From Trichoplax adhaerens (lineage: Eukaryota; Animalia; Placozoa): 64,000 bases of DNA. Shown here piece by piece: positions 1-64,000 of this stretch (its first letter is position 1; every line of letters begins with the position of its first letter). A program made the position numbers and the translations under genes. The notes under the pieces are model-generated. The model was not told the origin of the DNA. It made no database searches and saw nothing but the letters and a program-made list of their open reading frames with translations. The stretch covers positions 295,732 to 359,731 of the forward strand of contig NW_002060979.1 of NCBI RefSeq assembly GCF_000150275.1. Reading direction: 5' to 3'.

Positions 1-336
1 TTTATAAGATATAAAGATATATAGAACATAACATAGAAATAAAGTACATGTCAGGAAGATTAATTTTGTAATACTCTGTAGAATATTAATTTGGTTAATT
101 TCTAATAGACGAGGTGACTTGTATACTTAAACCAGTTTTAGATACCGAAAGCTATATAAGCGGTGGCTTCGCCGACAATAAATTAGATTGTGAATTTCTA
201 GTAACTTTGAAAGTCTCGGCGTTTTAAATTCTATCTGTCTAGGTATATCAATAGACTGGTATTCCAAATAACAGTAGGTTAATACGTCAATTACAGTTCT
301 ATTTCCACCTCAAACCTTAATAGTGACTCGAAGCCC

Positions 337-497
337 TACTGTATATAGTTATCTGTGCTCTAGCATAGAATCTTCCACTACAGTCTATTTTTATCAACTA
401 GTAAATATATCTTAAGATAATTATAGAAAGTCATGCTACCGTACATCATATTAAATATGGCTAAAAGTCTACAACCATAATAGCACGTTAAGTTACA
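337..497 (-). mobile_element. Fragment related to LTR family 2 (homologous to the right-hand end of 57248-57799); may extend beyond the window start
   Basis: tactgtatatagttatctgtgctctagcatagaatc...ctaccgtacatcatattaaatatggctaaaagtctacaacc...gttaca aligns by eye with 57649-57799 (tactgtatatagtcatctgtactctagcatagagtc...ctaccgtacattatactacacatggctaacagtctacaatc...attaca). It ends in TTACA like that element. Confidence 0.6.
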
Positions 498-3400
498 TAG
501 CAATAGATTAGTTTAATTTTGTAATCACGATTGTATTAACATATAAATTATAGGTTTTAAGTCATTAATTTAATTTAATTATAAAGCTTTCCTTTCTTAG
601 CGAAGCTTAGTTCTAACTAGTGGAATTAATACCAACAATGAAAATATGATGTTGATGTCTTTTTGCGGTTCTTGTGTGTTGTAATTCTTACTAAAATGAA
701 ATTTCAACCGTAACTGTTCAGAGACCGCTAAAAACATTAATGAATTCAATCTAATAATTAAAAATCAGCCCTGGTAATGAAATTAATACGCTTATTATGA
801 ATCGTACTAATATACTGTATGATCATTCTCGAAACAGATATTTCAGTTTACATATTCTGCTCTCTTCCTATGTTAGTAAGTCTACTATTTCATAAATTTT
901 TGGTCTCATTATGTCTTATCTATAAATAAAATATACTAAAATCACAGATTGAATAAAATTAAATTTACAGCAGCTCGGTGGGGTTTATTTGAGTAATAAC
1001 TTAGATTTATGGTACTAAGTTATAGTTCTTCTTGGCCATACGTCAAAATAATTATAATCTGATCTATTGGACTTTGATAATAGTAATCACAGCCGTTGAA
1101 ATTCTATTGTTATAAGATATATAAAGCAAAAAGGTCAATAAAATAGTAATAAAAGAGATATGTTATTGATCTCTGAAGGTTTCGAACTACTTAAAGGCGG
1201 TTCTGGAATGTGACTTTTATTAATGCTTTGATCAAATTATAGATATCGACTCTAACGATATATAAAATAAAAAAGTACAATGTTAGCTTAGTATTTTTAT
1301 TAAACACAGATTTCATTTATAGCTAACAAATAGTGTACGCCTTTATAGACAAAACATGTTTTAATCCCGTTATGAATCAATTTCTATTATTAAAATTAGA
1401 TTTCGGGATAGGTGATGATGCTACTTTTAATTATACTGTCTACTATTATCACAAGGAAAATCTTAAAATCTTTTGTAAAATAATGACTAAGTATTATTAC
1501 AAAGAAGATTAAAGCGAGCTATGAAATCATCATCGTAGTCTATCGTTCTCTCAAAACTTGTATATTATAATATTTGTTTACTACCACATTATAATAATTA
1601 GAATGTTAAGTGCGGCAGGCTTAAATCATTCATTCAATCCTAAAGCCAAGGTTTCATTAAATATTGTACAAAATTTCAATTCTAGTATAACAAGCTAGTG
1701 ACTGTTGCTGTCTGTATGATTACGTGTGTATGATCATAATACAGATAAAGTTAGAGTTTGCTAACTGAAATCTATGTGAGTCAATAACTAGCATAGGCAA
1801 AGAATTCATCTAATTAGTTGATAAATTATGTGCTGAATATCTTGCGTTGATAATATACTAAAAATATTGATGAAAACACTATCAGATCTTCTTGCTTCAA
1901 TTGTAAATTAAAAAGATGGATAGATGATTAAATATTCTATCAAGAAATATTAGCTAAAACCTATTAGCTAAATCTTCAAGACTTAGTGAGTGCCATCTTT
2001 CCATTACAAATATTTTTTTTATAACTTCAGGTGTGATTTTACTGTAACTCTTTAATACTATCATCTAACTTGTTATTGTGAATAAGTTTTCGGATTAGAA
2101 ATGTAAGTAATATGTGATTTAATATAGGTGTTTTCCATGTTTGCAATACTAATACAGTTAATATTACAGCATTTACTGGTGCTAATATGATATTTTTAGT
2201 GTGAGTTTATAATCTTCGATAAGTATTATTTATAAACATTCTACGATAACAATATGTTCAAAGCTATAATCTGGAATCTTTTAATTTGTGGTCTATAAGA
2301 TATTAATAACTAGTGAGAATTCCTGTATTTAAATCTAAGTTTACTGTGTTAGCTTCTTGAACATTAATTAATGATCTCAGTAATGTATAACCGTTACAAT
2401 CGCTTGTGTAACATAGAAGCTGCTTCTAATGACAGCCAAGCACAGATACTAGTCTTCCATAAGATCGAATCTAGAACTACATCATCAAAAGAAACTTGCT
2501 TTCTAATCTTCTAACTACACTAGTGACCAGCTACAGAGATGATAGGGAGCTTAAGACTGATAAACAACATCAGCTATCGTACATATACTATGTCAGTTGT
2601 CATATACTCTTAGATCTAAATTAGTGTAACTTTGTGCTCTTAACTAATTACCAGCTATTTACATATATAGGATTACTTATCACGATACTCGTGTCTTAAT
2701 AATAACTTCCGATTCGAAACCGCAATCTAGCACTACTGGTATAATTTACTATAGAGAAATCCTGTATCTCAACTTTGCCTGTGATAAGCGAAATTATTTT
2801 TAAAGCAAGACTTACAAATTCTAATGCGGTCGCAATAGCTCCATTTTAGAGTAATATACGAATATTGATGTAAGAATTTATGTGCTTATGATCAATATAC
2901 GTAAAATGGCAAAATTTTATTTTTACTCCTGTATGTTCCGATACTATAAGTATAAATTAGCAATACATGAGCCTACTGCTTTACATCTATTCACTCTTAA
3001 AACATTGTGGATGTCTTTACTGTAAGAAATGCTATCTATATTCGTATCAGGAGGCCAGGAAAAATAGAAGTTATTTATTTCTTTAAATCATGCAAGCCAT
3101 AATTCTTTTAAAATTTTGCTTAATTGATACTTTATCCACTTGAACCTCTAAATAACCTACTCTTACTAGCATTTTGATTATGCTTTTATAAGAAAACTTC
3201 AATTGTAGTAGTTAGTACAGTATATAATAGCATGTGGTAAGTAAACGAAAGTCTGTTACTATTTAGTTTAAAATGAATTTCTTTAAAACAGTCTGATGAA
3301 AGCCAGATAGTGGAGTTGAAATGATACAGTAGATCGAAAATGGATTTATCTTATTTGTGTAGGAATATAACCTATGAAGATTGTGATAAATTGAATATGA

Positions 3401-5472
3401 AAAGTGCTTAAAATTTATATTTTTGCAGTACTAATATGGGAAACAGTTAAGCAACTAATATTGCCGCTGACTAGGTTTACTATGACAGCTTAATCACTTA
3501 AAATATTTATAATGGGAATTAATATGGTTTAGTAAGATAAGTTAAGTATAATATTTTTGTGTTTTAAAAAGAGTTCATCAGCTGTTATGATTACATTTAC
3601 TTTTAGCAATGATAGTTCGTATTACCTCTGACTCCGGATAAAGCTTATTCGGAGTAAAAGCTATTAAAATTATCCGTGTAACATAGTGTTTCACAGTGTA
3701 CGATTAATGAATAAAGGTTAGCTTCTAGTTTTAGCTGAGCATAGAGCTATTTCTAAACGGTTTAAACTAAACTAATCCTTTATCACAATAACTGGTGATT
3801 AGGATGTACCGCTCCAGTCCGTATCTTAACTTTATGAAATTCTATTGTTGCGAATAAATTAAGGCGCTCGTAATGAAATTAGGCCGGACATTACAGTTTA
3901 ACCATTTCGAGAAATGATTAGCAAACGAATTAATTAATTGAGTCTATCTAATCCTGAAGCTGTCATAAAAAATTTTTGTAGCCGCAAATGTTCTAAAGAT
4001 AATATTATTTCTTAGAAGTTATATGCATTTAATTTTTGCTACCTAAAAAGGTAGTGTGATTAAGTATACAATATAACGACGATAATGATCAAATTTTTTG
4101 ATTTTGCACAGAAAAACCAATACATATTTAGCTCATTAAAGAATTAACGCATGATCTTAGGCAATCATTCGTCTAAATAAGGGTCATAAGATCTGACTAG
4201 CATCATCTTACTTCTATATTTTTATTAGCATTTTTAGTGCCTAGCTGAGATCTTGTACGCGTAACTAAGAAAATTGAGATTTTAGTGACATTACTATCTT
4301 TAACGATTAAAATTGGATCAGTTAGAATGAATGATAACATATTAATTTCAATTGATAATAGCAATCAGATAGCTAGATACCTTAGCCTAAAAATTTTTTT
4401 ATATAAAAATTTAATTATAGGGCTCAAAGTTTGATTTCTACAAATATTGGTGTGCTTCTGAATAAGAATTCCGGTCCCTTGTTGAATAAGGCAAAAAAAG
4501 TAAATTCAGATAAACAGGAGACCTTTCTAAAAATGTTAGAGGAGTTAGGTCACAATTTTTGGCGGTAGGTTTGTGATGCATTTCAAGATATTGTGATACT
4601 TAAATTTTGTACGGTTGTGAAAATAAACAATATCATTACTTATTTGGTCTATCTGCGATGCTAATTTGAGATTAAAATCAGAAGATCGACAATTGATCGA
4701 TAGTAAGGTTTCGCAATTGATAAGTTAAAGTTTTTGCATGTAAATTTGAAATAGATCTTTTAAATTCCTATAATACACGTATAAATTTCTCTTGACGTCT
4801 ATTTACCTATCTGATGACGTTAATATTATTTTAAAAATTCTATCTTTGGGAAGCTATTAAATAAACGCCAGCATTGAATAAAAGATTTGACAATTGGCTA
4901 CTATTAACGAAAAATGTAGGTATTGAATTCATTTACACATTTTTATTATCTTGATCAAATGATGGATTTCAACTTTTATCACCAGCACCGGAATTGAGAC
5001 GGTTATGCTGCAGTGCTCTAATGAAATGATAATAATACATTCTACGGAAGTATTCTAACCTATTAATGCATCGAAAATAATCTTTTGTCCTTGCAGCATA
5101 CTGAAAATATATTACTCTATGTGGTATCAATTTCAGGAGTATTCTTTACCTGTTCTACGTTTGGAATATCGTTTATATTACGATCATTCAAATTAATTGA
5201 GATTCAATCATTATCTCATTTTTCAACCAAATAATTAGTTGATATGATATTAATCAAATATGACATAAACATAATCCTGAAAGAATGATCGATTATAATA
5301 TTATAAAAGTGGTTCATATTTTCTTATTAAAAAGAATAGTCTAAGATAAACTGTAAGTCAATAGAGAGCTGGAAGTATAAAATACTTTAATTTTACTTTA
5401 GATACGTTTATTTTCTACGTTTAATTTGGAATTGACTTTGCTGTCTTTCAGTGATTTTCGAAAGGGTCAAAT

Positions 5473-8400
5473 ATGATATTAAAACATTTAGCTAATAGCA
5501 AGATCCTCTATGTAGCTTTGGTAAGTGCCATATTTTCCGTAAAGTAAAGATAATATCATGATTGTGTTTTAAGACTTGGTATATTTACTAGCTTGTAGCA
5601 ATAGTTATCGCGAAACGTTTGGCTGTTATAGTTATATATACCGTTATATAACCAGAATAATGCATTCTATACCTAGATAATTTCTATTTAAGTTTAAACT
5701 TTTCAGTTATTGCTGTAATAAAAACATGAAATATGGCTTATTTTCATGTCTTCGCCTTATATATTTATTTTCTGTCCGATGAAAAAGTCAGAATCTGTAT
5801 CTTAAGCCCTCTGCAGTACAACTGTAAACTTACATGTTTTTAAGATGTCTTAGTATTTGATGCAGCCTGACAGTTTATAAGTTAATATCTTCCAGTGTCA
5901 ATTTTAAACAATTTAACTAGATTTTCTTTACGTAAATGCTTGCAATCTACAATTTTGTAAATTTTCTCTTTCTAGTGGCATTCCTATATTCTCGTACGTT
6001 TTATTTACATTTCTATCTTAGACCTACCTGAAGCCTTAGTTTTTCACGGAAGAAAATTTCACTACTGTGCTTTATAATCATATAGTTATTGCATCACAAT
6101 TGCTCTTTCAATCGTTTCTTTTTATCGCAGTGCGATTGTGATTATAAATCTTAGTTTCGTAGACAATGATCTTTGATTTATTTACCGTTGCAATTTTTAT
6201 AAAGTAAAATTTAAGTCTTATTACTTAGTTTGTAAATCTTACTTTATGATTAAACTAGATCTGCGGATGTTTCTGTCAGACTCAAGCTCAAGAACAATCT
6301 ATTGGTAAGTTAAATTAATGCAGAATTTTATGTTAGTAGTGAAACCTACACCTAGGCTAATCCATGAACTCTCAGGCATTGGTTACAGTAATTCTTTAGA
6401 TATAGCATATTATTACTAATCTTTAGGGTTTATTTCTCACATTTATTTATTCAAGTATATAACTTTAGATAACATATTCTGTATCAGCATATCTTAAGTT
6501 ATTTGAAACAATTATTATTAGATATGAATGGCTAGTTATAATACGAATATTATTTCATTTATGATGAACTAATCCGAAACTTCTCTAAAATTTATAAAAT
6601 TCAGAACTGATCATTGAATAGAATCTGAGTGTAGTTATAGAATCAATATGAATCTTTTCATCAGAAGTATCTGTTAAGCTAGTTTTCATAAGATAAATAT
6701 TGTACTGTTTATTTGATAGCAATAAATTTCCGTAAGAATTAGCTTGTGCTGCAGTATTCAGAATAGTATATGTTTGTATCCATTGTTTATGACAAGAAAA
6801 AGCTTAGTTTAAGGTATATTATGAAAATGTTTTGCTGAATTTAACTTCAAAAATTTTGCCTAAGTTTTCATCTAACTTTGCTAGCATATCGAATGTTGTT
6901 TAGCATCAAAAGAAGACTGTTTAAAAAATGGCCTAAACTGTAGCTCAGATGCTGTCTGTTCATCCATGACCAACGGCTCTTATGTTACTTATATATGCTC
7001 ATGTAAATCAGGATTTAATGGAGATGGATTTAGATGTTACGGTAAGATTATTAAAAAGAAATTTTTTAAACAAATTTATAAGAGTCTGTTTCTACACTTT
7101 ATAATACCATTTATTTAACTTAAATTTATGTAAGTATCTCCATTCTTCCATTGATGTTCCATTTTGGGTTCTAAGATATTCAGCTTTGCTTATATACGGC
7201 AACATATTTTAATGATAAAATGGTTGTCTGCGACTTTATGTGAAATTTGCTTATCTTATTATCTTACTAGTCCTGATGATAGAACTTCTAAGATTATGTC
7301 TTGGCAACTTTAGTTCTAACGGAGAATCAATTTTAAAATGACAAACTACAATATTGAATTTAATCAATTGAAGAGTGAGTAGTTATTAGAAGCTTATACT
7401 TACAGTAATAACGTTATGAACTTTCAAAAATTTTATCAAGAAGTATGATTAGTAATTAGTAATATCGCTCTATCTTTACTTAAATAAACTAATAATATTA
7501 ATGAAAAACTTGTCTGAATACTAAGCGTAGGCTAGAATGTAGTGAATAGTATGAGTCAACTTGAGTTGTTGATTTGCTCTTAGATATCATAACATATACA
7601 TGGTATGAAGTTCTTTTAACAGTCCACTATCGTCATCAAAATAAACTGAAAAAATATTTACGTGAAAATTTCTTAATTTGAAGCCCAAAGCTTAAAATTA
7701 AAGGAAATGGCTTTCGGAAGTTTTCAATTTTTATATTGAATTTTAGACATTGATGAATGTGCAGCTCAAGGAATTGGTATTGGAAGTCCTTGTCCCCTAG
7801 AAAAAAATCAAGTTTGTGTTAATTCTATTGGCTCATATCGTTGTGTTTGCGCGAGCTATGCCCGTAATGCGAGCTACTTTAAAGACTGTAGAAGTAAGTC
7901 AGTAATTTTAGAGATAGTTAAATATATGATATTAAAATTGTTAATTTTATAATTTGAGGCATTGAAGAAATATAATCTCGACCTTAGAAAGTTTATTGAA
8001 TTCTTTTGTCTAAAAGAGGAAAATTTAGATTTTATTCTTCAAATGGTTATTTTACTTTTAAATATTTGGAAATTAAGGGTGCAAGTTAAATTGCGAGAAC
8101 GGAGGATATTGTCTGGTGAATAACAAGGATTGGGCATATTGCAGGCAAGTATTGAGAAACTAAGATTATTGCAGTGCTACACAATAGATATGCTGCGCTT
8201 ATCTTCGAATGAGGTGACTACTAAGAAAATAATGTAGGGTTGAAAAACTAAAGAGAAATTGATTCTAGAAACTTTGTAAATTATACCTGCAGTATTAGAG
8301 AATTTTGAGGTAGCTAACTTAAAAAGTTGACACTAATAATAATTCTAAAAATAATTATACACATATGTCACGAATGACGCTGCAATAAGAAAGAACTTAT

Positions 8401-10356
8401 TGTGACTTTGGTATAAAGTAGAAGAATTCTGGCTGAGATTATTCAGCTTTACCTACAAATATCCTTAATTTCATTAACAGAAAAATTGCCTACCAAAAGA
8501 AGCTATTTCAGTTACCAATATTACTAATTTTTTGAAGTTCAAAACACTAGTAAGCATGCAAACAAGTTCTATTGCGATTTAATAATAAAAGTTTCTACTA
8601 TCTTGCCATTAATGATTAGGTATTGCAAAATTTAATACTCATTTCGTACTCTAGTTTATGCAAGATATAAATTTAAGCCATATTTTGCGAAATTTCGTTC
8701 TACAGTCAGTTTAGGCTTAAATAAGAGGACGAATCTAGTTAGAAGATAGAATAAATAGTTTATTAAGATATTCATTTAGATATAAATACTCCAGATTGGA
8801 CGTAACCAATAAAACGGGACCTTGATCGCGCAATTATGAGTACTCCAACAGTGAGTATTTCATAAGTTGCAGACGCAGCAAGTTATTCACCGCATTGACT
8901 TAGTTATTGATTAAGTTTTACTTTATTTTTTACTTATTAACAATGATGTGCATCATTATACTGACATTTAATATTAGTATTTACAGCATGATAAATCGAA
9001 ATTACGTTAATCATAAGATTACTACTTTGTAATACTAACATCATTGTAACAGTGTACTTATTATACCTGTTCTGATGAGGATTTACTGTAAAGGCTAGTT
9101 AGAAGATAATATTTGTAGCTGAAAATACATCAGTTGAAAGGTCGCTATCAAAATAATCAAGAACTTCGTATAAGCTAGTATGAACGTGATTTTGCGGAAA
9201 AAATACCGAAGAGATATTATTTCCGAATGTAACATACAGAAATAATATATCATTTAAATTATAGTTGGCAATATAGGAGCCTTGCTTTTAAATTTACGAG
9301 CATTGGTTAACGAAAATTCTTTAGGTTTTTCTGTCTACCATTTAATAGCTCATTAAATTTATTAACCGTACTGTTTTGTTTCAGATGTGAAGCTAGTTAT
9401 ACTGGCCATCTTTGCGATAAAATTGAACCATTAGCAAGTTAGATTCTGTACCAACCTCTTAGTTAATCTATGAATTACACGCGTTTATCTGAGTTAATCG
9501 ATTTATAAATATTTCCTTACTAGGTTCGACAGTAGCCATTATTGTAGCTATATCTGTATCTGTACCAATTGGAACATTATTGGTTGGCTGTTACTTATTT
9601 CTTCGTTGGAGGAGTGAACAAGGGTAAATATGCAGATATCTTTTCCTGATACTATAACATTTTAAACATCTTCAATATGATTATATGGATTACTTCATAT
9701 TGATATTGTATAAAAATTAACCTAAAGTTTAAAATAGTGCTATAGAGTACCACTGCAGTATTTTAACCTTATCTAAGTGAATTGAATATAATCTAGATAA
9801 CTAGTGACCTACTTAAACCGTAGTTAATAATAAACTTAGGTATTGTTTAAATGAATAGATCGATATGTCGTTTTCAGTTTTAAACTGTACAACTTCGCTG
9901 CTTTGATTATTTAACATCGAGATAATAAATCTGGTATCGCCATTGCAATTATTTGACAATGTCTTATAAGTGTACGTATTTACTGATTATTTCTAATATA
10001 AATATGGTGAATATTAAAACAAATATAACTTAGATAAGATAACATATTATAAAATACTTCAAAACTAAAAATAATTTGATTAGGACAGCTGATGTACCGT
10101 ATTATATGAAATTCTCATACAGTTTAATTTTGTTTACTGTTAACAATAAGTCTAAAATATGCTTGTAAAAGATCATTTATTTCTGACTTCCTCCAATTAT
10201 TTATGGATTCAATTGAAAAGGGAGAAAAACTATCGCCGCAACAGATTAAATAGGGATCAATCTACAGTCCGCAAGTGTTTGACCGGAGAAGAAACTGCAA
10301 TGTGCAAATCGTTGAGTGAATTTGAAATGTCCAGTAAATCAAGTAATTTTGCCTAA
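5473..10356 (+). CDS. Gene A: small type I membrane protein, signal peptide-EGF-cbEGF-split EGF-TM-cytoplasmic tail (~244 aa); proEGF/TGF-alpha-like layout
   Basis: Phase-consistent exons 5473-5520 (MILKHLANSKILYVAL), 6259-6304 (ICGCFCQTQAQEQSI), 6904-7041 (EGF), 7747-7893 (DIDEC cbEGF), 8078-8144 (GC donor), 9385-9437, 9524-9623 (TM STVAIIVAISVSVPIGTLLVGCYLFL) and 10221-10356 (matches ORF 10159..10356). Total 735 nt, open to TAA. Confidence 0.8.
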
Positions 10357-12814
10357 AAATATACGGTTACGAGCATTTTGTGAAAAAAACGAAGTCGAAC
10401 TGCAACGTCAGAGTAATGGACAATCTGGCAGATTTTTTCACTAGAATTTGATTCTAATATTTTATAAATCATATTTATTAGTAAATAAGATTATTATTCT
10501 CTAATAACAAAAGAAATTAATACTTATTATTGATCTATATTAAAGGTTAACTAAAAATATTGTGCTCTGTCATTGCCTATATAAATTAGACGAAATTACT
10601 GCCGTGCCTATAGCCATGCAATAAAAAATTTAATAGTATCCATTCGATTATTATCTTCTGTTCAGTCGGTAGGCGAACTTAGGAAATCTTAAAAGTATAG
10701 AAAGTAATTCTTGAATCCAGAAGCGTATTGTTTCGTTATTGCAATATTAGAAATATTTGATTTGAAAGTTCAAATTTTTAGATTTTGATCATTTTCAATT
10801 TCTTAAATTAATATTTTATCGCTACTTCTAATTATTACGGGTATGCACTAGGCGGGTAAGCATTTTAATGATTTCAAATCAGTCGGAAATATACCTCTAT
10901 TTCGTATGATGAAAACTATATTCGTTATGATCAATTTCTTTTTGTTTCTTTATTGTTTTCTGTAATCTGAATAAATAATTATTATCTAGTCTTGATGAAT
11001 TTCCTATCACTATTGGAAATTTGTTTGTCACTTAAATATAACGATTTCTTAATTTTTAATTATGGATAACAATAAATGATATAAATAATAGAATGATTTC
11101 CTTGACATTAAGAGAATACTGCGTTCTATAGCTTATATAATGTAAAATAATAATGATTATTGGGCAGATATTTTAGATACTAACAAGGCTTTTTGATAAT
11201 TTATGGTTACATGAAAAAGCATTTGCTTTAATACCGCAATTTAGACACAGTAGCATATAGTATTAGCAATCCCATTATTAGGAATTTATTTTAAAATTCA
11301 GGTAATGTCTATGGTAGATCAAAAGTATTAAAAGATATTTACTGAAAGCAGATTGATATTTTATTCTACTCAGTCCTGGCCTGTTTGGTTTATAGCTTTG
11401 TATAGCCATATATTGTCATTTTGCTTAAGAGACAATTGTAATCTAGATAACTGTTCAGCAATAATGTAAGTTTTGGAAAATAAGAGTAACTCTTTAGTAT
11501 ACTACAACACAAGAAATATGCGGATAGTAATTTTTGCGCTCAGTAGATCGAAATAACGAAATAAAAGCTAGATTGGTCTAAAGAATTAGATAAAGTGATT
11601 GTATACATCAATATTTCCAACTTAACTTGTCTATGTGTCAATAATGCACATTTTCTGAATCTAATATTAAAACCGCATAGTATTACATATGTTTTAAAGC
11701 AAGATATAAATAAGCTCAATCTTCTCTTAGTAAATATCCTGTAATGCTAAAAATAGTTCTTGAATGACTTTTACAATGTTGTGTAATACATTCGAAAGTA
11801 TTTTAACTAATATCGAATCTCGCTAGATTATATTTTTAAATATTCATATCATTACTTTAAATAATTACCTACAATATTATATTATCTATTTTTGGAATAA
11901 AATTTGTTATAATAGAATGAACTTTAATTCTAAAATCACAGCTAATGATCTGCCTTAGAGATTGGAGTTTGTAACAGCTTAAGAGAAGAAAGCTGTCAGG
12001 TTTTACTTTAGAAAGATAGGAACGAGTTCTAAATGAAGGTAGCTGAAATTGGAAGCTATTGCTATATGCTGCTAACCTGACTTGTGATAATAGAGTATAT
12101 TATAAAAAATCTAGTTAATGTAAGGGCTTTAAATTGTTGATTATTTATTTTAAGGGATGATTTACTGAACATATCGAAGTTATCCGAAATATAAGGTTCT
12201 GTTCGACTTGTTCCTAGCAGACCATCACAGTTTCAGCGGCGAAACAGCTGAGACAACAGATTGTAAATGCTTGTTTAGAGAAATTTAGTGCATTGACAAT
12301 ATATTACGTTATTTATCACGTTATAGAATAAGATAAGATTCATACTATATGTCGATGGAACTTTGAAGAGTATCAAAGACTGTAGTAATGCTCAATTAGC
12401 ATATTATAATCTCTTTTAATAATAGAGTCGGTTAAGAATTGCCATTGACTGATACTTATTTACAAAATATAAAAGATCGCATGAGTTTGATTTGCAAATT
12501 AGACAATAGCCATTCAGGTGGTAAATTTCTTTTTTTCGATAAAGCTTTAATAGATAGCGATAATTTTATTAAGTAAATAATAGAATTTGTGGACATTATA
12601 AAATTTCGTTTTTATCAAAGTATAAGGTTTAGTCTATGAGCTAACTCAAAGTTTGTAACAATTAAAAACACAAAGTAAGGTTAAAACATCTTGCTTATTA
12701 GCAAAGCCTCTCACAAGGGTTCACCTGGAGACTTACCAACAATCACTAAATTTTGCATGAAATTTCAAGCTGGCAGTAATAGGATAAATAGTTATTGCTA
12801 TTTGAAGAACGAAA

Positions 12815-15800
12815 ATGAAAATTGCCGTAGCTTTCGCGATTATATGCATGATGGTAATCATATTTAGTTTATCATATAACATTTAAAAATCATTTACCTT
12901 ATCTAGGGATAATCTTTTAAAACCTACACTTGACTATGTTGACCTATTGATTAAAATTATGGCTTTGTCACAAAATAGCTTTGCAACAAGATAACGCAAT
13001 ATACGATCAATAAGTCAATTCCTTGAATCACGTATCAAGGAACGATATCTGCACTATCACATACACTTTTGCTCTACTAGCAGACTACACAAAGACTTAA
13101 ACGCCTCGTATTTTACGTTAAACACTAAGTTGGACAATTCTTCTTTATTTCACGATATACTGCATTTATATGCTATTTCTCAATAGTTCATGATTCATAG
13201 TTAATACAATTAACATTAGAATCATTTACTGAATTAGATATTAATTTTAGCTACTGCTCCCTTAATGCAGACAACAGTATTTACGAACATAGACATGTAA
13301 TGACTAATACAGAATAGTCAGATTACGATATGTCCTATCACGGAACATTTCCATGATAATTTACAGTCTACCATAAGTAAATTACAATCACAATGATTGG
13401 AACTGTAAGCAGATGATTTGCATTCCCTATTATAACTATTAATTTCAGTATGTGTATAAGTGTCACTGTCATAAAAAGTCAGTGCTATATTGAAATACAG
13501 TATATCCAAATTAGAAGTTAACTAAATAAGGATAGTCTAATAGAATTATCCTAACATGGATATTTCTACTGTAATACAGTATATAACACTGTAACAGGAT
13601 TGCATAAAGTTACTAATATCAGGGCTTCCTTCAATGATAATGCTCAAAGTTTAATAGCTTATACTTAAATGTGCGTTCCATGTACTCTATATCTTAAAAA
13701 ACATATTGTACTCATTCGATATTTGGACTAAATTCACACTATCGAACAATTTAAGGCATTTCGAAATGAATATCTAATGAATAATTACATTCTGGTAATA
13801 CGATGTCTTAGGAAATTTATTAGATACTTTTATGTGATTGACTTAGTATCTTAGTAAAATCTGGCATACAGATTTATTGATAAAGTGAAATTACTGATTT
13901 AGTATCGATTGCTGTAATTAACAAAATAATGTGTTACCTCACTTTTACCTTTTCGAAATTCCTGTTAGATGCGCTGGTCTAAATAAGATTATTATGGCCA
14001 AATCAGCGATTTATTAGCCACATAATACGCGATAGATTAAATCAAATAACTAACTTAGGTTATCTTTATATTGCTTGAGTCATTTTGTTGAATGCCTTAT
14101 TTAAGTTTAGAGTAGAGCATCGCAATGATGTTAGTCATCGGCAAGATTCAATTCTTAAAAATGTTTAGGACTTGTAATAGTATTTTAATATTACGTTAAT
14201 GCTATTACGCTGATTTAGATCGTGCTTTTACCTCCCAGTGAGGGTATATCCGTTTCTACCTAGAGAAATAAGATGCTAAGAATTTTTACTTAGTCGATTT
14301 AGCCGGACAGACGATAAAATTTTACTAAATGATCTGTAGTGTGAATTATAATTCTATTTACTGTCATGTGCGGTCAACAATGCGATTTATGATTAATCTA
14401 TATGTTTGAGAGAGTATGATAAATCATTCAATTGAGAAATTCAAACATTTTCATCAAAATGTGATTTATGAGTATTTTACTTCATCCATACTGTGAGAGA
14501 TAGGTTCTTTACAAAGTGCTCACTAAAATGCGACCTAAGACAGAAAACGTGTAGGCATGATAAAAAGCAAATTATCATTAAGTTTTAGTAAGCAATGGTT
14601 AGATAAAAGTTCAGAAGTAACTATTGATATCGTAAGAAGTCATCAAAGATATCAGAAAATAATTTAAGTTCATTACTTTGAGTGTTATTACGGAGTAACC
14701 TATTGCACTCCCGAACAACTGTAGCATTTTAATATTTTTATATAATTCGGGGAAACAACTTGCTATATTTAACTAAAGAAGTTACGAATACTGATAGTGC
14801 TTTGTACTTCGATCAACTGATTTTCCTAAACTGTATTTTGATAGGTTCTATCGGCTGCTGGAAATACGTGGTGTCTCAGAAATGATTCCAACGGTAAATT
14901 TTAAATAGCATTTTTTTGAAACTATGAAACCATCAGTATCTGTATACATCCTTAACTTTAAAGTAAAGTACAAAAGGTATATATCGAATTCTGTTACGCT
15001 TGATTATGTTCTGGTTTGAAGTAGTTTTGATATTTCACCTTAAAAATTTATCCATACCGTTACAATATTTTGTCTATAATTAGAAATCGGTTATAATAGA
15101 TAAAATTTATAGAGGTGACTTGGTAATGGCAGCCAATTCGCGTCTGGATGATAAGACGATCACAAAACAAGTTACATTTTCCGTAAGTTATAATTTAAAA
15201 TCTGTATTTTTCCCCTATACTTTAAGCTATCATCGTTACTAATAAAGGTCTAATTTTCTAGGTAGCCAAAGTAATAAATCAAAGCTTAAAATTGAGAGTA
15301 TTTCCATTAACTGTTACAGTTGATAAAATTTTGTGAGTGCTTGTGTGATAGAATGGTGTATATTTTTTTACCTAAGTATTCTTTACATAGTTATTCGTAT
15401 GTGCTTTATGATAGAAACCTCATCCTTCAGAGTGATTGAATTCGTTGTAGCGAGAATATTATGATATTCAACAATTTATTTACATTCCAGTTTAACTCAG
15501 TATACAGCGGTGTTCTCAAGAGTAGATTTACTATTATTAATATTATTCTACAAAATCATTTAAAATCGATATTGGAAATTGTAATGACCGAGTAATACTC
15601 TTTTACTATTACTGTAGCTTCGCGACCTCTAACTCTTAATCTGAGTTATTCAAGTTAAGCAAATCCTTTCGATATGCAATAAACCGTCTCGACCGAGAGA
15701 ATAGTTTTAAAACTACGTTTATTATTCCGTCTGTCCGCAAGAGCGAATTCAATTTTTACCTCTCATATGATCAGTCGAAAACAGCTAAGATAAACCGGAT

Positions 15801-18477
15801 AAACGGACTTAAGATTATTTTTACAAGCAATCATTTCATTACAAAATCATATAGCATAAGCTTACATCCTATAGTAAACGTATAATCTAATACCGTTAAT
15901 AAGCAGAAATTGACCCTGGTTAAGATGAAATGGATAACTTTTAACACGTGACTAATAGCTTATCAATATCTATATTAAGACGATATGTTATACACATATA
16001 TATCTAGCTATCATCAAAATAGCATAGATTAACATCATTGAAATCATTACATGGAACAATCTGTTATTTAGAATTAACCCTTCAAATAATCGCTTTAATA
16101 ATAACAAGTTTATTATTGAATTATATAGAAAATCAGCAGGTACCGTACGAATTAGATATAGATTATTATTCGTCACCGAACAAAACTTATCTATAATTTG
16201 GTTGAATTGCGCAGCCAGCTTCATTTCTACGGTCGGCATAAACCTAGTTACTTCAAGTTCTATCACCGGTATTTCATGATTTCATGATAGTATAATCCTA
16301 CTTAAACAATAAAATCGACTATGTATAACGGTAGATTATTCTTATTGTAATTACCAGATTATGATGAATGCATAAGTGGCAAAACCAATCAATGCCTCAA
16401 AGATGAGTTGTGCGTTAATTTACTTGGCACTTATACATGTCGCTGTAAGCCTGGGCTATATCGAAATGCAAGCGGCATTTGCAACGGTTAAATAAACATT
16501 CGAGATATAGTTAATTGTTAAACTTTCTCTCAATTATTATAACATTTCTAGGCTATGACATGTATTATACTGCTTATATTGTCATCTCTGGCTATTAAAT
16601 CTGGAAATGAAATAAGTTACTGTACACTATCTGCAATAGAATTATTACTGAAATTCTGCTACTCTAGTTCTCGACATAATTTAGTTGATATAGAAAATAA
16701 CATAAATGCTCTAATACTTTTTAATTTGATTCCTATAAGGTACAACAAAAATGATCGTTATGTTAGTAGAGAAGAGGACCTAAGATTAAATTTCTTCTGT
16801 TTTAGTTTGCCAGTCAGGATACTGCTTAAACGGAGGCACGTGTAAAATTATACAGGAGAGGGCAATTTGCGTGTAAGTTTTTGCTATGGTTATTAATGTA
16901 TGATGAAATAATCATCATACTAAAACATCTGTTAATCTGATTTTAATTAATAAAAAATAATCATCTGTACTATACTATAGATGTATTACTCCTTACCGTG
17001 GGCCAACATGCAATATAGAAGGACTGAGAAGTAAATCCTTATATCTCGTGTTTTGATAATTACTCGCGTATCAGCCTTGCTGTATGATAATATAAAAGAT
17101 AAATATCAATTTTTAATAGCCACTATCCTGCTCGTTATTTATTAAACAATGCTACTTGCATGGGATATAAATTTAAATCGTCATAATGTGTCTCAAAATT
17201 GAACTTTTAATTTTATATGCATATCATAATTTAACAGTTTCTACTTCTTTCGGAATTGGAATGATATCAATTAGTGGAGTATTATTCCTCTTCTTGATGA
17301 TCCTTTGTGTTCGAGCTTATATCAAGATATTAAATAGGTATAGCACCTGCCGCTCATGGGCTGCTAGCTAGGACTCTTTTTAGACTGTCTTTAGGCAATG
17401 CTAGATATTATTATGCAATCTTTTAGTCAGCGTTCAAAAAGATTGGAAAACATTGAGATTTTTCTTTATTTGGAGATATTCCTGTAGTTAATGCTTCAAT
17501 TTCACATATTGCTAGTAATTGCATGTTAAAGATTTATATTTGATTTAAGGCAAGAGCTTGAAGATGAACAATGTTTTAGTGAAACCTTAACAATATTAAA
17601 ATTATAGCGCGGTAGCAATGATAAATAGATATAGCAGCAATACTTGATTTATCGGATCAATAATAGATTGATTAATAGTAAGTCCTTTTAATACTATATT
17701 TATGATAACGAAGCGTATTTTTATCGGTATGCTAGAAGTTAGTTTAAGATTGTAAGACTTTAAATTAATGTAATGAAATATTACTAACGATACTACCTAT
17801 GATAATATAAATATTAGGAGAGAATTAGAGAAGGATTCAGAAGAGAATCATCACTCAGTAAGGTCGAGAGTTTTTAGCTCAAGTAAGTTTGCATGAGATA
17901 AGAGCCAAGGATTATACTTATGGGGAGCTTCAGCTTCAGTAAATATCTTTACTAATAGTGCGAAATCGTTTTCCTAAATGGATAAAAATCATAGATATGC
18001 TGCCAGGTTACTTTTCTTCCACTTAATAAATATGAGCAATAAGAATAGATAGAGATTTAGAAATATTGGAAGTTTTGTATTCATAAATTTTATTCTGTCC
18101 AAACTTCTGTAGTCTCATCTACTGTAGCATTCTAATTTAGCGAATAATGTTTATCAAACATGCAAGATGATAATAGACACTTTTGATACTATAGGCATCT
18201 CGCTCTTTTATTTTTCTCTATCCATATATTAAATCATAATTCATTTTGTGATTACAACTTGATGCTTAGCTCATACCTACAATAAAAGAAATAAATTTAA
18301 TTTCCAATTAACTTCAGTAAAACAGAAGAGTATGGAAAGTTCTGAGCTTAACCTCGAACCCATTAAAGAAATAGCAGGACGAAATCAGGTTTGTGAATTT
18401 CTGTATTGAAGGATTGTTAAATATGAACTCCATAATAATTATTGCTATTCTAGGACGAAAATCAAGTCAATAAATAG
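12815..18477 (+). CDS. Gene B: type I membrane protein, signal peptide-SEA-cbEGF-split EGF-TM-cytoplasmic tail (~292 aa)
   Basis: Exons 12815-12853 (MKIAVAFAIICMM), 14845-14893 (VLSAAG...), 15100-15182, ~15655-15716 (least certain), 16129-16268 (SEA-like KSAGTVRIRYRLLF), 16358-16486 (DYDEC cbEGF), 16806-16872 + 16981-17030 (split EGF), 17238-17337 (TM, in ORF 17186..17371), 17818-17882, 18318-18388 and 18454-18477. All are in frame; AATAAA near 18507 and 18598. Confidence 0.78.
12966..13596 (-). mobile_element. Solo LTR, family 1 (631 bp), in intron 1 of gene B
   Basis: TGTCACA...TGTAACA termini, flanked by ggctt/ggatt (5-bp TSD, one mismatch). Near-identical to the copies at 23440, 58018 and 60095. 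Confidence 0.85.
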
Positions 18478-19682
18478 AGAAATGACGTCGTTGTGACTCG
18501 TGAAGAAATAAATTAAAGGATTATATTTGATTAAGCAACTTTAATACTATTAGCTCATATTATTTGCTTAAGTAATAGATATTTCATATTTTAGCTTAAT
18601 AAATTGCTATCTTAATTGTTGCGGTTAGAGCAGTGCTCGTTATTACAATTACATTAACTCACGATATCGCTAATATTGTAAGGCTCATGCAAACCTTGCT
18701 CTATTGTTGGTATTTTGGAGTAATGATTTACTGTAGTAATAGAGCATTTGGACGTAGTGTTGACAATTTTAAATAATCATTGGATTCAGGTGAAGGACTG
18801 TTATGTTTATTTAGTTGTGATGTATCTATTTTTTAGAGAGCTAGAGTACCGGCTATGTTTAAATTCCCTAAGTTCAATAAGATTCTAATTTATTTTGTTC
18901 TGAGGTCTTTCTCGGAATTTATTTTATGTGAGACATAAGATTACTTGAAATAAGCTTATACTGACTAAAATAAAAGTGAAATTTACGCCTAAAATTGAAA
19001 TGTCGAACTATCTCAGATTCAGTATATTGCCTAGTGATCGGTTACAACTTATGCATGACTACGAGTATTATATCTCTTTAGTATTGGATTTACCTCAAAG
19101 ACTTACCAATATCTGATATTAATACTATGCATTAAAACTTCCGATAAATTTTTGGCATTCTTCTTAAAGCAATGATGTTTAAATATATTAATTCTCGTTA
19201 AATACTGGACTTTTACTGACATTTGCATATTGAGTTATTCGAATTTAACATCTGAATGCAGTAATGTTTGATTGTTTATTATTGCCTAGGCCGTTACGAT
19301 TCGTCATCAGATATTTTACTTACAACAAAATTCTCGAAAGTTAATCTTTAAGTGAACGTGATTTGGCGCCATTTTGGGCTTTAAACTTGATTTACTTGAG
19401 GTTAATTTTACTATGATGAATAATACTATCGATAGAAAATACCATTTTTATCTATTAATATGAATATTAAATTAGCTTTAATAGAGGTAGAAGGGAAAGA
19501 TAGTTTGTTAATGAGCTGATTAATATTAAATTGACATTGCTAACGTTTGCCGAAATTTGCGTACTTTACATGTTGAACTTTCTCAACGTAAGAGTAATCT
19601 TTGCATCAGAATAGAAAAACACTTTCTACAACGTCTTTAATTTAGCCATATCTTGGTTTATTAGGATGAAATTATAATTATA

Positions 19683-20175
19683 AGCGTTTGCTGATAGTTG
19701 AATCATACCTTAATTTTCAACAGCATTGAAATAGGACGACATAGACAATGTGGTAGTTCTAGCTAAAAAATATTTCTGTATATCTTACATCAGAATATAA
19801 TCCTTATTATGAGAAGAAGCGTTTGCTAATAATTGAATTATATCTGAAGCTTCAATAGAGTTGATACAGAGCTGTATGGACAATGCAATGCCAACTAAAA
19901 ATATTTCTATTTATCTTCATCAAAATAAAACAGCCATTACATGAGTTTTCTTATAGTTGCACTATATCTTAAGTTTTAATAGTATAGAAATAGGACTGAG
20001 TTGATAATATAATGCTAGCTAAAAAACATTTCTATTTATCTATAATCAGAATGAAATCATCATTGTCAGAGTTTGCTAATAATTGCATATCTTAAGTATC
20101 AACAGCATTGAAATAAGACTACAAAGACAATGTAATGCTAGATAAAAAAATATTTCTGTTTATCTTCTATCAATA
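19683..20175. repeat. Degenerate tandem repeat, ~4 units of ~125-135 bp
   Basis: The motif string g(c)gtttgct(a)ata(g/a)ttg...tt(c)aa(c/t)ag(c)attgaaata(g/a)gac...gacaatg(t)aatgctagctaaaaaa(c/t)atttct(g/a)tttatct recurs at ~19683, ~19818, ~19944 and ~20069. Confidence 0.8.
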
Positions 20176-20644
20176 TGTCAATAATAGACTTTCAATAAAT
20201 AAGTTTTTTGAACAATACTACGCGCCGATTTTATTCAATAACTTGTTATGCGTGGTAATATCTTCAGTTATCACGTGGTAATAAGAATCTTTTGCCTAAA
20301 GCAGTCTATTAAAGACAGAAGTTTGTATAAATTTGTTATTTAGTATAACTTTAATAGGTAGCTACCGTCATAGGTTAATATCTACCGCCTAGAGACCTGT
20401 TTAATGATCTCTGAGAAGATAAATTAATGGTCATGGTGATTCAAGGTCGAGCCATGCCTTATGCGATTTTGCTATCAATCGTGGTAAGAATTAGAATGAT
20501 ATTATTTTAAAAAGCTTTACGGTTTGCACAAAAAAAGGTTTATAGAGAGCGATTAAAGCTGTTAAATTATAAATTAATTATATAATGGATAAATTTTATT
20601 TGGATTTAATTACTGTATAATGAGATATTTTCACGCGTAGGCAG

Positions 20645-20732
20645 ATGATGGCGCTGCAATAGTGGTTTAATTCAGTCTCTTTGAGACCATCACAGCTCAT
20701 CATTTCCATGCTGATTTTATTTACTATTTTAG
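20645..20732 (+). CDS. Candidate signal-peptide (first coding) exon of gene C
   Basis: Frame MMALQ*WFNSVSLRPSQLIISMLILFTIL then G|gtaat (phase-1 donor). ATG 20708 spliced to 24577 gives [16 protein letters not shown]. An in-frame TAG at 20660 disables the upstream ATGs. Confidence 0.45.
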
Positions 20733-22195
20733 GTAATATTACTATGTTCAACTGTCTACGGAAGCCAAATTCAGCTTAAAAGTGGTTAGTGAACTAAAAT
20801 TATTATTGTAACTGTAGAATGTAAAATAAAATTGATTACCAAGTCTAGATGCAATCGGTGCAAGTTTTTCATTCCTAAAGTATTTGACCAAATAGCTTTG
20901 GTACATTAGTCTATAACTCTATCTTCAAACTACTTTGAAACACACTAAGGGATTGAGATTATGACTTTATTACTGTAGTAGAGGGACACAAGGATTACGT
21001 CTATGAACAATGAATTCATTTTTTGCTTTAGTGGATTTCTAAATTCTCCACTATATTAAAATTATTATTTTTTGGGCTATATTAATAAATCGGTTAGAAA
21101 TAGTGTGCATAAATATGACCATACAGTTATTTGAAATCAAACAATAATTTAAAAAATTTAGATTTGTCATCACATTGGGAAATAACCTGTTGATCTAACT
21201 TGAGGACTTAATTGCTTGGATTAGCTTTTCATAACGTGAACGACTAACGACATTTAGCACTGCCATCAGGATTTGATTCAATAAAAAGTGTTCTTTAACC
21301 TTATACTAAACGCTGTTGGCACGATATTTAGTATAAATTAAAAATTTTACCGAAATTACTAGCAGCTTAAATATTTTATTAATTATCGTACTGATGTGAG
21401 AAAACTAATTGAAACTGCTAAGACGGTATAATGGTTAATGTTCTTTGATTTTGATTTACGTACATAAGGAAATGAAAAATCTTGGGATATTAATTAATAC
21501 AAAAATTTGACTAGTTTATTATACTAATTGAGAAGTATGGCTCTATTCGTAGTTTCTTGTTTGCTATTGCTGCGATAAATCTACCTGTTTCACGTGAAAC
21601 TAAATTATAATATATATGGCATGGAAGAAATAGAATGCAGCTCCAATTAATAAAGGCACCATCGATGAAATGATCTTATAGAATTAGTTAGCATGATTTG
21701 TTCCATTTACGTTGTTAAGGATCTCAAGAAATGAACTATCTGATTTGGATTAAGATAGATTTGCAATTGAGACATTTGAACGTGACGTTACGAACTATTT
21801 TGCTATAAATTTATTATTGAATTCATAAGAAGGATAATTAGAAAATTTTTTACTTGAAATTACTCGATGACGTTTTTGTAGTACTTACATATATTACACT
21901 AAAAAATCCTTAAACAGCTATAAATTTTCCAGTAAATGATAAACAGATTGTGTTACAGAAATAATTTAAACCTATTGTTAAGATTTGATATCGATGATGA
22001 TAAGTTCCTAAATTATGAGATTTCAGAGTTCAAAGTAGAAAGAAAAATTGCTGGTGAAATTAGGCGATACTTGTAGGATAATTTATCGGAGATTACCGTA
22101 CGACCACTTTTGTGGTACAAAGCTACAATACATTAAGCACGAGCTTTGATTTTGTTTTGCATGCAAAGCCGTACAGAGTTGCAATAGTTTGTCAG

Positions 22196-23260
22196 TCCAT
22201 TTGACACCATTACAGATTACTTGCAGTAATGGCGATAAATGCCTGACCCAGTCAGAGATCTTTAATGAAAAAAATTATGGTTCTATGGCAATTATTCATT
22301 AACAATAATTTCGTGGGCGATAGCCTAAATTGTAATACCTCAAGCAGTCGCGGCGTATTTCATATTAAAATGAATTACTTGCAATGATATCTAACTTTAT
22401 TATACTTAAACAAAGTTGAATATCATGGCGAATCTATGTAACAAATCAAGCTTGGTAAACGAAGACCTACTAGGAAATATCGTTTGCTAGTTAGATCATC
22501 AAAGCTTTATCGCTTTTTATCATTCACTTAATATAGTTTAGAGTGAAACCTGGTCCTTTAAATTACATCTACAACAACGCAACTTTTGAACAGTAACAGG
22601 TAGCTCATTTTCAAAACTAGGACTATATATATGGAGAAAGTGGTTAATAGGCAAATAATCTGTCTTTTATTGGAGACATTACAATGCATGAATCATCTCA
22701 CAGTAGTAGTAGTAGCTCTTTGAATGGAACTATAACGTAATAAATGACGTCGGGAACGAATATATTTATTTCTTGCGGATGCATTATCAGTCAGCTAATG
22801 CGAACACTGGTAATTTGGACACTCTAATTCCTATTATGTTTCATTATTGCATGTAAGCGAAGCCACTGAAAAGCGGGTAACTACTACAGTTGCAATAAAT
22901 CAAGCTAATATGGACTAGATTGTGCAGAATAGCAATCCAACTACGTTGCAGTGGAGTAAATAGGATAGAATATTCTAAATAGATATGGCATTATGTTAGA
23001 AGATTTAGACAGTACAGCTAGCAAGTTTAAATTATCGTTCTAGTCAGCAATCTGGAAATATCAATATGACATTTTGTAGAAATCATAATGAATAGCCACA
23101 AGATAGTATTATTTATAAAATATAAGAAGCTGTGGATAAATGGTTAATATAGCATAAATTTCAGGTGTTCAGACGGTAGCTTAGGTTAGCAAATTGGAAA
23201 TATCAACAGGATCGGAATTTTGGAGAACTTATATGTAACTAGCACCAAATAGTATCAGTT
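22196..23260 (+). pseudogene. Decayed extracellular-domain exons (LDLa-like ~22196-22290; SRCR-like ~23166-23240) upstream of the intact exons of gene C
   Basis: LTPLQITCSNGDKCLTQSEIFNEKNYG resembles LDLa C-x-NG-x-C-x(5)-CNG-x-NDC with single-base Cys/Gly/Asp losses, then a stop. After tttcag at 23165, DGS-RLAN-GNINRIGILE (frameshifted) resembles an SRCR start (VRLxNG...GxLEV). Confidence 0.4.
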
Positions 23261-23439
23261 ATAAAATGCTACGAGCTATGGATATTGGATAGTCAATATC
23301 GAATAAATTTCGGATGCTTATACCAACTAAAAAATTACCGCAGATATCAATAAAATACTGCAGGTGCTATCAGGTTTGCTAATGTAACATCTACGTTATT
23401 AAGATTAGAAATATAATTTATAATTATGAAGATAGTACC

Positions 23440-24071
23440 TGTTACAGTGTTAAATACTGTATTACAGTAGAAATAACTATGTTAGGATAATTCTATTAGA
23501 CTATCCTTATTTAGTTAACTTCTAATTTGGATATACTGTGTTTTAATATAGCACTGACTTTTTATGACAGTGACACTTATACACATACTGAAATTAATAG
23601 TTATAATAGGGAATGCAAATCATCTACTTACAGTTCGAATCATTGTGATTGCAATTTACTTATGGTAGACTGTAAATTATCATGGAAATGTTCCGTGACA
23701 GGACATATCGTAATCTGACTATTCTGTATTAGTCATTACATGTCTATGTTCGTAAATACTGTTGTCTGCATTAAGGGAGCAGTAGCTAAAATTAATATCT
23801 AATTCAGTAAATGATTCTAATGTTAATTGTATTAACTATGAATCATGAACTATTGAGGAGTAATATATAAAAATGCAGTATATCGTGAAATAAAGTGAAT
23901 TCTCCAACTTAGTGTTTAACGTAAAATACGAGGCGTTTAAGTCTTTGTGTAGTCTGCTAGTAGAGCAAAAGTGTTTGTGATAGTGTAGATATCGTTCCTT
24001 GATACGTGGTTCAAGGAATTAACTTATTGGTCGTGCATTACGTTATCTTGCTGCAAAGCTGTTTTGTGACA
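23440..24071 (+). mobile_element. Solo LTR, family 1 (632 bp), sense orientation
   Basis: TGTTACA...TGTGACA termini with perfect 5-bp TSD gtacc (23435-23439 and 24072-24076). Internal TATATAAA (~23864) followed by AATAAA (~23889). No primer-binding site or internal domain adjacent. Confidence 0.9.
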
Positions 24072-24576
24072 GTACCCTAAGACTGAAGTAGATTATTCTC
24101 ATTCTTGAATCGCATAAGTAGCAGGTTTTATTATGCTACAAGTACTCCGCCATTTCTTATGAGTCATCGTAGCGCTTTCTTCTTCATCATTAGCACATTG
24201 CTTTTGTTTGACAACAGGATACAATTACTTCCCTAAAGGCGTGGTGCCTTGAAGAAAAGATCGATTACTAGTTGTTGTTTTCAATTACAGATAGCGTTAA
24301 TTGACTGTTGAATAGAAATTAAAGTCTATTGTTGATATTATTGAAATTGTCGAATACGTCTGTTAAATATGTTAATGAAGTTGTTTAAAAAGTAATATAT
24401 TTCAATAAAATTATTGGCCTGCCTAATCGTCAATAATTTCCGGTTAATACATCATTGTAGCCATAGTAGAAATACTACTAGATGATCATGACGTCAATGA
24501 TTTTCGATCCAGCTATTGCATTTCATAATGAAGGGGCAAGGAAATATTCTTAGCTAGGATTAATTCTTATTAATAG

Positions 24577-27500
24577 GTCGTGCCTCTACCACTGCTTGCG
24601 ATAGCCAACCTTGCTTCCATGGATATTGTCAAAGCATTAATACTAATGAGTATCGATGCTTATGTTACAATGGTTACCAAGGACAACTTTGCAATGAAGG
24701 TTTGATTCAATGCTTATTATAATATCTTGGAGGATGCAATGTCTGAACTAATAAATTAACTATACTCTCCTTTGTCTGTATTAAGCCTATACGTCTTGCT
24801 ATAGATCTTTTGAATATTAGAAAAAGTGCATCACTTTGTTATATATCAGAGCTATATTATGCTATTGCATGTTACTAATAATGTCTAAATTTGAAGTAAA
24901 GATCGTAATGCTGTTCACTGATACGAGTGTAAGCATTTTTCATTAGTTAATGCTATATTGTAACGAGCAATTTTAAGGAAGAATTTTACCGTTTATTGCA
25001 TGCTAATCTACAGTAATCAAATATTTTCTCAAATCATGTAATATTGCCTGGTATGAAGAAATACCAGACCCTTTGCTATTAAGAGAAATTAATTTAAAGC
25101 CTATAGTGTCGTAGTTGCAGGCTGTATTATGGCAAAATGAATTTGATTCTATTTTTGTTTGATAGCTATAAATGCATCTGGGTTACCATGCGGCAGTAGC
25201 CCCTGTACGGCTGGCAAGTGTGTTAATGTAAGAAATGAAACCGGAATTGCCTACTTATGCCTATGTAATTCCCAAAATTCAACTTCCTCTTGTGTGCCAG
25301 GTATTGTGAAGTCTGTCAATTCTTAATTTACTTAGTGTTATCATATGAGCTGAGGAGTCAAGCTTTAATATTTTAGTTTAGTCACAAAATATGTACGTTT
25401 AATCATGTAATTAATTAAATTTCATTTAAATTTACAAAATATCCGACTAAGTTAATCATAGAAAACCAATGTACAGTAGTTAATTATGCTAGTAATTTAA
25501 TTTTATATAATTGTCACACTTTCAATTCTGTGACAAAGAAATGAAAAGTAAAAGTCTATAAGTAACTGCTGACTTAAACCCCCTTTTAATAAGCGTTAAA
25601 AGACACAGGGAAGTACTGTGAAGAGAGAAATTCTATTAGCATAGACGCATTTACAACTTTTCACCAACATAACTCAACTCAAATGTTCCCATTTATATAG
25701 GAACCGTTTAATTTGTAAATAACTACAGTATAATTATGTTATCTTACTAGGAGAATAATCTAGAACTGAGATACTCCTTACATAGCTTTTTTTATCAGTA
25801 AATATTTTTGATCTCTAAATCATACTAAATTTTCATCTAAGCATGTACTCGTATGTTGTCTGGTTCAACTGTCATTAGCAAGAACTTGAATCATCTTACT
25901 ACTATCTATACATTATAATAATCAATATCAAATACGTAATAAACTATCATAAATAATATCCACGTTAAAGCATTGCTTATCTAGTACTGCAAATATGGAT
26001 ATTTTTGATATTAGCTACTACCATACTTATTAAAATGTCCTAAGAGTAAGATATCACTGTAACAGTAATCATGCCAATAATTTGATTGCGGTTGAAAAAC
26101 ATCGAATTTTATTCTGATTTGATTGTACGTAACTAATGTACTTGATCATTTCGATAAATTAAATTTCACTTAGAATACAGCCGTTGTCCTTCGCCATGTG
26201 CGAGTAATCCATGTTTAAATGGTCAATGCTCCGTAATTAATAGAGGTACTACTTATGCCTGTGGCTGTTGGCCAGGTTATACCGGCAAAAATTGTGAGAG
26301 TACAGGTAAATCTGGAGTAGAAATTTTCATGAATCAATTAATGAGTTAACTAAATAATGGATGGTTCTTAATATTAATAAATTAAAAATCGAAATCGTTC
26401 GTGATTGTTATCTGTATTTGCCAGTTATAGCACAGATATTAATGTTTTGGCATTTTCTTACTGTATTGCTATTTTATGTATGCAATCTTCGCTCGTATTG
26501 TATCTTGGCACTTTCAATTGGACGGATTCTTTAATATGTAATTAACATGGAAATATTTCTAATTAATTAATTGCGGCCTTTAAAAATTTGAATTAATGAG
26601 ATTTTTTCCTCATAACATTTATAGTATGGTTATCAAAACACTCTAGCACACTGGCAAAGCTGCTCCGTGTATAAAGGATCATTTTGCGCTGGCCACGTAA
26701 ATTATTTAGCAACTAAATTGAACGATGCTAACAAGTATGAAAAATCACTGAGTCTTGTCTATTCATTCGCCCAAGCCACAGGTGGTATGCCGTATGAATG
26801 TCTGAGATTTAGTAAACCCTACGTCTGTAGCTCACTTTATCTACAGTGCTACAATGGAACATCATTTAATAGTATGTGTCAGAGCGACTGCTTAAAATAT
26901 CAGACTTTCAGAAAGAATTGCTTTTCCGGTATGATTGGCAGCGATAAAGAATTTGGACTTAAGTCATGCTCATCCATTAAACAAAATAATCCTCCACAAT
27001 GCTTTCATATTCAAGGTAAAATTTCGTCTATAGATTAATGTCATACAACTTTTAGCTTTATATTTAAATTCCACTTTTAATAATTTTGCTAACATAAGCC
27101 GCCTCTCATAAATATGTATAATCCAATTCCGTTCTTTTCAATTTAATATACTTGATTACGGTACCTTACTTAAGTATCAACAGGAATAGAGCTACAGGGA
27201 GCATGGAATATGAATTGGATAGCAGTTTTCTTGCTTTCATCAATTGCTAATTTAATATTTGCATTCTTCTTTACATAAATATGAATAAATATCATTGGTA
27301 TTCAGATCCACCAAGGTAAGTTTTGAATTAAACTATGCTGCATATGCCATTATCCGTATCATTTTGAATGTTTCTTTAATTAGAAAAATGTCTGCTGACT
27401 ATTATGGATGTATTAGTAACAAACGAGAATCTTTTCCTGCTAATATTAATCAAACTTTCCCTTTTCTGTTTTATTCTTAGCCCTGATGTTATTGATTATA

Positions 27501-30500
27501 AAGAGTGCTTTGTCTATAGTGGCAATGTCTGCTCTGGATACTTACCTTCTCTTAATGTTACCGTGGCTGGAAATATTGCAGCGGACTTGGCAGAAAAAGA
27601 TATCAAAAATAGTATTGATTTACTCAATACAGCAAGCAACTTTTCGCTTACTTGCCGTGAATATATTTCTGCTACCCTCTGCCATACTACTTTCAAGCAA
27701 TGCGATGATCATTCTAACCTATGCAAATCGGATTGTTATAGAATGGTTAAATTATTTAAGACGTGTGCTTCTCAAATCCCCGGCGTTCAACAATCCATTC
27801 TTTACCCTTATATCAATTGTGCAAAGTTATCAGATGACGATTGCGTTAGTTATAACGTGCCCTATCCCCAACCAGGTAATACTGATATCATTTAAAAGTG
27901 ATTCAACTAACGATGGTATCAATTTACGACATGCTATAAAATGTTATTACGAAAATTTGAAAAAATTTCGTGTAAGGGTCAATGTATGAGTATAATTTTT
28001 ATATCAAATTTTTCTCCAAAATTCATTCACTAGATACAGTACCGCTCTTTTCTTTATTAGATTTCTGGAACATAATTGACTACTTATTATCAATTTTGTG
28101 AAAATTGAAATTACGTTCTTCTCTTTTCTATAGTGGATAATAAGATACGATTAGTCAATGGCAATAATTTAACATTGTCGAGCGGAATTGTTGAAATCAT
28201 CAAGAACGACACTTGGTATAGATTATGCTATCATCACGGTTGGAATATGGTATCTGCTCAAGTTGCTTGCAAGCAGTTGGGATATCGTGGTGCCTTATCG
28301 ACTGGTTGCTGTGGATCATTTCCTACGCAACCCTATGGTGGTAATCCTCAGTTATCCGTTATGGCTAGTATTTATTGTACAGGAGAGGAAAAATATATCG
28401 GAGCGTGTCAGTTTAAACGTGATCAATCAGCAACATGTGATGTGCGTAATAGCGCTGGAGTCATTTGTTCCAGTAAGTGATATTTCAGCCTAAGCAAAAA
28501 TTTTTCGGATTAAGTGAAAATTTTTAGGACTATCCTATTCATGTTAAGATCCTAAGAGATGATATATTAGAGGTGATTATAATAATTCAAATAAGCTCTA
28601 GAAGCTAATCCTTTTTACTTTCATAGATTCAGTATGCGTCAGTAAACCTTGCAATTATGGGAGCTGTGTACCTAATAAACAAGATAATAATGCCTATACT
28701 TGTAAATGTGATCCAGGCTACACCGGACAGAATTGTGATAAAGGTATTAACAATCACATATAGCATGTAAAATGAGACCTTGTAATTCTTTGACCGCAAA
28801 ATACGTAATAAATTGAACGCCACTTTATCTTTATAGTACTAGATAATTGCAGAAATAATCCTTGCCCCGTAAACACTACATGTGTTAGAGGAATCTTTGG
28901 CTACAAATGCGTTTGCAAAAGTGGCGAATCATGTACTGACAGTAAGTAAAAATTTTTAAGCTTGGATATTAATTAAGGAAATAAGTTTGTTTTGTGTGCA
29001 TGGAATTTGCAGTGATTAAAAAATACTTCTTTTCTTTCTTGGAATACTTTAGCTGCCAACTATAATATTACTGCACGTCTAGTTAATCATTGGGAAGGCA
29101 AGCCTTACACGGGGGTACTAGAATTTTATTATAATGGAACATGGGGACCTAGTTGTGAAGTAAACGCTGCCGCATACCATACAGCATGTCGAAGCATTGG
29201 CTATAAGCGTGCCTTTGCTACTTCATGTTGCAGTACTGGTCATTATGCCTCATCTATTAGAGCATTAGATTTCATATTATGCAATGAAAACGCTCAGAAT
29301 TTATACGAGTGTTCTTACGGAAACTACATCCATCGAATTTGTGCAAATCACGGAGGCTTCTGGAATACTATTACTTGCACAAGTAAGCAAATAATTATAG
29401 CGATAATCAAATCACTTAAATTAATATTTATTTTTTAGAATAGTTATGTTTTAATATGCAATTATTTATTTCACTATAACTTTTATAAAATAAGTTTTGC
29501 TTCTTTATTCAATCCTTTACAGATGATGCCTGCTTAGCTCAGCCGTGCGGTAATCATGGTCAATGTGTTCATAAAGAATTTAATAACGACTATTACTGCG
29601 TTTGTGATAAATATTTCACTGGAAATAATTGTGAACAAGGTAATACTATACATTCTCATAGGGGGTGGGGTAAAATATAAATTTTCAAGTCGCTGCAATC
29701 ACCTAATATCTTGTCTCTAGTTAATTCAATGATTCCGGAATTGACTGTTGCATACTTATTGATTAAATAGATTATATAATAATAATTTTTCCAGTAGCCT
29801 AAAGTCTTGGTTAATAAATTAGTTTACACATTATTAACTGATAGCATATTTGTCTCCTGCGAATTTGATTAACAGTAAATAGCAACTACTTCATGTTTAG
29901 CAATATCAAGTTAATTATTTGTGACGTTACAATACAGGCATTTTCTTATTAGTATAACTTGAGTTAGTTTCTAAAGTATTGCTCAATTTTAAAAATAGCT
30001 TTAGCGTGTGCCTCTAGTCCCTGCCAGAATGGTGGAAATTGTACAAACGATTTGACTAGCTACAATTGCTCATGTCCTTCAAATTATTTTGGCCAGAACT
30101 GTGATCAGTGTAAGATATTAATTTACACACTTCTTTATTTAGATTTATAGCCTTGAATTTTAATATGTGCTAAGTTTGGATTTTACTTATTTCTTATGTT
30201 AAACGCCTTTAACAGTGCCTGCTTGTTCCTCAAATCCTTGCATAACTGGCTTTTGTGTTAATTTTAACAACAATACTTATCAATGCCAGTGTAGTTCCAA
30301 ATTTACTGGCCAACGTTGTGAATCTGGTAAATTTATCCCGTGTAGTATTTGCTTTTGTTTTGCTGTAAATATAAGTTAAATAACAGATTCATATAATTAA
30401 TCATGCTAAAAAATATAGAATTTAAATGGAAGTAACTTTTAACCTCTTAGGCCTTGCTTGCAATTCTAATCCTTGCTTAAATGGTGCTTCCTGCGTGATC

Positions 30501-33500
30501 AATGATGTTGGTGATTATCAATGCGGATGCATGAACGGTTTCACCGGCAAGAATTGTGAAACACGTAAGTTACCTGAATCATGCATTGACCGAAGTAACC
30601 CTTTTTGTCAATATACATCTACACGGTTTAAAGTGGATAGGTAGATAACTCTAACTCGGATTGTTTGATGCCACATTTAGATCAGTATCTATTTAATGGC
30701 AATGTACGTTTGCAAGGTGGATCAACTTCGATGGATGGATATGCTGAAGTCTATTATAATGGTTCGTGGAGAGGAATTTGCGACGACAATTTCGGTTTAG
30801 TTGACGGGCAAGTCATATGCCGCCAGCTCGGATACGTTGGTGCTGCAAATATTAAATGCTGCTCTAACTTTGGCACCTATAATGGCAAATACTGGTTAAC
30901 AAATGTAGATTGCTATGGAGATGAAAGTGAAATTTCAGATTGTAGGCACGATCCTTGGGGAAATGTTAATTGTGCTGCTAACGAGGCCATTACAGTAATA
31001 TGCACCAGTAAGTATCTGATATAGAGATTTCGATCACTTTTGATTGATTCTCGGACTAAATCAGGAATCCAGAATAGAAATATTAGTCTATGCAGCTTGT
31101 CTATTTAGTTTTTAAATAAATACTTTTCATAATCTAAGATTAAGTTTAAATTAAATTATATGGTTCTGCCTTATATGGCAATCATTTTGATGTTTAATAA
31201 ATTAATAATTATTATTGAAAGACATCACAGTTACTTGTATTATTTAATTTTTAAATCTTAATCACAGCATTTACGATATGAGCGAGTTAATACAATGATG
31301 AATTTGAATATTAGCGGGTCTGCGTATTCTTAGATCTTACTGTGATATTACCAGTCGATGGTACTTACTGCTAAATCATAACGTAATGCGAATCTATTTC
31401 AAAGCAATTATTTGCAAACTTTGAACTAGATAATCCATGCCTTTCCAACAAGTGCAATCGGAATCCTTGTGAAATTACTAATGCGACGGAGCCTGTACAA
31501 TACAAATGCACATGTACATCTGCTCAAAGTGGCAAAAATTGTCAGCTACGTAAGTTATACATTAAAGAATCTACAGCAATTACTGATAAGAAATCGCAAT
31601 TATATGAATCTATATACAATACATCGATTATAAGATGTGGTTTAAAACTCGTTACGGTTTATGAACATTGGGAATAGACTTCATATTTTATCGGCAAAAT
31701 TACAATTTTAGCACCGATTATTTTTTATTTCTATTTATATTTGTAGGTAATATATGCCAGTTTAATCCGTGCAACAGCCCTCAAAATTGTACTGATGAGA
31801 GTTATGGATATTCATGCAGTTGCCCTAATGGATATTACGGAACTTCTTGTACTTCAAGTAAGAAATTATACTATTACTTGCTGTTCACGATTGATCTTGC
31901 CCGAAGTTTTTAAACGCACTTCTGAATTACATCGATAGGAGCTAACGAAGGAGATGTTCGATTAGTTGATAAAACATCCAATAGAACCGGGCGTATTCAA
32001 ATTTATCATAATGGTCAATGGGGCTCATTTTGTGATCATCGTTTTGATGCAGCCGCAGGCAACGTCTTGTGTCGGCAATTAGGCATTGGAATATTCCATA
32101 GTTATAATACTACTGGAAAAACTACTCAAGGCGAAAAAATATGGGTCGATAACTTTAAGTGCAAGGGAAATGAAATAAATATCACACAATGTGATATACG
32201 CCATTGGGGAACAATCATTTGCTCTCCCCAAAAGGATGTCCGTTTAACTTGCCAAGGTTAGCTAAATGTAACTATTTACTGTCTTTTAAAATTATCTATA
32301 CTTAGTTCTCTTGAAATTAAGCTGTTATTTAATATGTAACTTTTACGTTTAGAACCGCCACCAACAACACCAACACCTGGAGCGTAAGTTGATATTCTGC
32401 ATGTCCATGGTTTAAATATATATCGTTGAGACTTTTAAAGCAAATACTATACCTTTCACTCCAATATTTACACTGGAATCAACTACTTTTCTAACCTTTA
32501 ATAATTAACTTATAAAATGTTTGTTTTAGTCCGCTATATAGTTATAAAATATTTTGTCTAATTCAAATCTTAAATTAAATGTAAAAAAACTCAAAATTAG
32601 ATGCAATTTGCAGGATCCTTTGGGCATTCAATTGCTATATTGAGTCCAGTACGAGTTAATTAGCCACAGGGGCTTCAAAAATACTTCTACCTCGAAATAA
32701 ATGTTGATTAATTATATGCTTAACAACTCTATATTATGATTCTAATATTTCTGTTGGTTTAGCGGCGTACAGTAGTCGGATATGTAAGTGCTATTTCTCA
32801 CAGTTATTATTTTCCTATCAATAGAACCACACAGCCAGTAACTTGCGCTACTTTCCGTTCATCGACTGGTCACTGCGCTCAATACTTAAATGGCTCACAA
32901 GTGGATCTAACAAATTACCAAAACCTATCATCAACTGAAGCAATGTATGGTTCTATTTTCACGCTCTTACAATCAACTGGTGTAATGTCTGTCAAATGCG
33001 TACTGTCCATGCTGCCAGCACTGTGCAAGACCTCCTATGGCTCCTGTTATCAAAGCCAGGGAGTACAAACTTTATGTCGAGAAGATTGCGCCCTGTATGA
33101 GCAAGTGGCATTTGAATGTACTGCTGCTGTAATCTATCAAGGAGGACTTGGTGGTCAAAATTGCTTCTCACTACCTTCCAGAAATCCAAATAACAATCAA
33201 TGCGTTAGGCTAGAGGGATATTTAAACAGTGATATATTAAGTGAGTAAGATACAGTACTATCGTGCTTAAGTTGTCTAAGGAGAATTTAAATTAATTTCA
33301 ATTTCTTAAGATTGTCAATATTCTATTCAAAACCTACTTACTGATTTGAAATTTACTACTCATTACGTTACTGAAAAACAATCTACCACATTAAAGCAAT
33401 TAAATGCAATGCAAATTTAACATGATAATTTTTACTTTTAATTTATAATTTCTACTTGTATCCTTGTAACGAAGGCAAGCCACAAGCAAATTACACGTTA

Positions 33501-36500
33501 GTAGAGTCACATTTATTATTACAAGTGATATTTTTTTAATTATAATTTATTTCCATTGACGTTTAATATTTCTCGGTGTATTTATTTACACAGTGCACAA
33601 TGCGAAATGTATCGTGGATCAATGTGCAAAAATTATTTAGCTGGAGCAAAAGTTTATGTTCCAGTAGGATTAACTCAAGAAAAGATTGAAGCCTATCTAC
33701 AAGTTACTCAAGCCCAAATCTTGACTTCATCCGCTAATGGCGGTACGGGCAGCTGCTTTAATCAAGTTTGGGAACATATTTGTTATTCAGCCTTCCCCGT
33801 ATGCCAGGGCAATGTACTTTATGGAATTTGTCGAGAAGATTGCACAAAATTCCTTGCCTCAAATTGCGTGCGACCCTATAGTGCTAACGGAATTAACATC
33901 CGACCTGATTGTTCTATACTTCCGGGAATAAATGATGTTCAATTCAAATGTTATAGTGCAATTACTGGCTATGGTTTGTAATATTCAGTTAAATTTACTT
34001 CAATATAATCTATTGCTCACTAAATACTTCCAATTTTGTTTCAATCTGATAAATATTTATTCCCGGATCCCACCTATTTAGATCATACTATTCCCACCAA
34101 TCAGCCTACAACTATTCCAGTAACTATTGCTACTACAGGGATAGTGACGACTCCAATGGCCGCAACTACCTCATCTTCTGGCCAATCTACCAACGGTGCT
34201 ACTGAAAATGGAACTAGTAGTTCTACTAATACTACTAATGGATCTGCGTCAGGTACAGCAGGTGCTGCAACGACTATGGCTGCAACTACTATGACCGCAA
34301 CTACTGCAACTATGTTCCAACCTACTACTCAAAGGTATATCATTTTTGTAGAGATCATAGTATTCGATTGGCTTAGTTAACTTTCGTGATTCTATTTGCA
34401 GTACTAGCGTAGGCCATCCATTCAATGAGCAATTATTTTGCTACTACGTTCCGGAAGGTATAGCACTCTTCTGATAGATAGTACGGTATTTTACTTGGAT
34501 TAGTTTCTTGATCGTAACCCGTATTATCGAAATGTATTTCAAGAGTTCAATTTTAACATAACAGCGAATTATCTTTGACAACGTGATCTTCTTTTGACTA
34601 AGAATATGCATATACTCGAATATCTAATTAACAGGAGAAAAACTACCATGCGATAGCTCTCCGTGCTCAAATAATGCTGAATGTATCAACATGGTCACTG
34701 AAAATTTTAGTAGCTATTACTGCAAATGCAAAATTGGCTATTTTAACGGACAAAGATGCGTTGATGGTGCGATATAATATTGAATTAATTTAAAATTTAT
34801 TTTTGAACTTTAATCCATCGATTTCAATATGAAAATTTAGTTCATTGACTGAATTTAATAAAATTTACTTTTTATTAATCGAATTTATTTGCATTATTAT
34901 TTTACTGATAGAAATCCCAGTGAAAGATATTTCCATTACTGCAAACTCTTCCATGCCTCTTAGCGGTTCTAATCTTGCATTTATATGCGAGGCTTATGGT
35001 CGACCGGCGCCCGTCATTACTTGGTATAAAGATGGAACAATCTTTCAAGCTGATAATGGCAATAACGTCATTATTTTGAATCAAGTTGTAAGCGATATTC
35101 GGGTTAGATCAGTATTAATACTGAGCCCAGTTAAAAATAGTAATGGTGGCAACTATTGGTGTACAGCAACAATTCCGCCAGAAATCATTCAGAGCAGCAA
35201 TATTACGATCGGTAAGAGCCATGATAGTACAAAGTTATAAAACTATCTTAGCTATAGCTAGGTAGTTAGGTACCTATAGAATATGCCAAGCAGAAAGAAA
35301 TCGGTATCGCATTTATCCGCTCAACTTAAAATAATAGCTAATGACTTGTCTAAGCCAATTACTTTAAAGATCACATTTTGATATTGATTACAGCAAATCA
35401 AATTCTAGAATTGTAGTGAAATGATACAACATATGCTAAATTAGAATTGATTATAGCCTTTATTAGAGCATATTTGTCAGCTCCATACAGTATTGAATTG
35501 GGTACTGCGAATCTACTAATTTTGTTGTCAATGATACGCTATTATGTATGTTTTGATTTAATATTTCTACGATTTCGGTAATTAGATCCAAATTCATGTT
35601 ATTCTGCTCCGTGTATGTTTGGGAAATGCTTCGATGAGTATGACGGATTCCAATGTGTCTGTGATCGAGGATATACCGGAGTTCAGTGTCAATCAGGTGT
35701 TAAAGAGATTTCATTAATATTAAATCTTAATTACAATTTATAAACCGAATTCATTTTAATAAATCTTTTTGGTCTCTTTAGATATCGATGAATGTTTAAA
35801 CTCACCATGTGTTCAGGGCAACTGCAAAAACTTAGCTGGATCATTTAATTGTTCTTGTAATCCAGGCTGGAAGGGAAGATTATGCAATGGTAATTGATAG
35901 CTCTAATTCCTTATAAATGTTTGAGGTAACTAATTACTATTTTATTTAAACTCGTTCAGCTTCGGTGCCTTGTTACTCTAATCCATGCGCTTATGGTACT
36001 TGTAAGAATTTATTAAACGCATATTTATGCGAATGCACACCGGGCTACACTGGTATAAATTGCGCTGAAGGTATACTTAATATTATACTTTTTTGACCTT
36101 TTTAGCGGCTAATTAATTACGAATGTCAACTATATTTACGATAAAATTATAATTTTATATGGTAATTAATGATACATATCTGATATACTGTTAGATAATA
36201 GCTATAACAACGATGATTTCATGATCATTAGATATCAATGAATGCCTACCAAATCTTTGCGTCCATGGAAGCTGTAACAATCTAGTTAACATGTTTAACT
36301 GCTCTTGTACAAATGGATGGAAAGGAAGACTTTGCAATAGTTAGTAATTATAGAAATCAATGTTGGTATTTTGAGGCTGAAACCCTAAATATAGTTTATT
36401 AACTAATGCTTTATTGCTATCTACAATGGTTACAGAAATAAACTTTTAACCTTAAAATAACTATATCTTAAAAAAACATTTTTATTTCATCATGTGCAAT

Positions 36501-39500
36501 TGAAATCAATCAATTTTTATCTTTCAGATTCCATTGGATGTACATCCAATCCTTGCTTAAATGGACAGTGTACAGATATGACAGATGGCTATACATGTAA
36601 CTGTACAGTTGGTTTCACTGGCATTCAGTGTGAAACCGGTAAATTCTTCTAGATTAGTTATTATAAATTAATCATAGTCAATCAAAATTAGTTGCCATAA
36701 GACAATTATTCCGATCTATCCATTTCAGATATTAATGAATGTGTAAGTAGTCCGTGTAATCATGGAACTTGTAATAATTTGGTCAATAAATATAACTGTA
36801 GCTGTGAAGATCGATGGAGTGGAGATTCTTGTGATAGTAAGTCAGCAGTTTAATCTAGTTAGCGTGTCGGAACTGAGCATTATCAATATCGTGCTTTAAT
36901 AAAACTAAATTTGATGCTTGAATGTTTTAATCAGTTTCATCGGGATGTGACTCTAACCCATGTATCCGTGGATTTTGCTTGAACGATAATACCATTGGAT
37001 ATAGGTGTATTTGCCCTTCGGGATATACTGGCAAGCAATGTAATACAGGTATTCCTATGATTCCATGCAAATGGTACCATAACTGTAGGGTGTAAAAATA
37101 GATTATTTATATTACATTTACGTGCATTTAGCTTTACAAAGATTTAGGATTTATATCTTTCACGCACTATAGCTCTCAAAATTAATGAGTTGTTCATTCT
37201 TAAATTATCGTATTTATACGTGGCTTAAATTCTCTATAACTAAGAAGGCTTTATCCAAATAAGTTAATGTTAAGTAGTTCTATCTGTATACTTAGCGGCC
37301 AGCATTTAATGGACAATTTGATAACGACTAGTTCTTATAATTTAAAGATATTGATGAATGTCTATCTGGCCCATGTGTCAATGGAGTATGTAACAATTTA
37401 GTTGGGCAGTATTCATGTACTTGCAATAGCGGATGGACAGGCAATTTATGTGGCACAGGTTAGATACTATGTTCCTATCATTGCGTGCTGTTTAATAATA
37501 GACGTTAGGTGTTATAGCAATGAGCAACTGATGGCTGATTTTTCTACAGACATTGATGAATGCAAAGTTGGTGGTTTCTGTTCTCCTGATGCTGTATGTA
37601 CCAATTTGATGGGCTCTTATTCTTGCACCTGTAAAGATGGCTTTATTGGAAATGGAACATATTGCAGAGGTTTATAAAATTTAGTGATATATTACAAACA
37701 AAATTTTGCCCTCCTAAATGCTCTAGCCCGATTGATTAAAGCGATTTAATAATAGAAGGAAGAGATTCTCGTAGATAGTAGTAAAGTTGACCATAATAAT
37801 AATGTTTAAAGTGACATTTAACGTGATAGCTATATCTTCAAATGACTTTCTACAGCTCCACATTTATATCCACATGGTATTAATCTTGGAGATTCGTTCT
37901 TTGGCAATTCGGATGATGGAATTTATAAAATGACGCTGCAGACAGATATTTACTATATGCAGGCATTCCATAGGGACTTATATGTACGCACTTGCTACAT
38001 ATTCTAATACCTAAAATTATTAAATATCAAAGATACTGTAATATCAGTAAATAGCTAGCGATATTCATTTGATTGCTATAGCTATAATAACTATTTTTTC
38101 TACTAAATACTGATACTAAAAGCAATTTGAATTTTCAGGTTTCAATTAACGGATATGTCAGTATTGGTACCAGATACCAAACAGCCTATCCTCGACCTTT
38201 CCCCGCACCTACCAACATATCTATTATAGCACCTTTCTTCGCAGATGCCGATGCACGAGGATATACATCATCCGGGATATTGATGCATGAATATGATACA
38301 AGTGATAATTCTACCACAGCTCAAGGTATATTAAGAAGGGCAAAACTGGATGTAGCCAACTTTCAGAATTACATGCAAAATAATCCTAGTGACACTCAGT
38401 ATGGCGTTTTCAATCAAAGTATAAATGGTTTCGTCCCTACACATGTTATCGTTATTACATGGCAAGATCTCTTACCTTCACCTAATTCATACTATGTTAA
38501 TCTGCGAACGGTAAGCTGATGGTAAACTAAATATACTAAAGTGTTTGTATAGAAAGCTATACATGATGGCTCTTAGTATACAGAAATTTAGAATCGAATT
38601 GCGGTACACCAGATTGGACTGCTAGAAATTTGAAAGTATAGCATTCTATTGTCTATTGTTTTAATTTTCATTTCGTTAACATTTATACTGTTAAAAGATG
38701 TTCTGAATATTTAAAAAGACTACTTATACAGACTTATACCTAATTAAATAACAGATAAATTAAGAATTACCGTCCAAATATATATAAATTGAGTCTATTT
38801 ACTCTACAATATATGATTGTAATTTACTGGTAATGTACGATACCAAAGACTGATGATGATTGTTGATTAAATATAGTATTATTCCTTATGAAACTACTAC
38901 CTTGCTGAAATTATAGCAGTTAATGCAGTATGTACGTATGTAAGAAAATGAACACGAATCAATTGTTTTCATGCTTTTGTAGACAAATACATTCCAACTC
39001 GTCCTAATTTCTAACGGCAAAAACCTCTTTGGATTGTTCTTATACGATATTGGTGGTATGTTGTGGTATAAAGTCAGTATATCTAGGCCTAGAAGTGGCT
39101 ATTCCTATGGTATAGCACCGTATTTTCATGAAACTTCCTATTCCGGTAGTACTACCATGCTAAGAATTGATCGTTATAACGGAAATTATGGTCAACAATC
39201 CATATGGGCATATCGATTAGATAACCCTAAAACTCCTGGAATTAATTATGATAATTTGTGTAGAAAATGGTACAATAACGAGCCCCCAGCTTCTTATTAC
39301 ACTAATTTCCTAGCAAGGCGACCTTGTCCATGTATAGCTGGACAAGCTAGCTTAGACAGGCGATTTGTGTTTAATTTCACTTCATTCTGCGCTACATCAT
39401 TATTTTCGTTTCCACGTGGAAATCTTTACGGAGTGAGTTCAGTAAAATTGGCTCAAAATTTTAATTTTTATTCCACAAGTAACTCCGTCTCTAGTTACGT

Positions 39501-42500
39501 ACTTAGTGTAGTTTTATTTTTAAGCTAACCTATTCTTTTTGATCTGATAGGTTAAGCAACGTTGTTGTTACTCAAGGGCAATCTTAAGCTTTGGAGCCTT
39601 GCTTTTGGGCAATCCAGGTGGTGCTACATTTATCTTTAGAAATGCAACTCAACAAGCGGAATCTGATACTGCCTATCAATATTGCTGTGTTGCGAGTAAT
39701 TTATGCAATTTATATTATAAGAAAAGGCCAAGTAACAATTGCCAAGGGTATCGACCTCCACGACGAGCCTGGTTTTGGGGTGATCCTCATGTCAGAACTG
39801 TTGATGGCTTAACCTACACCTTCAACGGGCTTGGTGAATATACGCTTTTGCAAACTATCGACAGCAATTACTTTAATTTGCAGGGTAGAACGATGAAAGC
39901 TATCCGCAATGTAACAGAAAAGGCTAGAGCTACGGTTTTTTCGGCATTTGCATTAAGCCAAAACGATTCTAATAAGGTTCAAGCAACGATGAATTTGGCC
40001 GAGAACGATATAGATATATTAGTTAATAGCCGAACATTAATCAAATTGAGAAATTTACCTGTCAATGAATTTCTGCCTTTTGAAAACGTACAGATATCGA
40101 GATCACTCAATGGTACTTTAATTGTTTCATTTTCTTCTGGAATTTCAGCGGAAATTGCTATGCTTAGTCAAATGCTGACAGTCGCGATGAATTTGCCGAA
40201 CTGGATCCAAGGCAATACACGCGGTCTCCTCGGTACTTTAAATGGTAATCCCTCGGATGATTATTTGAGACCCAATGGAACGTATTTGAGATCGAATGCT
40301 ACAGAGAGTGAAATTTATTACGGGTTTGGACAGCTATGTAAGTGAATAACCTTATTATTTAAACATCCTTTGTGATATATGCCAGTAATATTGGTTTGCA
40401 ATCGAAGTAGGTGTTAAATTTATGATTTCTATTAATTGAATATCTCTTAATTGTATAGATCAAATTACACCACAGGAATCACTGTTTACCTATCCTTCTG
40501 GCATAGGAACGGCAAATTATACAGATCCTTCTTTCGTACCTATATTTTCAGAAAATATACAACAGTTATTTGGTACCAATCAACAACTTTACCAACAAGC
40601 TTTACAAAGTTGCGGTAATGATATATCTTGCCTATACGATGCTGCACTAACCTTAGATTTACAAGCTGCTGTCAGTGGAAAAGATGTTGCCACTCAGTAC
40701 CAAGAAACAACTACACAATTAGGTATAATCTAGTGTCTGTCATTTAAGGATGATAATCATTTAATCCAAAAAGCTGACTATAAACTCATTGATATATTTT
40801 TTTCAAATATCTAATACAGAAAATTTCCCTCCACAAATAACTGGGATCACAATTTACAATGTCACCTTTGGTACTATATTTACAACATCAATTGAAGTTA
40901 CCGACCGAAATGAAAATGACACAGTGACAGTATCACTAGTAAATGCACCTTCTGGGGCATCATTTGACAACAAAACCAATGTGCTGACTTGGAATGTACA
41001 AACCTATCAAAATATTGTCATGGAATTTGTTGCCCTTGATTCTAAAGGCGCTAGAAGTATTTTGAGACCACAGATTATTATGTGCTATTGTGCAAATGGT
41101 GGAACTTGTGATTATAGGTATAACTTAAGTCAGTAGTAACTGTCATATCTAATGCTCATTTTTCATTTTTTACGCGACTGTAAAATTAACAAATCAATAT
41201 TACACGCGTCATAATTATATAACAAAATGATTTAGATCTGGATTAATTGAGGAAGGTTCAGTAAATCGAGTCCAGTGTCAATGCAATTCTGCCTATACTG
41301 GGATACGTTGTCTGAATGATTTCAATGCATGCTCTAACTTCCCTTGCTACGGACAAACAACTTGCACGGATAAACCAGCTCCATCATCGGGCTATACCTG
41401 CGGTCCTTGTCCATCTAGCCTAACAGGAGATGGCCAAAAATGCTATGGTTAGAATTAGTCGCACTATTCATGCTAATGTACTCACTTTATTTACAATATC
41501 ATTATTTCTCTTGCTGAATGCAGATATTAACATCTGTGGCAGTAATTCTTCGCTTTGCCATCAGCTTTGCTTGAATGGAGATGGCGGCTATCGATGCGAT
41601 TGTGAAATTGGTTATACGTTACAGAAAGATAATCGTACTTGCAAAGGTAGGTTATGCTTTCGAGCATTAATTATTTCGTCGGCTAGATGTTGTAACCCAT
41701 GAAAATTTGATAGGACACTTCAATTTTGCTCATGCTTGATAATTTACTCCTATTCCTATCTATGCCCTTGCAGATATTAACGAATGCTCTACAGTCAATA
41801 CTTGTGGCGATGCAGCTCGATGCATTAACACAAATGGATCATACTATTGCCAATGTCGAATCAACTACAATTCTACTACAATAACTTTACAAGATACAAC
41901 TCGTCAAACAGATCAACATTGCAAAGGTTTAAGACTTCCAATAAAAACTCTATACTTTTCTCTAATTTTATTCTAAAGTTACGAAGTTTGCAATACTAAT
42001 GTTAATTATTGCTTGATCCCAACAGTGCAAGCATATAACGGAAGGATGACTATAGATAGGCCCTACAGCAATCAATTGGCTGATTCTAATGCTCTACAGT
42101 ACCAAGTTTTGAGCCTAAGCGTTGTGCAGGCAGTAAGTAATTGAACGATTAAAGGACATGAAGTTAGAGTATTGCTATATACCAGTTTTTTCATCTGCTT
42201 GTTAATTTGCTTAATGATATGCATATAAAGATGTATCGTAACTAACTAGATGGTATACTTGCACTATTTCTCGTAGTTTTCCTAGCATTATTCTTCTACT
42301 TAAAAGGTTATAATATATAAATACCGAGTCTTTCGACAATTTCTTGAGACAGTCATTATAACATTTATCGAACTAGTGTACCAATACTCTAATTAATATT
42401 GAATAGTTTGATAATGCAATAATCATTAAAGAAATTCTTTAAATAGTCTTGGCAAGCTGCATCAGATAAGTAATAAAAAATATTTCAATATTACTTTAAT

Positions 42501-44250
42501 AGTTCTTTTATCAATTTTTATATATTTAGTAGTAACCAATGCCCGTATTATTTATTCTTATTAATAAAACTTTTATTGATAATTTGCTTGTTGCTTTTAG
42601 CTGTCATCGAGTATGAATCAAAATAGTCTTACAAGAGCCAATTATTTAGATTCAGTGGTAGAATCATTCACGTAAGCAGATTGGGATAATTTCTTCCTTG
42701 GAGCAATGCAAGATTATGTCAATGAAATTTACAATTTAATCCCTCTTTCACTTAAATAACTGAATGTGCGCCCTTTATTAAAAGAGTAAGCAGCAAAATG
42801 TTGTTAATTTTATATTATTAGGCAAACAATCAATGGAATGACTTCTTGCCACTATATTTTAATTTTAAGAGCTACTTCCAATATTACTGTAGTGCAGCTA
42901 AATACAGTAGCTGGTAGCGTTGTAAGAATTGGAAATTATAATGTTACTCAATCCAGCCTCTCAGGTATGAAAGTAATTTTCTTTCGTAAATTATTGCAAT
43001 ACTAATTAATTAATGATTAATCTTGGAAAGATTACAATGAATGTGAAAACTTAACTCCCTGTGGGCAAAGTAAAATTTGCAACAATACCATTGGAAGCTA
43101 TAAATGTAACTGCATAGCTGGGTATGCTAGAAATTCTTCTAATGGACTCTGCCAAGGTTAGTTTTTATTAAACTATTTCTTTACAACTTTAATTCATCAT
43201 TAATTAAATGGAAGACACTAACTGTCCTTTAATTATGGAGGATAAAGGTGATTAGTACCGTTTCATTTTGATTTTACTAATTTTCTGTAATTCTTAATTT
43301 GCAATACAGCAAATTGCCCTAGAAGTTACTGCTTAAACCAAGGTCAATGCTATTACAATAACGGCAAGATGGCATGCTCGTAAGTAATAATTTCACATAA
43401 CAGGATGTTGTATGTTTCGGTCCGAATTTGAAATAGTAGTATAAATGTCATTAAAAAATTGAAATTCTAATTTGCACCGCATCCTTTGTAATCTATCAAC
43501 AGATGTACCGCCAGCTATACCGGTGATAGGTGCCAAAACGTTCGTCTGTCAGGTAAAACTTTTAGATAAAGAATGCACAACTACAAGTATAAACATACAT
43601 CGAAACTAAATTTCAATCTAAATTCATGTCAACATGAACTAATGTCTATATTTTATTGTAGTCGTAGCAATCATCGGAATATCTTTGGGTTCTGTTGTTG
43701 GAGTAATTACAATAATTGCCCTAGTTGCATTCGCAATCAAAAAATGTAGATCAGAAAAAACGTAAGTTAGAGTAATGAACAAGGGGCTTCAAGTTAATCT
43801 ATCCTGATACTATTTTGTATTAGCAATAATATTAATACTTTATAATTTACTAGAGCTCACATAACTGATGATCAGGACGGCAAAAGTACCGAAAATATGT
43901 TTATGTCCTCTGTTTTAGTTGGTGAGTCAACATGAATCATAAAACACTAATAGATGTACTAGAACAGCAATGAAATAAATTCTTTGCCTACGATATCACA
44001 CCAAATATCTTTTTTGATAAATTAACGGTAATTATAAATACTTTATAAATAACATGAATAGGAGGTACAATTAATAGAAACTATAAGAATGATGATGAAA
44101 AGGAAAATGAATATGAAGCCGTGTAAGTTGACAATGCAATATTGTATTAAAGCTCTACGTAAATCTCAGGCTGATATTGTTACCTTACTGATCTCGCGGT
44201 ATCTAAATCAATTAATCACCATTAATCGATATAGTGAACCAATGATTTAA
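24577..44250 (+). CDS. Gene C: giant mosaic transmembrane mucin-like protein (MUC4/SUSD2/Mesh-type NIDO-AMOP-VWD core), ~3,190 aa: EGFx3-FZx2-SRCR-EGFx2-SRCR-EGFx4-SRCR-EGFx2-SRCR-FZx2-S/T stalk-EGF-Ig-EGFx9-NIDO-AMOP-VWD-cadherin-like-EGFx4-SEA-EGFx2-TM-tail
   Basis: 54 phase-consistent GT-AG exons traced: 24577-24699, 25166-25300, 26174-26305, 26647-27015, 27306-27315, 27481-27875, 28134-28472, 28627-28743, 28837-28941, 29053-29382, 29523-29639, 29999-30109, 30216-30326, 30451-30564, 30681-31007, 31430-31549, 31747-31857, 31939-32256, 32353-32383, 32825-33240, 33475-33496, 33594-33973, 34082-34334, 34402-34457, 34635-34766, 34912-35211, 35586-35696, 35782-35889, 35960-36070, 36232-36339, 36528-36638, 36729-36836, 36935-37048, 37348-37458, 37550-37669, 37856-37983, 38139-38510, 38983-39432, 39551-40337, 40459-40722, 40820-41117, 41236-41447, 41524-41646, 41774-41926, 42026-42132, 42601-42671, 42822-42964, 43031-43156, 43310-43379, 43503-43552, 43662-43761, 43854-43921, 44062-44122, 44235-44250. 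Diagnostic motifs: IRLVNG/VRLQGG..GICDD..CRQLG (SRCR); 10-Cys CRDs with CREDC; [17 protein letters not shown] (Ig); IIAPFFAD and TNTFQLVL (NIDO); RPCPC..QRCCY (AMOP); [19 protein letters not shown] (VWD). AATAAA at ~44350. Confidence 0.9.
26647..27875 (+). other. Frizzled-type cysteine-rich domains 1 and 2 of gene C
   Basis: Two exons, each encoding 10 Cys in FZ/CRD spacing (CSVYKGSFC...CQSDC; CFVYSGNVC...CKSDC), ROR/MuSK-like start C-x-x-Y-x-G-x-x-C. Confidence 0.8.
32825..33973 (+). other. Frizzled-type cysteine-rich domains 3 and 4 of gene C
   Basis: 10-Cys domains [12 protein letters not shown]...LCREDC and CEMYRGSMC...ICYSAFPVC...ICREDC. Confidence 0.85.
37856..40722 (+). other. NIDO-AMOP-VWD module of gene C with GDPH autoproteolysis motif (39779-39790)
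   Basis: ORFs 38127.., 39034.. and 39599..; sequence [31 protein letters not shown] is typical of the MUC4/SUSD2/Mesh AMOP-VWD junction. Confidence 0.9.
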
Positions 44251-44763
44251 CTCCAAGGATTCTAATGAAGATTTTGTATAAGAAACTCGCTAGAAAACTT
44301 CATACTAGGCTATGATAGAAAGAAACTTATAGCAGATGAAATTCAATGAAATAAATCTTTTTATCGTCATTCTATAAATTAGTGCTAAATTACTTCCTTG
44401 TTGCTATAGGATCAATGTAAGCTTTAACTCTTTCATGACGCTAGTTATAGGTAGTTTGTTTATAATTTTTTGGATTGTTCTACTTCTTCAAGTTCGCTTT
44501 TAGTAAGAAAAACTTGTTCGCTAATATTTTCAAAGTACACATTCAGTAATACTAATTTATGCTTGTTAATCGATTCTTTCACGATTTGAATAAAAATTAA
44601 GACATTTTTTACCTTGCTTACCTGTTTTAAGTTATTTAGTAAGGCATACTCGTACATGTACAGTAATAAACAGCCTCTAGTTTATATTTTGATAGGATAA
44701 TGAGGAAAATATATCCGTAAATGGGCTATGAAGTATCACTTTTATCATCTCAATTGAAAGCAG

Positions 44764-44813
44764 NNNNNNNNNNNNNNNNNNNNNNNNNNNNNNNNNNNNN
44801 NNNNNNNNNNNNN
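44764..44813. other. Assembly gap (50 N); further gaps at 58785-58834 and 60045-60094
   Basis: Runs of N. Confidence 0.99.
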
Positions 44814-45346
44814 CAATCCTCATGGCTGCATTCTGAAGAAGCATAGACTCCATCCTCGGCAGCTTACATCACTGCTGCAGGGATTAGCTAGACACTAAAT
44901 CATGTTCTCTAGCACCTCGTCTAAACACTTCCGCGATCAGTTTCAAATTTGAGCGAAAATATTCGTTTACGCGGATTGTATATTTTGTAAAGAATATGGT
45001 AAACGCTATATAGAAATCTGTGCGTTCAGTAATAGATATTGAACATTTTTGTGCTAAAAGCCCGGCTACGCAGGATTTCGTGGTGTCATAAACAAGATTC
45101 GTGATAAAGATAACGTAAAGCAAATCTCTAAATTACTTAGTCTCCGAGATTGAGTATCCCTGAACTACCTCAAAAGAATTTAGACGCTTTTGCTTCTATG
45201 TTAAAACATCTATAGAACTCTTCTTTTATTCGGCTAACTGCCTAGCTTGAATACCTTTCGGCAGCAACTATCTTGTATAAGTCATAATAGTTCATGAAGT
45301 TAACTCATATTAGATATCTAAATTAATACAAAAATTATTCATAATC

Positions 45347-45757
45347 TTAGACATGTATTTGATTTCCATAAATATCATATACTTCTTCGAAAGTAAATTT
45401 ATCGGTGCCTTCGAGGAATGATTTCCCATAATTCATGAGAAATTTTTGGCCTTTAGGAACAGTAACAACTCGGTTGTCTCTCGCAAAGTACATTAAATCT
45501 ATTATGTAGTGACTTTCTTCATAGTTTTTAAAAGCATACTCTAACTCACCGTTCTTATTAGTCCTAAAGGTTCTATTATCTCCATTTGCTGCGAATCCAT
45601 AATGGCGATAAGCGCATTTATGGAGATAATACGAGACTATTTCTGCTCGAGTAGGATGAATGTTGCGCAAACATTCCGAAACGGAATGACTGCAATAGGT
45701 TGGATCCTGTTGGCGATAAACCTCTTCACTGCAATTTTTACTGTTGGAAAGTTTTAT
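45347..45757 (-). CDS. Orphan ORF (~136 codons stop-to-stop) with a weak SET-domain-like C-terminal motif
   Basis: ORF track 45347..45670 extends upstream to a TAG at 45758-45760. YFARDNRVVTVPKGQKFLMNYGKSF resembles the SET 'A.rdI.kGEEL..dYG' motif. Confidence 0.3.
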   Translation of the reverse strand: MKLSNSKNCSEEVYRQQDPTYCSHSVSECLRNIHPTRAEIVSYYLHKCAYRHYGFAANGDNRTFRTNKNGELEYAFKNYEESHYIIDLMYFARDNRVVTVPKGQKFLMNYGKSFLEGTDKFTFEEVYDIYGNQIHV

Positions 45758-48700
45758 CTAGTATATGAAACGCACCCATTTCATTTCATCAAGATGTGTG
45801 TATCGTAGCGTAGTTTTTACTCGAATGCGTAAACGTATTTCTGCTACATGTAGTTTGTTATGAACTGCTCTGTGACGAGTAATATGCCTTAACACATAGA
45901 CTACTATATTCTCGTGTGAAGGCAAGAAACGATTTTTGTAAGTTGTACCTGACTTTATATACCGTATCTCTGTACACCGTAATGGTGCGATACCCCCTCC
46001 GCCACATTGTACTATAATCTATTCCGAAAAGAATGAACACATCACGAACATCACGAAGTTACATTGCAATTACAAGGTGCGCTGGTACCACAACCATATT
46101 GCACGTTACTCTATACATTTTACAACTACAGACGTTACATAGTTAGAATTACTCATGTCTTTACATACAGGCGATGAGTAGCATGGGGCCTAATATATGA
46201 TGGCCGAATTTTGTCTATTGATCCTAACTACGTATGTTAAATATATAACTATCATTGTATCAGTTCATACCATAACTAATATTGCAATTTGATAGGCTGG
46301 AGCAGTTCACATTTGGCATAATATGCCATTCCAGTATTAAATTTGTTTAGTTTGAAATAAAGCATTGCTTTTGTAATGCAAGGTTGGATGAGTGAACGGT
46401 AGCAAAGTTGGTTGGCATGCAGATAATTACTCCAATAATTTAGTCGAAAAAAAATTTATTGTATACGGTAGTGCCATAAATTTAAATTGCGAATTACTAC
46501 CTTAAACTAATAGATTACTTATTCCTATCTCCATTACACCTGGAGGTATTATTGTGTGGTAGTCCTATACTACTTCCGGTCACACAGGAATAAGGCTGTT
46601 CTAAAAGTTTAGTATAGTTTTTATTAATAGAGTAGCCAAAACGCTATCTAATCACGAATTGAAGAGCTGAGCATTCGCTCCTTCTTTTATGCCCTACCAT
46701 CAAACTTGTGGTGCACACATAGTAATTTAGCAACGTAACATTTACTTGATTCGTACTGGAAAACAGCCCTCAATAAATTATATAGTTTACCATAGCAATA
46801 ATAAAAGACTATTACTCTGTCATTACATATAGATACAACTAGCAAACAACTATAATTGGCAATAACTAATACGTAGTCAATTAAACAAACGAGGCTCAGA
46901 GCATGCTATTCGCACGTTAATAAGGTACATTCTCACAATGAACTTTTGTTAACTTCCGGGGCTCGAGACAGTATTATGTTACACTAATGAGTCATTTACC
47001 TACCTTCCATACCAGTTACACCCGTTATTATGTTTAATCTTAATGAACTGTGTAGGGAGTCTATTAACGGAATTTAGGATTGACTAATTTCACTGCTTGA
47101 CCATAAATTATATAAGATATAGTGTCTTAAGAGTATTCTTTAATACCTGTAATATTTACTGACGCAAGTGCTGAATTTTAGGAAATAGGTCAGCTAGATT
47201 GTAATCTAGTTGTTTTTAGTGATATTAGAATCATCAGAATGACTATTTGAGTCTATAATGAGATTCAATATACAGTAGGTATATAATTAGTTTTTCACGT
47301 ATTGCCCTTTATCACTTTTTCGTCTCATTCTTTTGTAATGAAATAAAAAGTGTAGAGATCAACCTACGAAAGAAACTTTAACAAGCTTTGATTCTACTTT
47401 CGTTGCACTCCGGTCGACTTAACGAAACTTTGACACCAAATAAAATTTGGGGAAATAACCGAACAGCAATTTATTACAAAACAAAAATGGAGAGAAGTAC
47501 AAACCGAACAACCTTACAAATACTTAGCTTTAAGTATTAATAAAATAAATGACAGACTTAAAAACTGCCAACGACCAAACAACCTTTTAAAATGAAGAAC
47601 GTTTTAACTTACGACAATTCGACCCCGAAGGCCTTTTAAATTCAACAAGTTCTTCAAATAAAATCTTCTACTCTCTCTAAATTTTCTAATTGCACTATCA
47701 TTAATAGGCTTTGTAGAGCCGCCAGAGGTATTTTAAACTAAATGTTTGCTAACCAATCGCTCTTAAGATCCGTTTTAGAAAACTACTTTGCACCATTTAA
47801 GAAAACAAAAATCACTCAAAGTTCAGACACAACTTACCCTATGATTCCATTACAAAACACTATAAACCAACAAGTTAACTATGAAAATACATCAAACTTC
47901 ACTTCTAACTTAATTTCTATCATTAATACACTATAAAAGTCAAAAAATAACAGTCTAACTACTTAATAATCAACACAACCTCTGCCAATTTCCATCTTAT
48001 TTTCTATTTTCCTCACTAAACTTTCCTAATGTGACTTTCGCGTCACGTCATAAAATTCCAAAGTTTCAAATTCATAACAAAAAGTTCAAATTTAAAAAAT
48101 CAAGTCTTACGATATTATCCATGAACAAAAATCCAAAAATTATAACAGGAAAATTATATCGGACATTAATCCGACCGGTTCCGGAATCCGAATCCGAAAA
48201 ATCCGGATTTTATAAAGATCACAATAATCGATTATCAAAAAATTTTATATGACTATTACGACTACTTTTCTGATATTAGTATCGCTGAGTATTGACAGTT
48301 GATGTTTTAGCGTCAGATTGTACGGTAACTGTACGATTATACACTACATTACAGTACTTTACCGCCATTTTAAAAATCCCCTTTCCCTAAGGATAGGGTT
48401 TTGTTACTAAGTCAAATTCCTTTACAATTTGAATAGATGATCAAACGCCCTTTCTTTAGATTAGGCAATAGCTCTATGGCTACTACTATAGTAACCTATA
48501 TAATACCTTGTAAAATAATGAAGAAGAAAAGATGGTGACATTCTGATTTGGCAGGGTAAAACTTAAAGACACTATCACTTTCTAGGTATTTTCTATAGTA
48601 AAATAATACTAGTTACATACTAAACGCTATAAAGGACTCTACTTATAGTCCTTTATAACACTTTGCCTATAAGTAAATACCAATAAAAACGCTGCAGTTT

Positions 48701-49410
48701 GAGTTTCCGTCATTTGTCATTTAAGAACTTAAAAAAATTTCTATTTCATCATTTGGCGCATATTGATAAGATTTCTGACACCGATAGCGATATTTTATAG
48801 GGCATCTTTCAGCTCCTTTTTCTGTCAAATACATATTGAATTCAATACAAGTTATACAATACGGTATCGAGCTCACCATCACAATTTGAATCTAGCAAGC
48901 TATCATAAGAAATGTATTTATCAAAGATCACTGTTTAATAAGGTGTTAAGAAATGATCACTAATTATTTAATTAAATACTTCAAGATTAGATTCGTCAAA
49001 AAATATTTGGAATCAGAATATCCAGAATCATTTTTATTATTTTCAGGACAATGATAATAAACTAAACTTCGCAATCTACTCTTGATATACAGCAGCATAA
49101 AATATTTTTCATTTTCTATTTTATAAAAAGGCAAAGGATTTAGTTGTTAAAATAGCGGTTATATGTAATACCTTATATTTATTTTTAAATAACAATGCAA
49201 AAACTATGGAGTAAAACTTTAGTGGCAATATTAGCTAAGAGTTTTATATCTTTCAATTAATTTACTCTACCACGATAATACTATTACCAACCATGTAATT
49301 ATTATGTCTTCTATGGAACAGCGATTACTATCGATTTCGTCGTCATTTCACTGTATCATTAACAGGCATCACTTCAAACTAGGTCAACATCTAAAGTTGA
49401 ATTAAAGTTC

Positions 49411-50040
49411 TGCCATAAAATAGCTTTGCAACAAGATAACGTAATGTACCATAAATAAGTCAATTTCTTGAACCACGTATCAAGGAACGATATCAGCACT
49501 ATCAGGAACAATTTTGCTCTATTAGCAGACTACACAAAGACTTAGACACCTCTTATTTTACGTTAAACACTAAGTTTAAGAATTAACTTTATTACACGAT
49601 ATATTGCGTTTATATACTCTTCCTCAATAGCTCATAAGTCATAGTTAGTACGATTAACTTAGGAATCATTCTCTGAATTAGACATTAATTTTAGCTACTG
49701 CTCCCTAATACAGACTACAGTATTTATAAACATAGACATCTGATGACTAATACAGAATAGTCAGATTACGATATGTCCTATCACGGAACGTTTCCAAGAT
49801 AATTTACAATCTACCATGAGTAAGTTACAGTCACAACGATTCGAACTGTAAGTCGATAATTCGAATTCCCTAATACAACTATTAATTTCAGTATATGTAT
49901 AATATGTCACTGTCACATAAAGCCAGTGCTATATTAAAACACGATATATACAAATTAGAAGTTAACTAAATAAGGATAGGCTAACGAATTTATCCTAACA
50001 TAGATATTTCTATTCTAAGACAGTATATAACACTATCACA
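49411..50040 (-). mobile_element. Solo LTR, family 1, older diverged copy (630 bp)
   Basis: TGCCATA...TATCACA (decayed termini) with perfect TSD agttc (49406-49410 and 50041-50045). Colinear with 12966-13596 but with many more substitutions. Confidence 0.85.
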
Positions 50041-52308
50041 AGTTCAAAGAAAATGTTAATTAATACATGAACCTTTCCAGTATCATTATTAGAAGCATCT
50101 TCTATGCTTATAAAACTTCTTATCATTAATAAATGTAATGTTTAAGTTATTCATGTCCCTGCAATTAAGTCATTAATTAAGTCAATTCCAATTCGTCATT
50201 TAGCTATTTTCCAATTAGTATTATATATCCCAATATTTCACTCTGCAAGATAGGAAATTGTATAGTGTAGACTGATACAAAACTGTTACAAACTAACATT
50301 GCAACGACAATACCATAAATTGGAAACCAATTTCTGAATTCATAAAGTTTTAAAGAATAAATGGCCCTAACTCTAACTTACAGTTGATAGTGATCAAAAA
50401 TCCGCTAAGTTTACCTTAGCTAAAAATCAGAAATCCGATTTTCTCCTGTAATCTGTCGAATATTAACTCTCTTCGGTCGTTAACAGCTATACTTAAATTC
50501 CTCAAAATTAAGGCTGCTAATATACTGTGGTATTATACGAATATATAGATAGTGTAATATGATATTTAATATACGTAATTAGCTGATAATGTGGCTGTCC
50601 GAAGAACCTTCCATGATACAACGTAAAGTCTACTACCTATAGAATTATTCTTATAAAGATTCAAACAGAAAATAATTAGTCTCATCTAACACTTAATAAA
50701 GGTTATAATTAGGTATACATGTAAAATTATGAAGAAATTCAAAATTTCTGTGAATTGGAAATTCATTAATTTTACAGAAAAGTATACGTCCACGGCCTTG
50801 GGAATGATTTTGCTCAATCGATCATAATTTCACATACTGTAAATGAGCAATGAGCTCATAGTAATATGATAGAGGGGGCTAATAACGTAACTTTTCTGAA
50901 CGCTTCTGTATAGAATGTTTCACATTTTAAAAGTAGATGCTATAAAGAGTGAAATATTTTGAACTTGTTAATTTTATATTTTTGAAATTTGGTTATTATT
51001 GTGATTTATTTTCTTGTGTTTACGTAATTGGTATACGTTATAAAAATATATTATAACTATATGGCTAAATGTACCTAATTAGTGATAATAATTATAATTG
51101 TTTTGAATGCTATTTTTTTAACTTCTAAAATTTCATGAATTATTTGTAATAACTGGCAACACAATTGTTATTCGGTATCTTTCATATGGCTTTATTGTAG
51201 CAAAATTTCTCACTTACAAGCTATCATCAGATTTAATAAGTACTAATTTATTGGATGATTAGGAATTAAGTCTCTTTATTTAATGTGTGATGAAATCTAA
51301 TTCATTCAGTGACATTAATAGTAATTAATCAGTTACGTAGAGGTACATCGATTATTGTTACTGATTAAAAAATTTTTCTCACTCAAAATTATTTACTGCA
51401 ATACTTTACATTTTATGATACTGTTTAAATCAGCCCCATCACACTGCCTTACAGAATATCTGTTTCTGTTTCAATTTCTTTCAATGGTAACTTTCTTATT
51501 ATTTTCTACGATGACAATATAAATTAATTACCAATAAGTCAATTCTACCGTACCTCATAATTTGTATGGAGCTGCAACAGTTTCAACATATTAATAAAAT
51601 ATTGAAAAGCGCGAGTTCTTGCACAGTCTTGAGAAATTAATTATTGAATTTCGTTTAAACATTTTTCGTAGCAATACATTAATCTTCAATATAAATGTTT
51701 AATAAAAGGTTATGATGAAAATTTGACATCTTTGCTTTTAAAATACAGTATTCTTACTTCAAATTGATAACGTGTTATTAGCTGAACTTTAATGTAAATC
51801 CCACTGTAAGTAAAAAAAGTACTATGATTGGCATCTTCTATTGCATAGATAACGGCTAGTAAGCAATTGTTTCTAAGCTGCTCAAATAACAGTTGTCACT
51901 TTAATTAGATTATTAAGGTAACATTCAATTGTAATCTATCTAACAAGATTAAAGTTCAAGTTTCCAATAAATTACGTACTTAGAAAGCGGACTCGAATAA
52001 AACGTTTTAAACCTTTTGAAAAAAACTTTAACATGTTTGTACTGTTATTAATTGTTAGAAAACGCTAAATTATCTTTCTGTATATGTGCCAGCTTTGATT
52101 AGTTTATGTTATCAAGTTACATTATTTTAAGATAGCCTTTTATTTAAACTGGATTCTTGAAAATTAAATAATAAACATTGAGAATTTTTTCAGTAGCTAT
52201 ATCTTCTGTAAGCGGATAAGAAATAATTTCTACGAAAGCACTAATAAGATTTTAAATTTTGTACAGAGTCAATTGCAAACTTTTTCAAACTATCACCGGT
52301 AATCAGTT

Positions 52309-55300
52309 ATGGCTCCTATACATAAAATAATTAAGTTGTCGATGGTCATTTGGGTATACATGGTAGGTTTCAAGCAGAATTGCAATTTATACTATGTGTC
52401 TACGTAGTCTTTTGACTTCGGTTATTTTTAATGCATACCCGATAAATATGGATGTGATTGTAAGCATTTGATGAATATCAGTTACGCTACTTCAAAACAA
52501 AGTCGAAGTATCTCATTTGAACTAAATTATGTGTGCATTTCTGACTTTTCTCGTTTAGGTTCTTCAAAGCCGAATAGGTACTATGCTGTAGTTGAATAAA
52601 TTTTCGGATTTCTATAGCTCCTAAAATACGTAGGAAAAGATATTCCGATATGAATTATTTTGCCGTGATACTTCTGATCTAATCATTCTGCTTAAGATAG
52701 ATGGAATGAATATTTTAAATAATGTCAGAGAACTTAAAATGCTAACTTACTGCAGTTCTCTGGATTTGAAATTTACGCCCAAATTAATGTTTTGTTGTGT
52801 AACTTCAATTCTCCTGTTCTCGCTTTAATCTATTTTTATCGAATGGTTTCAATACTGAAATATGTAGTTGCTTCTGATGTGGTTAATGGTACTTGTGATC
52901 CAGATTGGCTACAATTTAGAGACAAATGTATTTCTTTTTCCTCCAGCATGAAGTATGGAAATGCGTTAAAGTATTGCCAAGGAATCAACAGTAGTTTGGT
53001 GGAAATTGATAGTGCAGAAAAGGAAGCATTTATTGGAAATTCTATTTCAGATCCATCAACTACTTACTGGTTAGGATTGGTGGATTTGGTTGGCAATGAT
53101 GACTTTAACGATCATATATGGGTGCAAAGCAATCGTTCCGTCATTGCTACTGGCTATCAAAACTGGGGTCCTTATGATCCCGACAATAAGTTTCATCGTT
53201 GCGTAATTTCAAGCAATTTGCCGCCTTATGTATGGCTTGATCGGAATTGTGAGGACACTTATAATACTATATGTGAAAAGAGTAAGCTGGTATTATTAAA
53301 CACAACTATATCATTATTTCGTTGTGATTAAATACAATTTGAATACTGTGTTACACCGAGTTTTCTTTTCATATCTAAGTACCAGATATAGTCTGTTTCG
53401 ACGTAAATTAAGAGCGAACCATTTAGATTCATATTTTCTATTCTGATATAATAATTCATCACTGCAGTATCATTTCAATTTTAATTTTACCTGTATAATC
53501 CATTCAATAAGTTTGTAAAATATTTAATTTGGGAGAAAATTCTATACGGCGTTACATCATTTCATTACCGTAGTATCATTCCAATCCTAATTTAACTTGT
53601 ATAAAAGTAGAAATGAGGTTTAATCCACTGATTATGTTCTCAAATGACGGCGTTTGTACATACCAAAATTTCGCAAGGAAATTTTCTATGCTGTTATATT
53701 ATTTCATTACTACCACATCTTTCTAGTCTTAATTTTGCTTGCTTAATAATAGAGAAATAGGATGTATGTTGTGATCGTTAATTTAAGGAGTTTGCACATT
53801 ATAGAGTTCGCAGAAAAATTTTTTACGTTGATATATATGTGACAGCCAATGTCCGCTACAATTTTACTTGTATATTAGTTGAGAAATGGCGGTGTATTTC
53901 ACGTGCTATAATCCTCGAATGAAGGAGTTTGTAATTATATATTTGTAAGAAGATATTTCATTTCGGTTTTTGAAAATTATATTATCTTATCTTTTATAGC
54001 AATAAAATGTTCGATTACTAAATTGCTATAATTTACCCAGTTTAGGATAGTCAAAAGAAATACGTATAAGATATCCTAAGAATATATGATTATGCTATTT
54101 ATTCAATATCAGTAGTATACTGACGGAGCAAGTGAATATATTGTTTGCGTTATTATTTTAAGATTCGATGAAAGATATTATGGCTTCGTCAACAGTTGGA
54201 TATCCAATGTCGTCGACTGCAGGTATGTAACCGCTCAATACTTTTCATTTGTACTTTGATGGCTTCACTATGCAGAAACTTCGTTTGACAGTAATGGTAT
54301 TAAAAGCTGTGTCTTGGTAAATATTGTAGATTTTACCTTATAGCGGCTTGATATAGTGCTTAAAACATTCTCCGCAAGAATTAAGAGGTCGATTGCGGAC
54401 AAAATGTCGTACGATATTGAAAATTTTTCCCGTATATTGATTTATCATTTTCAGTTTGATTTAGATAGTAGATAATTAATATTAAATAGTAGTACAGATT
54501 ATAAATTTTTGCAATATTTTTAAGCTCTCTTGGGCTTTAATTAGGATTTCAAAAGTTTCATAGGCAGTTTCCATGGTTCTATTAGTCTATAAATTATAAA
54601 TTAATTACAGAGTTGCAGCATCAATCATTCTCTTCTCTCATCTTTCATCTTAATATCTAGTAATATCAGTACTAATTTCTACTTGCATTCCTGTGATAGT
54701 AAATGCTGCTCGAAGTAATGTTTGATAGCTCAAGGTATACTGTATATGGCACTCTTCACAAGTTAATGTTACAGTACTTCCTAAATTAATAATTAGATTA
54801 TTTATTATTTTAAAAAAATTTTATGTCTTCGGAAGTCAGTACAAATCTGACCAGTGCATAACTCTGTAATCTATAGTGATAGTAATTCAAAACAATTAAG
54901 GCCTAAAATGTTAAAAGTCGAATATTCACTAAAGCTTTAAATGAGTCATAAAACACTTAGCATTTCTATTTCATAGGTATATTAAATATTTATAATAAAT
55001 TTATTACTAGTATCATCAGGAACGATTACAGTATGCCCGTGTTTCTTGTAAAGGCAATATGTTTAAAATAAGAAACTGTATCACTACTTTAGGATGTATA
55101 TATTCTGATTAGTTGCCTAATCTTAACAATGCAGCATAGCTTGTCCGTATTATTAATTACATATAATTATTCATTCTCTACATTCGGCTGCAGTCGTAAA
55201 AACATACAACTAAAGTACCGTACCTAAGCAAGTTCTCTCTTAAATTGGTATCTTGTTAGTATGGGACATCTCTGCCGCAATAATAATTTGAATAATACCT

Positions 55301-58300
55301 AAATACATTGTTTGATAACGATCTAATGAAGAAATTCATTTATAAATAATGGGTAGGCTATAAGCTGCAAAAAATTATGCTCTGAAAAATAATTCCATTA
55401 TGCGTACTATATAATTTTTATTTATTTTTTTCTAACATTTAGTAATAACATCATTGAATTGATACCTGAACTAAAAGAATTGTTTGTTCATATAGTATAT
55501 TAACTTATAGTTCTATTATGGAGATTACTTTATAAGATAACTCAAAAATGATTTTAATGCTAATTCTACTGCTTGAAGTAATTATAGAGATTTCAAAACT
55601 ACCTGAACCTAGTTGTGATACCGGATGGATCCAATATACTGTAATGACGCTTGCCTAAAATATGTAGCCATTTATTCCAGTTTCACAGTAACTACCAGTT
55701 ATTATTAATAAAGTGACAGTTATTACTTTAGATTAAAAATGAGTACAAACAATCCTTTTTTGAGAAAAGTAAAATATTCAAAAAAATAGGCACCATTATT
55801 ATTTATATACTTTATTTACCATCGATGATAAAAGAAAAATAACTGCATCCATCACTAATACTGTTTCACCCAATTAGATGTTATCATTCTATTTTTAATT
55901 ACATTATTTGTTATAAGTTTTGTTAATTTGTTTATGTTAAATACTACACAAATTATACTACTTGTATATGCTAAATTAGTAAAATTAAAGTGATGAATTG
56001 CTTTCAATTTTAGTATATCTAATTCATCGTGAACAGCTTTCAATCATTTTACCACTCGTTACGGATGTCTGATAATTGATCGATAATGTAATATTTTTAT
56101 TCTTTTCTTCTTGCTTGACATCTTACATTTATTAGTAATAATAATTAACAGCGATATAGTCACACCTTTTGGTAATTAAGTTTATGATTATCAAATAAAT
56201 GCTAGATTACAAGTTCCGTAAATAAGAGCTGATTACAGTTACTTTTTATCAACATGCATCCCAAATAGAGACATACACGCGGAGATCTTCCTCATATACG
56301 GGAGAAATAACATCAAGCATAGAGAATGAAGTATCAATCTCATCAACATCTGAAGGTAAGACACGGCTATTTATTTTTACTTTCTTACTTGTACAGTAGA
56401 AAAGTGATAAACATGATCTAGATATAGTATTTGCTATCCTATAAGACTAAAATCGTAAATCAATTACCATAAAGACTTCTCTATCTGTCGTATTTCTTCC
56501 TAATATATTAAATGTTATCTAGCGTTAGTTCCAAATATACTAAGTTAGTATTTGCTCTTTGTTTAGCAAAATCAAAAATGTGGTAGTTCATATAAGACTC
56601 AAAAAATTCTACAAACGTCTCTTCTTTATTTATTGCTCTCTAACTATTAGGCCTAGTATAGGTTTTAAGAGATTATATGCTTATAAATGATTTTGAGGCG
56701 CAAAACTTATGTAATAGTCCAATACGAAGTTTTACGACATCATAACATTATTACATTTCGTATATCCAAGGTACAGGCAACCCAAAATAGTATCAACATT
56801 TTATTTTGACGGCATAACATATTCTTTACATTGGTAGTGGCGTTTATTTTCACAATAAAGGGAAAAGTGAATTTAGGATACATGATTGTAATTTTATATC
56901 GTGATAGTAATTTTAAATTTTAACATTATAAGCAATTGATGGTATAAAGTATTTTGCACATTGTTAGCGGTATTCAGTTACACACTAAAGGGAAACATAG
57001 AGCTATGACAATATATGCAATAACAATAATGACATTTTTAATTGTTATATCACGAAGCTAATTATAAATTTTAATATTACAGTAAAATATGCGCTCAATC
57101 TTCGAAAATTTTACTATCTCATGCAGTATGTGATTTTATCAGTATACTGGTAATTAAAATTACATAACGAATTAAATGAAATCAATAAATAGTAATTATA
57201 ATTAAGAGAATTTGATAAATTAAAAGTTGATTGAAAGCTTACATTGGTGTGATTTATACCAATCACGAAATTCCAAATTTTAGAAAAATAAAGGCTTTAT
57301 TGAATCTTATACAAAGATTAACTACACACAGCTCTACTTTAGCCGAATACTACTACTAAAGACTTCTAGAACGAACTAACAGAATGATCTAAAGTTGTAT
57401 GCTTTTATACTTTCCGTAGCATTCGCAGCTACAATCCGCATAGCAATTTTTTACCTTATTTTACACATAGTTAACTTATTCTTAGTAAGACTATTCTACT
57501 GCGGACCATCATTAATCCAATATGGATATGACTACAGTACTTACGTAGACATTATTCACACCAGCCAAAATACAATGAATTAACCATATCCTAATATATG
57601 ATTTACAGTTCTATTTTTACCTATAGCCATATTAGTAACTCAACAGCTTACTGTATATAGTCATCTGTACTCTAGCATAGAGTCTCTACCACTACAGTCT
57701 ATAGTTACAGCTACCAAATATCTCTTAGGATAAATATCTACCGTACATTATACTACACATGGCTAACAGTCTACAATCACACTACTAAGTCACATTACAA
57801 TTGGGGATAGACTAGAAATTGAAAACATCTTCTAATTTATAATTTAAACGAAAAGGCTTAATGATTTTTATTAGGATTAAGTAGAATACAAGCTAAGCAG
57901 TATATAAATTAATAAAGTTATTTATGGATAAATGAGAGCGTCACGGTACGAACTACCGTGAAGAAATAGCTATCTAAATTTGGTAAATATTATATAGCGA
58001 TAATATATTACAACTAGTGTCACAAAACAGCTNTGCAACAAGATAACGCAATATACGATCAATAAGTCAATTCCTTGAACCACGTATCAAGGAACGATAT
58101 CTGCACTATCACAAACACTTTTGCTCTACTAGCAGACTACACAAAGACTTAAACGCCTCGTATTTTACGTTAAACACTAAGTTGGACAATTCTTCTTTAT
58201 TTCACGATATACTGCATTTATATACTATTCCTCAATAGTTCATGAGTCATAGTTAATACAATTAACATTAGAATCATTTACTGAATTAGATATTAATTTT

Positions 58301-61300
58301 AGCTACTGCTCCCTTAATGCAGACAACAGTATTTATGAACATAGACATATAATGACTAATACAGAATAGTCAGATTACGATATGTCCTATCACGGAACAT
58401 TTCCATGATAATTTACAGTCTACTATAAGTAAATTACAATCACAATGATTCGAACTGTAAGCAGATGATTTGCATTCCCTATTATAACTATTAATTTCAG
58501 TATGTGTATAAGTGTCACTGTCATAAAAAATCAGTGCTATATTAAAATACAGTATATCCAAATTAGAAGTTAACTAAATAAGGATAGTCTAACAGAATTA
58601 TCCTAACATAGTTATTTCTACTGTAATACAGTATTTAACACTGTAACAACTAGTTACTTACAATAGGAATTACTCTAATTATGAATGTGTTACAATAAAT
58701 TTAATGCTGTGCTGTAAGATACACTGAAATGATTCTGTGAATGGACATATTGTAGTCTGACAGGAAAAAATTAGTTAGTAGATANNNNNNNNNNNNNNNN
58801 NNNNNNNNNNNNNNNNNNNNNNNNNNNNNNNNNNATCACGAAGCTAATTATAAATTTTAATATTACAGTAAAGTATGCGCTCAATCTTCGAAAATTTTAC
58901 TATCTCATGCAGTATGTGATTTTATCAGTATACTGGTAATTAAAATCACATAACGAATTAAATGAAATCGATAAATAGTAATTATAATTAAGAGAATTTG
59001 ATAAATTAAAAGTTGATTGAAAGCTTACATTGGTGTGATTTATACCAATCACGAAATTCCAAATTTTAGAAAAATAAAGGCTTTATTGAATCTTATACAA
59101 AGATTAACTACACACAGCTCTACTTTAGCCGAATACTACTACTACTAAAGACTTCTAGAACGAACTAACAGAATGATTTAAAGTTGTATGCTTTTATACT
59201 TTCCGTAGCATTCGCAGCTACAATCCGCATAGCAACTTTTTACCTTATTTTACACATAGTTAACTTACTCTTAGTAAGACTATTCTACTGCGGACCATCA
59301 TTAATCCAATATGGATATGACTACAGTACTTACGTAGACATTATTCACACCAGCCAAAGTAAAATGAATTAACCATATCCTAATATATGATTTACAGTTC
59401 TATTTTTACCTATAGCCATATTAGTAACTCAACAGCTTACTGTATATAGTCATCTGTACTCTAGCATAGAGTCTCTACCACTACAGTCTATAGTTACAGC
59501 TACCAAATATCTCTTAGGATAAATATCTACCGTACATTATACTACACATGGCTAACAGTCTACAATCACAATACTAAGTCACATTACAATTGGGGATAGA
59601 CTAGAAATTGAAAACATCTTCTAAATTATAATTTAAACGAAAAGGCTTAATGATTTTTATTAGGATTAAGTAGAATACAAGCTAAGCAGTATATAAATTA
59701 ATAAAGTTATTTATGGATAAATGAGAGCGTCACGGTACGAACTACCGTGAAGAAATAGCTATCTAAATTTGGTAAATATTATATAGCGATAATATATTAC
59801 AACTAGTTACTTACAATAGGAATTACTCTAATTATGAATGTGTTACAGTAAATTTAATGCGATGCTGTAATGTACACTGAAATGATTCTGTGAATGGACA
59901 TATTGTAGTCTGACAGTGAAAAAATTAGTTTGTAGATGTTCTCACCTGCTGTTCTCAGTAGATGTTCTCACCTAAGTATTTTTATAAGATGACTCATGAA
60001 TGTTAGCTGCTGTAGAAGGGTATATAAACCAGTCAGATAGTTGANNNNNNNNNNNNNNNNNNNNNNNNNNNNNNNNNNNNNNNNNNNNNNNNNNGATATT
60101 AATTTTAGCTACTGCTCCCTTAATGCAGACAACAGTATTTATGAACATAGACATATAATGACTAATACAGAATAGTCAGATTACGATATGTCCTATCACG
60201 GAACATTTCCATGATAATTTACAGTCTACTATAAGTAAATTACAATCACAATGATTCGAACTGTAAGCAGATGATTTGCATTCCCTATTATAACTATTAA
60301 TTTCAGTATGTGTATAAGTGTCACTGTCATAAAAAATCAGTGCTATATTAAAATACAGTATATCCAAATTAGAAGTTAACTAAATAAGGATAGTCTAACA
60401 GAATTATCCTAACATAGTTATTTCTACTGTAATACAGTATTTAACACTGTAACAACTAGTTACTTACAATAGGAATTACTCTAATTATGAATGTGTTACA
60501 ATAAATTTAATGCTGTGCTGTAAGATACACTGAAATGATTCTGTGAATGGACATATTGTAGTCTGACAGTGAAAAAATTAGTTAGTAGATATTCTCACCT
60601 GCTGTTCTCAGTAGATGTTCTGACCTAAGTATTTTTATAAGATGACTCATGAATGTTAGCTGCTGTAGAAGGGTATATAAACCAGTCAGATAGTTGAATT
60701 AAAGCAGTTCTCAATTGTCTAATTGAGTTTAACGTAGAATCGAAGGCGTCTAAATTCTTGTGAGTAGGGATACTGAATCCGCAGATTTAGAGATTTATTT
60801 TACGTTATCCTTGTTACGAAGCTGGTTTGTGACAGAGAGACAGCTATAGTATAATATTCTTTCAGAAAATTTAGCATTCAGGTCTACTATATTGTGAACG
60901 CTTAAATTGCATTACCGGTATTCAAAGGCTAGACACTAGAAAGCCTACGGTAATTTATATGGAATAGAGCTTGGGTTCTAATATAGCTTGTATTACTCTA
61001 GAAATTACTAAAGCATCTAGCTATTAGTATCATATATATTATCTTTATAATTCTCAAATTTTAAATTAAACTCAACGTAGAAACATTTTAACGACAGATT
61101 GTGTGATAATTATAATTGTAATCTGATGTAATACAAACCATACAGCTGGTTTTACAAGAAAATAGGTGTAAATATTTTTAGAGTTTTTGATAAGTTGGAT
61201 TTATCAACGAAGCTCACATTTAGTTCGTTCCGTTTTTAATTATTTCATGTTATAGATATTCGCATTAGCAGTAGCAGTATGGCTGTGTTGGAATTCTTGT

Positions 61301-63770
61301 CTGATATTGGAAATACTTCAGTGGCTGAATCTCGTAGTGCTCTGCATACATGGCATGAGCATAGCTCAAATGTCGTTGATACTCCGTCCATATTTTATAT
61401 GACAGGTAGCAGCATACCAGCGAGCACCGATAATTCATTGACGTCTTGGCTACCATCTGATTCGTTAGCATCTATTTCTTACATTGATTCCGTTAGTTCC
61501 ACATTAATAAATAGTTATAACGCTGATGGTGCTAGCTTGATTAAGAGCATTAGCAGTGATGGCGCTATATCTAGGTCGATAGAGAATTTAAACAGCTTTG
61601 TATCTCTAAGTGTAATTCCCTCTGAAAGTTACATTCCTTCTTTATCAAGCTCTACTAATGCAAGGCAAAATATATCAAACAGTATTTTACTGAATTTACA
61701 CGAATCATCGAATGATATATCGTTTCAGATCTCCAAAAGTAGCTCAGTAAAATCTGCACTTTTCTTATTTATCGAGAGTTCTTCTTGCAAAGACAAACTC
61801 ATAACTTCAGGGGAATGGTTCAACCCTAGTTCCATTGGTCAACTAAATTTTTACTCGTCTGATTATTTTAAATGGGATACAACATCTGATAATATGCAAA
61901 GTAGCACCATCCAGAATTTAAATTTAGGAATTCCTCAGCAAACACAAATAGGACTGGAGTCTCTTTATAGTTCTAAGCAGTACGACGGCTCTAGCAGTGC
62001 ATATGATTCATCAATTGAAAATGAGTATCGTGCGTTTATGATTGAAGATGATGCAATTAACGCGTCTTTAACATCCAATGCTTCTGTCTCAGCAACGTTG
62101 CCTTTCAGTAAAAATAACTGGATTGAATTTTTCAAGCCTAATTCTGTACTGGGAAGCTTCGCATTATCAACTTCCATATCAACGTCCAAGAACAATCCAA
62201 GTTGGATTAAATCTTCACTTGAGCACCATATCAACGCTTCGAAATTAATGTTGCAGAGCATCGAAAGTGCTAACTTATTAACATCAAGTATTGTATTACC
62301 TTCCATTCATCCTATTTCTGCTACAATTGCATCGCAAGCGATTCAAATTGATAATATTTTGGATTATGTAAGTTCCTTGGAAAATACAATAACTTAAAAT
62401 TTATTACCTACGGTTAAGAGCCCGATTTTTCTTTGTATGACATGCTATTAGATTGTAAGGGTAATATTATTCTGTATTGTAGACATTAGAATCAGTATTT
62501 TACTTCAATTGTTTTATTTTAATACTCATGCAGGCTAATGTTGCTTATAGATTAAGCTTTGACCTAAATTTTATCGATTGATCTAGATTTATAATGCAGA
62601 GAAGATCGATAGCGCTCATTGTAATTACATTGTTAATGCTGTCCGCCATCTAAGCACTGAACTTAGTGGAAATAAAGCCGAATCGTACATAGACGGGTTG
62701 TCCATAATGAGCCACAAATTGATCTTAAATGATACCACTATAGATGTAAAACGAAATATTTTGGAGGTTAGTATGACCTAGAACCGATTATAGCTCAAAA
62801 GATAGGACTTTTAGTCATTAATGAAGCAGTTATATTTTCCTAGACTCTTATTTATTTTATGGACACATTAAACGCCAAGTTTACCGGTACTGATGCTTCT
62901 AAGGTATATTATAAATAACTACGTTCACGATCAGAAAATCAATCCGTAATAAAATAAGAGCTAGCGTTTATTACAACCTATTCTCGATATCAATTAAAAA
63001 CTTGCTCGACTAACGTACATTTAAAATTTAAAGTTCCTAGTCATAAGCGAATCATATAGTTCTCAAATATGTACATTAATATGAGTTAATTTATATCTTA
63101 TTGAAAGCTAGAAGATAATAATAATTGTATTCATATTCTAGAATGCTTTGAAGGCTACAACTCAGATGAATATTATAAATGAAATCGGGAATAGAATTGC
63201 ACTTACATTACCAATAGGTGCTTCTTTTAGTGTATCTTACTGCAAGGAGGCTTGTAAGTATGCTAAAGAGTTAATTTATTGCTTTAGTAGAATACCTTAG
63301 ACTATCGATGTAGAGTCATTTTACTAATACTATTTATTGTTAATGATTGTAAATAAATAAGATAATTTATTACTTGATGTTGCTAGGTTCTAATCTTACT
63401 ATTCAAGTTCAGAATGGAACAGAATTTCGAATGACAGGATACCGAGTAGTTTACAATTCATCTAGAACAGAAAAAGTTGCAATTCAGCTTTCTAATGGTG
63501 CTTTTAATTCAGGTAGACTCTACTATTTCTTTACTCGTACATATATAATGAAACTTATTTCTATTCTTCCTAAGATTTCAGAGCTTAGAAATATCAACAT
63601 TATAGCATGTTTATTACAATTTAATTCTCTCTTACCGTGCTACGGTACACAATATCCTTTAAATAAAATGATATTTTAGGAGCTATTCTTTTTTTAGGCG
63701 GCCGAGTTGAAATAGTATCTGGAAAGTACGCCTTTCTAAATAAACTACTTAATGATAACTCCAATCTACA
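52309..63770 (+). CDS. Gene D: probable adhesion GPCR (signal peptide, C-type lectin, Ser-rich stalk, GAIN-like domain), 3'-truncated by the window end
   Basis: Exons 52309-52362 and 52559-52577 (MAPIHKIIKLSMVIWVYMVLQSRI), 52868-53281 (CTL: CDPDW..YWLGL..YQNWGPYDPDN..W.DRNC..ICEK), 54163-54222, 56269-56355, 61256-62367 (Ser-rich ORF 61279..62397), 62587-62766, 62844-62903, 63142-63253, 63387-63512 (SNLTIQVQ..IQLSNGAF) and 63698-63770 (VEIVSGKYAFLNKLL). The last exons match GAIN subdomain-B patterns. GPS and 7TM are not in the window, so a PKD1-like protein is not excluded. Confidence 0.7.
53431..53950. repeat. Degenerate intronic tandem repeat, ~4 units of ~105-140 bp
   Basis: Recurring aaattttcta(t)..g(c/t)t(g/a)ta..atttcattac..agtatcatt.caat..taatttt(a)cttgtata...gagaaat at ~53431, ~53537, ~53679 and ~53815. 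Confidence 0.55.
55588..55680 (+). pseudogene. Decayed, truncated second C-type lectin exon inside gene D intron
   Basis: After attatag: ISKLPEPSCDTGWIQY [frameshift] NDACLKYV parallels CDPDWLQFRDKCISF of the intact CTL exon. Confidence 0.55.
57248..57799 (-). mobile_element. Solo LTR, family 2 (552 bp)
   Basis: TGTGAT...ATTACA termini with perfect 5-bp TSD attgg (57243-57247 and 57800-57804). On the minus strand TATAAAA (~57405) is followed ~100 bp later by AATAAA (~57298). Confidence 0.8.
58018..58648 (-). mobile_element. Solo LTR, family 1 (631 bp), apparently polymorphic insertion
   Basis: TGTCACA...TGTAACA with perfect TSD actag (58013-58017 and 58649-58653). The same flanks joined by a single actag occur at 59802-59806. 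Confidence 0.92.
58835..60044 (+). repeat. Near-identical duplicate of 57049-58017 plus the post-LTR flank (probable second haplotype assembled in tandem between N gaps)
   Basis: Begins atcacgaagctaatt like 57049, with scattered SNPs and a 3-bp (tac) indel. Bounded by 50-N gaps 58785-58834 and 60045-60094; lacks the family-1 LTR. Confidence 0.85.
59034..59588 (-). mobile_element. Solo LTR, family 2, allelic/duplicate copy of 57248-57799
   Basis: Same termini, same attgg TSD and same flanks. Confidence 0.8.
60095..60454 (-). mobile_element. Partial family-1 LTR, redundant reading of the 58018-58648 insertion
   Basis: Starts at an N gap; matches 58289-58648 and is followed by the same actag and flank. 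Confidence 0.85.
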
Positions 63771-64000
63771 GTAGGTTTCTTTTTCAGGGTAGCTTTAAAT
63801 GGAATGATTAACACAGAATTAGATTATCGATAAGCGTGTAGCATGGAATTTACTATTAGATATTACTGCTATAAAATAATGCTTAAAAACTCAGCCTCTC
63901 TATTGTTCTAAACTGCTAGAAAATCCCTTATGTCAGATATTGTCATTTGCAAAGTTAATCCTTTACCACCCATTGNCATCAGCGAATTTTTTACTTTTTA

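What the first reader, a model, noticed from the sequence alone, without database searches (positions are those of the whole stretch)
5473..44250. Tandem family of three membrane proteins built on one shared 'cbEGF / split-EGF / 100-nt TM exon' cassette, with ectodomains from ~170 to >3,000 aa
Seen: genes A, B and C end in the same exon series. (1) A cbEGF exon with a shared C.N..G[ST]Y.C.C...[YL].RN.S motif (7747, 16358, 43031). (2) An EGF split by a phase-2 intron between Cys4 and Cys5 (67+53, 67+50 and 70+50 nt). (3) A TM exon of exactly 100 nt, phase 1 to 2, in all three (9524-9623, 17238-17337, 43662-43761). B and C also share a three-exon SEA domain. Known: an intron splitting the juxtamembrane EGF between Cys4 and Cys5 is characteristic of EGFR/ErbB ligand genes, whereas Notch/fibrillin-type EGFs are usually single phase-1 exons, as most other EGFs here are. 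Inference: this is a cluster of paralogous membrane-tethered EGF-ligand-like precursors, grading from a TGF-alpha-like mini form (A) through a SEA form (B) to a giant mucin (C). It could link membrane mucins and growth-factor precursors in an early-branching animal.
Basis: partly seen in the sequence, partly recalled or inferred. Interest (0 to 1): 0.85.

Follow-up and report, generated by a model that had tools for sequence, protein, structure and literature searches.

The report
Three tandem genes sharing a mucin tail
In the simple animal Trichoplax, three neighbouring genes for membrane proteins end in the same exon series, with the membrane-proximal EGF split by the intron known from human MUC4 and EGF-receptor ligands; this animal has no such receptor, so they are better read as a MUC4-like protein plus two cut-down copies of its tail than as growth-factor precursors.

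Summary
Genes A, B and C all end in a cbEGF exon, an EGF split in phase 2 between Cys4 and Cys5 (67+53, 67+50 and 70+50 nt), and a 100-nt TM exon, with identical intron phases.

- **Gene A:** RNA contigs from three studies splice all eight exons as predicted. One intron is GC-AG. The product is a 244-aa protein with a signal peptide, three EGFs, a TM segment and a tail.
- **Gene C:** it is an intron-rich MUC4-like protein (4 Fz, 4 SRCR, Ig, NIDO-AMOP-VWD-C8-3, SEA) with only about 90 aa of S/T-rich sequence.
- **Gene B:** it has a diverged SEA-like region plus the cassette. Its 5' end is unresolved.

The cassette is the ancestral C-terminal module of the MUC4 family. At least six Trichoplax paralogs carry it without introns.

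Stein and Staros (2006) proposed the Cys4/Cys5 splice site plus TM proximity as the mark of an ErbB ligand, and found it in vertebrate MUC3/4/12/17. The mucin-to-ligand link is therefore already published.

Trichoplax has no ErbB-type receptor, by the literature and by my own search. The cysteine spacing is Notch-like, and A and B lack the conserved Arg.

A and B are best read as old, 5'-truncated tandem derivatives of a MUC4-like gene.

Other first-stage notes cover gene C of this same stretch. None concerns other DNA.

The parts
5473..5520 (+). Gene A exon 1: ATG and the first part of the signal peptide. The transcript starts at or before 5442.
   Evidence: RNA joint 5520|6259 in runs X5, X6 and X12; translation
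6259..6304 (+). Gene A exon 2: the rest of the signal peptide. It ends in phase 1.
   Evidence: RNA joints
6904..7041 (+). Gene A exon 3: first EGF (EGF_3 type), phase 1 to 1.
   Evidence: RNA joints 6304|6904 and 7041|7747; Pfam EGF_3, 31.9 bits
7747..7893 (+). Gene A cbEGF exon (DIDEC...RNAS), 147 nt, phase 1 to 1.
   Evidence: RNA joints; Pfam EGF_CA, 34.2 bits
8078..8144 (+). Gene A juxtamembrane EGF, Cys1-Cys4 half, 67 nt. The donor is CAG|GCAAGT (a GC-AG intron of 1240 nt).
   Evidence: RNA joint 8141-8144|9382-9385, ambiguous by 3 nt; only the GC-AG placement is canonical
9385..9437 (+). Gene A juxtamembrane EGF, Cys5-Cys6 half, 53 nt, phase 2 to 1.
   Evidence: RNA joints
9524..9623 (+). 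Gene A TM exon, 100 nt, phase 1 to 2.
   Evidence: RNA joints 9437|9524 and 9623|10221
10221..10356 (+). Gene A last coding exon: 44-aa cytoplasmic tail and TAA stop. The 3' UTR runs to about 10926-11060.
   Evidence: RNA contigs; translation
15100..15182 (+). Gene B SEA-like exon 1. The acceptor is at 15100 (phase 1, as in C) or 15084. The 5' exons of B were not found.
   Evidence: Reading; alignment to C and to paralogs; inferred, no RNA laid
15262..15332 (+). Gene B SEA-like exon 2, 71 nt, phase 0 to 2. Same length and phases as in C.
16072..16268 (+). Gene B SEA-like exon 3, 197 nt, phase 2 to 1. It holds AG|TVRI at the place of the SEA cleavage motif.
16358..16486 (+). Gene B cbEGF exon (DYDEC...RNAS), 129 nt, phase 1 to 1.
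   Evidence: Pfam EGF_CA, 38.4 bits
16806..16872 (+). Gene B juxtamembrane EGF, Cys1-Cys4 half, 67 nt, phase 1 to 2.
   Evidence: colinear with intronless paralogs
16981..17030 (+). Gene B juxtamembrane EGF, Cys5-Cys6 half, 50 nt, phase 2 to 1.
17238..17337 (+). Gene B TM exon, 100 nt, phase 1 to 2. A tail exon at 17427-17489 is a guess.
   Evidence: RNA-like runs of several studies hold 0.2-0.33 of the words of 14900-17950.
24577..41973 (+). Gene C ectodomain exons.
- About 25 single-exon EGFs.
- Fz x4: 26625-27035, 27380-27892, 32763-33245, 33529-33978.
- SRCR x4: 28109-28477, 29016-29435, 30641-31021, 31926-32258.
- S/T-rich stretch: 34024-34377.
- Ig: 34833-35237.
- NIDO: 38091-38516 and 38983-39225.
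- AMOP: from about 39255.
- VWD: 39551-40342.
- C8-3_MUC4: 40440-40730.
- He_PIG: 40765-41133.

The 5' end was not determined.
   Evidence: Pfam; open segments; homology blocks
42026..42132 (+). Gene C SEA exon 1, 107 nt, phase 1 to 0.
   Evidence: The joined three exons score 32.8 bits (E = 1.4e-9) against a profile of the paralogs' Pfam-positive SEA domains; the best of 400 shuffles scores 9.1 bits.
42601..42671 (+). Gene C SEA exon 2, 71 nt, phase 0 to 2.
42822..42964 (+). Gene C SEA exon 3, 143 nt, phase 2 to 1. An in-frame alternative acceptor lies at 42870. The long form is needed to align with the paralogs' SEA.
43031..43156 (+). Gene C cbEGF exon (DYNEC...RNSS), 126 nt, phase 1 to 1.
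   Evidence: Pfam EGF_CA, 39.1 bits
43310..43379 (+). Gene C juxtamembrane EGF, Cys1-Cys4 half, 70 nt, phase 1 to 2.
43503..43552 (+). Gene C juxtamembrane EGF, Cys5-Cys6 half (…YTGDRC), 50 nt, phase 2 to 1.
43662..43761 (+). Gene C TM exon, 100 nt, phase 1 to 2.
43854..44126 (+). Gene C cytoplasmic tail exons, 43854-43921 and 44062-44126. The protein ends ...EYEAV, with a TAA stop at 44124-44126.
   Evidence: The tail aligns with the P0004 tail.

Best explanation
The window comes from Trichoplax adhaerens. It holds one full-length, intron-rich member of the metazoan MUC4-like family (gene C) and, upstream on the same strand, two old, 5'-truncated tandem derivatives of such a gene (A and B).

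**Shared module.** All three keep the family's C-terminal module: [SEA]-cbEGF-EGF-TM-short tail, with its original introns. One of those introns is the phase-2 intron between Cys4 and Cys5 of the juxtamembrane EGF. Vertebrate MUC4, MUC3/12/17 and IMPG2, and the ErbB-ligand genes, also have an intron at that place.

**The three proteins.**
- A is an expressed 244-aa type-I membrane protein: signal peptide, three EGFs, TM segment, 44-aa tail.
- B has a diverged SEA-like domain, then cbEGF, EGF and TM.
- C places 4 Fz, 4 SRCR, Ig, about 25 EGFs and NIDO-AMOP-VWD-C8-3 in front of the same stalk.

**Likely function (inferred).** They are cell-surface glycoproteins. The Ca-binding cbEGF, with a conserved N-glycosylation sequon RN[AS]S, and the juxtamembrane EGF would form a rigid stalk holding the ectodomain off the membrane. 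They would serve as glycocalyx, adhesion or sensing proteins. They would not signal through an ErbB receptor, because this animal has none.

**What is shown:** exon structures, RNA for A, domain content, homology to the paralogs, and absence of an ErbB-type receptor.

**What is inferred:** the direction of evolution (truncation of a mucin-like gene), the age of the intron, and the function.
For: - **Organism:** the assembly has the same 9,661,127-base scaffold as the contig that carries TRIADDRAFT_54448, and a locus 99% identical to a Trichoplax sp. H2 protein.
- **Exon structure:** exon lengths and phases are identical or nearly so across A, B and C.
- **Gene A RNA:** all junctions appear in RNA contigs of three studies.
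- **Gene C domains:** NIDO, AMOP, VWD, C8-3_MUC4, Fz, SRCR and Ig by Pfam.
- **Homology to paralogs:** the spliced cassettes align colinearly, across every junction, with the C-termini of intronless paralogs P0004 and P0002. E-values are 3e-38 for C, 2e-20 for A and 5e-18 for B.
- **SEA in the paralogs:** Pfam SEA gives E = 2.7e-10 and 5.2e-8. C's three exons match a profile of their SEA domains at E = 1.4e-9.
- **Family-wide module:** my pattern scan found an EGF directly before the TM at the end of 52 of the 153 proteins held. These include amphioxus proteins with Fz, SEA, NIDO and VWD.
- **Intron in vertebrates:** the Cys4/Cys5 splice site is reported for vertebrate MUC3/4/12/17, IMPG2, meprins and ErbB ligands (PMC1618406).
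- **No EGFR:** reported absent in the literature (PMC4914847) and not found by my search.
- **Expression of a relative:** a MUC4-like glycoprotein is expressed in placozoan dorsal epithelial cells and was proposed as a glycocalyx component (PMC11452194).
Against: - The tree of cbEGF plus EGF (77 columns) neither groups A, B and C nor rejects grouping them (AU p = 0.49). Tandem origin therefore rests on position, shared introns and the shared RN[AS]S motif.
- The shared introns may be ancestral characters rather than signs of close kinship.
- A aligns with the two-cbEGF form of the paralogs, while B and C have one cbEGF. A is therefore not a simple copy of today's C.
- No RNA was laid on B or C. 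B's 5' end and signal peptide were not found.
- B's SEA is not significant against the profile: 7.2 bits, reached by 4 of 500 shuffles.
- The phase of the vertebrate intron was not checked.
- The function is wholly inferred.
Confidence: 0.72

Rival explanations
1. A, B and C are membrane-tethered precursors of EGF-receptor-type ligands. The juxtamembrane EGF would be shed, or presented from the membrane, and would activate a receptor tyrosine kinase.
For: - All three meet both Stein-Staros criteria: a splice site between Cys4 and Cys5, and an EGF next to the TM (PMC1618406).
- C and the paralogs keep G-x-R-C before Cys6.
- Human EGF is among the PDB matches of a paralog's juxtamembrane EGF, at 24 bits.
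- Barberan et al. list one putative EGF-type ligand in T. adhaerens, T53737. I could not tell whether it is gene A.
Against: - T. adhaerens has no EGFR (PMC4914847).
- In this genome, receptor L domains with a furin-like region and a kinase occur only in an insulin-receptor-type tandem cluster with the order L, furin-like, L, fn3, kinase. The one domain-IV hit is a proprotein convertase.
- The cysteine spacing is C-x3/4-C-x5-C-x8/9-C-x-C-x8-C. It aligns without gaps to Notch repeats at 28.7 bits. The ligand spacing C-x7-C...C-x10-13-C is quoted from my own knowledge.
- A (GHLC) and B (GPTC) lack the Arg.
- An extra intron separates the EGF from the TM exon, whereas in ErbB-ligand genes the second EGF exon also encodes the TM (own knowledge).
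- The same criteria are met by proteins never shown to be ligands.
Confidence: 0.1
2. A and B are decaying partial duplicates of the 3' end of a MUC4-like gene. They may be transcribed but have no function of their own.
For: - A, B and C sit on very long branches (3.4, 4.1 and 2.3 changes per column) compared with the paralogs.
- B's SEA-like region is hardly recognisable.
- No signal-peptide exon was found for B.
- Two of the three strain differences seen in the A coding sequence change the amino acid.
Against: - A has an intact 244-aa reading frame with a signal peptide, all 18 EGF cysteines, a TM segment and a tail. It is spliced cleanly in three studies at contig depths of 25-52.
- B keeps all 12 cysteines of its two EGFs, open frames, matching phases and usable splice sites over seven exons, despite only 22-39% identity to its relatives. 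That is hard to explain without selection.
Confidence: 0.1
3. The shared cassette does not come from local tandem duplication. A and B would have arisen separately, by exon shuffling or duplication from different intron-bearing family members, and lie next to C by later rearrangement or chance.
For: - The tree is unresolved. B's best identity is to paralog L003 (39%) and C's is to L001 (50%).
- A corresponds to the cbEGF-cbEGF-EGF form of the paralogs, not to the single-cbEGF form of B and C.
Against: - All three lie on the same strand within 39 kb.
- All other copies found in this genome lack the introns, so no other intron-bearing donor is known.
- A, B and C alone share RN[AS]S where the paralogs have G[ND]PYS.
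- A's best identity is to C, at 45%.
Confidence: 0.12

Closest known systems
Vertebrate MUC4 (sialomucin complex) and invertebrate 'mucin-4-like' or 'mucin-like' proteins
   Same: Gene C has NIDO, AMOP, VWD and C8-3_MUC4 in order, followed by EGFs, a juxtamembrane EGF and a TM segment. The juxtamembrane EGF of vertebrate MUC4 is reported to have a splice site between Cys4 and Cys5 (PMC1618406).
   Different: C adds 4 Fz, 4 SRCR, an Ig and a SEA domain. It has only about 90 aa of S/T-rich sequence and no tandem-repeat mucin domain. MUC4 modulates ErbB2, whereas Trichoplax has no ErbB. A and B lack the NIDO-AMOP-VWD core altogether.
SEA-EGF-TM membrane mucins MUC3, MUC12, MUC13, MUC17 and the proteoglycan IMPG2
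   Same: B, and the end of C, have a SEA(-like) domain followed by EGFs and a TM segment. For MUC3/12/17 and IMPG2, the EGF next to the TM has the Cys4/Cys5 splice site (PMC1618406).
   Different: B has no PTS or mucin domain. The SEA of B is barely detectable. C lacks the G|SVVV autoproteolysis motif (it has NG|MTSC), and B has G|TVRI. Those vertebrate genes were not compared by sequence here.
ErbB/EGFR ligand precursors (TGF-alpha, EGF, neuregulins, Spitz, LIN-3)
   Same: A is a small type-I membrane protein with an EGF a few residues from the TM segment, and that EGF is split between Cys4 and Cys5.
   Different: There is no cognate receptor in the genome. The cysteine spacing is Notch-like. 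A has three EGFs, whereas the ligand survey required one (PMC4914847). A and B have no Arg before Cys6. The TM segment lies on its own exon.
Intron-poor Trichoplax paralogs, such as the H2 'Mucin-like protein' RDD42220.1 (P0004) and TRIADDRAFT_54448 and _62718
   Same: They share the SEA-cbEGF-EGF-TM-tail module, colinear with A, B and C at 22-50% identity. They also have NIDO-AMOP-VWD, and some have SRCR.
   Different: Their cassette is one continuous open frame with no introns. They have two cbEGFs after the SEA, a canonical G|S[IV][IV] SEA motif, and G[ND]PYS instead of RN[AS]S.
Amphioxus Fz-SEA-NIDO-VWD-EGF-SEA-EGF-TM proteins (XP_066276376.1 = P0015, and P0016)
   Same: They combine Frizzled-type CRDs (and SRCR in P0016, by reading its sequence) with the MUC4-like core and a SEA-EGF-TM end, as C does.
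   Different: They have large PTS regions, more SEA and Fz copies, and a thyroglobulin domain. Their gene structure could not be examined.

Membership tests
ErbB/EGFR-ligand precursors (criteria of Stein and Staros 2006) | [quoted passage not shown] | tested here: met
   A by RNA. B and C by sequence, phase and colinearity with paralogs. The intron is phase 2, in the codon between Cys4 and Cys5.
ErbB/EGFR-ligand precursors (criteria of Stein and Staros 2006) | EGF module close to the transmembrane domain | tested here: met
   About 5 to 10 residues lie between Cys6 and the hydrophobic stretch in A, B and C.
ErbB/EGFR-ligand precursors | [quoted passage not shown] | tested here: not met
   C has GDRC, but A has GHLC and B has GPTC. 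The feature is met in C only.
ErbB/EGFR-ligand precursors | Ligand-type cysteine spacing (C-x7-C-x4/5-C-x10-13-C-x-C-x8-C; the consensus is quoted from my own knowledge) | tested here: not met
   The spacing is C-x3/4-C-x5-C-x8/9-C-x-C-x8-C. A paralog's module aligns without gaps to Notch EGF repeats.
ErbB/EGFR-ligand precursors | A cognate ErbB-type receptor (L, furin-like, L, domain IV, TM, kinase) in the same genome | tested here: not met
   Recep_L and Furin-like hits belong to insulin-receptor-type genes with fn3 and a kinase. The one GF_recep_IV hit is a proprotein convertase. The literature reports 0 EGFR in T. adhaerens (PMC4914847). A six-frame, exon-wise search can miss divergent genes.
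ErbB/EGFR-ligand precursors | Binding to and activation of the receptor | not testable with these tools
   This needs an experiment, and no candidate receptor exists to model.
MUC4-like (NIDO-AMOP-VWD) membrane proteins | NIDO, AMOP, VWD and C8-3_MUC4 in that order | tested here: met
   Met for gene C only: NIDO 39.6 and 39.4 bits, AMOP 24.2 bits (just under its cut-off of 25), VWD 62.2 bits, C8-3_MUC4 33.2 bits. A and B have none of these.
MUC4-like (NIDO-AMOP-VWD) membrane proteins | C-terminal EGF(s), single TM segment and short tail | tested here: met
   My pattern scan found the same end in 52 of the 153 proteins held.
MUC4-like (NIDO-AMOP-VWD) membrane proteins | Large PTS (mucin) domain | tested here: inconclusive
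   C has one S/T/A-rich stretch of about 90 aa at 34024-34377 with no Pfam hit. Tandem repeats were not searched for with TRF.
SEA-EGF-TM membrane mucins (MUC3/12/13/17 type) | SEA domain before the EGF(s) | tested here: inconclusive
   - **C:** 32.8 bits (E = 1.4e-9) against a profile of Pfam-positive paralog SEA domains.
- **B:** 2.9 and 7.2 bits, within the range of shuffles. B against C by global alignment gives z = 5.6.
- **Single exons:** they give no Pfam hit.
SEA-EGF-TM membrane mucins (MUC3/12/13/17 type) | G|SVVV-type autoproteolysis site | tested here: not met
   C has NG|MTSC and B has AG|TVRI at the aligned place. The intronless paralogs have G|S[IV][IV].

The most novel reading that the evidence does not exclude
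The A-B-C array may be a living record of how small EGF-TM 'growth-factor-like' precursors arise from the stalk of a MUC4-like protein by 5' truncation. The phase-2 Cys4/Cys5 intron would be a fossil older than the split of placozoans and bilaterians. ErbB-type ligands and membrane-mucin EGFs would then descend from one juxtamembrane EGF-TM module. Gene A would still act as a tethered or shed signal through a receptor other than ErbB, in an animal that lost EGFR.
Probability: 0.12. Interest if true: 0.75.

Novelty: new variant of a known kind. Interest (0 to 1): 0.45.

Why it matters
If the Cys4/Cys5 intron of the juxtamembrane EGF is truly the same intron in placozoan MUC4-like genes, vertebrate membrane mucins and ErbB ligands, the juxtamembrane EGF-TM module dates to the base of animals. 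The Trichoplax array would then show, in one locus, a route from giant surface glycoprotein to minimal EGF-TM protein.

The array also shows that the Stein-Staros 'ligand signature' occurs where no ErbB receptor exists. It cannot by itself be used to predict ligands.

The contrast between one intron-rich gene and at least six intronless paralogs offers a test case for intron loss, by retroposition or by conversion from cDNA, in a gene family of an early-branching animal.

Practically, gene A is a well-supported small membrane protein, and I found no annotated protein for it.

Tried and rejected
- **Tree of the cbEGF plus juxtamembrane EGF** (A, B, C, five intronless paralogs, P0002). It is unresolved. 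All inner branches are weak, A, B and C sit on long branches, and AU p = 0.49 for A+B+C held together. It neither supports nor rejects a common origin.
- **Genome-wide DNA pattern for the Cys5-Cys6 exon**. There are 133 hits against 21 in the control, but most are unsplit EGFs whose Ser codon AGY precedes Cys5. It did not pick out further split EGFs.
- **Contig C1119.** It at first looked like an intronless copy of C (85% identity, 781-aa 'open frame'). The frame is a run of N. The contig is a 92-96% identical duplicate or haplotig of window 41776-47152, introns included, and has single-base indels in exons. It is not a retrocopy. Exon versus intron divergence (2.9% versus 4.8%, p = 0.09) says nothing firm.
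- **Search for annotated proteins of A, B or C.** The representative search with the VWD exon found only paralogs at 57% identity or less. The word search with the P0004 C-terminus was swamped by fibrillin-like proteins. None of the 268 proteins fetched matches the window at 80% identity or more.
- **Gene B's 5' end.** There is no cysteine-rich exon between 11.0 and 15.1 kb and no convincing signal-peptide exon. The candidate MKIAVAFAIICMM at 12815-12853 is untested.
- **Literature on intron phase** in ErbB-ligand or MUC4 genes gave nothing usable.

Full report
**Source**

The window is from Trichoplax adhaerens. Earlier notes of the scan say so, and I checked it in part. The assembly has 105.6 Mb in 1414 contigs. 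One contig is 9,661,127 bases long, the same length as the contig that carries TRIADDRAFT_54448. A locus elsewhere in the assembly is 99% identical to a Trichoplax sp. H2 protein. The window is AT-rich, about 30% G+C.

**Observation**

In all three genes the series is as follows.

| Exon | A | B | C | Phase in -> out |
|---|---|---|---|---|
| cbEGF | 7747-7893 | 16358-16486 | 43031-43156 | 1 -> 1 |
| EGF, Cys1-Cys4 | 8078-8144 | 16806-16872 | 43310-43379 | 1 -> 2 |
| EGF, Cys5-Cys6 | 9385-9437 | 16981-17030 | 43503-43552 | 2 -> 1 |
| TM (100 nt) | 9524-9623 | 17238-17337 | 43662-43761 | 1 -> 2 |

- The split lies in the codon of the single residue between Cys4 and Cys5.
- The three cbEGF exons pass the Pfam EGF_CA cut-off.
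- They share D-x-[DN]-E-C at the start and RN[AS]S, an N-glycosylation sequon, near the end.
- B and C share three further exons upstream, with phases ending 0, 2 and 1. The middle exon is 71 nt in both.
- About 25 other EGFs of gene C each lie in one open segment. The split is peculiar to the juxtamembrane EGF.

**RNA**

The look-up of sequencing runs on gene B (14900-17950) listed RNA-like runs of several studies that hold 0.2 to 0.33 of the sampled words. That is about the share of the stretch that is exon. It suggests that B is transcribed but does not show it.

Reads were laid on gene A (window 5300-11200), using runs from four studies.
- Three runs gave spliced contigs with joints 5520|6259, 6304|6904, 7041|7747, 7893|8078, 8144|9385, 9437|9524 and 9623|10221.
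- One 1336-nt contig spans all eight exons.
- The 8144|9385 joint is ambiguous by 3 nt. Only the placement CAG|GCAAGT...AG is canonical, so this is a GC-AG intron of 1240 nt.
- The spliced frame gives a 244-aa protein: signal peptide, EGF_3-type EGF, cbEGF, EGF, TM segment and a 44-aa tail.

Gene A is therefore real and expressed. No RNA was laid on B or C.

**What gene C is**

- Pfam on single exons finds four Fz, four SRCR, an Ig, NIDO (in two exons), AMOP, VWD, the MUC4-type C8-3 domain and a He_PIG domain.
- NIDO-AMOP-VWD-C8-3 is the core of MUC4.
- C has one S/T-rich stretch of about 90 aa, so 'giant mucin' overstates it.
- Its stop is at 44126, not 44250.
- Homology blocks alone give about 2,470 aa. 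With the Fz, Ig, SEA and remaining EGF exons, roughly 3,000 aa or more is plausible, but the 5' end was not determined.

**The cassette is the family's tail**

- A full HMMER search with the VWD exon found 2538 relatives.
- Among the 153 proteins then held, 52 end in an EGF directly before a TM segment. They include vertebrate MUC4-like proteins and amphioxus proteins with Fz, SEA, NIDO, VWD, C8-3, EGF, a final SEA, an EGF and a TM segment.
- The nearest relatives are placozoan 'mucin-like proteins'.
- The spliced cassettes of A, B and C, built only inside the sandbox, align colinearly and across every junction with the C-termini of P0004 and P0002. E-values are 3e-38, 2e-20 and 5e-18 for C, A and B.
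- This supports the junctions of B and C independently of RNA.
- A's three EGFs correspond to cbEGF-cbEGF-EGF of the paralogs. B and C have one cbEGF fewer.

**SEA**

- P0002 and P0004 have Pfam SEA domains.
- A profile of six paralog SEA domains scores C's three joined exons at 32.8 bits (E = 1.4e-9). The best of 400 shuffles scores 9.1 bits.
- B scores within the range of shuffles: 2.9 bits, or 7.2 bits with C added to the profile, a score reached by 4 of 500 shuffles.
- A global B-versus-C alignment stands 5.6 SD above shuffles, and the exon structure matches. B's domain is best called SEA-like.
- At the place of the G|SVVV autoproteolysis site the paralogs have G|S[IV][IV], B has G|TVRI and C has G|MTSC.

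**Intron-rich versus intronless**

- A search of the whole assembly with P0004 found at least ten paralogous loci, on C1406, C1409, C1414 and in a cluster at C1412:3.92-3.99 Mb. Their open frames reach 1500 to 2156 aa.
- The last 400 residues of P0004 (SEA to tail) are one continuous frame in L001.
- Five paralogs carry SEA-cbEGF-cbEGF-EGF-TM in one open frame, and a sixth (L010) has its EGFs and TM segment in one frame.
- In this genome, then, the introns of the cassette were seen only in A, B and C.
- Because vertebrate MUC4 and others have a splice site at the same place (see below), the introns are more likely ancestral and lost in the founder of the intronless subfamily. This is inference.

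**Do A, B and C cluster?**

- A tree of cbEGF plus EGF (77 columns) is unresolved, with very long branches for A, B and C.
- The AU test does not reject holding them together (p = 0.49). It does not show a clade either.
- For a local origin speak the shared strand and neighbourhood, the shared introns, the RN[AS]S motif (the paralogs have G[ND]PYS), and A's best identity being to C (45%).
- The copies are old: identities are 30-45% and the introns are not alignable.

**Comparison with ErbB ligands**

- Stein and Staros (PMC1618406) characterise ErbB ligands by a splice site between Cys4 and Cys5 and by closeness to the TM domain. A, B and C meet both.
- The same paper reports the signature in mucins 3, 4, 12 and 17, IMPG2 and meprins. 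It notes that only MUC4 has been tied to ErbB2. The link between membrane mucins and ligand precursors is therefore published.
- Barberan et al. (PMC4914847) report no EGFR in T. adhaerens or cnidarians. They list one putative single-EGF ligand, T53737, whose relation to gene A I could not test.
- My own search agrees:
  - Receptor L domains with a furin-like region and a kinase occur only in a tandem cluster of insulin-receptor-type genes with the order L, furin-like, L, fn3, kinase.
  - The domain-IV hit is a proprotein convertase.
  - A third L-like hit lies in a large kinase-less surface protein.
- The cysteine spacing of the juxtamembrane EGFs is that of Notch-type repeats. A paralog's module matches Notch repeats without gaps (28.7 bits) and human EGF with gaps (24 bits).
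- A and B lack the Arg before Cys6.
- The TM segment has its own exon.
- The ligand reading is thus not excluded in a wide sense, since another receptor is possible. As 'ErbB ligand' it fails tested defining features.

**Function**

- A placozoan MUC4-like glycoprotein is expressed in dorsal epithelial cells and was proposed as part of their glycocalyx (PMC11452194). I do not know whether that gene is C.
- I infer that the cassette is a glycosylated, Ca-stabilised stalk with a membrane anchor.
- C would be a surface sensing or adhesion glycoprotein.
- A and B would be minimal versions whose roles are open.

**Limits**

- Joined spliced sequences were not sent to any search or fold tool.
- Other first-stage notes (s1-790333, s1-790366, s1-790417) concern gene C of this same stretch.

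Noticed in passing
window 12957-13598 and 23438-24080 (opposite strands): There are two copies of a repeat of about 632 bp, 92-97% complementary, bracketing gene B and the B-C spacer. The same element has at least 40 copies at 97-98% identity across the genome, from 663 first-look candidates. It looks like a young, high-copy, non-autonomous mobile element.
   Followed up: partly
G000:C1406:13235-18208 (L001); C1412:3.92-3.99 Mb (L002, L004, L006, L007, L009); C1409:4.29 Mb (L003); C1414:10.95 Mb (L010): At least ten MUC4-like paralogs have open frames of 1500 to 2156 aa and almost no introns. Gene C in the window has dozens of exons. This suggests that a retrocopy, or a wholesale intron loss, founded a tandemly expanded subfamily.
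   Followed up: partly
G000:C1119 (L026, 7419 bases, 2569 of them N): This unplaced small scaffold is 92-96% identical to window 41776-47152, introns included. It has single-base indels inside exons of gene C. It is a haplotig, a recent segmental duplicate or a poor assembly.
   Followed up: partly
window 8145-9384: This is a GC-AG intron (CAG|GCAAGT...TTTCAG) of 1240 nt inside the juxtamembrane EGF of gene A, used in RNA of three studies.
   Followed up: yes
G000:C1412:7.17-7.21 Mb (L011-L016, L018, L019): This is a tandem cluster of about four insulin-receptor-type genes, with the order Recep_L, Furin-like, Recep_L, fn3, tyrosine kinase.
   Followed up: partly
window 44062-44126: Gene C ends in ...NEYEAV. 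A C-terminal Val after a short acidic stretch could be a PDZ-type binding end. This was not tested.
   Followed up: no
window about 44760-44810, and elsewhere: The window holds 152 N in all. One run lies just downstream of gene C.
   Followed up: no
window 6905, 6994, 7783: RNA contigs of different studies differ from the assembly in the gene A coding sequence. One difference is silent (A32) and two change the residue (I62T, G90E). These are strain or allele differences.
   Followed up: partly
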